Shown: positions 1 to 60,000 of the stretch, one piece after another | Numbering within the stretch: the first letter of the stretch is position 1 | Layout: each line of letters opens with the position of its first letter | DNA from: Malacoraja senta | Lineage: Eukaryota | NCBI GenBank assembly: GCA_038087875.1 | Contig: CM075988.1 | Location: forward strand, 24,926,001 to 24,986,000 | Reading direction: 5' to 3' | Length of the DNA: 60,000 nucleotides | Position numbers and translations under genes: made by a program | The notes under the pieces: generated by a model | What the model saw: only the letters and a program-made list of their open reading frames with translations | Database searches by the model: none | Told to the model about the DNA's origin: nothing

Positions 1-439
1 GTAAAATGGAAGTGGAAGTGAAACAAATGCTTGCAAAGTAGCCACCTTTGATCATTAAGGACTTCCCCACTGTGTTGCAGTCCACATAATGGCTGGATGT
101 TTCTGCGTTGGTAACTGAATGATATACACAATTAGTAGTGCTGAGACCCACGTGTAAATAATTTGTATCCATCTGTAAATATCGTAAAATTACAATGGTC
201 ATGAGGTTCAGAGGCAGAGAGTGCAATAATGCTGCTATATGTCTTATTGCTGCAGACTCGGGTGAGGTTCTAGGCACACGACTCTGTGCTACAAGTAAGA
301 ATACTCAACTATCACCGAGTCCCAAAGCACTAATTATGCCGATTTACAATGAATTCATATCAGCAGCAAGTTTCAAGGGCCAGCTACGATCTGATGACCT
401 TTCCTTCTCAATTTAAGGGTCTGGTTATCGGAACCAACT

Positions 440-1012
440 GTAATCATAGAGTGTTGCACAGAATGTACTGTACAGAATGAGGCCACAACCTAATTCGTCC
501 ACTGCTGCTATTATTACACTAAGCCTCTCACTCCCATCGTCCACCTCACCCTTGCACCGTATTTCATATTTCTTTCACCTTTGGACGCTTACCAGCTTCA
601 TCTTATATACATCTGTAGGATTCAACTCAACTAGTGCTTGTGGTGAATAACACACCGTCACTGCTCGTTGAGGAAAGAATCTTTTTTTGGATTAAATGAT
701 TTTTAAAAATATATTTATTATTCTTAGTTTTGGGATCCATCACGTCTTCTGTCTGTCCACCTTGTTGAGCCGCCCACCATTTTAAAGACATCCATCAGGT
801 CACCCCTCAGCATTCTGTTTTCCCCCCCCAAAAAGCGATATAGCTGTAAAGTGGTTCCTTTTTGAAGGCTGTAAATCCTCAGTTCTGGGGTCATCATTGC
901 GGTTGTCTATTTTCGCTTTTTCTAGCACCTCTTGTCCAGTCTTTTGTGGTGTGTGGAGAATAGAATTGTGTGCAATGTCCCAAATGTGGTCTGACCAGGA
1001 TGCTATATCGGG
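440..1012 (-). mobile_element. Old CR1 LINE 3' fragment
   Basis: Minus strand near 960-1000 reads LVRPHLGHCTQF (CR1 ORF2 motif LVRPHLEYCxQFW); heavily decayed. Confidence 0.65.
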
Positions 1013-1792
1013 CAAAGCAGTGAATGTGTTAACTTAAATCTTGCCGAATAGCACCGTGCATGTGAGATGCTTTTGAGCCATGTAAAAAATGCTGATTCCT
1101 CGGATATTGTAAGGTTTTAGGACAATGGCGGACATTTTATTCAATGCACAGATTTCTTTGGAGTCTCAAAATGGCCGCTATTATAGAGAGAGAGAGAGAG
1201 AGAGAGAAGTATTTCTTCATGCATCCAGTCAGCTGCCTGTTCCACGTTTAACCTGCTGTAAGGATTTCTGTTTGGCAGGTGAACGCAAGACTGTTTAACT
1301 GAGCCACGTCTACAAGACTGTTCAATTAGCTGTTTTGTGCTTTTAAATTGGCTCCAGGCAAATGCCGATAAAATCATTTGTGCCAGATTTTTTTGTTGTT
1401 GTCTTGGGACGGACTTGTTGAACCATTTATCCTGAAATGCCCCCTTCTTGTTTGTTTCATTCAGTGAATGGTATGTGACGCGAATTTATAAAAAATCCTC
1501 TCACATTTTAGCTTTCAGTTAGCAGGGTCGTGAATTCACGTTATCAACTCCCAAGTGCCTGCAACATTCTCGCTCACTTATTTCAGGCACACAGCATTGT
1601 TTGCTTCTTAAAACTGTTCTGCATGAGGACACTGGATACTGTGCCCATCGTGTCTTTAGCCTCCGATCACCGCCATCCTGCAAACAATCCATTTCCCACT
1701 AATCTACCCCTTGCATCAGGCTGGTTACTCTCAACTAATGCCAGTGAGCAATTGGGCTAAGTATTAGGAATCGAGGGAAAGCAAGATCTCAT

Positions 1793-1940
1793 GTAGAAAC
1801 AAGAAACCGCAGGTGCCGATTTGAAAAAAGAAAAGGAAAAAAAGACAGAAAGTGCTGGAGTAACTTAGCGGGTCAGGCAAGTTCTCAGCTCTGGAGAAAA
1901 TGGATAGGTGACGGTTCTTGGCGGGACCCTTCTTGAGACC
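1793..1940 (-). mobile_element. Diverged Penelope pLTR-derived short element
   Basis: gtgctggagtaacttagcgggtcaggca...ggtgacggtt...acccttctt matches the family consensus. Confidence 0.75.
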
Positions 1941-2097
1941 CCATTTCTGGCCTGATGTTCATGGGCTAAGCATTTCCCAGCAGGGGTCAGTATATAATTA
2001 GACAGAAGACCAGGCGGCCATTTTCCATGTCCATTCCATTCACGACGTCAGTGTCAGTTTTATTCAACGACATCTATACAGCGTCTTCCATGTAGTT

Positions 2098-2560
2098 GAA
2101 AATCATAAAGGTGATGATTCATGAAAGTGTTATTAAACAAAAGTTGACTGAGACACACAAAGAAATATTAAGGCAGGTAAATAGGTTCTAGTTAAAACAA
2201 GAACCTTCAGCCTGAAGAAGGGTTCCAATCCAGAACGTAACCTATCCATGCAAAGATGCTGCCTGTCTTGCTGAGTTACTACAACACTTTGTGTCTATCT
2301 TGATGTTCAAAGAGTTGTGCTTTGTGGATCATCTGAAAGGAGATGTGTAGGGACAGAATGCCGGGACGTAGGGTCCAAGAAACTGAAGGCACACTCATCA
2401 TCATCGGCCCAGTTGAATGATGGAAATTGGGTTATTGCTTTTCGTCAGATTTGATGGAGGCAGTAGGCATCAGGAAGGTGTGAAATCATGAAGGGTACTA
2501 GACATTAAATAAGAACTCCAAATCTTGAACGCAAAGTAGTTTGATGATCAACCTGGGTGA
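2098..2560 (-). mobile_element. Old L2-type LINE 3' remnant interrupted by a diverged pLTR copy (2212-2300, +)
   Basis: Resembles other L2-like tails in the window; inner ctgaagaagggttcc...gatgctgcctgtcttgctgagttac. Confidence 0.5.
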
Positions 2561-2623
2561 AGGGTGGCCAGAACTACATCCAAACACTGATCATGTATAG
2601 TTGGCAATTAAATAACAGAATAA

Positions 2624-2908
2624 CCGAGTCCGCACCAACCAGCGATCCCCGCACATTAACACTATCCAACACATACTTGGGACAATTTACACTTGTACCA
2701 AGTATACAAACCCAAGCCAATTAAGCTACAAACCTGTACGTCTTTGGTGTGTGGGAAGAAGCCAAAGATCTCGGAGGACCCCTACACGGTCATGGGGAGA
2801 ACGTACAAACTCCGTTCAGCCGGCACCCATAGTCGGGATCGAACACCCTTCTCTGGTGCTGCAAGCGCTGTAAGGCAGCAACTTTACCACTGTGCCACCA
2901 TTGTTGCC
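2624..2908 (-). mobile_element. HE1-type tRNA-derived V-SINE
   Basis: B-box on minus strand (ggatcgaac), V-domain ccaattaagctacaaacctgtacgtctttgg, tail gagtccgcacc. Confidence 0.85.
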
Positions 2909-3225
2909 AGTGCTTTTCTTTGGAAAAGTTGTTAAACTGAGGTTGGCCCAAAAGATTTCATGTCATCCCCCAGTTGAGAGATCAGTGGCTATGGCCAATC
3001 TTCATTATTCAATGAGCACCATTGGAAAAATAGCATATTATTGAATATTGTCAAATTGCTGTTTGTGGGAATATGTACAATTGCCACATTGCAAAAATGA
3101 CAACATTCCATTGGTAGTAAACCACTGACACCTACTGAGCTCACAAATAGTATGAAATAAATACAAACTTTCCTTTTCTCTTTGATCTGTCAAGACCTGT
3201 CCAACCAAAGTTGACCTTTTGTATG

Positions 3226-3444
3226 TTGTTAAAGAAGGAACTGCAGATGCTGGAAAATCGAAGGTACACAAAAGTGCTGGAGAAACTCAGCGGGTGCAGC
3301 AGCATCTATGTAGCGAAGGAAATAGGCAACGTTGCGGGCCGAAACCCAGTCTGAGGAAGGGTTTCGGCCCGAAACGTTGCCTATTTCCTTCGCTCCATAG
3401 ATGCTGCTGCACCCGCTGAGTTTCTCCAGCATTTTTGTGTACCT
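3226..3444. mobile_element. Inverted dimer of Penelope pLTR/hammerhead element
   Basis: Minus arm then plus arm; TSD ttgac(c/t)ttttgtatg at 3211-3225 and 3445-3459. Confidence 0.9.
3351..3378 (+). ncRNA. Minimal hammerhead ribozyme motif (Penelope type)
   Basis: CTGAGGA-A-GGGT-TTCG-GCCC-GAAACGTT: core boxes, helix II with UUCG loop, palindromic ACGT in place of helix III; helix I only ~2 bp. Confidence 0.65.
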
Positions 3445-3827
3445 TTGACTTTTTGTATGCTCCATATATCTGCAGGGTTGGCAGGAAGAACATTAAAGTA
3501 GGCGGTGTATGACTGCCAATAGGTTAGATCAGTAGAGGCACAAAGTGTTTGACTCTCAGTTAACAGTTAGATCTATTAATGGCTCTATGCGTGGAGAAAG
3601 GCCCAGAATAAACCAGCAAGAACAAGTCACCACATGCTGAAGATTACACGGGTTCTGGGAACTTGCCGGAAGCTCTGACATTTCCACTTGTGTTAGTTTC
3701 TTTGGAATAAGATGACAACCCTAGCTTTGTGAATTATGGATCTGAAAATTTTAGATGCTGCCTCCCACTTTGGTAAGCAAGTGCCAGGCCATTTTCTTGT
3801 ACCTGTGATGAACTCTGCAAATCTATT

Positions 3828-4210
3828 GGAGACAAAAAGCTGTAGAAACTTAGTGGGTGAGGCAGCATCTATGGAGCGAAGGAATGGGTAACGTTTCTGA
3901 TAGAGTCCCTTCTTCAGACTGATCTGGGGGTGTGGCAGGAAGAAGAAAGGAAAATTCGGAGACAGTAGGCTGTGGGAGAGCTGGGAAGGGGAGGGGAAGG
4001 AGGGAGAAAGCAAGGACTACCTGAAATTGGAGGTCAATGGGGTGTAAACTACCCAAGCGCAATATGAGGTGCTGCTCCTCCAATTTGCGGTGGGACGCAC
4101 TCTGGCCATGGAGGAGGCCCAGGACAGAAAGGTTGGATTCGGAATGGGAGGGGGAGTTGAAGTGTTGAGCCACCGGGAGATCAGGTTGGTTAATGTGACC
4201 TGAGCGGAGG
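3828..4210 (-). mobile_element. Penelope-like element 3' end: GIY-YIG endonuclease C-terminus, 3'UTR and pLTR
   Basis: ORF 3850-4275 contains PVAQHFNSPSHS..LSVLGL..RKLEEQHLILRLGSLHP, followed on the same strand by a pyrimidine-rich UTR and a decayed CTGAAGA...GAAACGTT motif. Confidence 0.9.
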
Positions 4211-4804
4211 ACTATTTGTCGTATTGTGCTCAGTTGGATGTCTATCGCCCAGTATTGCAACTTTGTCCGCTGCACCTTTCAATTTCGGACAGTGTGTCAA
4301 ATAAACCTTGAAGTGTTTCTGTGTGTCATGCAATGGCAAAAGTATTGTGCAAAATAAAGGCAGTATCAGCATCTAAAATAGCTAGCAAAATCATTTCATT
4401 CATTAAAATAGGACTGAAGTAGGGTCACTGTGGTGGTTAAAGATTACTCATTAATTTTAAGGTTATTGTGAATAAAGAAGACCAAGGTGTTTGTCTGAAA
4501 ATGATGTATCATCCAATTAGGAACGTTGTTTGCTTAACGATAGTGTGGGAACACAGGTGTTAGTGAGGACTGACATTTTTTTATACTCATTTTCAGGATT
4601 CAGGCTTGGGGCTGGCATGACTAGTATTCATTGCCCAACCATAATTACCCTAAACAAAGCTGTGGTGAGCTGCCTTGTTCAACTGCTGCAGCCCTTGTGG
4701 TGAAAAGGTTCTCCTAAAATGTTCCAGGATTTAGACCCAGCGACAAGGATGGACTGGTGATATATTTCCAAGTCAGGTTGGTACCTAGCTTGGAGGGAGA
4801 TTTG

Positions 4805-5052
4805 TAGTTTAGCTTAGAGATGCAGCGCGGAAACAAGCCCGAGTCTGCAATGACCACATTAACACTGTCCCACGCACACGAGGGACAATTTACAATTAAC
4901 CTACAAACCTGTGCGGGAGGAAACCGGAGATCCCGGAGAAAACTCACGCAGATCACGGGGGGGAACATTCAAAAACTCCATACAGACACGCACCCATAAT
5001 CAAGATCAGACCAGGGTCTCTGGAGCTGTAAGGCAGCAACTCTACCCATGTG
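4805..5052 (-). mobile_element. HE1-type V-SINE
   Basis: Tail tagtttagcttagagat; ggaaaccggagatcccggagaaaactcacgca; head gctgtaaggcagcaactctacc. Confidence 0.85.
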
Positions 5053-5228
5053 CATTTGTAGGCTCTTGTCCTTTTGGGTGGTGGAGGTCACAGGATTGGA
5101 AGGTGCTGATGGCTTAGTTTATGTCAATAACTACAATGCATGTTGTAGATGATGCACAACAAAGCCATTGTGCATTGAAGGTGGAGGGAATGATGGTTTA
5201 TAGTGGTTGCTGGTTGCCACTCAAATGG

Positions 5229-5520
5229 TTCATCAGGTCAGGTCGGGGGGGGGGAACTCCCCCCCCCATGTAATCCCGCGCTACCTGCTCCATGGTCGGA
5301 TAGTCGGTGACTAAACCGTCTCCCCCACCTGGTTTGCCAGGTGAGGAGGGGGCTGTGGACCCCCAGCAGAACCAAATACAAGACCTGTCAAAGGGTGGAT
5401 GAGCTTCTAGCGAGCCAACGGCCATCCACACTTCAGTAGAAGTTGCGATCACTGTCGTACATAGCATTGTAAGGCACCGTGCCCATTGATGTTTTCAACG
5501 ATGATGATGATGATGATGAT
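5229..5520 (+). mobile_element. Short non-autonomous RTE-like retroposon with (GAT)n tail
   Basis: GC-rich hairpin-forming 5' part, (GAT)n tail ~5500-5520, approximate TSD tca(a/g)atgg at 5221-5228 and 5521-5528. Confidence 0.55.
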
Positions 5521-5800
5521 TCAGATGGGCAGCTTGCTGCTGGATGATGTTGAGTTTCTTGTCGTTGTTGCCACAGCACTCAGCAAGCAAAATGGGTTTA
5601 TTCCACCAATCTTATCTGTGTCTTTAAATGGTGGAAATAATTCAGTGATAAGGGGTTATCCAGCCTCTTGACCCGTTTTTGAATCTACAGTTTATATGAA
5701 TGGTCTGATTACATTTCTGTTAAGCGGTAGATATTGATAGGGGGGGAGCTAGGTGATGGTAATATCTTGAACGTCAAAAATATATGGTTGATAGGTGGAT

Positions 5801-5933
5801 ATGTGTAGGAAGGAACTGCAGATGCTGGTTGACACTGAAGATAGACACAAAATGTTGGAGTAACTCAGCGGGTCCGGCAGCATCTCTGGAGAAAAGGAAT
5901 AGGTGATGTTTTGGGTCAAGACCCTTCCTCAGA
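5801..5933 (-). mobile_element. pLTR/hammerhead short element (gtgtagg-ended subfamily)
   Basis: gtgtaggaaggaactgcagatgctgg...acccttcctcag. Confidence 0.85.
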
Positions 5934-6040
5934 TGGAAATGACTTTTGTCATTTCTTGTTGGAAATGGTAGTGCCAGGCACTTTTGTGGTGCAAATGTTA
6001 CTTGTCACTTGTCAGTCCTAACTGAATGTTGCCTACAACT

Positions 6041-6172
6041 TGTGTAGGAAGGAACTGCAGATGCTGGTTTAAACCGAAGACAGACACAAAAAGCTGGAGT
6101 AACTCAGTGGGACAGGCAGCATCTCTGGAGAGAAGGAATGGGTGACGTTTCGGCTCGAGACTTCTTCTGACT
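6041..6172 (-). mobile_element. pLTR/hammerhead short element
   Basis: Full monomer on minus strand. Confidence 0.85.
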
Positions 6173-6770
6173 GGAGTTGTGAAATAACGTGCAGTCATCA
6201 ACAAACATTTGGCATTTTTGATCTAATGATGGAAGAAAGGTAAATAATGAAGCAGCTGAAAAGGTTGGGTCTCAGTGCTGAATTGTGGAACATCTGCAGT
6301 GATGTCCCAGGACTTGGATAATTGACCTTCAGCAGCCACAGCAAGGATTGGCTCCAAATATTCCAGTGCTTTCCCCTTGAACCCCATTGACTTATACCAG
6401 GCTCTCTTGTTGCCACACTCGGTCACATGCTGTCAAGAGCAGTCACTCTTAGGAATTCAGCATTTGGCTTATGTTTGGCCAGGGCTGCGATGAGGTCCCA
6501 ACAAAACCCAAAAAGGATATTACTGAGGAGATTATTGTTAAATGTTTTTGATAGCACTGTTGACAATGATTTCCACCACTTTGCCGATGAGAGTAGACAA
6601 GGGGGCAATTAGATGGATTACATTTGTCCTGGTGAACAGCACATAACACATTGACTTTCCACATTGTCTGGTGGATGCCAACGTCGTAACTATTTTGGAA
6701 TGGCCTGGTCAGCTCGCATCTAGTTCTGGAGCTATCCTTGAGATGTCGTCTAGGTATGTCGCCTTTCCTA

Positions 6771-6902
6771 TGTTCAAGAAGGAACTGCAGATGCTGGAAA
6801 ATCAAAGGTAGACAAAAATGCTGGAGAAACTCAGCGGGTGCGGCAGCATCTATGAAGCGAAGGAAATAGGCAACGTTTCGGGTCGAGACCCTTCTTCAGA
6901 CT
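6771..6902 (-). mobile_element. pLTR short element with intact hammerhead core (6872-6899, minus)
   Basis: Reverse complement reads CTGAAGAAGGGTCTCGACCCGAAACGTT. Confidence 0.85.
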
Positions 6903-7859
6903 TTCCAAAATCCAATGCTTTCAGCCATTTGTTGACATCATGTAGATATGGCAAGTAAGAATGTGAGAGCATTGGTCTGGACAGTTATGTCAGCCAATAG
7001 CTATAATAGAGAATGAACTGTCATTACTCAAAGGACACATGATCATTGAGATTGCAATGTTCATCAGACAGTTGCAGATTCAGAGAATATACTGAGGGTA
7101 AAAATCTATCTTTTGTTCAATTTACCGACCATTCGAGATATTATGTCATCTATGCTGAAATTCAATTCTAAAATTTGGTTCCATTGACCAGTTTCAGATC
7201 AGTATCTAATCAGGACATATGTTGGGAGTTTAATGTATGCAACAAAGCTAGTTGCAAGCCCAAATGTAGATCGCTAGGTAATGGCTTATATCCCTTGTCC
7301 CCAGCAATGTATCCAAGTCAATCCCCTATAGTGGAAAGATGCTGATCTTGGGAACTTATCCTGAATTATCTATTGGCAATTCCTCCATTAGCATTTGTAA
7401 TGGACTTTTTTGATGAGGATTATTTATCAATAAAAATGCATTACTTATTTGGAAGTTGTGACATTTGAAAAATTCCGACATGCTCTTTGTACAACATGAT
7501 AACTCTCGTGTCTGGACAGATGCAATTAAACCTGTTAAACCTGATGGCTAAACATTCCCCTTAGTTTCATTATGGTAATGATAGGTAGCAGGTATCCTAT
7601 TTGTGTTTCCAAGGCTGTTTCTCGTGCAGGGAGGTTGTCGCGATAAGTTGCACCCAATAGGGATGTAAATGTACTGCGTGAAAATACATTATCTGGTTGT
7701 ATCTTTGTGTAAAATAGGACAATAGATGTCAGGGCTGGGGCTTCTTCACGGGAATGAATTAATTAATGTTTAAGTTCCTTTATAGAAGAGAAGGCTGCCA
7801 GGTAGAGATGATTGTTGCAGTCTAATTGTAAGCACTGGGCTTCTGCCCATCTCCCTGGT

Positions 7860-8140
7860 CTCCACTCGCTATACACCACACTGCATTCCATGGTTTTCAT
7901 TAGTTCACCATCAGTGGCCCTGCTACCATCTGCCGAGTCCAGGGCTCAGGACTTCCCTGCCTCTACCTCTCCACATCATTACCTTTCTCCTTCTTTGACA
8001 CTTTTAAAAACTTGCCTGTTTGCCAAGCCTGTCCCGATACACTCTTCTATGCCGAGGTGTCGGATTAGGATGGATAACTGTTTAAATAATTGCCTGGGGC
8101 TATTTGACCACATTAAAGGCATGATTATATATGCAAATTG
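7860..8140 (+). mobile_element. Old L2-type 3' end
   Basis: Ends cattaaaggcatgattatatatgcaaattg; similar tails at ~22340-22540, 32400-32550, 49500-50110, 55870-56220 (+) and 41830-42120 (-). Confidence 0.55.
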
Positions 8141-8263
8141 ACTGTGCATGTCAACCGGATTCACACCCATGTGCGATTTGTTCTTTATTTGTTAAGTAAA
8201 TTACCACTGGCAATAAAACATCTTATGCCCAAAGGTCTCAGTTAACAAAGCAACAGTTTACCT

Positions 8264-8492
8264 TGTTTAAGAAAGAACTGCAGATGCTGGAAAAATCGAA
8301 GGTAGACAAGAATGCTGGAGAAACTCAGCGGGTGAGGCAGCATCTATGGAGCGAAGGAATAGGTGACGTTTCGGGATCGAAACCCTTCGAAGGAATAGGT
8401 GACGAAGGGTCTCGACCCGAAACGTCGCCTATTTCCTTCGCTCCATAGATGCTGCCTCACCCGCTGAGTTTCTCCAGCATTTTTGTCTACCG
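8264..8492. mobile_element. Inverted dimer pLTR element
   Basis: TSD aacagtt(t/c)accttgttt at 8252-8268 and 8493-8509; the last 5 nt overlap the element terminus tgtttaag. Confidence 0.9.
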
Positions 8493-8619
8493 AACAGTTC
8501 ACCTTGTTTTCTTTTCTGATGAATGGGCCTGAAGTACCGCAGCCATGCCGTGTAGCATCGATGTCTGACACACATTGTAGGAGAAAACAAAGGGTCAGGA
8601 TAAATTTTCCATTTTGACA

Positions 8620-9480
8620 GTTGGTCACTCATGGGGTATTACTGGGGCCTCAATAATTTCCAATCTATGTTCATGACTTAGATGAAACGATGAAGAGTAC
8701 TGCAACCGAATTGACTGATGATACAACAATTAGTAAGTTGTGAGGGGGACAAAAGGAGGCTGGAAAAGGACATAAAAGTTTGAACATTGGGAATAATGTG
8801 GAAAACTGACATTTGGAAAGAGGAATGACACAGCAAATTATTATTTAAATTGAGTCAGAGTACAAAATATTGCGGTAAACGGGCTTATGGTGTCCTAGTA
8901 CAGTCCGTGTAATCTGGAACACAAGGCAGAAAACATAAAGGTGGAGCAGTTTTGTGCAGCTTTAATTGATGCTGGTGAGACCACACCTGGAGTGCTACCT
9001 ACCATTTCAGTTTCCGTATTTAAGGGAGGATGTGCTTGTATTGGAGGCTGTGCATAGAAGATTCTGTTGGTTGATTCCTGGGGTAAAGGGATTGATGTAT
9101 GAAGAAAGTCAAGTAGGTTTGAATGAATGAATAAGTTCATTGGCCAAGTATTCACATACAAGGAATTTGCCTTGGTGCTCCGCTCGCAAGTGACAACATG
9201 ACATACAGTGACAGTTAGGAATGACATAAAACATTAAACGTTAATAATGAATAATATTATTTATAGGTTGGGCCTATACTCATGGGAGTTTAAAATAATG
9301 AGAGGCGATCTTATTCAAACATACAGATTCTGAAGAGGTTGGCAGGATGGATGATGAAAGTGTGTTTTCTGAGTGGGGAATACGAGGAATTTATTTTCTC
9401 AGAGATCCATGTATCTTTGCAATTCTGCACCTCGGAGAAGTGTGAAAGTGTAATCTTTACATATACTCAACATAATTGTG
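8620..9480 (+). mobile_element. Old CR1 RT/ORF2 remnant with an inserted Rex1-type 3' tail (9120-9263, minus)
   Basis: ctggtgagaccacacctggagtgc = LVRPHLE; insert flanked by taggtt at 9114-9119 and 9264-9269. Confidence 0.65.
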
Positions 9481-9491
9481 TGAATTATATC

Positions 9492-9731
9492 TGTAGGAAG
9501 GAACTGCAGATGCTGGTTTAGAAACATAGAAAATAGGTGCAGGAGTAGGCCATTCGGCCCTTCGAGCCTGCACCGCCATTTAATGTGATCATGGCTGATC
9601 ATCGAAGGTAGACACAGAAGGTAGACACAAATGACAAATGTCCGTTCTTCAGACTGAAGAAGGGTCTCGACCCGAAACGTCACCCATTCCTTCTATCTGC
9701 CTGTCCCGCTGAGTTACTCCAGCACTTTGTC
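9492..9731. mobile_element. Inverted pLTR element with a nested ~85-bp CR1 3' end (9519-9603)
   Basis: TSD aattatatct at 9483-9492 and 9732-9741. Confidence 0.85.
9654..9681 (+). ncRNA. Minimal hammerhead ribozyme motif
   Basis: CTGAAGA-A-GGGT-CTCG-ACCC-GAAACGTC, with a GUC cleavage triplet. Confidence 0.65.
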
Positions 9732-9789
9732 AATTATATCTCCTTTGTTCAGTATCTCTTAATATCTTTGGTCGTTAAAGGACTCTGCT

Positions 9790-10480
9790 CTTTTCTTCGT
9801 AGTCGAAGTTGGTAATCACACATTTTCTTGCACTATAATCGATGTTCTGCTGTTTTGAATCTTTGCTTAATCCATTAGTATCTCCTTGTAGATACATGCC
9901 TTTGGCTAAACTCACATTATTGCCTGTACATGCGCTATCAGCAAGTCTGGATACATGATTTCCCATTCCATCGTTAAGCCATTCATCAATGCACTGAATA
10001 GTTGCGACTCCAACCCGCATTGTGCAGCACTACATCACGTGCTGCCAATTCATGTACTTGTCCATTATCCTTCTTCTCTGTCTTCTGCCACTAAGCCAAT
10101 TTCCTGGCCAAGTCAATAACTTGCTTACTATTCTGCGAGCTTCACATTTACAAAACATTCTTGTGTGAAGATTTTATTGAGTGCCTTCTAGAAAACCATA
10201 TAAATAACATATATTGGCATTTAATGGAATGTCAATTCCATATTTCTCGTCATCTCTTCAAACAATTCAATCAGGATCACCGGGTATGAGCTGCCTTTTC
10301 AAATCCATTCCGGTGGGATGAAAATTGTAAGATGTCACTGTTATAATTTTCCGACAACATCTGTTATTTAACTTCTTTAGAATTCCTTGGTTTTCATCTC
10401 TTGCCTTTCTTAAAAGGTGTACGACAAGTCAATTTTCTGATCTAAGGATGCAGGCTCCAAAGGAAATGGACTTGGAAAGT
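9790..10480 (-). mobile_element. Very old CR1 RT remnant
   Basis: ORF 9775-10020 ends LQGDTNGLSKDSKQQNIDYSARKCVI, resembling the CR1 LQxDxDxLxxW...FNxxKCxV motif. Confidence 0.5.
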
Positions 10481-10772
10481 TTGAGCACGAGTCATTTGTG
10501 ATGAGGATTTGTCACTGTTTAGTCATCCTTTCCTCAATTATGTCCTTTTATTTTGTTTTTTATTATTCATGCCCATGATATAATATTATCTTATTTCATC
10601 TTTTACTTATATGAACACTAAAAGGGAACCATTCAACCCATCAGGTCCATACTAGCAGCAGGAGGAACAATATCTTTAGTCAGAGTCCCCCTTTCCATAT
10701 TTTGCTGGACCCCTGCAACGTATTCTCCCTCACACACAAGCCCATCAGCTCCACTTTAACACATTTGGCCAT

Positions 10773-10975
10773 CTGACGAAGGGTGTCGACCCAAAACGTC
10801 ACCTATTCCCTTTTCCCCAGAGGAGCTGGCTGACCCAGTTACTCCAGCATTTTGTGTCTATCTAGGGTAATTAAAAGAAGCTTATTAAACTACTGACCCA
10901 TCTTTGGGAATAGGGAGTAAACTAGAGCACCTGTAGGAAGCCCACGCAGTCACGGAGACAACATACAAATATGCA
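10773..10975. mobile_element. pLTR copy (+, 10773-10862) within or next to a decayed HE1-like SINE (-)
   Basis: ctgacgaagggtgtcgaccc..; aaactagagcacctgtaggaagcccacgcagtcacggaga. Confidence 0.65.
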
Positions 10976-11425
10976 CCTCATCAATTTATTGCTTCCCCTG
11001 TGACTCATTTCCTGCCTCACCTATATTGCTTATCCGTATCCTTTGCCCTTATCCATATCTCTGTCTTATCCTTATTCCCTTATCCATAATTTTACTAGAT
11101 AATGTGACATTCCTGTCATAAGATAAAGAACAGGTGTGGGAAAAGATGACAGTGAATGTATTAACTTATTCTCACCTATCTCTCACTTTGAAATCTAATT
11201 TCATGAACAGTATCACAAACTGATAGCAGGCGATAGCACCTGGTGAGTCACAGCTCAGCAAAAGTAAGAAGGAGGGAGGCACATACCAGCTGCACAAAAT
11301 GTGTTGCTGCATTTCTTACATAAAGCAGTGACTGCACATCAAGTGTACTTCTTGGTGAAGAGCCCCTTGAGACTCTTCTGCGGTCCTGTATAAAAGGTTG
11401 GGTATTTTTTTGCACCGACGCCTAA

Positions 11426-11630
11426 TGTGCCCGTCCCACTTACACGATTTCCCCGGCAACTGCTGGCACCCGTCACGACGCCTGTATGGTAATGAGTGGT
11501 CGCCCAAAGAGTCGTACCTTTTTCTGGTCGCTGCTGGATTTTCAACATGTTGAAAATTTTCGGCAACCTGCTGCGACTATGACGGGTGCCGGCAGTCGCC
11601 GAAAAAAATTGACTAAGTGGGACAGGCCCT
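11426..11630. mobile_element. PIF/Harbinger-type MITE
   Basis: TIRs gcccgtcccactta / taagtgggacaggccct, flanked by TAA and TTA; internal palindrome 11538-11557. Confidence 0.75.
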
Positions 11631-12569
11631 TTACCCTTTGACAAAATTCAGTTTGAAAAAAATGCTTGGATACAGTTCCATGTTTGCATTCTCACAGAAT
11701 CCTAATTCGGTGCCTGTTAGAACCTGTTCTTGCATCATTTGTGCCTGAATTTACTTTGATGCCTGCCTTTTCCCATTAACAGGTGGGATCGGAGTGCTCA
11801 GCATGCATATTAAAAATCAACACTTTTTTTTGTTTTAATTTTTGGACATTCAGAGGGAAGGATTGTTCTCTTGAATCTGTTGAATTTCTCTCTGGTATGT
11901 AAATTCTTGGGACGTGGGAGCTGCTTGAAGAGTAAGTATATGTATGGCAGGGGACAGTGTTCAGATAGATTGCGGGGTTTGCATGAGGGAGTTAGACATT
12001 GCATGGTAACCACGAGGACTCACCAGGCCTGTCTTCCATTTGCTTACAAAAGTAGCCTTGGTGTCTGTGGCCAAAAGACAGATTTACCCCATTAAAGAGT
12101 AGTTGTAAACTGATTTAGCTTTGAGTTATTGATCCAGTTGGGTATGAGTCCAGTGTTGAGCCCTGATGTGACGCCACAATCCAACTGAGTGAGATTTGCT
12201 CGATGAAGGTACAATCTTGCTGTTTTTCTCTTTACTTTGAACATGGGCTTGTAGTATGACAACGGCAATTCTCATGGCACAATACTGAATGACAGGCACT
12301 CGCATACAAACACACACATGTACACACATGCACGGAAAATCTATAAGACTGCTGTCTCACAATGCAATAGCCTGACTTGCCACTTTGTTTTCTTGTTATT
12401 TGTAAAATAAGACTATTTATTACATTTTACTTCCCTAATTCTTTTATAACAGAACTAAATGGGTATTGAGCGATTTAATTCTGCACCATACCTCCACAGT
12501 GATACTTCATATCACACACATAACTTTCACTCACACACTATATGGGAGACTGTGAGTTTGTGAGTAAAC

Positions 12570-13030
12570 AATCCAAGTCTGTCCAACCTCCCCTTACACT
12601 GTAGCGAATAGCCTCGAATCAAGGCAGCATTCTGGTAAACCTCTTCTGCATACTCTCCAAGATCTCCACATCCTTTCTGTAATGGGGCAACCAGAACTGC
12701 ATGCAATCATCCAAATGCAGCCTCTTAAACTGCATCATGACCTCCTCACTTTTATAGTGCCCCAACCAATGAAGGCAAGCATACCAAATGCTTTCTTCAC
12801 CACCCAATCATCTTGTGATGTCACTTTCAGCATGCTATGGACTTGGATAGCCCTCTGTATCTTAAGGTAGACAAAAGTGCTGGAGAAACTCAGCGGGTGC
12901 AGCAGCATCTATGGAGCGAAGGAAGATTGATCAGTCTGAAGAAGGATTTCGGCCTGAAACTTTGCCTATTTTCTCTGTCTTAATGCTTAGGGTCTTGTAT
13001 TAACTACATACTTTCTCCTTGCATTCAATT
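12570..13030 (-). mobile_element. CR1 fragment with inserted inverted pLTR element (12865-12972)
   Basis: ORF 12619-12807: LHLDDCMQFWLPHYRKDVEILESMQKRFTRMLP. Confidence 0.75.
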
Positions 13031-13981
13031 GAATTGAAGAACAATTTGTGTTTAAACCTTTTCCACTTGCTGCATTTTACTGGTGAAAATATACTTGCAT
13101 CGCACGAAGTTGTTCTAGATTCTTTCTTAAATTCTGACTCACCAGTTCTTTAGATGGATTTTCTCTCCTGACAAATTGATGGGGCAATCAGCTATATATT
13201 GTGAGGCCAGGCATACATCCAACCCTGTCTCCAATGCATTGACGTTGTTGTCAATAGATTGCTTTACCTTAATTTTGTTTGAACACATTTTCCGATTACA
13301 TAAGAATATTGGCATGCTGAGAATAAAAGGTTGCTTCCCCAAGAGTAAACAGATGGCCAAGGAGGAAACAAATAATCTACTTTCTTTCTTTTTACCCGTG
13401 AAAAGGCAAGAAACCACAAGGATAGACAGACTGGTGACAGATTATAGGAACGTGAAGGAGGGGTTGGCAGTGAAGGCTCGATGATCATCATGACCTTTCC
13501 AAGAGTTAGGCTATGGGGGTGAGAAGGTGATCAAACAGTTAGAACAGTTAATAAAGTGGGAAGAGGTAGATAGGAGCGGTGAGGTAGGGGGAGGGCACAT
13601 ATGCCCAAGGAAAGGGTGAAGGAGGGAAGACTGGGGCTATCAAAGAGGAAGAGGGGCAAGCATGTATGGGGAGAGAGAGGAACATGGAGAAGGAATTAAA
13701 GAGAGAGGGGTGGGCGTTCAGATGGAGGGGCAGATGGAGAAAATGAGGTACATGAGTTTACCAAAAGGGAATAGATGGAGTAAGGTGAAAAGAGGAGGAC
13801 AGTAATGGAGCATGAATGGGTGTACGGTGCAGACATTATAGGGCATTACAACAGAATGGATGAAATGGCGTAATAGTGATTCAGAGGTGGAGCTGGAAGA
13901 GGGATCACAGGGAGAAATGAGGCCTAGTGGACTGGGTCTTCCTTATTTTACTGTATTGGGGTGTGAAGTAAAGTAGCCCAG

Positions 13982-14289
13982 AGACAATAGACAATAGGTG
14001 CAGGAGTAGGCCATTCGGCCCTTCGAGCCAGCACCGCCATTCAATGGGATCATGGCTGATCATCCCCAATCAGTACCCCGTTCCTGCCTTCTCCCCATAT
14101 CCCCTGACTCCGCTATTTTTAAGAGCCCTATCTAGCTCTCTCATGAAAGCTTCCAGAGAACCTGCCTCCACCGCCCTCTGAGGCAGAGAATTCCACAGAC
14201 TCACCACTCTCTGTGAGAAAAAGTGTTTCCTCGTCTCCGTTCTAAATGGCTTACTCCTTATTCTTAAACGGTGGCCCCTGGTTCTGGAC
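13982..14289 (-). mobile_element. Young HER1/CR1 3' end with (ATTGTCT)n tail
   Basis: SRTRGHRLRIRSKPFRTETRKHFFSQRVVSLWNSLPQRAVEAGSL; near-identical copies at 19783, 25300, 27262 and 35044. Confidence 0.9.
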
Positions 14290-14414
14290 CCATCCCTGCT
14301 GAACAAGGTGCAGCATTTACACACTTAACTATATGTAAAATTAAAATATGAGGTCCCGAGCGGCATTGGGAAGTAAAAAAAACCTAGTGAAAAAGCCTTT
14401 GATTGTGGTGATAT

Positions 14415-15185
14415 GATGTGATGGTAGCATGGTGGTTCATTTACTGGATACACAGCCAGATTGTTGGACTACTGATCCAGGGATATGTTCAAATCCAACC
14501 ATTCCAGCTGAAGAATTGAAGTTCCAAGGAGTTCAACGGAACTGTAATATAAAAAATCCACTTTCAGTGACAACAACCAGGAAACTTTTAATTTGTTGTA
14601 AAAAATCTTCTCGTTCCTGAGGAGAAAGATATCTTTCATCCATACACGATCTAGCCTGTATGAAGGTAGACAAAAGTGCTGGAGAAACTCAGTGGGTGCA
14701 GCAGCTATCGCTCATTAACCCATCGCTCTGGACCCATCGCTCATTAACCAACCTGATCTCCCGGTGGCTCAGCACTTCAACTCCCCCTCCCATTCCAAAT
14801 CCGACCTTTCTGTCCTGGGCCTCCTCCATGGCCAGAGTGAGCACCACCGGAAATTGGAGGAGCAGCACCTCATATTCCTCTTGGGCAGTCTGCACCCTAG
14901 CGGCATAAACCTTGACTTCTCCAATTTCCGGTAGCCCTTGCTGTCTCCTCCCCTTCTCAGCTTTCCCTCAGCCCTCGGGCTCCTCCTCTTCATTTTTCCT
15001 TTCTTCTTCCTGCCCCCCCCCCCTTCCACCCCCACTCTACATCAGTCTGAAGAAGGGTTTCGGCCCTCGAAAAGTTGCCTATTTCCTTTCTCCCTCCCTC
15101 CTAGCCTGTATGAAACCCAAAATGTGCTTCACTCTTCCCTTACAGGGCCAATCAGGGACAACAATAAATTGTGTCTGCCTACAGT
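14415..15185 (+). mobile_element. Old tRNA-derived SINE with CR1/L2-like tail, split by a Penelope insertion
   Basis: Head ggtagcatggtgg...gttcaaatcc (A/B-box-like); tail agggccaatcagggacaacaataaat. Confidence 0.55.
14662..15100. mobile_element. Penelope insertion: inverted pLTR piece plus GIY-YIG C-terminus/3'UTR/hammerhead
   Basis: Perfect 14-bp TSD ctagcctgtatgaa at 14651-14664 and 15101-15114; plus strand encodes PVAQHFNSPSHS..RKLEEQHLIFLLGSLHP. Confidence 0.9.
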
Positions 15186-15699
15186 ATCTACATTCCATGA
15201 ATATATATATATATATACAATAGCTTCAAAGCATAGAAACAATGAACTACATACACATTAATTCATTTGACCATTGTTTGAATGCATACAATTACCTCTC
15301 CACATAACAACACCTGTTTTGCCCCCCCATGAATGTAAAGGAAGTCATACAAATTTAAATTGTATTTTCACTGGCTCACACATTCCAAAATGTTCATTAA
15401 TTTTAACGATGCCTGAGTCTGATCCTGATAAATGATACTTGTGTAGATGATGTAATTATTTGTCTGTGTCTTATGTTAGACCCAGTGTTGTATTATCAAG
15501 AGAATGGCATTTTTTTACGGCAGTTGTTATGCACCTACCAGATTTAATATTTCCCAGCTTCAATATGAGTCTCTTTGCATTACATTTAGACTCTAATTCC
15601 CCTCCTTTTCAGATCGGTGTATACCCACCAGAAGTGCAGGAGAATAATATGGCAGTCATCAATTTTGCATGTTGTCTCTGCTGTAACATCTAAACAAGA

Positions 15700-16600
15700 A
15701 AGATTACTGCAAGCCTATTGTACCATTGGAAAACAGGAAATCTGTTTTGTGATATTGATTAAGTGATAGTATTGCCCGGGACATCAGAGAAAATTTCCCT
15801 TCTCACCTTCTAGTAGTTCTATGGGATCTTTTGCATCTGCCTGAAAGAACAGCTCTCTTTATGAGAGGGACAGCATTGTGGTGCAACGCTGCCTCATAGA
15901 GCCAGAGACCTGGGTTTGATCCTGACTACGGGTGCTGTTTGTAAGAGTTTGGACATTCTCCCCGTGAAACTTGTGTGGGTTTTCTCCGGGTACTCTGCTT
16001 TCGTAGAGTTATAGAGTGATACAGTGTGGAAACGGGCCCTTCGGCCCAACTTGTCCATACCGGCCCATGTACACTAGTCCCACCTGCCTGCGCTTGGTCC
16101 CTATCCCTCCAAACCTTTCCTATCCATGTACCTGTCTAACTGTTTCTTAAATGTAGGGATATTACCAGCCTCAACTACCTCCTCTGGCAGCTTGTTCCAT
16201 ACACCCACCACCCTTTATGTGAAAAAGTTACCCCTCAGATTCCTATTAAATCTTTTCCCCTTCACCTTGAACCTATGTCCTCTGTTCCTCAATTCCCCAA
16301 CTCTGGGCTGGAGCGGGCAACCCACACTTCAAAGGTATGCAGGTTTGTAGGTTAATTGGTTTCGGTAAAAAATGTAAATTGTCCCTAGTGTGTGTGCTTA
16401 GGATGGTGATCGCTGGTCGGTGTGGACTCGGTGGGTCGTAGTGTCTGTTTCTCTAAACTAAATAAATCTCTTTAATGATTTGTCTGAAGCCGACACCTAT
16501 GCAGTCAACAATGCAGCCCTTCCTCAGTATTGTAGGGGTGTGTCAGCCAGGGCTATTTGTCTTCTAAATAAGAGCTGAGCACACTATCATTGAACGGCAG
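15700..16600 (-). mobile_element. Decayed Deu-domain SINE (SacSINE1-like) split by HE1
   Basis: atctgttttgtgatattg...tatgggatcttttgcatctgcctga; related remnants at ~17300, 22790-23290, 28860-29110, 33290-33460, 39290-39640, 41650-41830 and 51620-51990 (+). Confidence 0.55.
15868..16466 (+). mobile_element. HE1 V-SINE with a nested minus-strand CR1 3' fragment (16003-16306)
   Basis: B-box gggtttgatcc ~15912; V-domain resumes ~16320; tail tctctaaactaaa. Confidence 0.85.
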
Positions 16601-16649
16601 CCTTATAGATGTATGCGTGCACCTGTGTGTCTGTGTGTGAGTGTGAGAG

Positions 16650-17130
16650 AGAGATCACTTTAATTGAAATTAAACTTGTAGCCATTGGTTGAAATTATCA
16701 CCAGAGGAGTTTTATCCTGAAAAAGAATATTAATTATGATTTGTGTATTTTTTAATAAAGACCCAGAAAAACAAAGGCTGCTATTATATAACTGATACTT
16801 ACTCGGGAAAATTAATGTGCTTGAGCGATAATGATATTAAAACTTTGACAGCCCCCAATTCCAGGTTCCGTATAAGCTATTATGAAACAATTTTAAACCT
16901 AAATAATTATAATAATTTGTGTAATTACAATAATTTGGTTAAAGCCAGTAGCTATTGTGAATTAATGAGGGGTTTTGGAGTTCACTGTCAATCTGACTTC
17001 GGGCCTCTTGAGCGCAATGTTTTGGTTGAACAGCGTTTCTGCTGCATGAACAGCTGTTGCTCTGTTTGTTGTCCACTGAACCTCGAGGTCAAAGATTGAT
17101 TAATTTTAAGCAGCATTTTGGAAAAGTCTG
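16650..17130. promoter_or_regulatory. Candidate conserved non-coding element/enhancer
   Basis: Non-repetitive AT-rich block with multiple TAATTA, TGACAG (16846), CTGTCA (16985) and TGATTAAT (17097); conservation not tested. Confidence 0.5.
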
Positions 17131-17640
17131 TTAACAAGACTTTGCTCCCCTGATCGGGGTTTTATGAACTAATATAAAAACTACAGCACGGAAACGGACC
17201 CTTTCGTCTGTTTTGAGCCCATCAGCAAATACCTCTCCCCTCTGTGTCATTATTTAGCTTCCCTTTAAACTCCCACAAACAGCCGTGTGATTTTCTATCT
17301 ACTGTGATATTGCTTCACGAATAAATATTGGCAGAACACAGATAGAATTCCTTTGGTCTATTTCAAAATTGTCACATTGGAAGTGTCACAGTGTCATGGT
17401 GGGTGACTGGCCTTCAAACTAGCAATTCATCCAATGCTTTTCTCCTCCAACTCTGCAGTATTCCTTCCTTCTATAGTCAGCCCTAACCTTGTGTTCTTGA
17501 ACTAACAGCTTAACAGAAGCAGGAGACAGGAGGTTGAGCACTGTGCTGGAAGTGAAGGATAGGCTCGGAGGAAGACAGGGCTCAGGGAGGATAGGGAGGG
17601 CATCAATATAGGGAAGAGAAGCAATGCAGAGGATCTGTAG

Positions 17641-17912
17641 GAATTTGATTTGATTTGATTTGATTTCATTTATTGTCATTGTCTTCAATGAAGAGTCAAC
17701 AAAATTATTTTTCCCTTACAGTCATACAAAAAAAACAACAAAACCCCCCTCACAAAACACAGAACCCAGTAGTCCACAACACAAACATCCCCACAGCAGC
17801 ACCAAAGTTCCCCACTGTGAGGGAAGGAACCAAAGTCCAGTCAACCTCCTAGCCGATGTTCCCCAATGTTCACCCGTGGTCGGGGCCGGGGCCTCCCGAG
17901 CATCCCGTAGTC
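17641..17912 (-). mobile_element. Non-autonomous retroposon with Rex1-type tail (tgacaataaa + (AAATC)n)
   Basis: Tail at 17641-17680; internal motif shared with 33744-33801; adjacent pLTR copy 17914-18014 (-). Confidence 0.55.
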
Positions 17913-18112
17913 AAAGAAGGAACTGCAGATGCTGGTTTAGACAGAAGATAGACACAAAAAGCTGGAGTAACTCAGCTGGACAGGCAGCATCTCTGGAGAG
18001 AAGGAATGTGTGACAATGCAGAGGACCCTGAGAACCTACTTACAACCAACAGTCAAGACCATGGCAATGATGGACTGCGGTGAGGCAGGAGACCAGGGAA
18101 GCAAAAAGGAAT

Positions 18113-18693
18113 GATACATAGATACATAGTCAATAGGAACAGGAGTAGGCCATTCTATCCTTCAAGCCGGCACTGCCATTCAATGTGATCATGGCTGATC
18201 ATCCACAATCAGTACCCCGTTCCTGCCTAATCCCCACATCCCTTGATTCCGCTAGCCCTGAGAGCTCTATCTAACTCTCTTTTGAATGCACCTGGTGAAT
18301 CGGCCTCCACTGCCTTCTGAGGCAGAGAATTCCACAAGTTCACAACTCTCTGGGTGAAAATGTTTTTACTCATCTCAGTTCCAAATGGCCTACCCCATAT
18401 TCTTAAACTGTGATCCCTGGTTCTGGACTCCCCCAACATCGGGAACATTTTGTCCTGCATCTAGCATGTCTAATCCCTTAATAATTTTATATGTTTCTAT
18501 AAAATCCCCTCTCATCCTTCTAAATTCCAGTGAATACAAGCCCAGTCGCTCCATTCTCTCAGCATATGACAGTCCCGCTATCCCGGGAATTAACCTGGTG
18601 AACCTACGCTGCACTCCCTCAATAGCAAGAATGTCCTTCCTCAAATTAGGAGACCAAAACTGCGCACAATACTCCAGGTGTGGTCTCACCAGG
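18113..18693 (-). mobile_element. CR1 LINE 3' ~580 bp
   Basis: RPHLEYCAQFWSPNLRKDILAIEGVQRRFTRLIPG...IETYKIIKGLD...LWNSLPQKAVEA. Confidence 0.92.
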
Positions 18694-18740
18694 GAACCAA
18701 GTCAGTTAAAGAAGGGAGGGACGACACAGAGAAAGAGAAA

Positions 18741-18918
18741 GTTTAAGAAAGAACTGCGGATGCTGGAAAAATCGAAGGTTGACAAAAATGCTGGAGAAAT
18801 TCAGCGGGTGAGGCAGCATCTATGGGTGCCCTTGGGTCTCGACCCGAAACGTCACCTATTCCTTCGCTCCATAGATACTGCCTCACCCGCTGAGTTTCTC
18901 CAGCATTTTTGTCTACCT
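18741..18918. mobile_element. Inverted dimer pLTR element
   Basis: TSD cagagaaagagaa at 18727-18739 and 18919-18931. Confidence 0.9.
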
Positions 18919-19782
18919 CAGAGAAAGAGAATGATTGGATAGTGAGAAAAAAAGAAAGAGAGGTTGACAGATAAGCAAATAAAGATGAGAGAGAAGAGGA
19001 AGAAACCAACGGAAACAGACAACAAAAGGCCGAACAAAGGCTGGTTAAAACCTAGTTAAAGGATCAGAAAAAGGATGCAGAAAAAGACGTGATGGAGACT
19101 GACAAACAGATGCAAATAGAGACTAATAGAATGCAGAGAGAGAGAGAGAGAGAGCAGAAGATGTGCGAATATTACTCTGCCAATATCTTTCATCCACTGG
19201 CTGACATTACCCACACAGTTGGGAGGAGAATGGAGGAGGGAGGAAACTTAAAAAATCGCATGAATTTGACGGCTGTGGTGCGAATTGTGTTTAGCACTTG
19301 AGTGCACATAGAATATTGCCTCATAATCTAATTTTGCTAAGGCCAGACCCGATGGTCTGAGTTCCCCTGGCTCCGTATTGCCTGCACCTAGGAGATCTGC
19401 GCAAACATTTGCACAGATGCAAGAAGAGCTCCTCGAGTTGCGATGGGTGTGATGACGCTAAGTTTCAAGGGAAACGATTCCAATTTCCAGTCAAAGCCGG
19501 GGAACAAAATTTCAGAAACAGAAGCAGTGTTCAGCTCGCATATGTAACCTAATTACGTGTTTTGTAAGGGCACAAAGAATGAATTTCTCACTGTAGAATT
19601 TACAGCACAAATACTGCTTCTGATCAAAAGTATGTCAGAAATCTGAAACTGATACCTCAAAAGATGCGGGTGATCTATTGGGATTTTCCAGACTGGGATT
19701 GATAGGTTTGTTGGAGGAAGACTTGGACATAGGTCGGGAGGGATTGGTCCAGGAAGGAGAGGATGGCGTCGAGGTACGTGGA

Positions 19783-20156
19783 ATAGACAATAGACAATAG
19801 GTGCAGGAGTAGGCCATTCGGCCCTTCGAGCCAGCACCGCCATTCAATGTGATCATGGCTGATCATCCCCAATCAGTACCCCGTTCCTGCCTTCTCCCCA
19901 TATCCCCTGACTCCGCTATTTTTAAGAGCCCTACCTAACTCTCTCTTGAAAGCATCCAGAGAACCTGCCTCCACCGACCGCCCTCTTGAGGCAGAGAATT
20001 CCACAGACTCACCACTCTCTGTGAGAAAAAGTGTTTCCTCGTCTCCGTTCTAAATGGCTTACCCCTTATTCTTAAACTGTGGCCCCTGGTTCTGGACTCC
20101 CCCAACATCGGGGAACATGTTTGTGTGTCCAAGCCTGTAACAATCTTATATGTTTC
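19783..20156 (-). mobile_element. Young HER1/CR1 3' end
   Basis: (ATTGTCT)n tail; ETYKIVTGLD...RVVSLWNSLPQ. Confidence 0.9.
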
Positions 20157-20779
20157 ACGAAATGATCTCAGGTTTGTGTTAGGCAAGTGTATTAAGGATC
20201 ACACAATCAAGCCTTAGATTGACAAATTTAAGAACTGATCAGGCATGATCTAATTGAACGGCCATAGGTTTGAAGGGCTGAATGGCCTCCTCCTGGTCCT
20301 TGCTAATTGATGAGTCTACAGCAGCATTTATGCTCCACATGTGTCTCCTCCCATTTCCAATTAACTGCATCCTTCCATTCCAGTCTCCCCTGTGTAAGAT
20401 AGCCTCCCCTTAAAAGCAGCCTGGCACTATCCTACCGTGATAGCCTGGGGCTGATCAGCAAACCCAGATTTAATTCAGGCCATCATGATCCCACTTGGAA
20501 ACAATCAATTGTACTAACAGGGCTTTTTGTCCAGTCTAGATCCCTGATGGATACAGGAGCTGCAAGGGTCTGTAAGCAGGCTCTGTTTTGACGGCTGCTT
20601 TTAGAGTGTCAGATTCTTATTTGGTCTAGCAGACGGGAAGACTTGTCACATTGTAAAAACATCAAATATTTGCACTAATCACTGCCTCCCCACCCCCTAC
20701 CTTTCTTCTTTCTTTCAGCAAGTCCAGAGATCTTTGGCAGACAAAACAATGGGAAGGAGATGAGAAGCCCTGCCGTGGT

Positions 20780-21200
20780 GCCTCAGCAGGCTATAGCTGA
20801 GCCTGATTTAATTACTCTCCACCGCTAACCCAAAATGCCTACAGTCCCCATGCCAATTAGGCAGCCAAAGATAAACCTGTCGATAAAGGTGAGAAATTCT
20901 ACATCTGTCTTTTCGCACTTTTTCAAAGAGCTTTCTTAATGACAAGCAATTAAATATCAGGCCTTCTCCAGAATCACTGCTGGCAGTGCAGGGCGGTGTG
21001 AGATTTTTGGTGTTTGCTAATTAGTTTTCACACCCTTCCCAAAAGTTTGCTTAATTTTTTTCATGCAAAACCTTGGGGCATTTCATTTGACATTTGAAAA
21101 TACATTCCTGATGTTCCACCCTCTTTTCAGAGCATAAGTAACAAAAACTTGTATGAAATATCACACTTTCGATGTAATAAACTTTGCAAGGTAATTCAGG
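20780..21200. promoter_or_regulatory. Candidate CNE/enhancer
   Basis: Unique sequence with TGATTTAATTA (20804), CCAATTAG, CTAATTAG and TGACA motifs; conservation not tested. Confidence 0.4.
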
Positions 21201-21227
21201 GGAACAATAGCACTAACAGAGGTGTCA

Positions 21228-21500
21228 GATCATAAGGTCATAAGGAATTGGAGTAGAATTAGGCCATTCGGCCCATCAAGTCAACTCCGTCATTCAATCA
21301 TGGCTGATCTGTCACCCCCTCCTCCTGCCTTAACTGACACCTGTACTAATCATGTTTAAGAAGGAACTGCAGATGCTGGAAAAATCGAAGATAGATAAAA
21401 ATGCTGGAGAAACTCAACAGGGTGAGGCAGCATCTATGGAGCGAAGGAATAGGTGACGTTTCGGGTCGAGACCCTTCTTCAGACACTGAAGAAGGGTCTC
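21228..21500 (-). mobile_element. CR1 3' tail followed by a pLTR element (21353-21500) with intact hammerhead core at 21455-21482 (minus)
   Basis: ggccattcggcccatc..; reverse complement CTGAAGAAGGGTCTCGACCCGAAACGTC. Confidence 0.8.
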
Positions 21501-22200
21501 TCATGGATGTTGGGCACCGGTCTCAACTAAAACATGTCACCAGAAATTGGTTGATAAAATCATGAGACTTCCTTCAGGAATTTGTTTTTCATTCCATGTG
21601 TAATATTTTGACCATGCTATTGAACATGGGAGGGTTTTTAATATTTTCAAGCACCATCCTTGAGCCAGCTGTGATAGTTAGATAGTTAATAGGAATATCT
21701 GTTCCACCTAGAGTTTTATTAAAGCTCGGGTTGTGGCCTATATTTTAACCCAGGACAGAAAATGGGCACCAATGCATTCAATGTCTGTGAGTGCCTGTGC
21801 GATGAGGGAGGAACCTCAGAGACATTGTTGCTGCCTCTCTTTTTTGTTCTCACAATGTAACCCTGTCCAGAAGCTAACCGATCATCCTTAGATGTAACAT
21901 TGCTCGATCTTCATAGACTGAACACAGGAAGGGGAAAGAACATTAAAATGACCTGTGTTTATGGAAGACCTGGGATCACATCAACAAGCCCTGTCTCAAG
22001 GTGCTTCATACAAATTACTTTTGATGTGCACCGTAAGTTTTGAAGCCAAGTTCCTGTTGTTATGAAGGTTCGACAGAGCGGGCCATTTGCTCACAGCGGG
22101 AGCTCGGAAGAAGCAAAGATTGTTTGATATCTTTTTATCCCTCTGAGAACGATATCTTCCTTCAAGTCTGACTTTATATGCATCTCCCCACTTCTTTTAA

Positions 22201-22338
22201 CGTAGACAAAAATGCTGGAGAAACGACCCAAAACTTCACCTATTCCTTCTCTCCATAGATGCTGCCTCACCCGCTGAGTTTCTCCAGCATTTTTGTCTAC
22301 CTTTGATTTTTCCAGCATCTGCAGTTCCTTCTTAAACA
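22201..22338. mobile_element. pLTR element with short inverted arm
   Basis: TSD cccacttcttttaa at 22187-22200 and 22344-22357. Confidence 0.85.
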
Positions 22339-23075
22339 TTTTACCCACTTCTTTTAATGTCAGCTGAGCACAAAACCCGCCCACATTTTATTTCCAATTC
22401 TCTATCTCACCTTCTTTCATTTTCCTAAATCTCTTTGACCAAACTTTGGTGGCTCAGTGCCGATTTTTATTCGATAATCTTTGAAACACCTTACAACATT
22501 TCACGATATTAAAATCACTTTACAAATCCAAGTTGTGTCCAATTTATCGTGGTATTAATTGAAGAAATGACACAATAACACTTTTACCTCTTAAAAATGA
22601 CAGTAGATCAACGGCATGAGCTTGGAAAAGGTTCTCTGTTTGTTTCCTGCAGAAGTACACCTCGTGGTAGTAGTCCACCTGTGATGCAATCGAGTATCAA
22701 TGCAGATTATAACATCCCCTGTTGTTGGTCTTGAACCCATGACTTGCTTTTTCAGAGAAAGAAGGAACATGACAATAACCTCTCTTGACTTGACTTAGAT
22801 TTCTATCGCAGCTTTCACAATTTCAGTACAACCCCAAAAAATACAGTCACACAAAATGTAAGAAATCTGGCACTGAAGTTACACCCAATAAGGACAGGAT
22901 TATCTGTTTAAGTGATCTTGGTAATGTGATAAATATTAATCTGGACAACCAAAAGAACTTTACTTTTACTTGAAATATATAATTGCATCTTGTACATCGA
23001 CCTGAGAGGGCAGACAGAGCCCCAGCTTAACTACATGGTGCCTCTGAAACCACGGCTCTCAATCAGTATCAGTGC

Positions 23076-23204
23076 CTGAAGAAGGGTTTCGGCCCGAAAT
23101 GTTGCCTATTTCCTTCGCTCCATAGATGCTGCTGCACCCGTTGAGTTTCTCCAGCAATTTTGTCTACCTTTGATTTTCCAGCATCTGCAGTTCCTTCTTA
23201 AACA
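23076..23204 (+). mobile_element. Solo pLTR/hammerhead monomer inserted in a Deu-SINE
   Basis: TSD cagtatcagtgc at 23064-23075 and 23205-23216; insert begins at CTGAAGA. Confidence 0.9.
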
Positions 23205-23379
23205 CAGTATCAGTGCCATTAGCTTAGACTTTGGACTCTAATCTCTGTAAAGGGCTTGAATTCACGATCTTCTGACTTGAAGATGGCATTTCCCACACTG
23301 AATTCCAGCGATCGTCCCTTGTAGGATAGCTATGAGTAAAAAGTGTAAGAAAAGCTTGTGCATACGGATGTTATAACCA

Positions 23380-23630
23380 AGTTGAGACTGACTTAGTCCC
23401 CACTGCAGAATTAAATAAATTGAAGAGCGCAGACTGCTAATGGTGTGCCAGTCTATTAGAGGCAATGACTTAAATGGAGGACCAGAGTGTTACATTGACT
23501 CTGCATCGCAGGGTGTATTTCATTACTCGCTGGCATGTAGATGTTAATGATCACCCCATGCTGGGGTTTACTGGTTTGCAAGGAAGCTTGTTCCGCACTC
23601 TGAATGAGCTTTAATAAACCACCATTTCTC
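23380..23630. promoter_or_regulatory. Candidate CNE
   Basis: Unique non-repeat block between TE clusters with homeobox-like TAAT motifs. Confidence 0.3.
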
Positions 23631-24484
23631 GCTCCTTCCCAAATCCTTGTGCCCCCGGCTCTGCAACTAGGGAAAGAGAATAGGAACCAGATCCGGGAGC
23701 GTTCAGTGAACATGCAGGTATTTATAAGTAATGAGATTTTCAGACAATTGAGAGTGAGGCATCCTGTTTGCTTTTCTTATTTCCCTTCCTGCCTGGTTCC
23801 TGTGTCACTGAATGTCCAGCTATTGTTCGACAGTCGTTTGTCCCCCTTTGAATTCCTTTGAACTGACAGACCTGCAGAACTCCATTGTACGTTGGTCTTC
23901 CTCCATTAACCTCCCATCACTGCCAGGTAATCTGCAAATAACATTGCACAGCTCGCTCTACTAGTGCCTGGCTATGCACCCTGAGCCCCAGACACGTTTG
24001 GGTCAGCTTTGAGCAAGGTTGTACTTCTTCAGGCTGGGGTTTTGATCTGGTAGTGTGATGGGATCTTAGAAATAAATACTTGTCTCCTTTCGTCCCATCT
24101 GGACCGAGGATGGCTTGCATGGACACCAGTTCTGAATTGGGATCCATAAACAGTGCCACAGATGGGGGAGTGGACAGCCAGTATGGGAGGTGGTATGCTT
24201 CATTGACCATTTGCACTGGTCTTCTTTGTACTCCTGGCTAAGAGCCTCGGCCTAGATTCTCAGTGGCATCCTGGATATTCCTTTCCCATTTGGAGTGGAC
24301 ATGACTCAAGATTCACAAAGTCAATGAGAATGTAACATTTTTTCAAGGGTTTCAGAAGATCCTTCATTGGTTTCTTCACTCGTCCTGTCATCTGCTGATG
24401 TAATTGGGTCTCATTTCTGAGGATATTAGCCTGAGAAGGGATGCTGATGTCAATTCACCTATCCTGCTGCGGGATTTCATCAGT

Positions 24485-24850
24485 TCTGGGAGCAGAATTA
24501 GGCCATTCGGCCCATTAAAGGTCTACTCTGTCATTCAATCAAGGCTGATCTATCTTTCCCTCGCAACCCCATTCTCCTGTCTTCTCCCCATAACTCGGAC
24601 ACCTGGACCAATCTAAAATCTGTCAATCTCCGCCTTAAAAGTATCTATTGCCGGCCTCTGTGGTGATGAATTCCACATTCACCGCCTACTGACTAAAGAA
24701 ATTCCTCCTTATCTCCTTTCTAAAGGTACATCCTTTTATTCTGAGGCTGTGGCCTCTGGTCCTAGACTCTCCCACTAGTGGAGACATCTTCTCTGCATTC
24801 ACTCTATCCAGGCCTTTCACTATTTGGTAAGTTTCAATGAGGTCCCCTCT
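24485..24850 (-). mobile_element. CR1 3' fragment
   Basis: ggccattcggccc tail region; gcctctggtcctagactctccc (GESRTRGH). Confidence 0.8.
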
Positions 24851-25299
24851 CATGAAAAGATATTGTGAAGACAGTTTTGAAGTTGCCTCTCCATTAATTT
24901 AGAGTGCCAAACGTCCACTTCCCTGAAGTGCACAATAGGCAGGCATGAATCACTAATGCAACGTAAACACAAAGCTATTTGGACACTCGTCCTCAGTGGG
25001 GTGAAAAATCATGCTGGTACACTGGTGGTGATGGTGAATTTCATATTGATGTTGGCTTTTACTGAGAGGCAGCTCATGGAAGCTGATCCATCTTTGGGTA
25101 AGTGTTGTGTAAGGAGGCTGGGGTTGGTAAAAGACCATTGCTTGGCACATGTATTGTGCAAGGCTCATTCTTTCATTTGCTTCACTGGATAAGTTAGCAT
25201 CAATGGAGTTCAGCCTATGAATGTACATATCTGCAAGGGCCATCTGGATTCCGCAGCTTAATTTACTGAGGTTGGAGTGACCTTTAGGTTTTGTATGAA

Positions 25300-25955
25300 T
25301 AAGAATAAAAAGGAGTAAGCCATTTGGAACGGAGACGAGGAAACACTTTTTCTCACAGAGAGTGGTGAGTCAGTGGAATTCTCTGCCTCAGAGGGCGGTG
25401 GAGGCAGGTTCTCTGGATGCTTTCAAGAGAGAGCTAGATAGGGCTCTTAAAAATAGCAGAGTCAGGGGATATGGGGAGAAGGCAAGAACGGGGTACTGAT
25501 TGGGGATGATCATCCATGATCACATTGAATGGCGGTGCTGGCTCGAAGGGCCGAATGGCCTGCTCCTGCACCTATTGTCTATTGTCTATTGTATGTTAAA
25601 CAATTGCTTAGAGTCATAGTTATACGGAACAAAAACAGGCCATTCAGCCCAACTTGTGCATGCCGACCAAGATGCCCCATCTACGCTGGTCCCACCTGCC
25701 CGCAGTTGGCCCATATCCCTCTAAACCTTTTCTATCCACATACCTGTCCAAATATGTTTTAAATGTTGTTATAGTACCTGGCCCTCTACCTCTACTGGCA
25801 ACTTATTCCATATACACACCGCCCTCTGTGTGGAAAAAGTTGCCCCTCGGGTTGCTATTAATTTTTCCCCCTCTTACCTTAACTCTATGTCCTCTAGTTG
25901 TTGATTCCCCTTTTCTGGTTAAAAGAACAATAGTGCATTCACCCTATCCATTCCC
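25300..25955. mobile_element. Tail-to-tail CR1 3' fragments (25300-25590 +, 25610-25955 -)
   Basis: (ATTGTCT)n tail at ~25575; second subfamily begins tagagtcatag. Confidence 0.85.
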
Positions 25956-26249
25956 CAAATTGCTTATTCATCTTGTCGATTAGCATCACTCCAGCAAGAG
26001 GCTTGTTGGACGTAAGGTGCAATATTGCAGAGAGAAAGATTGAGACATTGCTGGAATCCTGACTCAGCTGTGTTTGAGGCCCCCATCTACATTGGGATCA
26101 TGTCAGCTGTTACACATCACACACACAAAATAGCGACAAACCTCAGAGGGCAGACAATTTAGAGGAAGAATGTCCACAATCCTTCTCAGTTATCAGATTC
26201 AAAGGCTTTAGAAAGATCCAAATGAGACGTATTGTGGTTGACATTAAGA

Positions 26250-26596
26250 GTTTAGTTTAGAGATAGATTGTGAAAACAGGCCCTTCGGCCCACTGGTCCA
26301 TGCCAACCATCGATAACCTGTATACTAATGCTATGTTATCCCACTTCCCCATCCTACACACTAGGGGAAATTTACAGAAGCCAATTTACCTACAAAACTG
26401 CACATCTTTGGAGGGTTTAAGAAGGAACTGCAGATGCTGGAAAAATCTAAGGTAGACAAAAATGCTGGAGAAACCTAGTGGGTGAGGCAGCATCTATGGA
26501 GCGAAGGAATAGGTGATGTTTCGGGTCGTTCCTTCACTCCATAGATGTTGCCTCACCCGCTGAGTTTCTCCAGCATTTTTGTCCATCTTTGGAGGG
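26250..26596 (-). mobile_element. HE1 3' part with inserted inverted pLTR dimer (26415-26583)
   Basis: TSD catctttggaggg at 26403-26415 and 26584-26596. Confidence 0.85.
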
Positions 26597-27261
26597 AATC
26601 TATTGCATGTTTCATGCATTTTACACGTTTTTGTTAAGTGGTGTGAACCATGTGCACGTTGCCTCTTGTTGGATAGAATCCACACTTCAATATGGGGAAA
26701 GCTTGTTGGCCACATACTGTAAGTGGCCATGAAGGATTTTTGCAATGAATTATTCATGCAGGCGCCATATACCTTTGTAGTCATCTCAATTGGGTCTGTC
26801 TCCTTTCATGAAGGTGGTCACAATTAGTGTGCCTCTGAGTTTGTCTCGTATATCTCCTCTACAGAATGAGGTTGTGACTTTGTTCCTGCAGTTTCTCTTT
26901 ACCAAGTTTTGGAACTTCACTAGGAATGCCTTCTGCTCCTTATTCATTGTCTTTAACGGTTTTATTTTTCCTTTGAATCATGCTTCCAATCCATGAATTA
27001 GCTTCAGGACTTCCTGCCTATTCACATCAACCAGGTCCTGGTATTTTCTGCTGGACATGCTAATAATCTTTCAGAAATAAAAAATTACGCCGAACTTCCA
27101 GGCACTTTGGACAAACTGCATTCCCGTTGGTCGGGAGTTGTTGTGTTGCTTCTGAGCGTCTACCTGGGAAGAGCTTTCTTCGTGGAGTCAAGCATGGTGT
27201 TTATTCTCGTAACGATATCTTTGCTGCTGCTATTGCTTTGGGACCAAGATGTTAGAAGATG

Positions 27262-27825
27262 TTAGATGTTGGGGGAGTCCAGAACCAGGGGCCACAGTTT
27301 AAGAATAAGGAGTAAGCCATTTAGAACGGAGACGAGGAAACACTTTTTCTCACAGAGAGTGGTGAGTGTGTAATTCTCTGCCTCAGAGGGCGGTGGAGGC
27401 AAGTTCTCTGGATGCTTTCAAGAGAGAACCAGGTAGGGCTCTTAAAAATAGCGGAGTCAGGGGATATGGGGAGAAGCAGGAACGGGGTACTGATTGGGGA
27501 TGATCAGCCATGATCACATTGAATAATCACATGGAAGGGCCAAATGGCCTACTCCTGCACCTATTGTCTATTGTCTATTGAAAAATGGGCAGCGCAGTGG
27601 CCCAGCATGGGTGACCCTGTGACCACATGGGGTTTCTCCAGGTTCTGCGGTTTCCTCCCACACTCCAAAGATGTGCAGGTTTGTAGCTTAATTGGCTTTG
27701 CTAAAATAGTAAATTGTCCCTAGTGTGTGTAGGATTATGCTAGTGTACGGGGTGATCACTGCTCAGCGCGGACTCGGTGGGCCGAAGGGCCTGTTTCTGC
27801 GCTGTGTCTCTAACATCTAAACAGA
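27262..27825 (+). mobile_element. Young CR1 3' end (27262-27580) followed by HE1 SINE (27587-27825)
   Basis: ggggagtccagaaccaggggccacag...ctattgtctattg; HE1 V-domain and tail. Confidence 0.85.
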
Positions 27826-28416
27826 GTATATTAAGAAGGGGACAGTCCAGTAGTTATGGGTCCCTGTCCTGATACAGATGATGCAAACATCCTTGAGGTC
27901 TGCCACTCAGACAAAGACAGAATCAATAAAGCGACTGGCTGGGTTGGGGAGGGTGTTGCCGCAAGAATTTGTGCTTGCCTCTCTGATGAAACGGGGTGGT
28001 TATCACAACACGGTGTTCCAAGCATTCTGTGTGGAGGGCTCCATTGGAGGAGTAGCTTTGTTCTATCAGGCCAAGGTGTTCTCAAGATCAAGAGTTGAAA
28101 TTCTGTTTGGCTTCATCTGTCGTTTCCAGGGTGGGATGTACGAGATGATCGCACCACACTGAGTGCATGACAGAAAGAAATGACGGGTCTTTGGACCTGG
28201 GTGGGGTTCAAGTTAACCTGGTCATTTGGGTTTGGTCAATTATGTCGCCAAGCTGTCCTCTACATTCTCCCTTTCAGTACACTTGCTTCATTTTATCCCC
28301 GAGCTGCTGGCACGTACATGAACTAAAATGAATTATAATATGGCCTTATTTAGTTTCATGGTCATTCATGAACTTAGTGCATCCCAAAATGCTTCACAGT
28401 CATTGTGATCACCGTA

Positions 28417-28848
<432 letters not shown>

Positions 28849-29259
28849 GCAAGCTCCTACAAATGAAAGAATGATCATCATCAAATAACCCATTGAAGTC
28901 ATTTTGGGTGAAGGGGCAAAGATATGTCAGCACACCTTGCTGTTCTCTGATTTGGTACCAAAGGGCTTTTTACATCCACGAGAACAGATGGGGGCTTTGA
29001 TGTAACTCCTTATTGAAAATATGACTCCTCTGGCTGCTCAATGCCCTTCAGAAGTATTTAATTTTGTTAGGATGTCAAACTAGAGGTTTTATCCCACGAC
29101 TCCTCACTGCCAACTGCACTGCCCCATAATCTTCCCTGTTGCACAGGAGCTATGATTTCTTTGTCATCATGGATCCTGAATGCCATGATCGGTTCCTGTT
29201 ACCTCATGGCCAAGTTCTCAACTTTACAGCTCCCCTCTCTCTCTAAAACTTTCCTGAAT

Positions 29260-29410
29260 CTGTTTAAGAAACAGTTAGACACGTACATGGATAGGACAGG
29301 TTTGGAGGGATATGGGCTAAATGCTGGCAGATGTGTAGCTGGGACACGTTGGTCGGTGTGGCAGGTTGGCCGACTGGCCTGTTTCGACACTGAATCACTC
29401 TATGATTCTA
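29260..29410 (+). mobile_element. CR1 3' end
   Basis: FKKQLDTYMDRTGLEGYG; tail ctctatgattctat. Confidence 0.8.
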
Positions 29411-30874
29411 TACCCTGCAATATCTTTAAAGCTAGAAAATAAATGTTCCAAGAGAATAAGAGAAATTCATAAATGTTGTTTAAAATCAGCCTTGTTTTTT
29501 TTTCTTCTCAGCATTATTTGCATGACTGACTGGGAGATTAATCTTTAATTCCAGGTGACTCTGGGTCACGTCAGCGGGAGAGGCGGCTCCACAGGATAGC
29601 TCGTGATCAGGGTGAATCAGACGATATCAAGCACTTGCTACGATGACCCTGCCTGTTTCTGCTCAGAACACTTTCCCATCTGCCAGGTGAGAGGAGCTGA
29701 TTTCTATTTGACGGCTTCACTTTGAAGCATTCACTCGGGAGCAGTGATGAAGTTCAGGCTGGTATTTCTGCACACTGCAATGTATTACTCTAAGCAGGGA
29801 GTCAGAAAATGATCTCTGCTCTCTACAAGAGGCCAAAAAGTCATTTCATTTATTAGGTTTTTTTTCCAAAAAGGCTAAAAATACAGCTGTCACTGGAGCA
29901 ATTTGGCCTCTCTGCTAATGGTGATCTACAGTCCCTGGGCAACATAGTCTAAGGATATAATGAACAGCAGACTTTGCCAGCAGTATGCATTGATGTTATT
30001 TATTAGTTTTCCCAAATCTTAAAAACCACAGAACCGCCCCCACTCTCATTCCATCACTGCAGTAATGATGATATATAGCCAACCTGAACCTGCATTGTAA
30101 GTACAGTTTATGCATAAAACATAACAAGCCCATCGCTGAGGCAGCTTCCCCTTAACAGCCGCCACTCCTGTACATTCCTGGGCTGAATGCGTGGAATAGC
30201 TTGTTCTCTGGAACGCAGGCTGCTTCATTTTCGGTGCATTTCAGATTCCTCTGAATCTTTGTCCCTCGAGCTTCCTCTGTTCAAAATACATCGGATGCAT
30301 TGTAGTTATGGAAAGAGAAAGTAAAATATAGACTGGATATTGAGTGGTGGAACTAGCTAAAATGGCCTCCTATACCATCCCATGTTTTTACTCCTTCCTG
30401 CGTCTACACTCTGCCCCGGGCTGCAAACAATTAACATCCACTTCTTCCTCTGTGGGGAAAAATAACAGACCAAGTACCTTTCTAGAGAGAGTTGAGTGCA
30501 CAATCCAGCCGGATACTCCTGGTGCAGTTCAGTTACAGTTCCAAATTTCCCACGTGGCCTTAAACAAGGACCCATCACTCCATTAACTGAATGTAAATGT
30601 TCTGAAGGAAAACTAGAGAGCTTATGATACCTACCAACCCTCAACAGCAGACCTATCATCATTCCTTTGAAATTTGTTCATCCTTTTACTGTGCTTAAAC
30701 CAGCAGCGACGACTTCCCACAACAGTAACCACACTTCAGTAGATATCTGGGTAGCATTCTGAGACCATGAGAGGTTTACAATTAGATGTGCAGTCCCTTT
30801 TCTTGAGGTGCAAATGAAATGCTTGTGACAGTTTGTTGCGTTTAGGATGCTACATAAATGCAAGTAGTCTTTTA

Positions 30875-31205
30875 AAGCCCTGTCCCACGGTACGAGTTCA
30901 TTCCAAGAGCTCTCCCGAGTTTGCCCTGATTCGAACTCGGAGATTTACGGTAATGGCCGCTCGTCGGTACTCGGGGCTCTCGTGGACATTTTTCAACATG
31001 TTGAAAAATCTTCACGAGTCTTCCCGTGCTTACCTGCCGTTAGCGAGTCTTCCCGAGTACCTGCCGTTAGCGTTACGAGCCGCTAAGAGACGTCCCCCGA
31101 GCTCCGACGTACCCGCTACGTTCATTCTCCGTGCTTACCACGATTTTGATTTTTTTTAAACTCGGGAGAGCTCTTGGAATGAACTTGTACCGTGGGACAG
31201 GGCTA
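30875..31205. mobile_element. PIF/Harbinger-type MITE, young
   Basis: 47-bp TIRs (30876-30922 / 31158-31204, 1 mismatch), TTA on both sides, CpGs retained. Confidence 0.88.
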
Positions 31206-31214
31206 TTACTCTGA

Positions 31215-31400
31215 AGAAACAAAAGAACTGCAGATGCTGGTTAATACACCAAAACAAAGTGTGTCCGTTGGTGTCTTAAGGGGAGTAACTCAGCACTTCA
31301 GACATCTGAAGAAGGGTCTCGTCCCAAACCATTGACCTGTCCATGTTCCCCAGTTATGGCAGCCTGAATCGTTGAGTTATTCCAGCCCTTTGTGCCCTTT
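31215..31400. mobile_element. Diverged inverted pLTR element
   Basis: gaactgcagatgctgg ... ctgaagaagggtctcgtccc ... tgagttattccagc. Confidence 0.7.
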
Positions 31401-32025
31401 AGTCTTTTACCATGATGGGATCTCCAAACTCAATTGTCACAGCTAGATACAAGGAGAGCCTGTAAATTAGCACAATTGCACCGAGCATTAAACTCTCTGA
31501 GAATTTAGTTAACTTCAATCACAACAGAAAACACGGTTTGTTGAAGCATAATTACCAGATTGGGTTTCTAGCAAACAGATCCGACCTCGAGGCTTTGAAA
31601 AGCCTGTGTTGTAGTGAAAGGTCTCTTCAGAAGAGGCGGTTACAGTTACATAGCACAGCTCGTGTGAGAACAATTGCCGACATCAGATCCTTGGACGAGC
31701 TCCGATTTCAGAAAGTGGACTACAAGGGGACCCTCCTGAATTCCAAAACCTCCGAGTAGAAATATGCAGGAGCTACTGTGTGGGTATAATTGGGATCCTT
31801 TCAGCTTTCTGATTTAACTACTGTAACTTCAGATTTGAGATTTATTTTCTTCCCCTGCCTGTCCTGTATCCTCCCCTGAAGGTGCTCCTTGCTGGAGCTC
31901 CACCAGAACCAACCACGCTACCTGAGGATGCACCATAAACCCATTCCTTCAGTAACTTAGCAATTTCAACAGCACCTCCTGAAACCTCAAGCATCACTGT
32001 CAGGGTGTGAAAACAGAATCTGTTA

Positions 32026-32198
32026 TGGGGCCTGTCCCACTTAGGCGACTGCCAGGGACAAGTTTTATGGAATTCACCTACGACAACCTACGACAGCAAA
32101 AATTGTCACCACTGCCGCGGAAAATTTATCAACATGTTGAAAATTTTGCGGCAGTCGCCTGTAGTCGCCCAAAAAATCGCCCAAGAGGGACAGGCACC
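32026..32198. mobile_element. PIF/Harbinger-type MITE (short)
   Basis: gggcctgtcccacttaggcga ... tcgcccaagagggacaggc; preceded by TTA. Confidence 0.75.
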
Positions 32199-33041
32199 AA
32201 TTTTTTGAAGTGTCAAATCATCCTAACTTGGGAATAGCAGAGGCAACTACACTGATATCATCCGCACTCCCCCCCCCCAATCCCCCATTCATTTCCAGAC
32301 AGAATGCATTGGATCGCTTCAAAATGCTGGAGTAACTCAGCAGGACAGAGGCGGCGTCTCTGGATAGAAGGAATGGGTGACGTTTTGGGTCGAGACCCTT
32401 CTGATCTCCAGTTGTGAAGCTTTTCTCTAGCCTTGACTTATTCTTTATCTATTAATTCCCTGGTTCAGGTCAAGTTTGGTTTGCTACTGCCCATGTGAAG
32501 TGTCTGGTGATGTCAAGGTTTCTGCTTTATAATAATTGCAAGTTGTTGTTGATTGTAGCACATAAATAGTTGAATGACTAAATTCGGAATCAACCAGTAA
32601 TTGTGAGTATTCGGTGACAGTGCCGGATATGAGATGTATCAAATTAAATGAGCATGGTGCTAAGGTGCTCTTTTCCTCTCCGATTTTTAATCTCCATAAG
32701 CCGTTCTAAATGCCGATCTGTGAATGAAACTGTGTGACCTAGTCGGCTGTTTGTAATCAGTATTTGCCTGCCTTGTAGAACAAAGCTGTTTTATAAATTC
32801 TCCCTCCTTACCCCCTTGTTGGCTACTCTGCCAAGGTATCATATTCAAAGTGTAAGCAACAAAGCTTTCTCCTTGTGGGCACCACTCTCTGTCTGACTGG
32901 TCGGTCAGCTCCTCGAGCTTGTTCACGGCCCAGGTTACGAGCCAAGTTCACAATACCTTGCTTTCAACCAGAGCTTGATTTCAGCCATTCTCACAGCGGA
33001 AAGTACTGTAGTTGGCAGACAGACTCCATAGAGAGTATATA

Positions 33042-33187
33042 TGCAGATGCTGGTTTATACTGAAGATAGACACAAAACGCTGGAATAACTCAGCAGGTCA
33101 GACAGCATCTCTGGAGAAAAGGAATAGGTGATATTTCGGGTCGAGTCTGAAGAAGGGTCTCGACCTATTTCCTTTTCTCCAGAGATC
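33042..33187. mobile_element. Inverted pLTR element (partial copy also at 32320-32403, minus)
   Basis: Degenerate TSD ccata(g/a)agagt(a/g)ta. Confidence 0.8.
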
Positions 33188-33477
33188 CCATAAAGAGTGT
33201 ACAATGGCCATAGACAATGCTTAATGAAACTTTTCCTAATTAATTTATTTTCATTAGATCCCCATATTATTTTATCCTTGGAAGAAAGAATTTAATTTCT
33301 GTGATACCCATGATAACTTTTGATCACCTCAAAGCATTTCACTGTCAATGAAATAGAATAAGATTTAGACCCAACTAACTTCCACAAACAAGTCGATAAC
33401 AACTAACTAATCTGACATTTTATTTCAGTAATGGTTGAGGAATAAATAAATGGGCCAGCCAGATTTGAGTGGGTATA

Positions 33478-34078
33478 ATAATAATAATAATACATTTTAT
33501 TTATGGGCACCTTTCAAGTCTCAAGGACACCTTACAGATTTTACAATAGAAACATGTAAGCGGAATGAAATAAATAGTAAAGACATCGCAAGTACACAAA
33601 TTAAAAACAGAATTCAATCCGAACACAAAAATCAAAAACACAGTATGGAAGAGAGAGCAGGGCCTGCTAATACGCGCCAGCGTCCACTCACCCTTCCGGC
33701 AGCCATCTTGGACACAAAGTAAAACAATCAATTAACATTTACACACAGAAATCATCCCCCACAATGATTACCACTGTAGGGGGAAGGCACAATGTCCAGT
33801 CCCCAACCCCAGTTCTCCCAAAGACGGCATATTGAGGCCTCCACAGTTGCCTCTACGGAGGCCCGATGTTCCTGGCCGTTCTGGCCGGGTGCAGTTGCCC
33901 CGGTGTCGGGAGAGTCCTCGCAGCGGCTGGAACGGCCGATCTCCTATTGGAGTCCGTGGCACCTGAAGCCAAACAAGGCCGCGCCGATTTGGAGCTCAGA
34001 GGCTCCCGCTGTTGGAGTCGACGCCGCCGCCCGCGGGCTGGCCGCTCCACAGTCCCGCAGCCCGGAGGTGTTGAGCTC
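33478..34078 (-). mobile_element. Composite GC-rich retroposon with L2-type tail
   Basis: TSD gggtata at 33471-33477 and 34079-34085; minus-strand tail aaggtgtccttgagacttgaaaggtgcccataaataaaatg(tat)n. Confidence 0.65.
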
Positions 34079-34122
34079 GGGTATAGTGCAGTTAACTCTT
34101 AAAATAGTGCTCAGGTGATCTT

Positions 34123-34376
34123 TGTGTAGGAAAGAAGGGTCTCGACCCGAAACGTCACCCATTCCTTCTCTCCACAGATGCTGCCTGTCCCACTGAGTTA
34201 CTCCAGCATTTTGTGTCTACCTTCCATTTAAACCAGCATCTGCAGTTCTTTATTACACAAGGAACTGCAGATGCTGGTTTACGCCGAAGATAGACACAAA
34301 ATGCTGGAGTAACTCAGCGGGACAGGCAGCATCTGTGGAGAGAAGGAATGGGTGACGTTTCGGGTCGAGACCCTTC
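34123..34376. mobile_element. pLTR element nested in the terminus of another pLTR element
   Basis: tgtgtagga | plus-strand monomer | aaggaactgcag... minus-strand monomer. Confidence 0.8.
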
Positions 34377-34985
34377 TCATCTCTCACTTCTAAACTGTTG
34401 GCCCCTTAGTTTAGCTTCTAATTTGAAAGACGTAACCTCCAGCAGAACAGACAGCGTGCCAGGATAGACTGCGGAATGACCATGGCCTTCCGACTGGAAG
34501 GCGGTGTGTAATCCACAGAGTCTTGATTGGCAATAACAATTATTGACATCAGTGCGTCCCTGTCTACATCTACATGTGCCAATGGAGGTACAAGTTATAA
34601 TTGTTACTCTCATATTTGATTTACTGTTTTTTGCCACTGGAGAGAAGATTGCAATCTGCTTACAAATCATCTCCGCCATTGCCTTCACGTTGTTGTATAG
34701 AAACTGGTCGCTGCAGTCTGCTCATTTATATGAGCTTCAAACATTGGGACCTGGACTGCTGTCAGTACTTCCCATAGTATTAACGACCCAATCTCTCCGC
34801 TGGTTTCATGTTCGACTGTGCCTTCCTGTGGATCTTTGTTTAATGACCAGTTCCGTTATAATGCAGTCCATGCCTATTTTATTCATATCGTTCTCAAAGC
34901 CATGGTTATGCTATTGCTAGTTAGGTATGAGGAGAGAAGTGAGTGACTGAATTTAACCTCACTGAGGACAAGCATGATCAACTCA

Positions 34986-35986
34986 TGGGCCTGTCCCACT
35001 TAGGCGACTTTTTAGGCGACTGCAGGAGACTATGCAGTCGCCACATTTTCTCACAGAGAGTGGTGAGTCTGTGGAATTCTCTGCCTCAGAGGGCGGTGGA
35101 GGCAGGTTCTCTGGATGCTTTCAAGAGAGAGCTAGATAGGGCTCTTAAAAATAGCAGAGTCAGGGGATATGGGGAGAAGGCAGGAACAGGGTACTGATTG
35201 GGGATGATCAGCCATGATCACATTGAATGGCGGTGCTGGCTCGAAGGGCCAAATGGCCTACTCCTGCACCTATTGTCTATTGTCTATTGTCTATTGTCAC
35301 ATGGTTGCCGGGGAGTCGCCTTCATGGTCGTGAGGAGTTCCCGCATTCTGGGAACCAGTCGTGGTCACATTATGGTCACTGTGAATTTTTCAACATGTTG
35401 AAAAATTAGCGGCGACTAGAATGAAGCCGCCATGGAGAGTAGCGAGAATTCTCGTGCTGTAGGTGGGTCGCCAGGAGGTCCTAATGGGTTGCCAGGAGGT
35501 CGAAGGATCTCAGAGGTTGTAGCTGGTGCTGACCGGTGATTTCATTGGCTCATTGGGGAAAAAAAAAGGTAAGCGGTAGTTTTCAGAACCAAGGATAACC
35601 GACCGGTAATGTTAATGTCCGCCGAGCTTCACAGCCGTTTATCTCTGGCTTCTTAAAAGTTGTCTCCACTCCTACTTCCCCCTTCTTCCCCCCCCCCCTC
35701 TTTTAAAGGACTTACTGTACACTGTGCTTTAGCCGTCTTTTTACAGCGGCAACCTTCCTGTTCATCGCGGTGTGTGTCTGTTTCACCTTGGCTTTGCACC
35801 ATGTGAATTTTTTAGACAGCGCTCCCCCCCGCTTGCCCTGTCCCCCGCCTGCATAACGGGCTGGTGAAGGAAGAGATGTGTTTGTTTGTTTGTGTGTGTG
35901 TGTGTGTGTGTGTGTTCCACTCTGACAGTCGCAACTTGACAGTCACCGGCAGTCCGCTGAAAAATCGCCTATGTGGGACAGGCCCA
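34986..35986. mobile_element. PIF/Harbinger-type non-autonomous element with nested young CR1 (35044-35297, +)
   Basis: TIRs tgggcctgtcccac(t/a)taggcga; flanks TCA/TAA; palindrome 35384-35407. Confidence 0.85.
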
Positions 35987-36064
35987 TAAGAAGGCTAAAT
36001 AGAAGGCTTGTGTCCGTAATAGTATAGTGTGGACATAGCTTTTTGAAGGAGGTTGAACAGGCAT

Positions 36065-36758
36065 CATCAAGGGGACTGTGGTGGAGAGGGCTGACAGTTA
36101 CAGATACCTGGGATTACAAGTAACATCAGATCTGAACTGGACTTTGAACACTGTGGCAACAGTGAAAAAAGCCCAGCAGAGACTGTACTTCATCAGGCTG
36201 CTCAGAAATGCTGGTCTGCACTGTCGCCCTCTCACCCAGGTCTACAAAGGATTGATCGAGAGCATCCTCACCACAGGCATCACGGTGTGGTATGGAAACA
36301 CCACACAGACAGAGAGGAAGGATCTGCAAAGAGTCATAAAGACTGCAGAGAGGATGATCAGAACGGAACTTCCCTCCATGGAAACAATCTACACACAGCG
36401 CTGTCAAAAAAAGAGCAGAGAGAATCATCAGAGACACACTACATCCAGCTCACTCCCTGCTCAAACACAAAACTGCACATACAACCTCGGGCACAGACGA
36501 GCGGACAGCATCGCCACAGACAGAACACGCTTTTTCAAGAGCTTCTTCCCTGCCACAGTGAGACTCTTGGCCAAAACAAAATGAACTGATGTCCTGACCC
36601 ACCTCATAACATATCACAGTATATGTGTTTATAGTTTATAGATTATGTGTTTTTCTGTGTCTTTTTAACTTGACTTGACTCTCTGAACAACCGCACAAGA
36701 GTTCCTATGTGTGTAAGCACAAATGGCAAATAAAGTTTTTGATTTGATTTGATTTGAT
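36065..36758 (+). mobile_element. Rex1/Babar-type LINE 3' portion
   Basis: ORF 36078-36584: VERADSYRYLG..DLNWTLNT..KKAQQRLYFIRLL..IESILTTGITVWYGN..LQRVIKTAERMI; AATAAA + (GATTT)n tail. Confidence 0.88.
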
Positions 36759-37174
36759 GTCTAATCTGAGAAGGTAGTATGAACTGGATAAGTAAAGTTT
36801 ATAATTGTTCATAAGAGTTCTGTGGGCAGGGAGGAGATAGAATGGGTGGATAGAGTGCGTGACAAGATCATGTGAGCATACACAGTGGGCAGCAAGTAGA
36901 GCATTTAAAAAGTAGAGTGCGCAGGGTCAGTGGGAGGGGAAGACACAATTAGGTAGAGTTCACGATAGGTAGAGTGTGCAGGGGCTGTATGGGGGTTGAT
37001 TAAATGGATGTTTATAATCCATGATAAACTATATATATATGAACTCCGGGAGGAGTAATTTGGATGGAAAAAAAACATTAGTTGCAAGTATTTGATATTT
37101 TGCTAAATAATAACTAAAATTTTAAAAAATGGACATAATATGTTAGATAGAACTCCAAACTCATGTTTGAATTT

Positions 37175-37378
37175 TGTTTAGGAAAGAACTGCCGATGCTG
37201 GTTGTAACCGGAGTTAGACACCAAAAGCTGGAGTGACTCAGCGGGTCAGACAGCATCTCTGTAGAAAAGGAATAGGTGACGTCTGAAGAAGGGTCTGGAC
37301 CCAAAACGTCACCCATTCCTTTTCTCCAGAGATGCTGCCTGACCCGCTGAGTCACTCCAGCTTTTGGTGTCTATCTTC
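37175..37378. mobile_element. Inverted dimer pLTR element
   Basis: TSD tcatgtttgaa at 37161-37171 and 37377-37387. Confidence 0.88.
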
Positions 37379-37827
37379 ATGTTTGAACTTTATTGGTTGT
37401 CTTTACAAATTTCCGATTCTCCTTGGAGATGATGATGAATAAATTGGGTTACAAGAACTCCCAGATTTTCGGTTTCATTGGAAGTAAGTCATTCACTGTC
37501 ACCATTGTTGACTCCAATTTCAACTCTTACATTTTAGCGGATATTTGTAGATAATTTTCTCTGGCCATCGAACCGGATTAACTTCAGAAAGTTGTAAAAA
37601 GCCAGCCAAATTCTCAGATTTACTGATTCTGTTGTTTGCGGATAAAGGGAGTGGACTGAAGTGTTGACCAGATTATTTCATGTGACATTTTTCTGGCATG
37701 CTGAGCATGTATAATATGGTTTAAGATCCCTTGGAGGGAATTTTTCCCTTTCAGTTCTTTGGAACGCAGCCAAGATGTAGGCTGAGGGGAAAGGTGATTC
37801 TCTGGGAAATGATTTAACTCGGTTACA

Positions 37828-38620
37828 TTTAGTTTAGTTCAGAGATACAGCGTGGCCACCAAGTCCGCACCGACCAGTGATCCCCGCACATTAACTCTAT
37901 TCTACACACGCTAGGGAGAATTTTTACATTTTACACCAAGCCAATTAACCTGTAAACCTGTACATCTTTGGAGTGTGAGAGGAGACCGAAGATCTCGGAG
38001 AAAACCTACGCAGGTCATGGGGAGAATGTACAGACAAGCACCTTCAGTGAGGATCGAACCCGGGTCTCTGGCGCTGTAAACATGGAAACATAGACAATAG
38101 GTGCAGGAGTAGGGCATTCGGCCCTTTGAGCCTGCACCGCCATGCAGGCTCAAACTCAGTATCCTGTACCAACTCAGTATCCAACTCAGTATCCTGTACC
38201 TGCTTTCTCTCCATACTCCCTGATCCCTTTAGCCACGAGGGCCACATCTAACTCCCTCTTAAATATAGCCAATGAACTGGCCTCAACTACCTTCTGTGGC
38301 AGAGAGTTCCAGAGATTCACCACTCTCTGTGTGCAAAATGTTTTTCTCATCTCGGTCCTAAAAGATTTCCCTTTATCCTTAAACTGTGACCCCTTGTCCT
38401 GGACTTCCACAAAATCGGGAACAATCTTCCTGCATCTAGCCTGTCCAACCACATAAGAATTTTGTACGTTTCTATAAGATCCCCCCTCAATCTTCTATAT
38501 TCTAGCGAGTACAAGCCGAGTCTATCCAGTCCTTTCTTCATATGAAAGTCCTGCCATCCCCAGGAATCAGTCTGGTGAACCTGTAAGGCAGTAGCTCTAT
38601 TGCAATGCTGCTACTGTGCC
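37828..38620 (-). mobile_element. HE1 SINE with nested CR1 fragment (38080-38580)
   Basis: Intact B-box ggatcgaacc ~38051; CR1 flanked by ctgtaa at 38074-38079 and 38581-38586; LDRLGLYSLEYRRLRGDLIETYKIL. Confidence 0.88.
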
Positions 38621-38745
38621 TAAAAATATCAGCTCATCTGAAAACTATGCTGTCTATTTATAACTGTGTGGAACTATCTGAGGCCAGGCAGGGATAGAGT
38701 AGGTGTGCTTTATTTGGCAGCCTGAGATAGAAATAGGGATAAATA

Positions 38746-38950
38746 GTGGGTCAGACAGCATCTCTAGATAGAAGGAATGGGTGACATTTCAGGTTGAGAC
38801 CCTTCTTCAGACTTAGGTCTCTCAGAAGGGTCTCGACCCGAAACGTCACCCATTCCTTCTCTCCAGAGATGCTGCCTGTCCCGTCGAGTTACTCCAGCGT
38901 TTTGTGTCTATCTTCAGTGTAAACCAGGATCTGCAGTTCCTTCCTGCACA
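38746..38950. mobile_element. Inverted pLTR element
   Basis: Partial minus arm plus full plus arm. Confidence 0.8.
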
Positions 38951-39679
38951 TAGGAACTGGTCCTCGAGGTGCTCTGCTGATAACTCAATGGAGGTTAGAG
39001 GGAGATAATGTGAATTCTGCTTGTCCATCCCATGAATCTCCCACAACTTCAAACAGTCAATGTCGAGGGCTGGAAAGCTTGTATAATGCAGAAGAGGGCA
39101 GTTAGCATTTGTGAAACCTTCATTGGGTGGGAGGAGGAATTCCGTGCAGAAAAATTGCAAAGGGGATAACTACAATCTTTGCAATGTAGCAGACAATATT
39201 ATTCTATTGAAGAAAGGACCTGTCTTTTAAGTAATGATATTGGATAGCCCAAATTGACAATAAGCACATTAAAAAACAAACAAGTATTCAATGTTGTAAT
39301 TTTGAAAGTATGGAAGCCAATTTGTACACAGCGACTGGTCACAAACAATCACGATGTATGTTGACAGGATCAGCTCTTTTAGTGATGTTGGTTATGGGCC
39401 AAATATCAGCCAGGGCGGCAGGGAGAGCACCTCTGTTATCCTTCAACATAACGCCATGGGATCTTTTACAATCCCCTGAGAGGACAGGCAGTATGTTTGG
39501 CTGAGGTAAGGTCTGAAAGACGATATGTCTGAGGACAGCACTCACACTGTGCTATACTGGGAATATCAGGCTATTATTTTGTGCTAAGACTCTGGAACCT
39601 ATGTCCCTCTGGCTTTACTGTGCACTTAGTCACAGCTGTCATTGACATGATCTCTTAAACCCAGCCTCCGTCCTCTCTG

Positions 39680-39844
39680 GCCCTCTCTCTCTTTCCCTTT
39701 CCCTCTCCATCTCTTTCTCTCTCCCTCGCAATCTTTCTCTCTTTCTCTTTCTTTCCCCCCTTTCCTCTTTCCCTCTTTCCCTCTTTCCTCTTTCCCTCTT
39801 TCCCTCTTCCCTCCTCTTCTCCTTCTCTCTCTTCTCTCTCCTCT
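39680..39844. repeat. CT-rich low-complexity tract
   Basis: Near-pure pyrimidine repeats running into the gap. Confidence 0.9.
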
Positions 39845-40044
39845 NNNNNNNNNNNNNNNNNNNNNNNNNNNNNNNNNNNNNNNNNNNNNNNNNNNNNNNN
39901 NNNNNNNNNNNNNNNNNNNNNNNNNNNNNNNNNNNNNNNNNNNNNNNNNNNNNNNNNNNNNNNNNNNNNNNNNNNNNNNNNNNNNNNNNNNNNNNNNNNN
40001 NNNNNNNNNNNNNNNNNNNNNNNNNNNNNNNNNNNNNNNNNNNN
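39845..40044. other. Assembly gap (200 N)
   Basis: Run of N; a round size suggests a scaffolding placeholder. Confidence 0.99.
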
Positions 40045-43000
40045 CAGTGAGATTCTTTGCTGCATTCCCAATGTATACAAATAGCGGTCACCTACAAAGC
40101 ACGCCGGCTCCCTCTTTTGTCCCCCCCCCCTCCCCCCCAGTTGCCCCACGCCAGGTCCCCATTGTCCTTTGTCATCCCCCCCCATTGTCCTTTGTCATCC
40201 CCCCCACCTCCCTCCCGGCGCCCCCCCCCCCCAACAACGGGTCCTCCATTGTTCTTCCCTTCCCCCCGCACGGCGGTCCTCCACGCTCTCATCGACCGTC
40301 GACCGCGGGTCGACCCGACTACATGAGAAAGGCACAATTTAACGCGGTACATGAAAGCTGGCACAAATGTTGCACCCCCAATGAATTGCAGATTGTTAGG
40401 ATCGAGTTTGAGCTCCAGGCTCTTGATAAGGCTGAAAGCCATGACTTCCAGTCATGGAAGTGCAGGTACTACCATTGAGCCACAGCTGTGTCCTCTGGAG
40501 GAATATTGATTGGGTGATGCACTGCAAGGGTTGCTGTTTTGTGCGGAGCTCTACGCCAGCAAGTGATGGTGTTTTCAGGTATATGAAGAAGAAAAGAGAA
40601 ACAGACAAAACTCTCAATCCAGCGTTGTTCACTGACGTTCCTCGCCATTGACTCCTTTCATTAACTTCACTCATGCATATTTGCTGGAACCACGACAGGA
40701 CCATGTGATTAGGTCACCTAGACTCTTGAGTCTGTTCCACCATTCAATTAGTGCTGGGCTTTTATCTATAATCTGCACACCCACAAATGTAATCATATCA
40801 AAGGCTCTAAAAAAAAATAATCTCTGAAGGTAAATGTGTCAATGCGGCAAACTTTCTCCGATTTGGCCCAAGCATTTGGGAGCCAGTGACTCCGTATCAA
40901 GGACTTACGATGGAGGAGACTTAAGATGCATCTGCCTTTTTTTCCTCGGCTGCTCTCCACAGTAAGTGCTCAATCAACACAATAGATCATTTCCATCCTC
41001 TGCCCTGACAGTGGTATTAAATGAGTTGGGAGATTGATTGACCAAGTCGATGTCTTTCAGGAATGTTCAGGAGAAACAAAACCTGTTTAATTGTCTCGCT
41101 CATTCCTCAAGGTTACCAAGAGGGAGGCAAAAATCTGTAAACAGCTGAAAGGATGATGAGATAGCAGACCATATATCTGGGTGGCAAAGATCTTTCTTCA
41201 GAAAATTCCTTTTGGCATTATGGGATGGCCTCTGTGACAGGCTATTGAAATTCATTGTTTGTGTCTGACCTGCTCAGCCTTCTGTCTCTGTAATGAATGA
41301 GAAGCATGAAGACAGCAAGTGCTTTCGGGTTAGGCTCCAGCATAAATCATGCATTTTCCCTTCGTGCACTAAATGAATATCTAAAAAACACTCTGAGCAT
41401 TTTAACTTAAAGATGGATTATGTATTCATAGGTACTGGAGTCACAAGCTCATTTCTAAAAAAAAATCTAAATTTGCATGAAGAAATGTTTTCACGCCACG
41501 CACTTTACCATCCACACGACTCAGTGCCGCTTACATTAAAAACTGGCTAGAATCTGCAGCAAGGGTTGTTTTAAATGAATTAAAAATGGCCTAAAATGAA
41601 TTCTCTTTCTTTAGTTCGTAAATATGATGAAGAACAAATAGACATGTGTTTCTAGGAGACTTCTCGTGACTTCAGGAAATCCCTGAGTGACTCCTAACCA
41701 ATGACATTTTTTGAAGAATGATCGCCGTGATATAGGGGCGAACATTATAACCGTTGTGTGTGCAGCAAGATCTCCTAAACAGCACCGAGATAATGATTAG
41801 AATAATCTGGTTTAGATTTCAACTGCTTCATTTTGCAAGGTACTTCATCAGTGCATTAACAAGTGAAATTATTCCGCACCGTATGAGACACTAGGGTAGA
41901 TGACTGTAAGCTTAGTCAAACAGGAATATTTTAAGGTAGGGGGGAGAATGGTGTGGTGATTTGGGGAGAGAGGTACGTTTTCAAGAGCTTGCAGCTGAGA
42001 TACCTGAAGAGTCAGCCAGGAATGCTGATGATTGAAATCTGAGATGGAAAAGAGGCCAAACTGAGATGAGGGCAGAATCACAGGGGTGGGGGCTTGTGGA
42101 GCTGGGGGATATTACAGTAAGCATTGCCAATGAGTCTAAACTGAGGTCTCCAAACTGTACCTCAGGTTGCTGAAGGATTCATTGTCTGACATCCTTATTT
42201 AACACCCATTTGTCAAAAGTTCAGGAAATTTATGTTTGTGTTCAAACCAAATAGACTTTGTTCTGTTGTTTCAGTTTGATGCTGGTTGGCCAACAGACGG
42301 AGGTGAAGAATTGGAGGAAATCAGATTTTGCTTGTGTACAGAGATATAAATATTGCTGGTGACCTTTAACATGCTCCTCACATGGGCCGAGCAAATACAA
42401 AAACGACTATGGCGTGTGGTGGAGAGAGTGAGGCAGTGGGCCAGAGATAGTTGGGTAAGAGAGAGAGTATGTGTGACAGGGAGAGGGAGACAGAGGGAGG
42501 GAGAGAGAGAGGAAGGGACAGAAGGAGGGAGGGGGAGGGAGAGGGAGGGAGACAGGGGGAGAGAAAGAAATGAAATAGACTGCATCATTGTATATGAAGT
42601 ACGAGACTGCCTGCAAGAATATAAGAATGTCTGTAAGTATTGTATGTCAATGTGTACATGAGATAACATGAGTTTGTGTATGAAATGGAGAAATACAATG
42701 TGTGAGTGTGTGAATGTGAAGGGAGGGTGTGTGCGTGTGGTAATGTGTTTATATAAAATGATCTGTGTTTCAGGTTGTACATAGCTGTGAGAGTGTATGC
42801 TGAAGTGTGAAAGATTGTGAATATTAGTGTGAGTGTGAGCTTGAGAACTGAAAATGGGAATCGGAAAAGATGTGAGTGCATGCAGGAGAGAGTGGGTTCG
42901 AGAGTTTGAGTGCGGAAGAGAAAGTAAAGGGTTGGTGTGTATGAGTGAGAAAACATGAATGTGCAACGGAGGAGGCGGGAAAGCAATGAGGCGAAGATGA

Positions 43001-43469
43001 AACAAACAGAAAATGCTGGAAAGTCAGTAAGTCAGGCAGCGTCCGTGGAAGGAGAAACAGGTCACATTCCAGGTTGGGGATTCTTTGTTGGATCTGGGAA
43101 AGAGAGAAATACAAGTTAGTTTTCAGCAGGAGAGAAGATGAGGGGGGAGGTTACAGATGTGTCAAAGAAAGATCTTTCAACCAGACTTTTAGATTTTCTA
43201 TGGAGTGAGAAAGAGTTAGTCAGAGTGTGAGGGAGGGGCACTCCCATGGCAGAGGGGATGGGTGTGTGTTTGTCCACACAGTGGGGGGGGGGGGGTCAGG
43301 GTGCACCTGTGATGAACTAGGTGGTTGCCAGACCACTTGGTCCACGGTTAGTTGTGCGTGGGATTGCCATCAGGAGCAGGATGTGAATGATATGGCCTCT
43401 GGAGGCTTCCCACTCTTTTGTGTTAATGTTACAGCGCAGAAAATTAGAGGCATGATATTGGCTGGTTGA

Positions 43470-44260
43470 CAAGGGGTGGGGGGAAGGGGGAGGGGGGCTG
43501 GGAGCCGGCCGCAGACGCAACGTTGGAGAGCCTATAAGTGTTTGCTTACGGCTAAAGGATTAGACCTGCTAAACACCAGAGGCAGACAGTTAGGGTCCCA
43601 GAGCGTTGCGATCCTTGTCTGAGGCTGTTCTTGATGTTGTCCCTCGCCCAGTGAGAACAGCTTTTCACTTTCGCATTTTAGCAGCGATTCATATGCAAAT
43701 ACGGGGTCAGGAGATGAGACGGTTCTCACATAAACTTGATTCTCCGGATGAATGCAGCGCCTGTTAGCCTTTGTCCACTGGAGAGAGGGAGAGGGGCAGA
43801 AGCCGAGAGACTCGCCCAGCAAGAAAATTACGAGAATCATCTGAGGCTAGAGTGCAGCGAGGAGTTGGACCAGATGGTCTGGTCGGAACGGTTTCCCCTT
43901 CGGCAGTCGAGCACTAAAGTCTTTTTTTTATTTTTATTTTCCACGCGTTTGTCAAAATATTTGAGGAAAAGAGACTGGTTGAACCAGATTTTAAAGATTC
44001 GTATTCTTTCCGTGCTGTTAGCAGGAGCGGCGTGGCGTGTCACCCCCCCACCCCGACCTACCTCCAATCTCACAGGATCGGCAGGATGATAAATCTGCCG
44101 CCTGGAGCGCATTCCTGTCGGGACAACGACCTTAATTCCTCTCTTGCATGCTTGACCCTCGGTGTTCCGCAGCGATGCGGGTGTGAGCTGCGGCAGTTCA
44201 GCCCAGCTCCATCCTCCTGAAGGCAAAATCATTGCAGGTCACTGAGGATGCAGCCAGCGT
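43470..44260. promoter_or_regulatory. CpG-enriched promoter/enhancer-like region
   Basis: G-tract cluster 43473-43502, TATA-like cctataag ~43531, octamer ATGCAAAT ~43692, many CpGs, no TE similarity seen. Confidence 0.35.
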
Positions 44261-44897
44261 GTGTGAGCTCAGATCCCTCACTTTATTTTTCTCCAGACAT
44301 AATTATCACTCCGTTTAAAAAATATATATAAACGTGGTATTTTCCATCATGCAACATTTTTTTTTAAATGCATTGGTTGGATTGCAAGTGAATCTTTCAT
44401 TGTTCTGTCTGGGACACATGACAATGAGACACTCGTGAGGCACAGTCACAGCCCATCAAACGGAGGGCAGTGCATTGCTTGGAAATTGTGGGATTGATTT
44501 GGGGAGGAAGGGGGCAGAAAGAGAGGGAGAGACAAAGGCAGAATGTTGAGGGGTGGAGGGAGAAAAAGAAAATGAGGGGAGGGGAGAGAAGTAGAGAAAT
44601 GGCTTGGAAGGAGACGGGGGGAGAGAAGGCCAATCGTTGACCTAGCCTTTGGGAGAGCCAAAGATAAGATCAAATGGGAGAGAGCAGTGAGGGACAACAG
44701 AGAGAAATATCAGGCTTGGAAGGCGATAAAGAATAGACATGGTTAGAATAGAGCAGGAGAGAGAGAGGAAGGGAGTGAGATAATGAGGGAGGGACAGAGG
44801 AGGCTTTGTGGGCGCAGAAGCAGTGGAAGTCTGAAGGGACAGGAGAGGGTGGGGGGCGATGGAGAGAGAGGGCGGATAAATAAAGAGAAGGGGATAA

Positions 44898-45104
44898 GAC
44901 AGACACAACATGCTGGGGTGACCCAGCGGGACAGGCAGCATCTCTGGAGAGAAGGAATGGGTGACGTTTCGGGTGAAGAAGGGTCTCCCCCCAAAAGGTC
45001 GCCCATTTCCTTCTCTCCAGAGACGCTGCCTGTCCCGCTGGGTCACCCCAGCATCTTGTGTCTACCTTCGGTGTAAACCAGCATCTGCAGTTCCTTCCTA
45101 ACGC
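44898..45104. mobile_element. Inverted dimer pLTR element
   Basis: TSD aggggataa at 44889-44897 and 45105-45113. Confidence 0.88.
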
Positions 45105-45110
45105 AGGGGA

Positions 45111-45320
45111 TAATAATAATAATAATAATAATATCATTTATTGTCATTGCACATAGGTGCAACGAGATTTGGTACGCAGCTTCCATCCGATGTCATCACT
45201 TAAACAACGAATGAAATTTAGATACCCCGAGAAACATGATTTATTTTAAAAAAATATCAGTAAAACAGTCTAAAGTGCAAACATGTCTGTGCCGGGTCGA
45301 TGTGCAACGATGTGTGAAAT
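45111..45320 (-). mobile_element. Rex1-type 3' tail fragment
   Basis: (TAA)n then atcatttattgtcattgcac. Confidence 0.5.
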
Positions 45321-45561
45321 ATCGAGCAGTGTGCATTGTCATTGGCAATACCCCATTCCTATTCCCATGCAATGGGGACAAAGGATGGGTTTGGGGATGT
45401 GTTTGGAAAGAAGGTGTAGATTGCCCCGGGGTTCTCACCCACTGTGTGTCTCTGCCACATCCCTGCTATGAACAGTCCGGCCACCGAAAATACTGAGAAT
45501 GAAATTTGAACTCTGCTGCTCAATGTAAATACAGACAGGAGAGTCTGCGACAGGCATTCTG

Positions 45562-45596
<35 letters not shown>

Positions 45597-47269
45597 TGGT
45601 TCTCCAGACACATTAAAAAAAAACACTCTGATCTGGCACATTGGTCATCTGAATGGTGACCTCCCCGCGGGGGTGAGGAAGTGTGTGCTGTTCAGGGGGG
45701 GAGGGGGTGGGGTGTCTGCGGGAACGTTTCTGAGGAGAGGTTATTGATCGTCTTATCAAGGAACTTGACATTGATGTTGAGAGGGATAAAAATAAATTAC
45801 ACCCAGATGGATTTTTTTTTTTTCCTTTTGCTTTGCGTTGCCTGCAAGTTTCATTTTCGCGACTGTCAGACGACCCCAGGGGTGTTTGGGCGGTGGGGGG
45901 GGGGGGTGAGGTGGAGCTTCACATTAAATAAATCAGCACTTGGGGAGGGGAGGGCTGGTTTAACTTGCTCGCACCCAGCGCTCCGGTTCATGGAGCTCAG
46001 ACTGAGACGTGGGCTCTCTCTCTGTCTCTCTCTCTCTCTGCCTCTCCCCAACGTTGCAGAGTTCTTGTTTTCTTTCAAGTACGTTTCTTTGTTTAACCTC
46101 CAGCACCGCCCTCCCTCCCTCCCTCCTCCCCCAACCCAGTTCTCTTTTTTTTTCTCCTCTCTCTCTCTCTCTCTCTTTCGCCTGAATGTTTAATCTCTGG
46201 TGTCACGTTCATGGCTGGAGCTAGTCAGCGTATTTAATAAAGTACAGAAATGCAAAGCTTTTTCTTATTGCATTTCATCGATCTCATTGCGGTGCCTTTA
46301 ATTGAAGGCAGGGCCTTGATGGATGAGTTCGCTCAGCGCTGGGGAGTTCCGTGGCCACAGGGACTGGGAGAACAAGAATGATTCAAGGAGCAGAGGAGAG
46401 GGGGAAAAAGGGAGGAGGAAGGCAGAAAAGAAAGGATAAAAGAATGGATGAGGAAGGAGAGAGGGATAGTATCCTTGAAGCTAATGAAGGCTTTGTGTGG
46501 CGTGAATTTTAATGTTATTGTTTGCTTATAGTCGCTTTGCAAAGGTTTACTGCACACGGAAAATTTAGAATCAAGATTTCCGTGCGTTTGTGCATGTTTT
46601 TGTGTGTGGACATTGGTATGTTCTGTGTGGCTGCGTCTCACTGTTGTATTTCTGCATATGTGGAAATGTGCCTTTGTACTTGTGCGTATGTTTCTGTGTG
46701 TGTGTTGTGTTGTGTGTGTGTGTGTGTGGATTCTAAGCATTTGCAGCAGCAGATTTTGTACTGTGAATAGATACAGTGTAGGAAGCAACTCTTGGGGGGG
46801 GGGGGGGGTGGAAAAAGACCTTTGTTCGTTTTTGCATTAAATAATATCCAGCAGCATCGTGCCCGGTTGCAGGTAATCCACAGTTGACATAAATACTGAA
46901 AGAAACCCCCTCGATATGAAAAATGCCACACTCGGGACTTGCTTTAGTTTGGCCTGCAAGTTTTGGTGATGAGTGATATTTGTAATTTCAAACCTTGTTC
47001 GTAAATGAAGCCAAGGGGTGAAAGATTTGGGGGGCCAGCCCTTCAGCCCTAACCACACAAGGACTGCATTGAGTATTTTATATGCATGTCAATTATAAAC
47101 TAGTTTGGCTTGGGCTGTATCTTGAGCAGCACTTAAAACTTGACCACCAGCCAGCTGTTCGATTAGAATTGCTCTCAGACATATCAAAAAAATTCCGGGT
47201 GTAACCCTGTGATTATCTTTGCTCTATTGACAGGGGAGCTTACAGGCATCACTGATTCAATCTGCCTAA

Positions 47270-47620
47270 CTCATGCTCTTTCTATATTTCCCTCATTCCC
47301 CCATCCCCTCCATTCCCTTTCCTTCTCCCCTACTCCCCTAGTTTTCCCTTCTCCAGGATTGTCTCTTCCCCTCCATACTTCCACTTCCCACCCCTTCCCC
47401 GTTCCTCCCCCCCCACCCTGATCTCCAATCCCCACTATATTCCCTCACATTAACCCCCATCACCTCACCCCGTCCAAGTGTCTTCCCTAGGCATTCTGTG
47501 TCCCCCTCACATTTGTCTCCCTCATTCTCTCACTCCTATCCCACTTCATCTCCCCACCCACATTTTCTCTCCCTATCGTCACCTCCGTTCCTCATCCCCA
47601 TTCCATCTCCTCTCCTGCCT
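47270..47620. repeat. Pyrimidine-rich low-complexity tract
   Basis: C/T-skewed; purine-skewed counterparts at 13550-13940, 42470-42570, 44490-44890 and 48970-49075. Confidence 0.8.
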
Positions 47621-50600
47621 TGTACATTGACATCTCATAATTAATCTCAAGAAAGGTCTGAGTCACTGAAAGTCCGCTGATGGTCTGTACGTAACTCAGG
47701 TGCCTCATTATTTTCACCTCTTTCCTCGTGCGAAGGGGGGGTGATATGCTTTTGCTGACTCATTGTTAGCTGTGATATAACGGGTGTGAGCGGCTGGATT
47801 CCAGATGTGTGCAGGTGTATGCTTGGCTTCCGATATTTGAGCACCCTGAACTTGATGCTGAAAGTCTTCCAACTAACACAGATGTGATGAGAATTTCAAG
47901 ACAGCATTCGGAGGAACGACAGAGAGAGTGAGAGGGAGAGAGAGAGAGAGAGACAGAAAGAGAGTGCGTGTAAAGTTAGTATGCGCTTGTCCAGGCTCGA
48001 AGCTGTCGCAAGCGACCGGCAATTTGAATTTTTCTTTTGTTTATATTTTTGAGAGAGGAGTAGGGAGGCTGCTCGTCAAGACTGCAATTAATACGGCAAA
48101 AAACCCCCAACTCTGCCAAAGGTGAGAGCCATTGCAATCTTAGAACAAATTCATCTGTGTAATAAATGCCTTTGTCCAGCCTTGTGAGGGCAGTCTCACT
48201 CTGGAATGCAAGTGTCACAGTGGGAGGGGAGACTCAGGGTTGAGCTGCTGCATAGTCAAAGCCCCTGTCGGCCCTTTTGTCTCACATCCTTTTCGTTTCT
48301 CCCTTGCGACTCCCAAGTGCCATCCTTGTCAGTGGTCCGAAGAGAGAGGTTGGAGGGGGTGCTGAGAGAGTGTCTATATGTGAGTGTCTGTCTGTGTGTG
48401 TGTGTGTGTATATATTTGAGAATGTGTGTATGTGCGCGTGTGAATGTGTGTGCTTGCGCGCTGCATATGTGGGTCTGCCTGTACGTTATAGAAAGAAAAG
48501 ACATGGGGTCTGCAGCGCGATCACCCCACACTGTTATAATAAATAGATGGCTAATGCATTCTTAAATTTAGGAATGGAAATGAGAGCTTAGTTTGTGTCT
48601 TGTCTGAAGGACTTGCTGCTTTGCTGCATTAGAATGTGATCTGTACGGTAGAAGGTCCTTGCATCTATCTGTCAGCGCCAACGAGCTCTTCAGAGAAACT
48701 GGCTTAAGTACAAGGGTCGGGGGCTCCGGAGGAGGGCGGGAATAATTACTGTAGCAAAAAATACTTTTGAAGCGGGCGTGAGAGATCGCAGGTACTCTGA
48801 AAGTGTTTGTGAGTGCATCGCAAGCTGAAAATTTCACGGCGTTTTTGCACCAGATCATTTAATTCTGCCCAGATTCCGTGGTTGTCTGGGCGGAAACTGT
48901 GCGGAAACAGCTGCAAAGATATTTGTTGTTTGAACGCGAGTTTGCCTCTGCGGGCGACTGGGTGTGTGGAGAGAAAGAGAGTGAGAGAGAAGGAGAGAGA
49001 GGAGAGAGAGAGAGAGAGAGCGAGAGAAAGAAGGAAAGAAGGAAAGAGAGAGAGAGAGAGCAAGAAAGAAGGAAAGGTGTGCACATCTCGAGGAGCTGCA
49101 ATTTCTGTTCTGCCGTGAATTTTTCAAGGCAAAAATAAAGTTTGATAAAATGTTTTTATTGTTCACGACTGATCCTACTAATTTGCCTGTACGTGTGTGG
49201 GTCAGCATGCCGGCACGCAAGAGAAAGTAGGGGAACTGGGATGGGTACCTGAGAATCTTGCGCATTTTGAAATTGAAGCGTTGTAGAAAAATGCAACTCT
49301 TCCCCGAAAAGGATGTTGAATCTGGAAGTCAGTTGATGTCTGTTTGTTTGGTCGGGTTATTAAAGGGTTACGCATATAAGGTGGGTAAATGGGATTGAGA
49401 TAGCTATCCAAGACCTAATTGAAGCGAACATTTGAGGGTGTGGACGCTTTCTCCTTTCATTGTGTTTCTTTAAATTGGTATGCAATTAAAAAAATTAGTT
49501 CGGAGATTTTAAATGTACTTGTCAAGATGAATTTTCAGTCATGTGCCTGCTCCATCACCATATCTGCCATATTTATAACACTGACTCGCTCCACCCTGAC
49601 TCCTTCATCTCTGCTGTTGTTACTTGACCATTTCTATATATTCTCCTGGCAAGCTACCGATCTTTCATCAATGCTGTGTACACCTCAACTCATTTAACAG
49701 TCTGTTGACATCTCTTAATTTGCACCATAATCCTGCTGCCTTTTGGCACACTGGCTCTATGTCCAGCTAAGTCTCAGTTTTAGAATTCTCACCCTCTTTG
49801 TTGAATCCCTTCACAGTCTCTCCTTCCCCATCTCAGCAACCTCCAGACCAAGATTTCTATAGTTCTCCAGTTCTGGCCTCTTGATTGTGATTGCTGCAAC
49901 CGAGGCTATGTAGGCCCGACACTCTGGAATCCTCTTCCCAAGCCTTTCCATCTCTCAGACTTTCATCCCTCCTCCTTAAAAGTTCACCCATTATTCCAGG
50001 TTTGTTCCTTAATCCTAAAATTACCTTCTATTGTGTAGTTGTTTCATATCACTTCCGTGATGTGGCTTGGTGAATTTTGTAGCGTTAAGGGTGCTACATA
50101 AAAATAATTTGCTGGTAAAATCATAATTAATCCATGAAAATGTCAGTGATGTTAATTAAATTCTGCTTCACAGATTGCTGCTTTTTCGTGGCAGTGTATA
50201 TATGGATGAGATAAAAAAATGTATTAAACTGCTTGTGATGATTTGTCCATAGCGAGGTGTGTCTATTGCTTCAACTTCTAGTGGGGGTTAAGTGGGGAAA
50301 AATGTCAGGAAATGTGGACTAAATGTGGTTAAACTGATCCTGTTGGCCAAGTGGGCTGGTGCTGGTTCTAAATTGTACTGGCCGAGTCGAGCCGGTAAGA
50401 AAGGTCAGCTGTCGGGCCTATTACTGAAATAATTAATCGACCGTGTTTTAAACCATTATCTGAGTTACAACATTGTTCATGCCGCTGCAATCTTCTTTCC
50501 ATGCATGTCGACATAATCAGGGAATATTGTCCACACCTGTCAGGTAAAGAGAAAACTGTAGGGTGTATTTGAGGAGAGGTGTGTGCGCGTGTGCCCATGA

Positions 50601-52409
50601 GTGCTAGCTAACATGCACAACGGAAATTTGTCTTTGTGAGGGAATGTAGCAGAAAACTACTTCTACACTCCCCAACAAGCCAAAATTATGCTTGAACTAA
50701 GATCTGGTTTGGGGTGCGCACTCAGGGAATAGAGGGCAGAATGGTGTTTACATGAAAATGATGAATGTGTGTGTATGTAGGAATAGTTTGAGTATCCAAA
50801 GGGCAATAATGTATGTGTGTACGTACGCATGCAGAGATTGAAATTTTGTTTGTGTGTGTGTGTAGTTAAAAGGATAATTTTAACTCAGGGTGACAGTGCT
50901 AACTGGTTGATATTGTTGCATGCCCATCAGTTTTTATTTCCATTGACTTCACATCAACTTGTTTCACACCATCGTCCCAAGTAGAAATGACCCCCTTGGT
51001 TTGTGAGTGTGCATGGCTGAATTGTGTAAGAGCTTAAGAATAGTACACATGAAAAAAAGCATAGCAATAATCAAAAGTATTAGGGAAAACTTAAATCAGT
51101 GAGAGGATTTTAAGTAACAGGTGATTAAACCCCTGTTTTGTTCTCAAGAAGGGACAATATGCTTTTACAGTTGGGGATAAAACTGTGGTCACTGTCTCCT
51201 CCCTCTCCCATTCACTTGTTTTAAGAAACCGCAGGGACGTTCTCTTGTTGTTCGTAGCTCACCTGTGTCAGGTATCAGATGCTTGGTCATCGATGGCAAT
51301 TTAGGATGAGTATGAATGGCCATTCTTCACTTCATGAGTGGAAGGTCAGTGGATCCTCCACCACTGTTTGAAGCTAAAGTGGGAAGAGTTCTGGCTAACT
51401 CTCATCTCTCAATTGGCCTGGTCTGTCTTTGTTGTGTACAGATTAGCTGCCACGCCGGCTAAATGTAAGTACAGATGGCCACTTCTTCTCAAAGCACTTC
51501 CAGAATGTACTTTATTTGGCTGGAAGGCTTCAGGATGACCTGATGTTTTTAACAGCACGATAGAAAATGAAGTTCCTTCTTTCTGGGTGAAATTAATACA
51601 AGTGCATCAATGCCATTGTTGGCAGCAGCTCAGTTGATAGTCTGTTCATCTTTGTTATAAGCTCAAGTCACACTCTTGGCAATTGAGACGCCGATTCTCC
51701 TGAGACACGCAGTACTACTCAGGTGCTAAACAGTTGGAGGTGCAGCCTTTGGATGAGAGATGAAACCATGGGGCAACTTGCTGCTACATGGCTGAATATC
51801 CCATGGCACCATTTTGAAGTGGAGCTGCCATGTTTTCCCGGGCATCCTGACCAAATATATCCCTAAAACATACGGACTGGCGCCATCACAGAGCTTGGTG
51901 TGTCCAGTTTAGCTATGAGATTGTTCCTGAGAAAAATAGTTCATTGGCTGTAAGGTGATTTGCAACGTTCTGAGGCTACAAAAGGCCCGAACAAATGTAA
52001 GTATTTTCTTTTTTCTTTCTAATGAAGAATGGTTGAATTCACCAAAATATATTTTGCACTGAAAAAACCTAGGCCACTTTATGCTTGTTTGGGATAAGAA
52101 CGAACTAGTTTCATGTCCTGCAGTGTGGGAACGTGACCACTTGTAAGCTTGGAAAGGCAACATGTACAAACCCTCGTCATCATTTAACCTGTAAATGAAC
52201 CATTCTGACAGATTGTTGAAAAGTTAACCTTCAATTTGTGGTTCCTGTGAAGTTTACCTCGGCTCCCTTTGTAAGGAGTTTCTACAAATCTTTTATAACT
52301 GTTGTACATTCTCAGAGAGCCATCCAAGGCTACAAAATATCATCACAGGACTTTGCTACAAGCGGCTTAGCAGGAACCTTTTTGGGTTTTAGTGAGGGGG
52401 CAAGGCATC

Positions 52410-53380
52410 AGTCATAGTGTCGTACAGCGTGGAAACAGGCCCTTCTGCCCAACTTGCCCACATCAGCCAACATCTCCCAGCTACACTAGTCCTACCTGCC
52501 TATTTGGAGCATATCCTTCCAAACCAAGGTACCTGCCTAACTATCAAGGGGATATGGGGAACAAGCAGGAACGGGGTACTGATTTTAGATGCTCAGCCAT
52601 GATCATATTGAATGGCGGTGCTGGATCGAAGGGCCGAATGGCCTACTGCTGCAGCTATTTTCTATGTTTCTAACTGTTTCTTAAATGTTGGGATAGTCCC
52701 TGCCTCAACTACCTCCTTTGGCAACTCATTCCATGCACCCATCAACCTTTGTGTGAAAATGTTACCCCTCAGATTCCTAATCAGTCATATGTTGATAGAA
52801 TGGAGCGGGAGGGCTTGTATACTCTTGAATTTAGAAGGATGAGTGGTGATCTTATTGAAACATATAAGATTATTAAGGGATTGGACCCGTTAGAGGCAGG
52901 AAACATGTTCCCGATTTTGGGGGAGTCCAGAACCAGGGGCCACAGTTTAAGGATAAGGGGTAGGCCATTTAGAATGGAGACGAGGAAAAACGTTTTCACC
53001 CAGAGAGTTGTGGAATTCTCTGCCTCAGAAGGCAGTGGAGGCCAATTCTGTGGATGCTTTCAAGAGAGAGTTAGATAGAGCTCTTAAAGAGCGGAGTCAA
53101 GGGATATGGTGAGAAGGCAGGAACGGGGTACAGAAAGTGGATGATCAGCCATGATAACTGAATGGTGATGCTGGCTCGAAGGGCCGAATGGCCTACTCCT
53201 GCACCATTTTCTATTGTCTATTCACCATAAGTCTATGCCCTCAATTTCCCCTACTCTGAGCATCTACCTGATCTATTCCTCTCATGATTTTATATACCTC
53301 TCTATGATCACCCCTCATCCTCCTGCACTCCAAGGAATAGAGTCCCCAGCCTGTTCAACCTCTCCCTGTAGCTCAGACTG
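52410..53380. mobile_element. Nested CR1 cluster: minus-strand CR1 split by two plus-strand CR1 3' ends (52543-52670, 52783-53222)
   Basis: ORF 52749-53078 SYVDRMEREGLYTLEFRRMSGDLIETYKIIKGLD; host sequence resumes after each insert. Confidence 0.85.
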
Positions 53381-53774
53381 AGTCAACTGAAATCTTATCA
53401 CATTGTGGGCTGCAGCGCAGTGCTTCCCGTTATGGAACTGTTGCTTGAATACAACCAGGCGTAGGTGCCATTTTACCTTCTTCAGGTAAGACAATGGGAT
53501 CAGTGTAACACAACCATGCCCACATTGACCAGTATTCATAACTGAGTGTTGCATACTCTAATGGTGGTTTTATCTAATATTTTATGTTTTCTCAGGAGTA
53601 GCCAATCCTGGGTGGACACCTGTGGTGAACATTTTTAATGTGACTATTGATATGCCATCTTAATGGTCCATTATAGACTTAAGAATCAACAAAGCTCTTT
53701 AGGACTGCTGTTGTGTATCAATCACTTTGAAAGACATATATCAACCTGTTGGGCATTTAGAACATTTTGGCAGC

Positions 53775-54000
53775 ATTCATTGTCAATTCTCTGCCACAGA
53801 AGGTAGTTGAGGCCAGTTCATTGGCTATATTTAAAAGGGAGTTAGATGTGGCCCTTGTGGCTAAAGGGGTCAGGGGGTATGGAGAGAAGGCAGGGATGGG
53901 ATACTGAGTTGGATGATCAGCCATGATCATATCAAATGGCGGTGCAGGCTCGAAGGGCCGAATGGCCTACTCCTGCACCTATTTTCTATGTTTCTATGTT
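53775..54000 (+). mobile_element. CR1 3' end with (TTTCTATG)n tail
   Basis: aattctctgccacagaagg...ctattttctatgtttctatg. Confidence 0.88.
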
Positions 54001-54070
54001 TTTTCAATTGACAATTAGATTTGCCAGTGTTGGCTGAGGACATTTTGAGTGGGTGATTTGCTGGTAGTTA

Positions 54071-55551
54071 CAGTGCCCTCCGTAATGTTTGGGACAAAGA
54101 CCCATCATTTATTTATTTGCCTCTGTACTCCACAATTTGAGATTTGTAATAGAAAAAAATCACATGTGGTTAAAGTGCACATTGTCAGATTTTAATAAAG
54201 GCCATTTTTATACATTTTGCTTTCACCATGTAGAAATTACAGCAGTGTTTATACATAGTTCCTCCATGTCAGGGCACCATAATGTTTGGGACACAGCAAT
54301 GTCATGTAAATGAAAGTAGTCATGTTTAGTATTTTGTTGCATATCCTTTGCATGCAATGACTGCTTGAAGTCTGCGATTCATGGACATCACCAGTTGCTG
54401 GGGGTCTTCAATGGTGATGCTCTGCCAGGCCTGAATTGCAGCCATCTTTAGCTTTGGGGGCTAGTCCCCTTCAGTTTTCTCTTCGGGTGATTGACTTGGC
54501 CACTCAAGAATTGACCATTTTGTAGCTTTGAAAAACTCCTTTGTTGCTTTAGCAGTATGTTTGGCATCATTGTCTTGCTGTAGAATGAACCGCTGGCCAA
54601 TGAGTTTTGAGGCATTTGTTTGAATTTGAGCAGATAAGATGTGTCTATACCCTTCAGAATTCATTATGCTACTACCATCAGCAATTGTATCATCAATGAC
54701 GATAAGTGAGCCAGTACCTTCAGCAGCCATACATGCCCAGGCCATAACACCCCCACCACTGTGTTTCACAGATGAGGTGGTATGTTTTGGATCTTTGGCA
54801 GTTCCTTCTCTCCTCCATACTTTGCTCTTGCCATCACTCCTGATATAAGTTAATCTTCATCTGTCCACAAGACTTTTTTCTAGAACTGTGGTTGCTCTTT
54901 TAAGTACTTCTTGGCAAACAGTAACCTGGCCATCCTATTTTTGCGGCTGACCAGAGGTTTGCATCTTGCAGTGTAGCCTCTGTATTTCTGTTCATGAAGT
55001 CTTCTGCGGACAGTGGTCATTGACAAATGCACACCTGACTCCTGAAGAGTGTTTCTGATCTGTCGGACAGGTATTTGGGGATTTTTCTTTATTATAGAGA
55101 GAATTCTTCTGTCATCAGCTGTGATGGTCTTCCTTGGCCTGCCAGTCCCTTTTGTGATTAGTAAGCTCACCAGTGCTTTCTTTGGCACAACTTTGGTCCT
55201 CATGTTGATAAACAGCAATAAAAGTTTCCAAAGGTGATGGAAGGACGAGGTGCTGAGAGCTCTCTTATACCTGCATTAAGGAGGCAATTAAACACACCCG
55301 AGCAATTACAAACACCTGTGAAGCCATGTGTCCCAAACATTATGGTTCCCTGAAATGGGGGACTGCGTATAAACACAGCTGTAATTTCTACATGTTGAAA
55401 CCAAAATGTACTGAATCGGCCTGTAATAAAATCAGACAATGTGCACGTTACCCACGTGTGATTTTTTTTCTATTACAAATCTCAAATTGTGGAGTATAGA
55501 GGCACATAAATAAATGATGGGTCTTTGTCCCAAACATTATGGAGGGCACGA
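54071..55551 (-). mobile_element. Tc1 DNA transposon, IR/DR type, defective transposase
   Basis: ~225-bp TIRs starting cagtgccctc, each with outer and inner taatgtttgggaca repeats; TA flanks; GRPRKT HTH (54880-55218) and KHSGGGVMAWAC..QQDNDAKHT..WPSQSP (54461-54769). Confidence 0.93.
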
Positions 55552-56487
55552 TAAGAGGTCTTACGATAAAACCTACAAGATTATATCCAACCAGCATTGC
55601 CACCTTTAAAATAGGACAAATAAACTTAGCACTGAACTCTAAGGGATGTGGTTGAAGAAAACCTTCAATTGGGAGAGAAAGTCATGCTCAGAACAAGACA
55701 GGCAGTACACAATATGGTTACCGCATATAGGGGAAAGGAATGTGTAAAAAGAGAAGATGAGGTCTGCTGAATGAACCATCTTAACTGGCTTTCATGGTCC
55801 TGTACAATATCATTATCAACTGTTGTTCTCTGTGATGTAGGAGACAATACTTAATCATGTGTCGGTTGATGTATCAATGTTAAATTCTTCCCTTATTTTC
55901 TTCCTTCCTGTTTCTGAAACCTCCACCAGCACTCCAAGATCTCCATGCAATTCTAGCCTCTGACACATTCTCAATGTTCTTACCTCCAGCACAGACAGCA
56001 AAGCCTTCTGTTACCCAAATGCTAAGTCCTGGATCTTTTCCACAAACCGCATTCACCTCCAGAACATGACTTCTGAAAACATACAACTTTGATCAATTTT
56101 ATGTACCTGAACAAATATCTCCTTATGTAGCTTGGCATCAATTTGTTGTCCGACACTACTCCATAACTGCCTTAAGATATTGTCACTACCTTGAGGATGC
56201 TATATAAATGCCATTTGCTACTGAAAAGAGATCATGGCCAACCACATTTGACAGATATAAGAAAAGTAAGACATTAACTTTCTAAAACCGAATAAACCAG
56301 CTTCGAGAGTGGGATGGAACGTATTTCTCTGACAAAGTATGAATTAGATGAGTACAAGGTCAAGCTGAAAGGGAGATTAAAAAATCCCAGGGAATATTAA
56401 TTCAGATTGTGTTATGATGAGCGTAGATTTATGTAAAACAAATAGTCCCCATACTTGGGAAAACTGTACAGTACACCTGTTTTTTTT

Positions 56488-56585
56488 AGAAACAAGGAAC
56501 TGCAGGTGCTGGTTTGCAAAGAAGGAGACAAAGTGCTGGAGTAACTCAGTAGGTTAGCGAGATCGACTGAGTTACACCAGCACAT
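56488..56585. mobile_element. Diverged pLTR element
   Basis: tagaaacaaggaactgcaggtgctgg...gctggagtaactcag. Confidence 0.65.
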
Positions 56586-57557
56586 TGGATCTTTGTACGT
56601 TTTGTTGGGGTTGGGCCTTTGCTAGTGCATCTGCATCTGTGACAAGCATGTGCTTGTTCCTGTTTGTTTATATTATGCTAGCTTGCGTGTGCATGCATGC
56701 AAAGCTTGCGGTTTTTGGTGTGTCTGTGAATGTATTCACATTACCTGTCGAAGTCCATGGTGTGCATTGGTTGTGTGCATGCCTGTAGAGTGCCATGGCC
56801 GTCTGCTCTAAAAATGCATGAATGTGATGTATGTTTCCAAAGTTTGCATGTGGACTGATGTACTTGTATGATATATGTATCCCAGTACGCACATCTGCTT
56901 TCCTGCTTAAGAATGAAATGTAAAATTCCGTGTGGAAATCGGCAACAAGGGTGAAAAGTGCTGGAAAGGACACGAGGCAAATTAAAATTAATAATTAGAG
57001 GCATCAAGCCTGAATATTGAACATGGGAGCTGTGGGAACCTGTAAGTAGTTCCAGTTTTGAGATCATTTGAACATGAGTCAGTGTAGAAGATGTAATGTT
57101 ACAGAAAGGTAAATAGTTAGGGCACTCAATAATATAATAGCTGCAATTGAGCAGACATCTGGCTTTCAATGTGTTCTTAATGATAACTATCAGTCCATTC
57201 AATGTAAATGCTATTTAAAGGTTCACAAATATAAAGGTCACATCTGCCATTTCAAGTTACTGCAGTGTTTGCTGCATATTAGAACATTGCATGACAACTT
57301 TTCACTGTTAGGGAATGAATGACTAAAAATAGGGGGCAGGGGCATGCATAGGGATTGAAATTGGCCAATTTTAGACGAGGTCACACATATGCCTTTAATG
57401 TAATGACTCCATAAGCATTGTGCCTCTCCTCATCCACATCCCTCATCTGCTTCCACATATCCCTACGGTTTTATTCAATGAGGAGATAAGGGCAGTTTAC
57501 ATATAGAATAACTAAAGTCTGCCAGTGGGATACAGGTTGCAATCTGCTTTATACCTA

Positions 57558-57691
57558 TTAGACACAAAATGCTGGAGTATCTCAGCGGGCCAGGCAACAT
57601 CTCTGGAAATGCTGCATGTCCCGCTGAGTTACTCCAGCAATTTTGTGTCTATCTTTGGTTTAAACCAGCATCTTCAGTTCCTTCCTATACA
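57558..57691. mobile_element. Inverted pLTR element lacking the hammerhead segment
   Basis: TSD ttatacct at 57549-57556 and 57692-57699. Confidence 0.82.
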
Positions 57692-58038
57692 TTATACCTC
57701 CAACAGATGTCCGAGCAAGCGAAGGCTTATAACATTGAAGTAATTGAGTGGTAGGTACTTGAGAGTGAGTTTATTTGAGTGTAAGAGTGGTTTATATATA
57801 TTTAATACTGGTTTTCTTGAGATGAAGAATGAATCAACCATATGCAAACTTATGAAGAATATAGGAAAAAGCTCTTTGTTCCTTCCAAGCTGAGCTACAC
57901 AAATTAAAAGTCTGGTACATCATGGTATCCTCTTGCATTCTAGCCACATAATTGCCTGGCAAAGTTTAAAAAAAAATCATAATGAAGGGAAAATTAGAAA
58001 TACTTTTTTTGGTTACCCTAAAACAATGGAATTAATCC

Positions 58039-58140
58039 AAGATCTGATGAAGGGTCTTGACCCGAAACATCACCTAATCCTTTTCTCCAGAGATGCTGTC
58101 TGACCCGCTGAGTTACTCCAGCAATTTGTGTCTATCTTCG
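58039..58140 (+). mobile_element. Solo pLTR/hammerhead element
   Basis: TSD gaattaatcc at 58029-58038 and 58140-58149; CTGATGA-A-GGGTCTTGACCC-GAAAC. Confidence 0.85.
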
Positions 58141-59407
58141 AATTAATCCTTCGGGTTCCTTTTGAGCTTGACTATCGAGCTCTTCCTTCTGGTTTCAGGA
58201 GACCTCCTTTCTAGCCCGAAGCAGGTCAGATTCCTGCAGGAAGGAATTTAATGAATCGAAGTTCACCACATGAGATGGCAAACGATGTCAGGCATCCATC
58301 AATCCTTTGCAGAACCAGACTCCAACAGCTAAGCAACGTCAAGCTACACATTGCTTGAGTTTGAGAACCCATGGTCCTCACTAAACTGTCCAATTAGAAA
58401 GTGTGTCAGAATGAGTATAATTTAATTGTTTTGTAAAACTAATGATGAACTTACTTTTAAATCTACTGCTCAACATGAATTTGCAGGAAGAAGAGCCTGA
58501 TATCCTTCAGTGAAGGCCATGGACATTAATTATTGGGTTGAGGTCTTCAGTCACAGTGGTCAGTATGTCACGCAGTGTATCTACAACGTGGTATGATTTG
58601 AATTCTGAATACCATTTTAGAAAAGTCATTCCCTGGATGTTGGCAGTGCTGCACCTAAGGCTGACAAATATTGTTCACCCTGTGGTGGCAAGGCCCCTCC
58701 TTAAACAGTGTAGTCTGTATGATGAAGAGACTCCTCCGCTATTGATAGGGAGGAACTAAGATTCTGCCTGGGAACAATGTTTGTTCAAGTCTGGTTGGTG
58801 TGTGACAGAGGGAATCATGAAGGTTTTGTGAAGGCACCATATCTCCTGCTCTTTGTTAATAATTATATATAATATTTATCATTATATCCTTTATTTTGCT
58901 CTTGGATGTTGGATTGTATGAAAGCCATGTATGAAATGTAATTCAATATTTCAATTAAGTTGAATATATCCTCTCTGTGGATGCAGAGGTGTTAAGATCA
59001 GTGCAAGGAGCGACAGTAAATGGCAAGCTTAAGATGACATGCACCTTTGACAAACTCAGGAACTTCCAGAGCACCTTACAGTCAAAGCAGGACAGGCCAG
59101 GCAGGAGACATGAAGTCATGGCAGGAAACCCGTGGAAACTTTTCCAGTCAACATTGGCAACTTGACCTTATGGCAATTAAACTTGAGTCAGATGGAAGCT
59201 CTGAAACTTTTCTCATGTTATTTTTTGTGCACAGTCTCGCCACCTTCTCAACCTCCTGCTGCCTCCCACCTCTTCTGCTATCTCCTTTCAGCTTTGTGTT
59301 GTGCAACAAAGGCGTGCTCTCAGTCATCAAGCTCACTGCTGCTCAGCCCCTGGGCTATTTGGGTTCAAAAGGACAACAGGGCCAGGATTTGAACTCACTC
59401 ACTCCCT

Positions 59408-59575
59408 AACCAGAGTTGCCAACTCTGGTTGCATGAGTTCCTAATCACTGGCTTCATTTATATGAGAAAGATATATCTTTTTGTTTCAAATGCTTTTGTG
59501 ATACTTGCCCTGGCAGTCGAGTTCCAGAGACAAACTTGAATTCCTGGAGACTTTAAGACAATGCTGGAAATTTGA
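59408..59575. mobile_element. Decayed hAT-like MITE
   Basis: Starts cagagttgccaactc (AGGGTTGCCAAC-type TIR); other end degraded. Confidence 0.4.
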
Positions 59576-59733
59576 TCCTTATCAAAAACAAAAGGTCGGT
59601 TTAATAATTTAAAGGGGAGCGTGCTTTTGCTGAGAGAAAAGTTTCTAGATTAGATGTATTTTGACGGCAAGTTGCTCTTGCCTCCTTTTATTTGTCAGGC
59701 CCCGTGGTTCCGTAATGCAACTTAATAAGACAC

Positions 59734-59924
59734 ATGTGCAGGAAGGAACTGCAGATGCTGGTTTAAACCGAAGATAGACACAAAATGCTGGAGTAACTCA
59801 GCGGGACAAGCAGCATCCCTGGAGCATCAGAAGCAGGCTCTCGACACGCTAAACATCACCCATTCCTTCTCTCCAAAGATGCTGCCTGTCCCACTGAGTC
59901 ACTCCAGCATTTTGGGTCTTATCG
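59734..59924. mobile_element. Inverted dimer pLTR element
   Basis: TSD ttaataagacac at 59722-59733 and 59925-59936. Confidence 0.88.
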
Positions 59925-60000
59925 TTAATAAGACACCTCCTGTGTGCAGTACAACCACAATTTAAATATTCCTGGTTGTCACTATAATATTTATTCAGCT

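What the first reader, a model, noticed from the sequence alone, without database searches (positions are those of the whole stretch)
3211..59936. Dense family of short Penelope-derived retroposons inserted as inverted dimers with both 3' ends outward
Seen: about 30 loci in 60 kb of a ~130-nt unit. It is the pLTR that follows the GIY-YIG ORF end at 3828-4210 and 14700-15090. Roughly half are two-armed (e.g. 3226, 8264, 9492, 18741, 22201, 26415, 37175, 44898, 57558, 59734), almost always minus arm then plus arm, with variable arm lengths and one TSD around the pair. Established: Penelope-like elements can show inverted pLTRs. Inference: each dimer is one event in which both strands of a staggered break primed reverse transcription on pLTR RNA and the two cDNAs were joined. 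That would make a SINE-scale, ORF-less system that mass-produces genomic hairpins.
Basis: partly seen in the sequence, partly recalled or inferred. Interest (0 to 1): 0.75.

Follow-up and report, generated by a model that had tools for sequence, protein, structure and literature searches.

The report
Miniature head-to-head Penelope retroelement insertions
These short hairpin-shaped repeats are real single-step insertions of the end piece of a Penelope-like jumping gene, laid down in the head-to-head pattern already described for this class, so they are mostly ordinary, though their sharply fixed ends hint at how the element copies itself.

Summary
Confirmed. The window holds 48 arms of a ~130-nt unit in 31 loci. 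Sixteen loci are head-to-head pairs (16 of 17 opposite-strand pairs), and 12 of the 16 sit in one 10-17-nt TSD. The unit is the hammerhead-bearing 3' end of the pLTR of a Neptune/Nematis-type Penelope-like element (PLE). One dimer appears wholly absent in three related organisms, which fits a single event. The arrangement (inverted 5'-truncated copy, ~35-40-nt 'tail' on one arm only, one TSD) is the published PLE insertion signature, here in its shortest form. No ORF-less SINE system is required: junctions differ at every locus, and two of three subfamilies have ORF-linked copies. Three details go beyond what I found in print. Exactly one arm is tailed in 14 of 16 pairs, never both. Two tail-less pairs abut like L1 twin-priming products. 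And 26 of 28 arms that reach the hammerhead stop within a few bases of its 5' edge. Best reading: both target strands prime at the two internal start sites of one RNA, and most cDNAs run off a fixed 5' boundary. New member of a known kind.

The parts
3211..3459 (.). Head-to-head dimer, subfamily A1; tailed minus arm 3227-3347, tail-less plus arm 3348-3444; TSD 3211-3225 / 3445-3459
   Evidence: inferred absent in runs X3, X7, X20
3828..4210 (-). 5'-truncated PLE copy: GIY-YIG ORF end, pyrimidine-rich pLTR part, tail-less unit (A2-type)
1798..1934 (-). Old single arm
2203..2294 (+). Tail-less arm with a short inverted stub at its 5' end
5802..5933 (-). Single tailed arm, subfamily B
6041..6171 (-). 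Single tailed arm, subfamily B
6771..6908 (-). Single tailed arm, A1, with a short imperfect TSD; empty orthologous site
   Evidence: contigs of X20 and X3 join 6771 to 6910
8252..8509 (.). Head-to-head dimer, A2; left arm tailed; 17-nt TSD
9479..9741 (.). Head-to-head dimer, B; left arm tailed and interrupted by a LINE 3' end (~9520-9603); TSD 10-14 nt
10772..10862 (+). Single tail-less arm
12853..12985 (.). Tail-less dimer, A1, whose arms abut without overlap (unit 32-93 inverted, then -8 to 33); TSD with a 2-nt indel, below threshold
14651..15114 (.). Tail-less dimer, A1: short inverted arm 14665-14705 (unit 50-93) plus long arm 14706-15092 (GIY-YIG end to unit ~43); perfect 14-nt TSD
17910..18014 (-). 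Single tailed arm, B
18725..18931 (.). Head-to-head dimer, A2; left arm tailed; 15-nt TSD
21353..21500 (-). Full tailed arm, A2, with a 15-nt inverted stub; intact minimal hammerhead core
22187..22360 (.). Head-to-head dimer, A; right arm tailed; 17-nt TSD; both arms present in run X7
23064..23217 (+). Single full tailed arm, A1, with a perfect 13-nt TSD abutting the hammerhead 5' edge
26403..26596 (.). Head-to-head dimer, A2; left arm tailed; 13-nt TSD
28476..28560 (+). Single tail-less arm, B, next to a (CA)n/(TA)n tract
31222..31400 (.). Old head-to-head dimer, no TSD detected
32320..32402 (-). Single tail-less arm, B
33026..33198 (.). Head-to-head dimer, B; 11-nt TSD
34122..34377 (.). The exception: tail stub, plus arm, minus arm (tail-to-tail); no TSD
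37161..37391 (.). Head-to-head dimer, B; left arm tailed; 15-nt TSD; arms share a private variant
38744..38950 (.). Head-to-head dimer, B; right arm tailed; no TSD above threshold
43003..43076 (-). Old single arm
44887..45113 (.). Head-to-head dimer, B; right arm tailed; 11-nt TSD; arms share private variants
56491..56594 (.). Old short head-to-head dimer; no TSD above threshold
57547..57699 (.). Head-to-head dimer, B; right arm tailed; 10-nt TSD
58027..58149 (+). Single tail-less arm, B, 10-12-nt TSD
59722..59936 (.). Head-to-head dimer, B; left arm tailed; perfect 12-nt TSD

Best explanation
The repeats are the shortest insertion products of an endonuclease-bearing, Neptune/Nematis-type Penelope-like retrotransposon. 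Shown: the unit is the pLTR end that follows the GIY-YIG ORF, and dimers are single insertions in one variable-length TSD. Inferred: the GIY-YIG makes a staggered break; each target strand primes reverse transcription on element RNA, one at the distal (tail) start site and the other at the proximal site ~35-40 nt upstream or further inside; the two cDNAs are then end-joined at their truncated ends, so the hairpin is built anew at each insertion. Also inferred, less firmly: most copies are short because RT starts internally near the RNA's 5' pLTR and stops at a fixed boundary at the 5' edge of the hammerhead (an RNA 5' end or a processing site). Starts in the 3' pLTR give the rare ORF-linked copies. 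No ORF-less master is needed.
For: ORF link; 13 of 13 relatives of >=750 aa carry CX2-5CxxC; of 6 scanned, 6 have a C-terminal GIY-YIG and 5 have RVT_1. Single event: TSD at 12 of 16 dimers against 2 of 15 others; both flanks of dimer 3227 carry one contig depth and end at the TSD in X3, X7 and X20 (table 3; inferred). Two coupled starts: one tail in 14 of 16 pairs, two tails in 0, permutation P=0.004; a junction 35-41 nt short of the unit end in 10 of 12 TSD-bounded dimers; this matches the two RT start sites bounding the tail in PMC11167929. L1-like abutting arms at 12860 and 14661. Neither arm nested in the other at 3227, 18741, 33042, 37175 and 59735. Private variants shared by both arms at 3227, 37175 and 44896. 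5' wall: 26 of 28 arms stop at unit -8 to +7.
Against: Post-insertion deletion at a hairpin apex could make a fold-back product look non-nested. In 5 pairs (22198, 26415, 44896, 56491, 57558) the tail-less arm is nested in the tailed one, as fold-back predicts. In 26415, 31222, 38744, 56491 and 59735 the partner arm is no closer than many other copies. No ORF-linked copy of subfamily B, the most numerous, lies in the window. No RNA data were seen, so the nature of the 5' wall is untested. The in-vitro data come from a Poseidon element, not a Neptune-type one. Microhomology at the primed junctions is inconsistent: the script found 2-5 nt at 5 of 24 junctions.
Confidence: 0.65

Rival explanations
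1. Self-priming or fold-back. One cDNA (or an antisense template, as proposed in PMC3846280) folds back at a micro-palindrome and copies itself; the endonuclease trims the second arm ~35-40 nt short; later deletions make the apex asymmetric.
For: The sequence at the hammerhead's 5' edge is a small palindrome, and near-perfect apexes occur at 2215, 9492, 21353 and 31222. Five pairs are nested. Shared private variants fit this model equally well.
Against: The abutting, non-overlapping arms at 12860 and 14661 cannot be self-copies. Five pairs are non-nested. The spacers at the palindromic apexes all differ.
Confidence: 0.17
2. A discrete non-autonomous element (SINE-like, or a dispersed retrozyme monomer) with its own ~130-nt RNA starting at the hammerhead edge, mobilised in trans by the PLE protein. 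It could coexist with twin priming.
For: The 5' end is sharp (26 of 28); only 2 of 31 loci reach the ORF; density is 7.3% of the window. Non-autonomous PLE derivatives are known (PMC8557442; bioRxiv 10.64898/2026.07.22.740005).
Against: A1 and A2 short copies match ORF-linked copies in the window. There are no head-to-tail arrays as in retrozymes and no tRNA or Rfam match. In PMC11167929 the template must extend 3' of the RT start sites, which a copy ending at the tail would lack (inference from another clade).
Confidence: 0.13
3. Two independent insertions, the second targeted into the first because the endonuclease cuts its own pLTR.
For: The Anolis PLE protein cleaves AT-rich sites in its own pLTR region in vitro (PMC11167929).
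Against: One TSD surrounds the pair with no second TSD inside; polarity is 16 of 17; no confident A/B subfamily mismatch within a pair (13 of 16 same, 3 uninformative); dimer 3227 is inferred wholly absent in three organisms, and no listed contig shows one arm only.
Confidence: 0.04
4. A DNA-transposon MITE whose terminal inverted repeats resemble a pLTR.
For: The palindromic shape only.
Against: TSD lengths run from 10 to 17 nt; ends are asymmetric by the tail; 14 loci are single-armed; the unit is contiguous with a GIY-YIG ORF and carries a hammerhead core.
Confidence: 0.01

Closest known systems
Inverted-pLTR insertions of endonuclease-bearing Penelope-like elements (Pen2a_Av of Adineta vaga, PMC3846280; general scheme in PMC8557442; D. 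virilis Penelope, PMC2377424)
   Same: Head-to-head arrangement, an inverted 5'-truncated copy, a 30-40-nt tail on only one of the inverted pLTRs, one variable TSD, palindromes at the junction.
   Different: Here both arms are usually pLTR ends only (130-250 nt in all), at about one locus per 2 kb, with a sharp common 5' boundary.
Poseidon element of Anolis carolinensis studied in vitro (PMC11167929)
   Same: Two internal RT start sites bounding the tail; both target strands cut and extended; hammerhead cleavage not needed. Here no arm begins at the predicted cleavage site either.
   Different: Different clade (Neptune/Nematis-type linker in the relatives here). In vitro the start site did not differ between strands; here the two arms almost always use different sites.
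Minimal hammerheads of metazoan PLEs (PMC4209133)
   Same: Type-I minimal core with an extra base before stem II and no helix III; mostly dispersed single motifs; opposite-strand pairs 100-700 bp apart reported in Schistosoma.
   Different: Self-cleavage of this motif is untested; the stem I pairing is weak.
Animal non-LTR retrozymes (bioRxiv 10.64898/2026.07.22.740005)
   Same: Short, non-coding, hammerhead-bearing and pLTR-derived.
   Different: Retrozymes are head-to-tail tandem repeats; these are solos and inverted pairs.
L1 twin priming (recalled; Ostertag and Kazazian 2001, not read here)
   Same: An inverted segment and a direct segment, both 3' ends outward, inside one TSD; loci 12860 and 14661 have this abutting geometry.
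   Different: In most dimers here the two arms cover the same stretch almost completely and start at two fixed sites.

Membership tests
EN+ Penelope-like element | C-terminal GIY-YIG endonuclease followed by the pLTR | tested here: met
   Window fragments are 79% identical to the end of P0001; relatives of 752-924 aa have a C-terminal GIY-YIG (6 of 6 scanned). The window fragment alone has no Pfam hit, as it lacks the GIY/YIG core.
EN+ Penelope-like element | Telomerase-related RT in the same ORF | tested here: inconclusive
   No RT-coding part of the element lies in the window; RVT_1 in 5 of 6 full-length relatives.
EN+ Penelope-like element | Minimal hammerhead in the pLTR | tested here: met
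   7 intact cores by my own descriptor, 0 in 50 base-shuffled windows; no Rfam match at gathering score; activity not tested.
EN+ Penelope-like element | Inverted 5'-truncated copy, 30-40-nt one-sided tail, variable TSD | tested here: met
Neptune/Nematis clades | CX2-5CxxC linker before the GIY-YIG (PMC8557442) | tested here: inconclusive
   Present in 13 of 13 long relatives and in the close fragments P0002-P0007, but that region is not in the window; no RT tree was built, so Neptune versus Nematis is open.
Non-LTR retrozyme | Head-to-tail tandem units, each with a hammerhead | tested here: not met
   No adjacent same-strand tandem units; the only same-strand neighbours (5802, 6041) are separated by ~107 nt of unrelated DNA.
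SINE | tRNA-, 5S- or 7SL-derived head with a Pol III promoter | tested here: not met
   No tRNA and no Rfam family in the window at those thresholds.
Non-autonomous PLE derivative | Own transcript and own lineage, independent of full-length copies | not testable with these tools
   No host genome is held and no RNA run was examined.
MITE | Fixed symmetric TIR ends and fixed-length TSD | tested here: not met
   TSD 10-17 nt; asymmetric ends.

The most novel reading that the evidence does not exclude
The fixed 5' boundary is a processing site of the element's RNA. In both long copies it follows a pyrimidine tract ending in CAG, at the position where D. virilis Penelope has its intron acceptor. 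On this reading, cDNAs made on spliced or splicing-committed RNA end there and are dumped as ~130-nt solos and hairpins in enormous numbers, while only unspliced RNA yields ORF-bearing copies. That would link the hairpin stubs to the long-standing puzzle of intron retention in PLEs, and the one-tail rule would be the genomic record of a dimeric enzyme using both start sites of one RNA.
Probability: 0.15. Interest if true: 0.65.

Novelty: new member of a known kind. Interest (0 to 1): 0.3.

Why it matters
PLE integration is still unresolved, and reviews name the complex inverted structures as the open question (PMC8557442). A family with a copy every 2 kb, two fixed start sites and one fixed 5' boundary is a large natural data set for telling twin priming from self-priming. 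It also matters for annotation: these stubs make up 7.3% of this window and look like MITEs or SINEs. As a 'new system' it does not stand, because the structure is the published PLE signature.

Tried and rejected
No host genome was held, so polarity could not be tabulated genome-wide. A scan of metagenome contigs with a 19-nt tail motif gave 26 loci; all 26 match only around the motif itself and were dropped as chance. A viral-contig scan gave 0. Rfam gave no match. Single arms do not fold better than shuffles (z -0.8 to +0.6 for four full arms), and the conserved 8-bp stem that closes on the tail shows no compensatory change in 15 copies, so no claim of a selected RNA fold is made beyond the hammerhead core. 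Hammerhead cleavage as the source of the inner ends is rejected: the predicted cut is at unit 26/27, and the nearest 5' ends are at 22, 23, 32 and 32. A shared spliced 5' exon upstream of the wall is rejected: upstream sequences differ at every locus. A conserved ORF start in the unit was not found: frames differ between subfamilies and no relative protein matched the unit. The RT part of P0001 is probably a chimeric gene model (my reading) and was not used. High-depth arm-to-arm joints and summed depths were not used as copy numbers or as evidence of recurrent junctions, because short contigs inside repeats inflate depth. The loose-end pile-ups at 6041 and 21484 (about 1,500 contigs per run) coincide with the ends of the reference copies and are only suggestive.
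Full report
Verdict. The head-to-head dimer in one TSD is the published PLE insertion pattern in its shortest form, not a new kind of system. The window adds three mechanistic regularities that I did not find in print: a one-tail rule, two abutting pairs and a sharp 5' boundary.

Observation. I aligned 22 window copies, built a 128-column profile and searched the window: 57 hits at E<=10, of which 48 arms at E<=0.05 were kept. The reversed window gave 3 hits, the best at E=0.13. Automatic grouping gave 31 clusters: 15 minus-plus, 1 plus-minus, 1 minus-minus, 8 minus and 6 plus. I split the minus-minus cluster (5802, 6041) into two solos and joined 14661 with 15050, which share a perfect 14-nt TSD. 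That leaves 31 loci: 16 head-to-head, 1 tail-to-tail (34122-34377, preceded by a short tail stub) and 14 single-arm. Polarity is 16 of 17, P=1.4e-4. The arms cover 4,395 of 59,800 called bases. TSDs scoring >=8 occur at 12 of 16 dimers, 2 of 15 other loci and 2% of 500 random pairs; lengths are 10-17 nt (Fisher P=0.001). The bounds were set by hand; with automatic bounds the count was 10 of 15 dimers against 4.3% of 399 controls. The 12 TSD-bounded dimers fold as DNA at -20 to -111 kcal/mol.

Identity. The minus-strand copy at 3828-4210 and the plus-strand copy at 14706-15092 encode the last ~60 residues of a PLE endonuclease, with stops and frameshifts. The best hit is 79% identical to a protein named from Leucoraja erinacea, so the host is probably a skate; the hit does not identify it. 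A search seeded with one homologue (P0003) returned 4,289 proteins at E<=0.001, 150 of them listed. All 13 proteins of >=750 aa among the 154 held carry CX2-5CxxC. Of 6 scanned, all have a C-terminal GIY-YIG and 5 have RVT_1. PMC8557442 (passages) assigns that linker with a C-terminal endonuclease to Neptune and Nematis. The unit starts with a minimal hammerhead core: CUGANGA, an extra base, a short stem II, GAAAC and GUC or GUU. Seven intact cores match my descriptor, against none in 50 base-shuffled windows. This fits the PLE minimal hammerhead of PMC4209133 (parts 1-2 of 4 read). There are three subfamilies: A1 and A2 (median 3% from their own consensus) and B (median 9%, a group that includes the unassigned old copies). 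The long copies are A2-type (3828) and A1 (14661).

One event per dimer. Contigs of four coded runs were laid on 3000-22900. The solo at 6771 is cleanly absent in X20 and X3, whose contigs join 6771 to 6910. For dimer 3227, both flanks carry the same contig depth in each of X3 (6.62), X7 (47.9) and X20 (105.8), and the pieces end at 3205-3225 and 3454-3456. In X19, the run nearest to the window, the two flanks have different depths and one piece enters the element. Other loci are shared: a contig of X7 runs through both arms of 22198, and pieces enter 8264 (X3, X7), 9492 (X20) and 14661 (X20). No listed piece shows one arm only, but only a small part of the pieces was listed. Partner arms are of the same A/B class in 13 of 16 pairs; the other 3 calls are ties or near-ties on few columns. 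Both arms share a base seen in none of 39-42 other arms at 3227, 37175 and 44896. Against this, in 26415, 31222, 38744, 56491 and 59735 the partner is no closer than many other copies.

Outer ends. The 3' ends are bimodal: 20 of 48 arms end at unit 86-100 and 22 at 120-128. In 14 of 16 pairs exactly one arm has the long end, none has two, and two pairs have none (permutation P=0.004). In 10 of 12 TSD-bounded dimers one junction lies 35-41 nt short of the unit end. This is the 'tail' that PMC3846280 (passages) describes as optionally present on one of the inverted pLTRs. PMC11167929 (main text; three supplements searched without a hit; figures not seen) shows that the tail lies between two internal RT start sites and that the protein cuts and extends both target strands. 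The two tail-less pairs are informative. At 12860 the inverted arm covers unit 32-93 and the direct arm -8 to 33; at 14661 they cover 50-93 and the ORF end to ~43. Abutting, non-overlapping arms are the geometry of L1 twin priming on one RNA (recalled, not read; search listing only). In 5 one-tail pairs neither arm is contained in the other, which a single fold-back cannot give without later deletion. In 5 others the short arm is nested, which both models allow.

Inner ends. Of 48 arms, 28 reach unit position 7 or lower. Of these, 26 stop between -8 and +7, mostly at -4 to -1, and only the two long copies continue. At the truncation rate measured inside the unit (20 events in 2,976 nt), 86% should have continued (P about 3e-20). 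Caveats: this assumes a constant rate, and the upstream reference comes from A-type copies only. However, the upstream sequences differ at every locus, and at 23079 and 6771 the TSD abuts the boundary. The boundary is ~28 nt upstream of the predicted hammerhead cut, where no arm begins. In both long copies it follows a 78-88% pyrimidine tract ending in CAG. The same bases fit an initiator-like motif (consensus recalled from memory) and a 3' splice site. In D. virilis Penelope an intron lies 46 nt below the start of transcription (PMC2377424, passages and one section) and ends at hammerhead helix I (PMC4209133). I cannot tell these two readings apart without RNA data.

Mechanism. Shown: PLE origin, single-TSD dimers, two classes of 3' end used one per arm, a fixed 5' boundary, and junctions that differ at every locus. 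Inferred: a staggered cut, priming from both strands at different sites of (probably) one RNA, and end-joining of the two cDNAs. Further inferred: RT starting in the 5' pLTR of the full-length transcript reaches the boundary after only 95-130 nt, so the autonomous element itself would mass-produce these stubs.

Comparison with what is known. [quoted passage not shown] PMC3846280 describes inverted pLTRs within 8-10-bp TSDs, notes that head-to-head is the most frequent arrangement and proposes self-priming. PMC4209133 reports thousands of dispersed minimal hammerheads per genome and opposite-strand pairs 100-700 bp apart. The retrozyme preprint (10.64898/2026.07.22.740005, parts 1-3 of 5) treats head-to-tail arrays only; its supplements, which cover one cartilaginous fish, were closed and may bear on this family. 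PMC8969392 and PMC6155905 were seen as passages. Nine literature searches returned no paper on this skate family, on the one-tail rule as a count, or on the fixed 5' boundary. The library lacks subscription papers (for example Arkhipova 2006 and Evgen'ev and Arkhipova 2005, not read), and Repbase and Dfam could not be searched. Earlier notes of this scan report similar stubs in other genomes, two of them named as shark; they are unchecked AI notes, not evidence.

Score. The finding is real, well supported and largely expected for the class; the interest lies in the end statistics as a test bed for PLE integration. Interest 0.3; new member of a known kind.

Noticed in passing
window ~54070-55550: Tc1/mariner-like element with long inverted ends and transposase-like ORF pieces on the minus strand (54461-55275); family name recalled from the translation, not tested.
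   Followed up: no
window 11424-11630, 30875-31205, 32028-32195, 34987-35990: Family of short elements with inverted ends of the same type, resembling PIF/Harbinger MITEs (recalled label); the copy at 34987 holds a LINE fragment.
   Followed up: no
window 36057-36720: LINE-like 3' fragment with an open frame of 175 aa that hits Pfam ALKBH8_N (E=6e-11).
   Followed up: partly
window 13982, 18126, 19782, 25304, 27265, 35043, 38090, 52547, 53014, 53785 and 9520-9603: Many 3' ends of one LINE family with short tandem tails; one lies inside the left arm of dimer 9492.
   Followed up: no
window 34122-34377: The only tail-to-tail pair; its arms are closer to each other (92.5%) than to any other arm and share a rare base, it has a tail stub in front and no TSD, so it may be a three-part insertion or a local inverted duplication.
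   Followed up: partly
single-arm loci throughout the window: Only 2 of 15 non-dimer loci have a clear TSD, against 12 of 16 dimers; solos may be repaired differently at their 5' end or be eroded dimers.
   Followed up: partly
window ~14931-15045 and ~3921-4022 (minus): In both long copies a GT at the ORF end and the CAG at the unit boundary enclose a 102-115-nt pyrimidine-rich stretch, a possible retained intron.
   Followed up: partly
window 43150-52200: A stretch almost free of the unit (one dimer at 44896), rich in CpG and GA tracts, possibly a regulatory region of a host gene; no gene was identified.
   Followed up: no
window 39845-40044: Assembly gap of 200 N.
   Followed up: no
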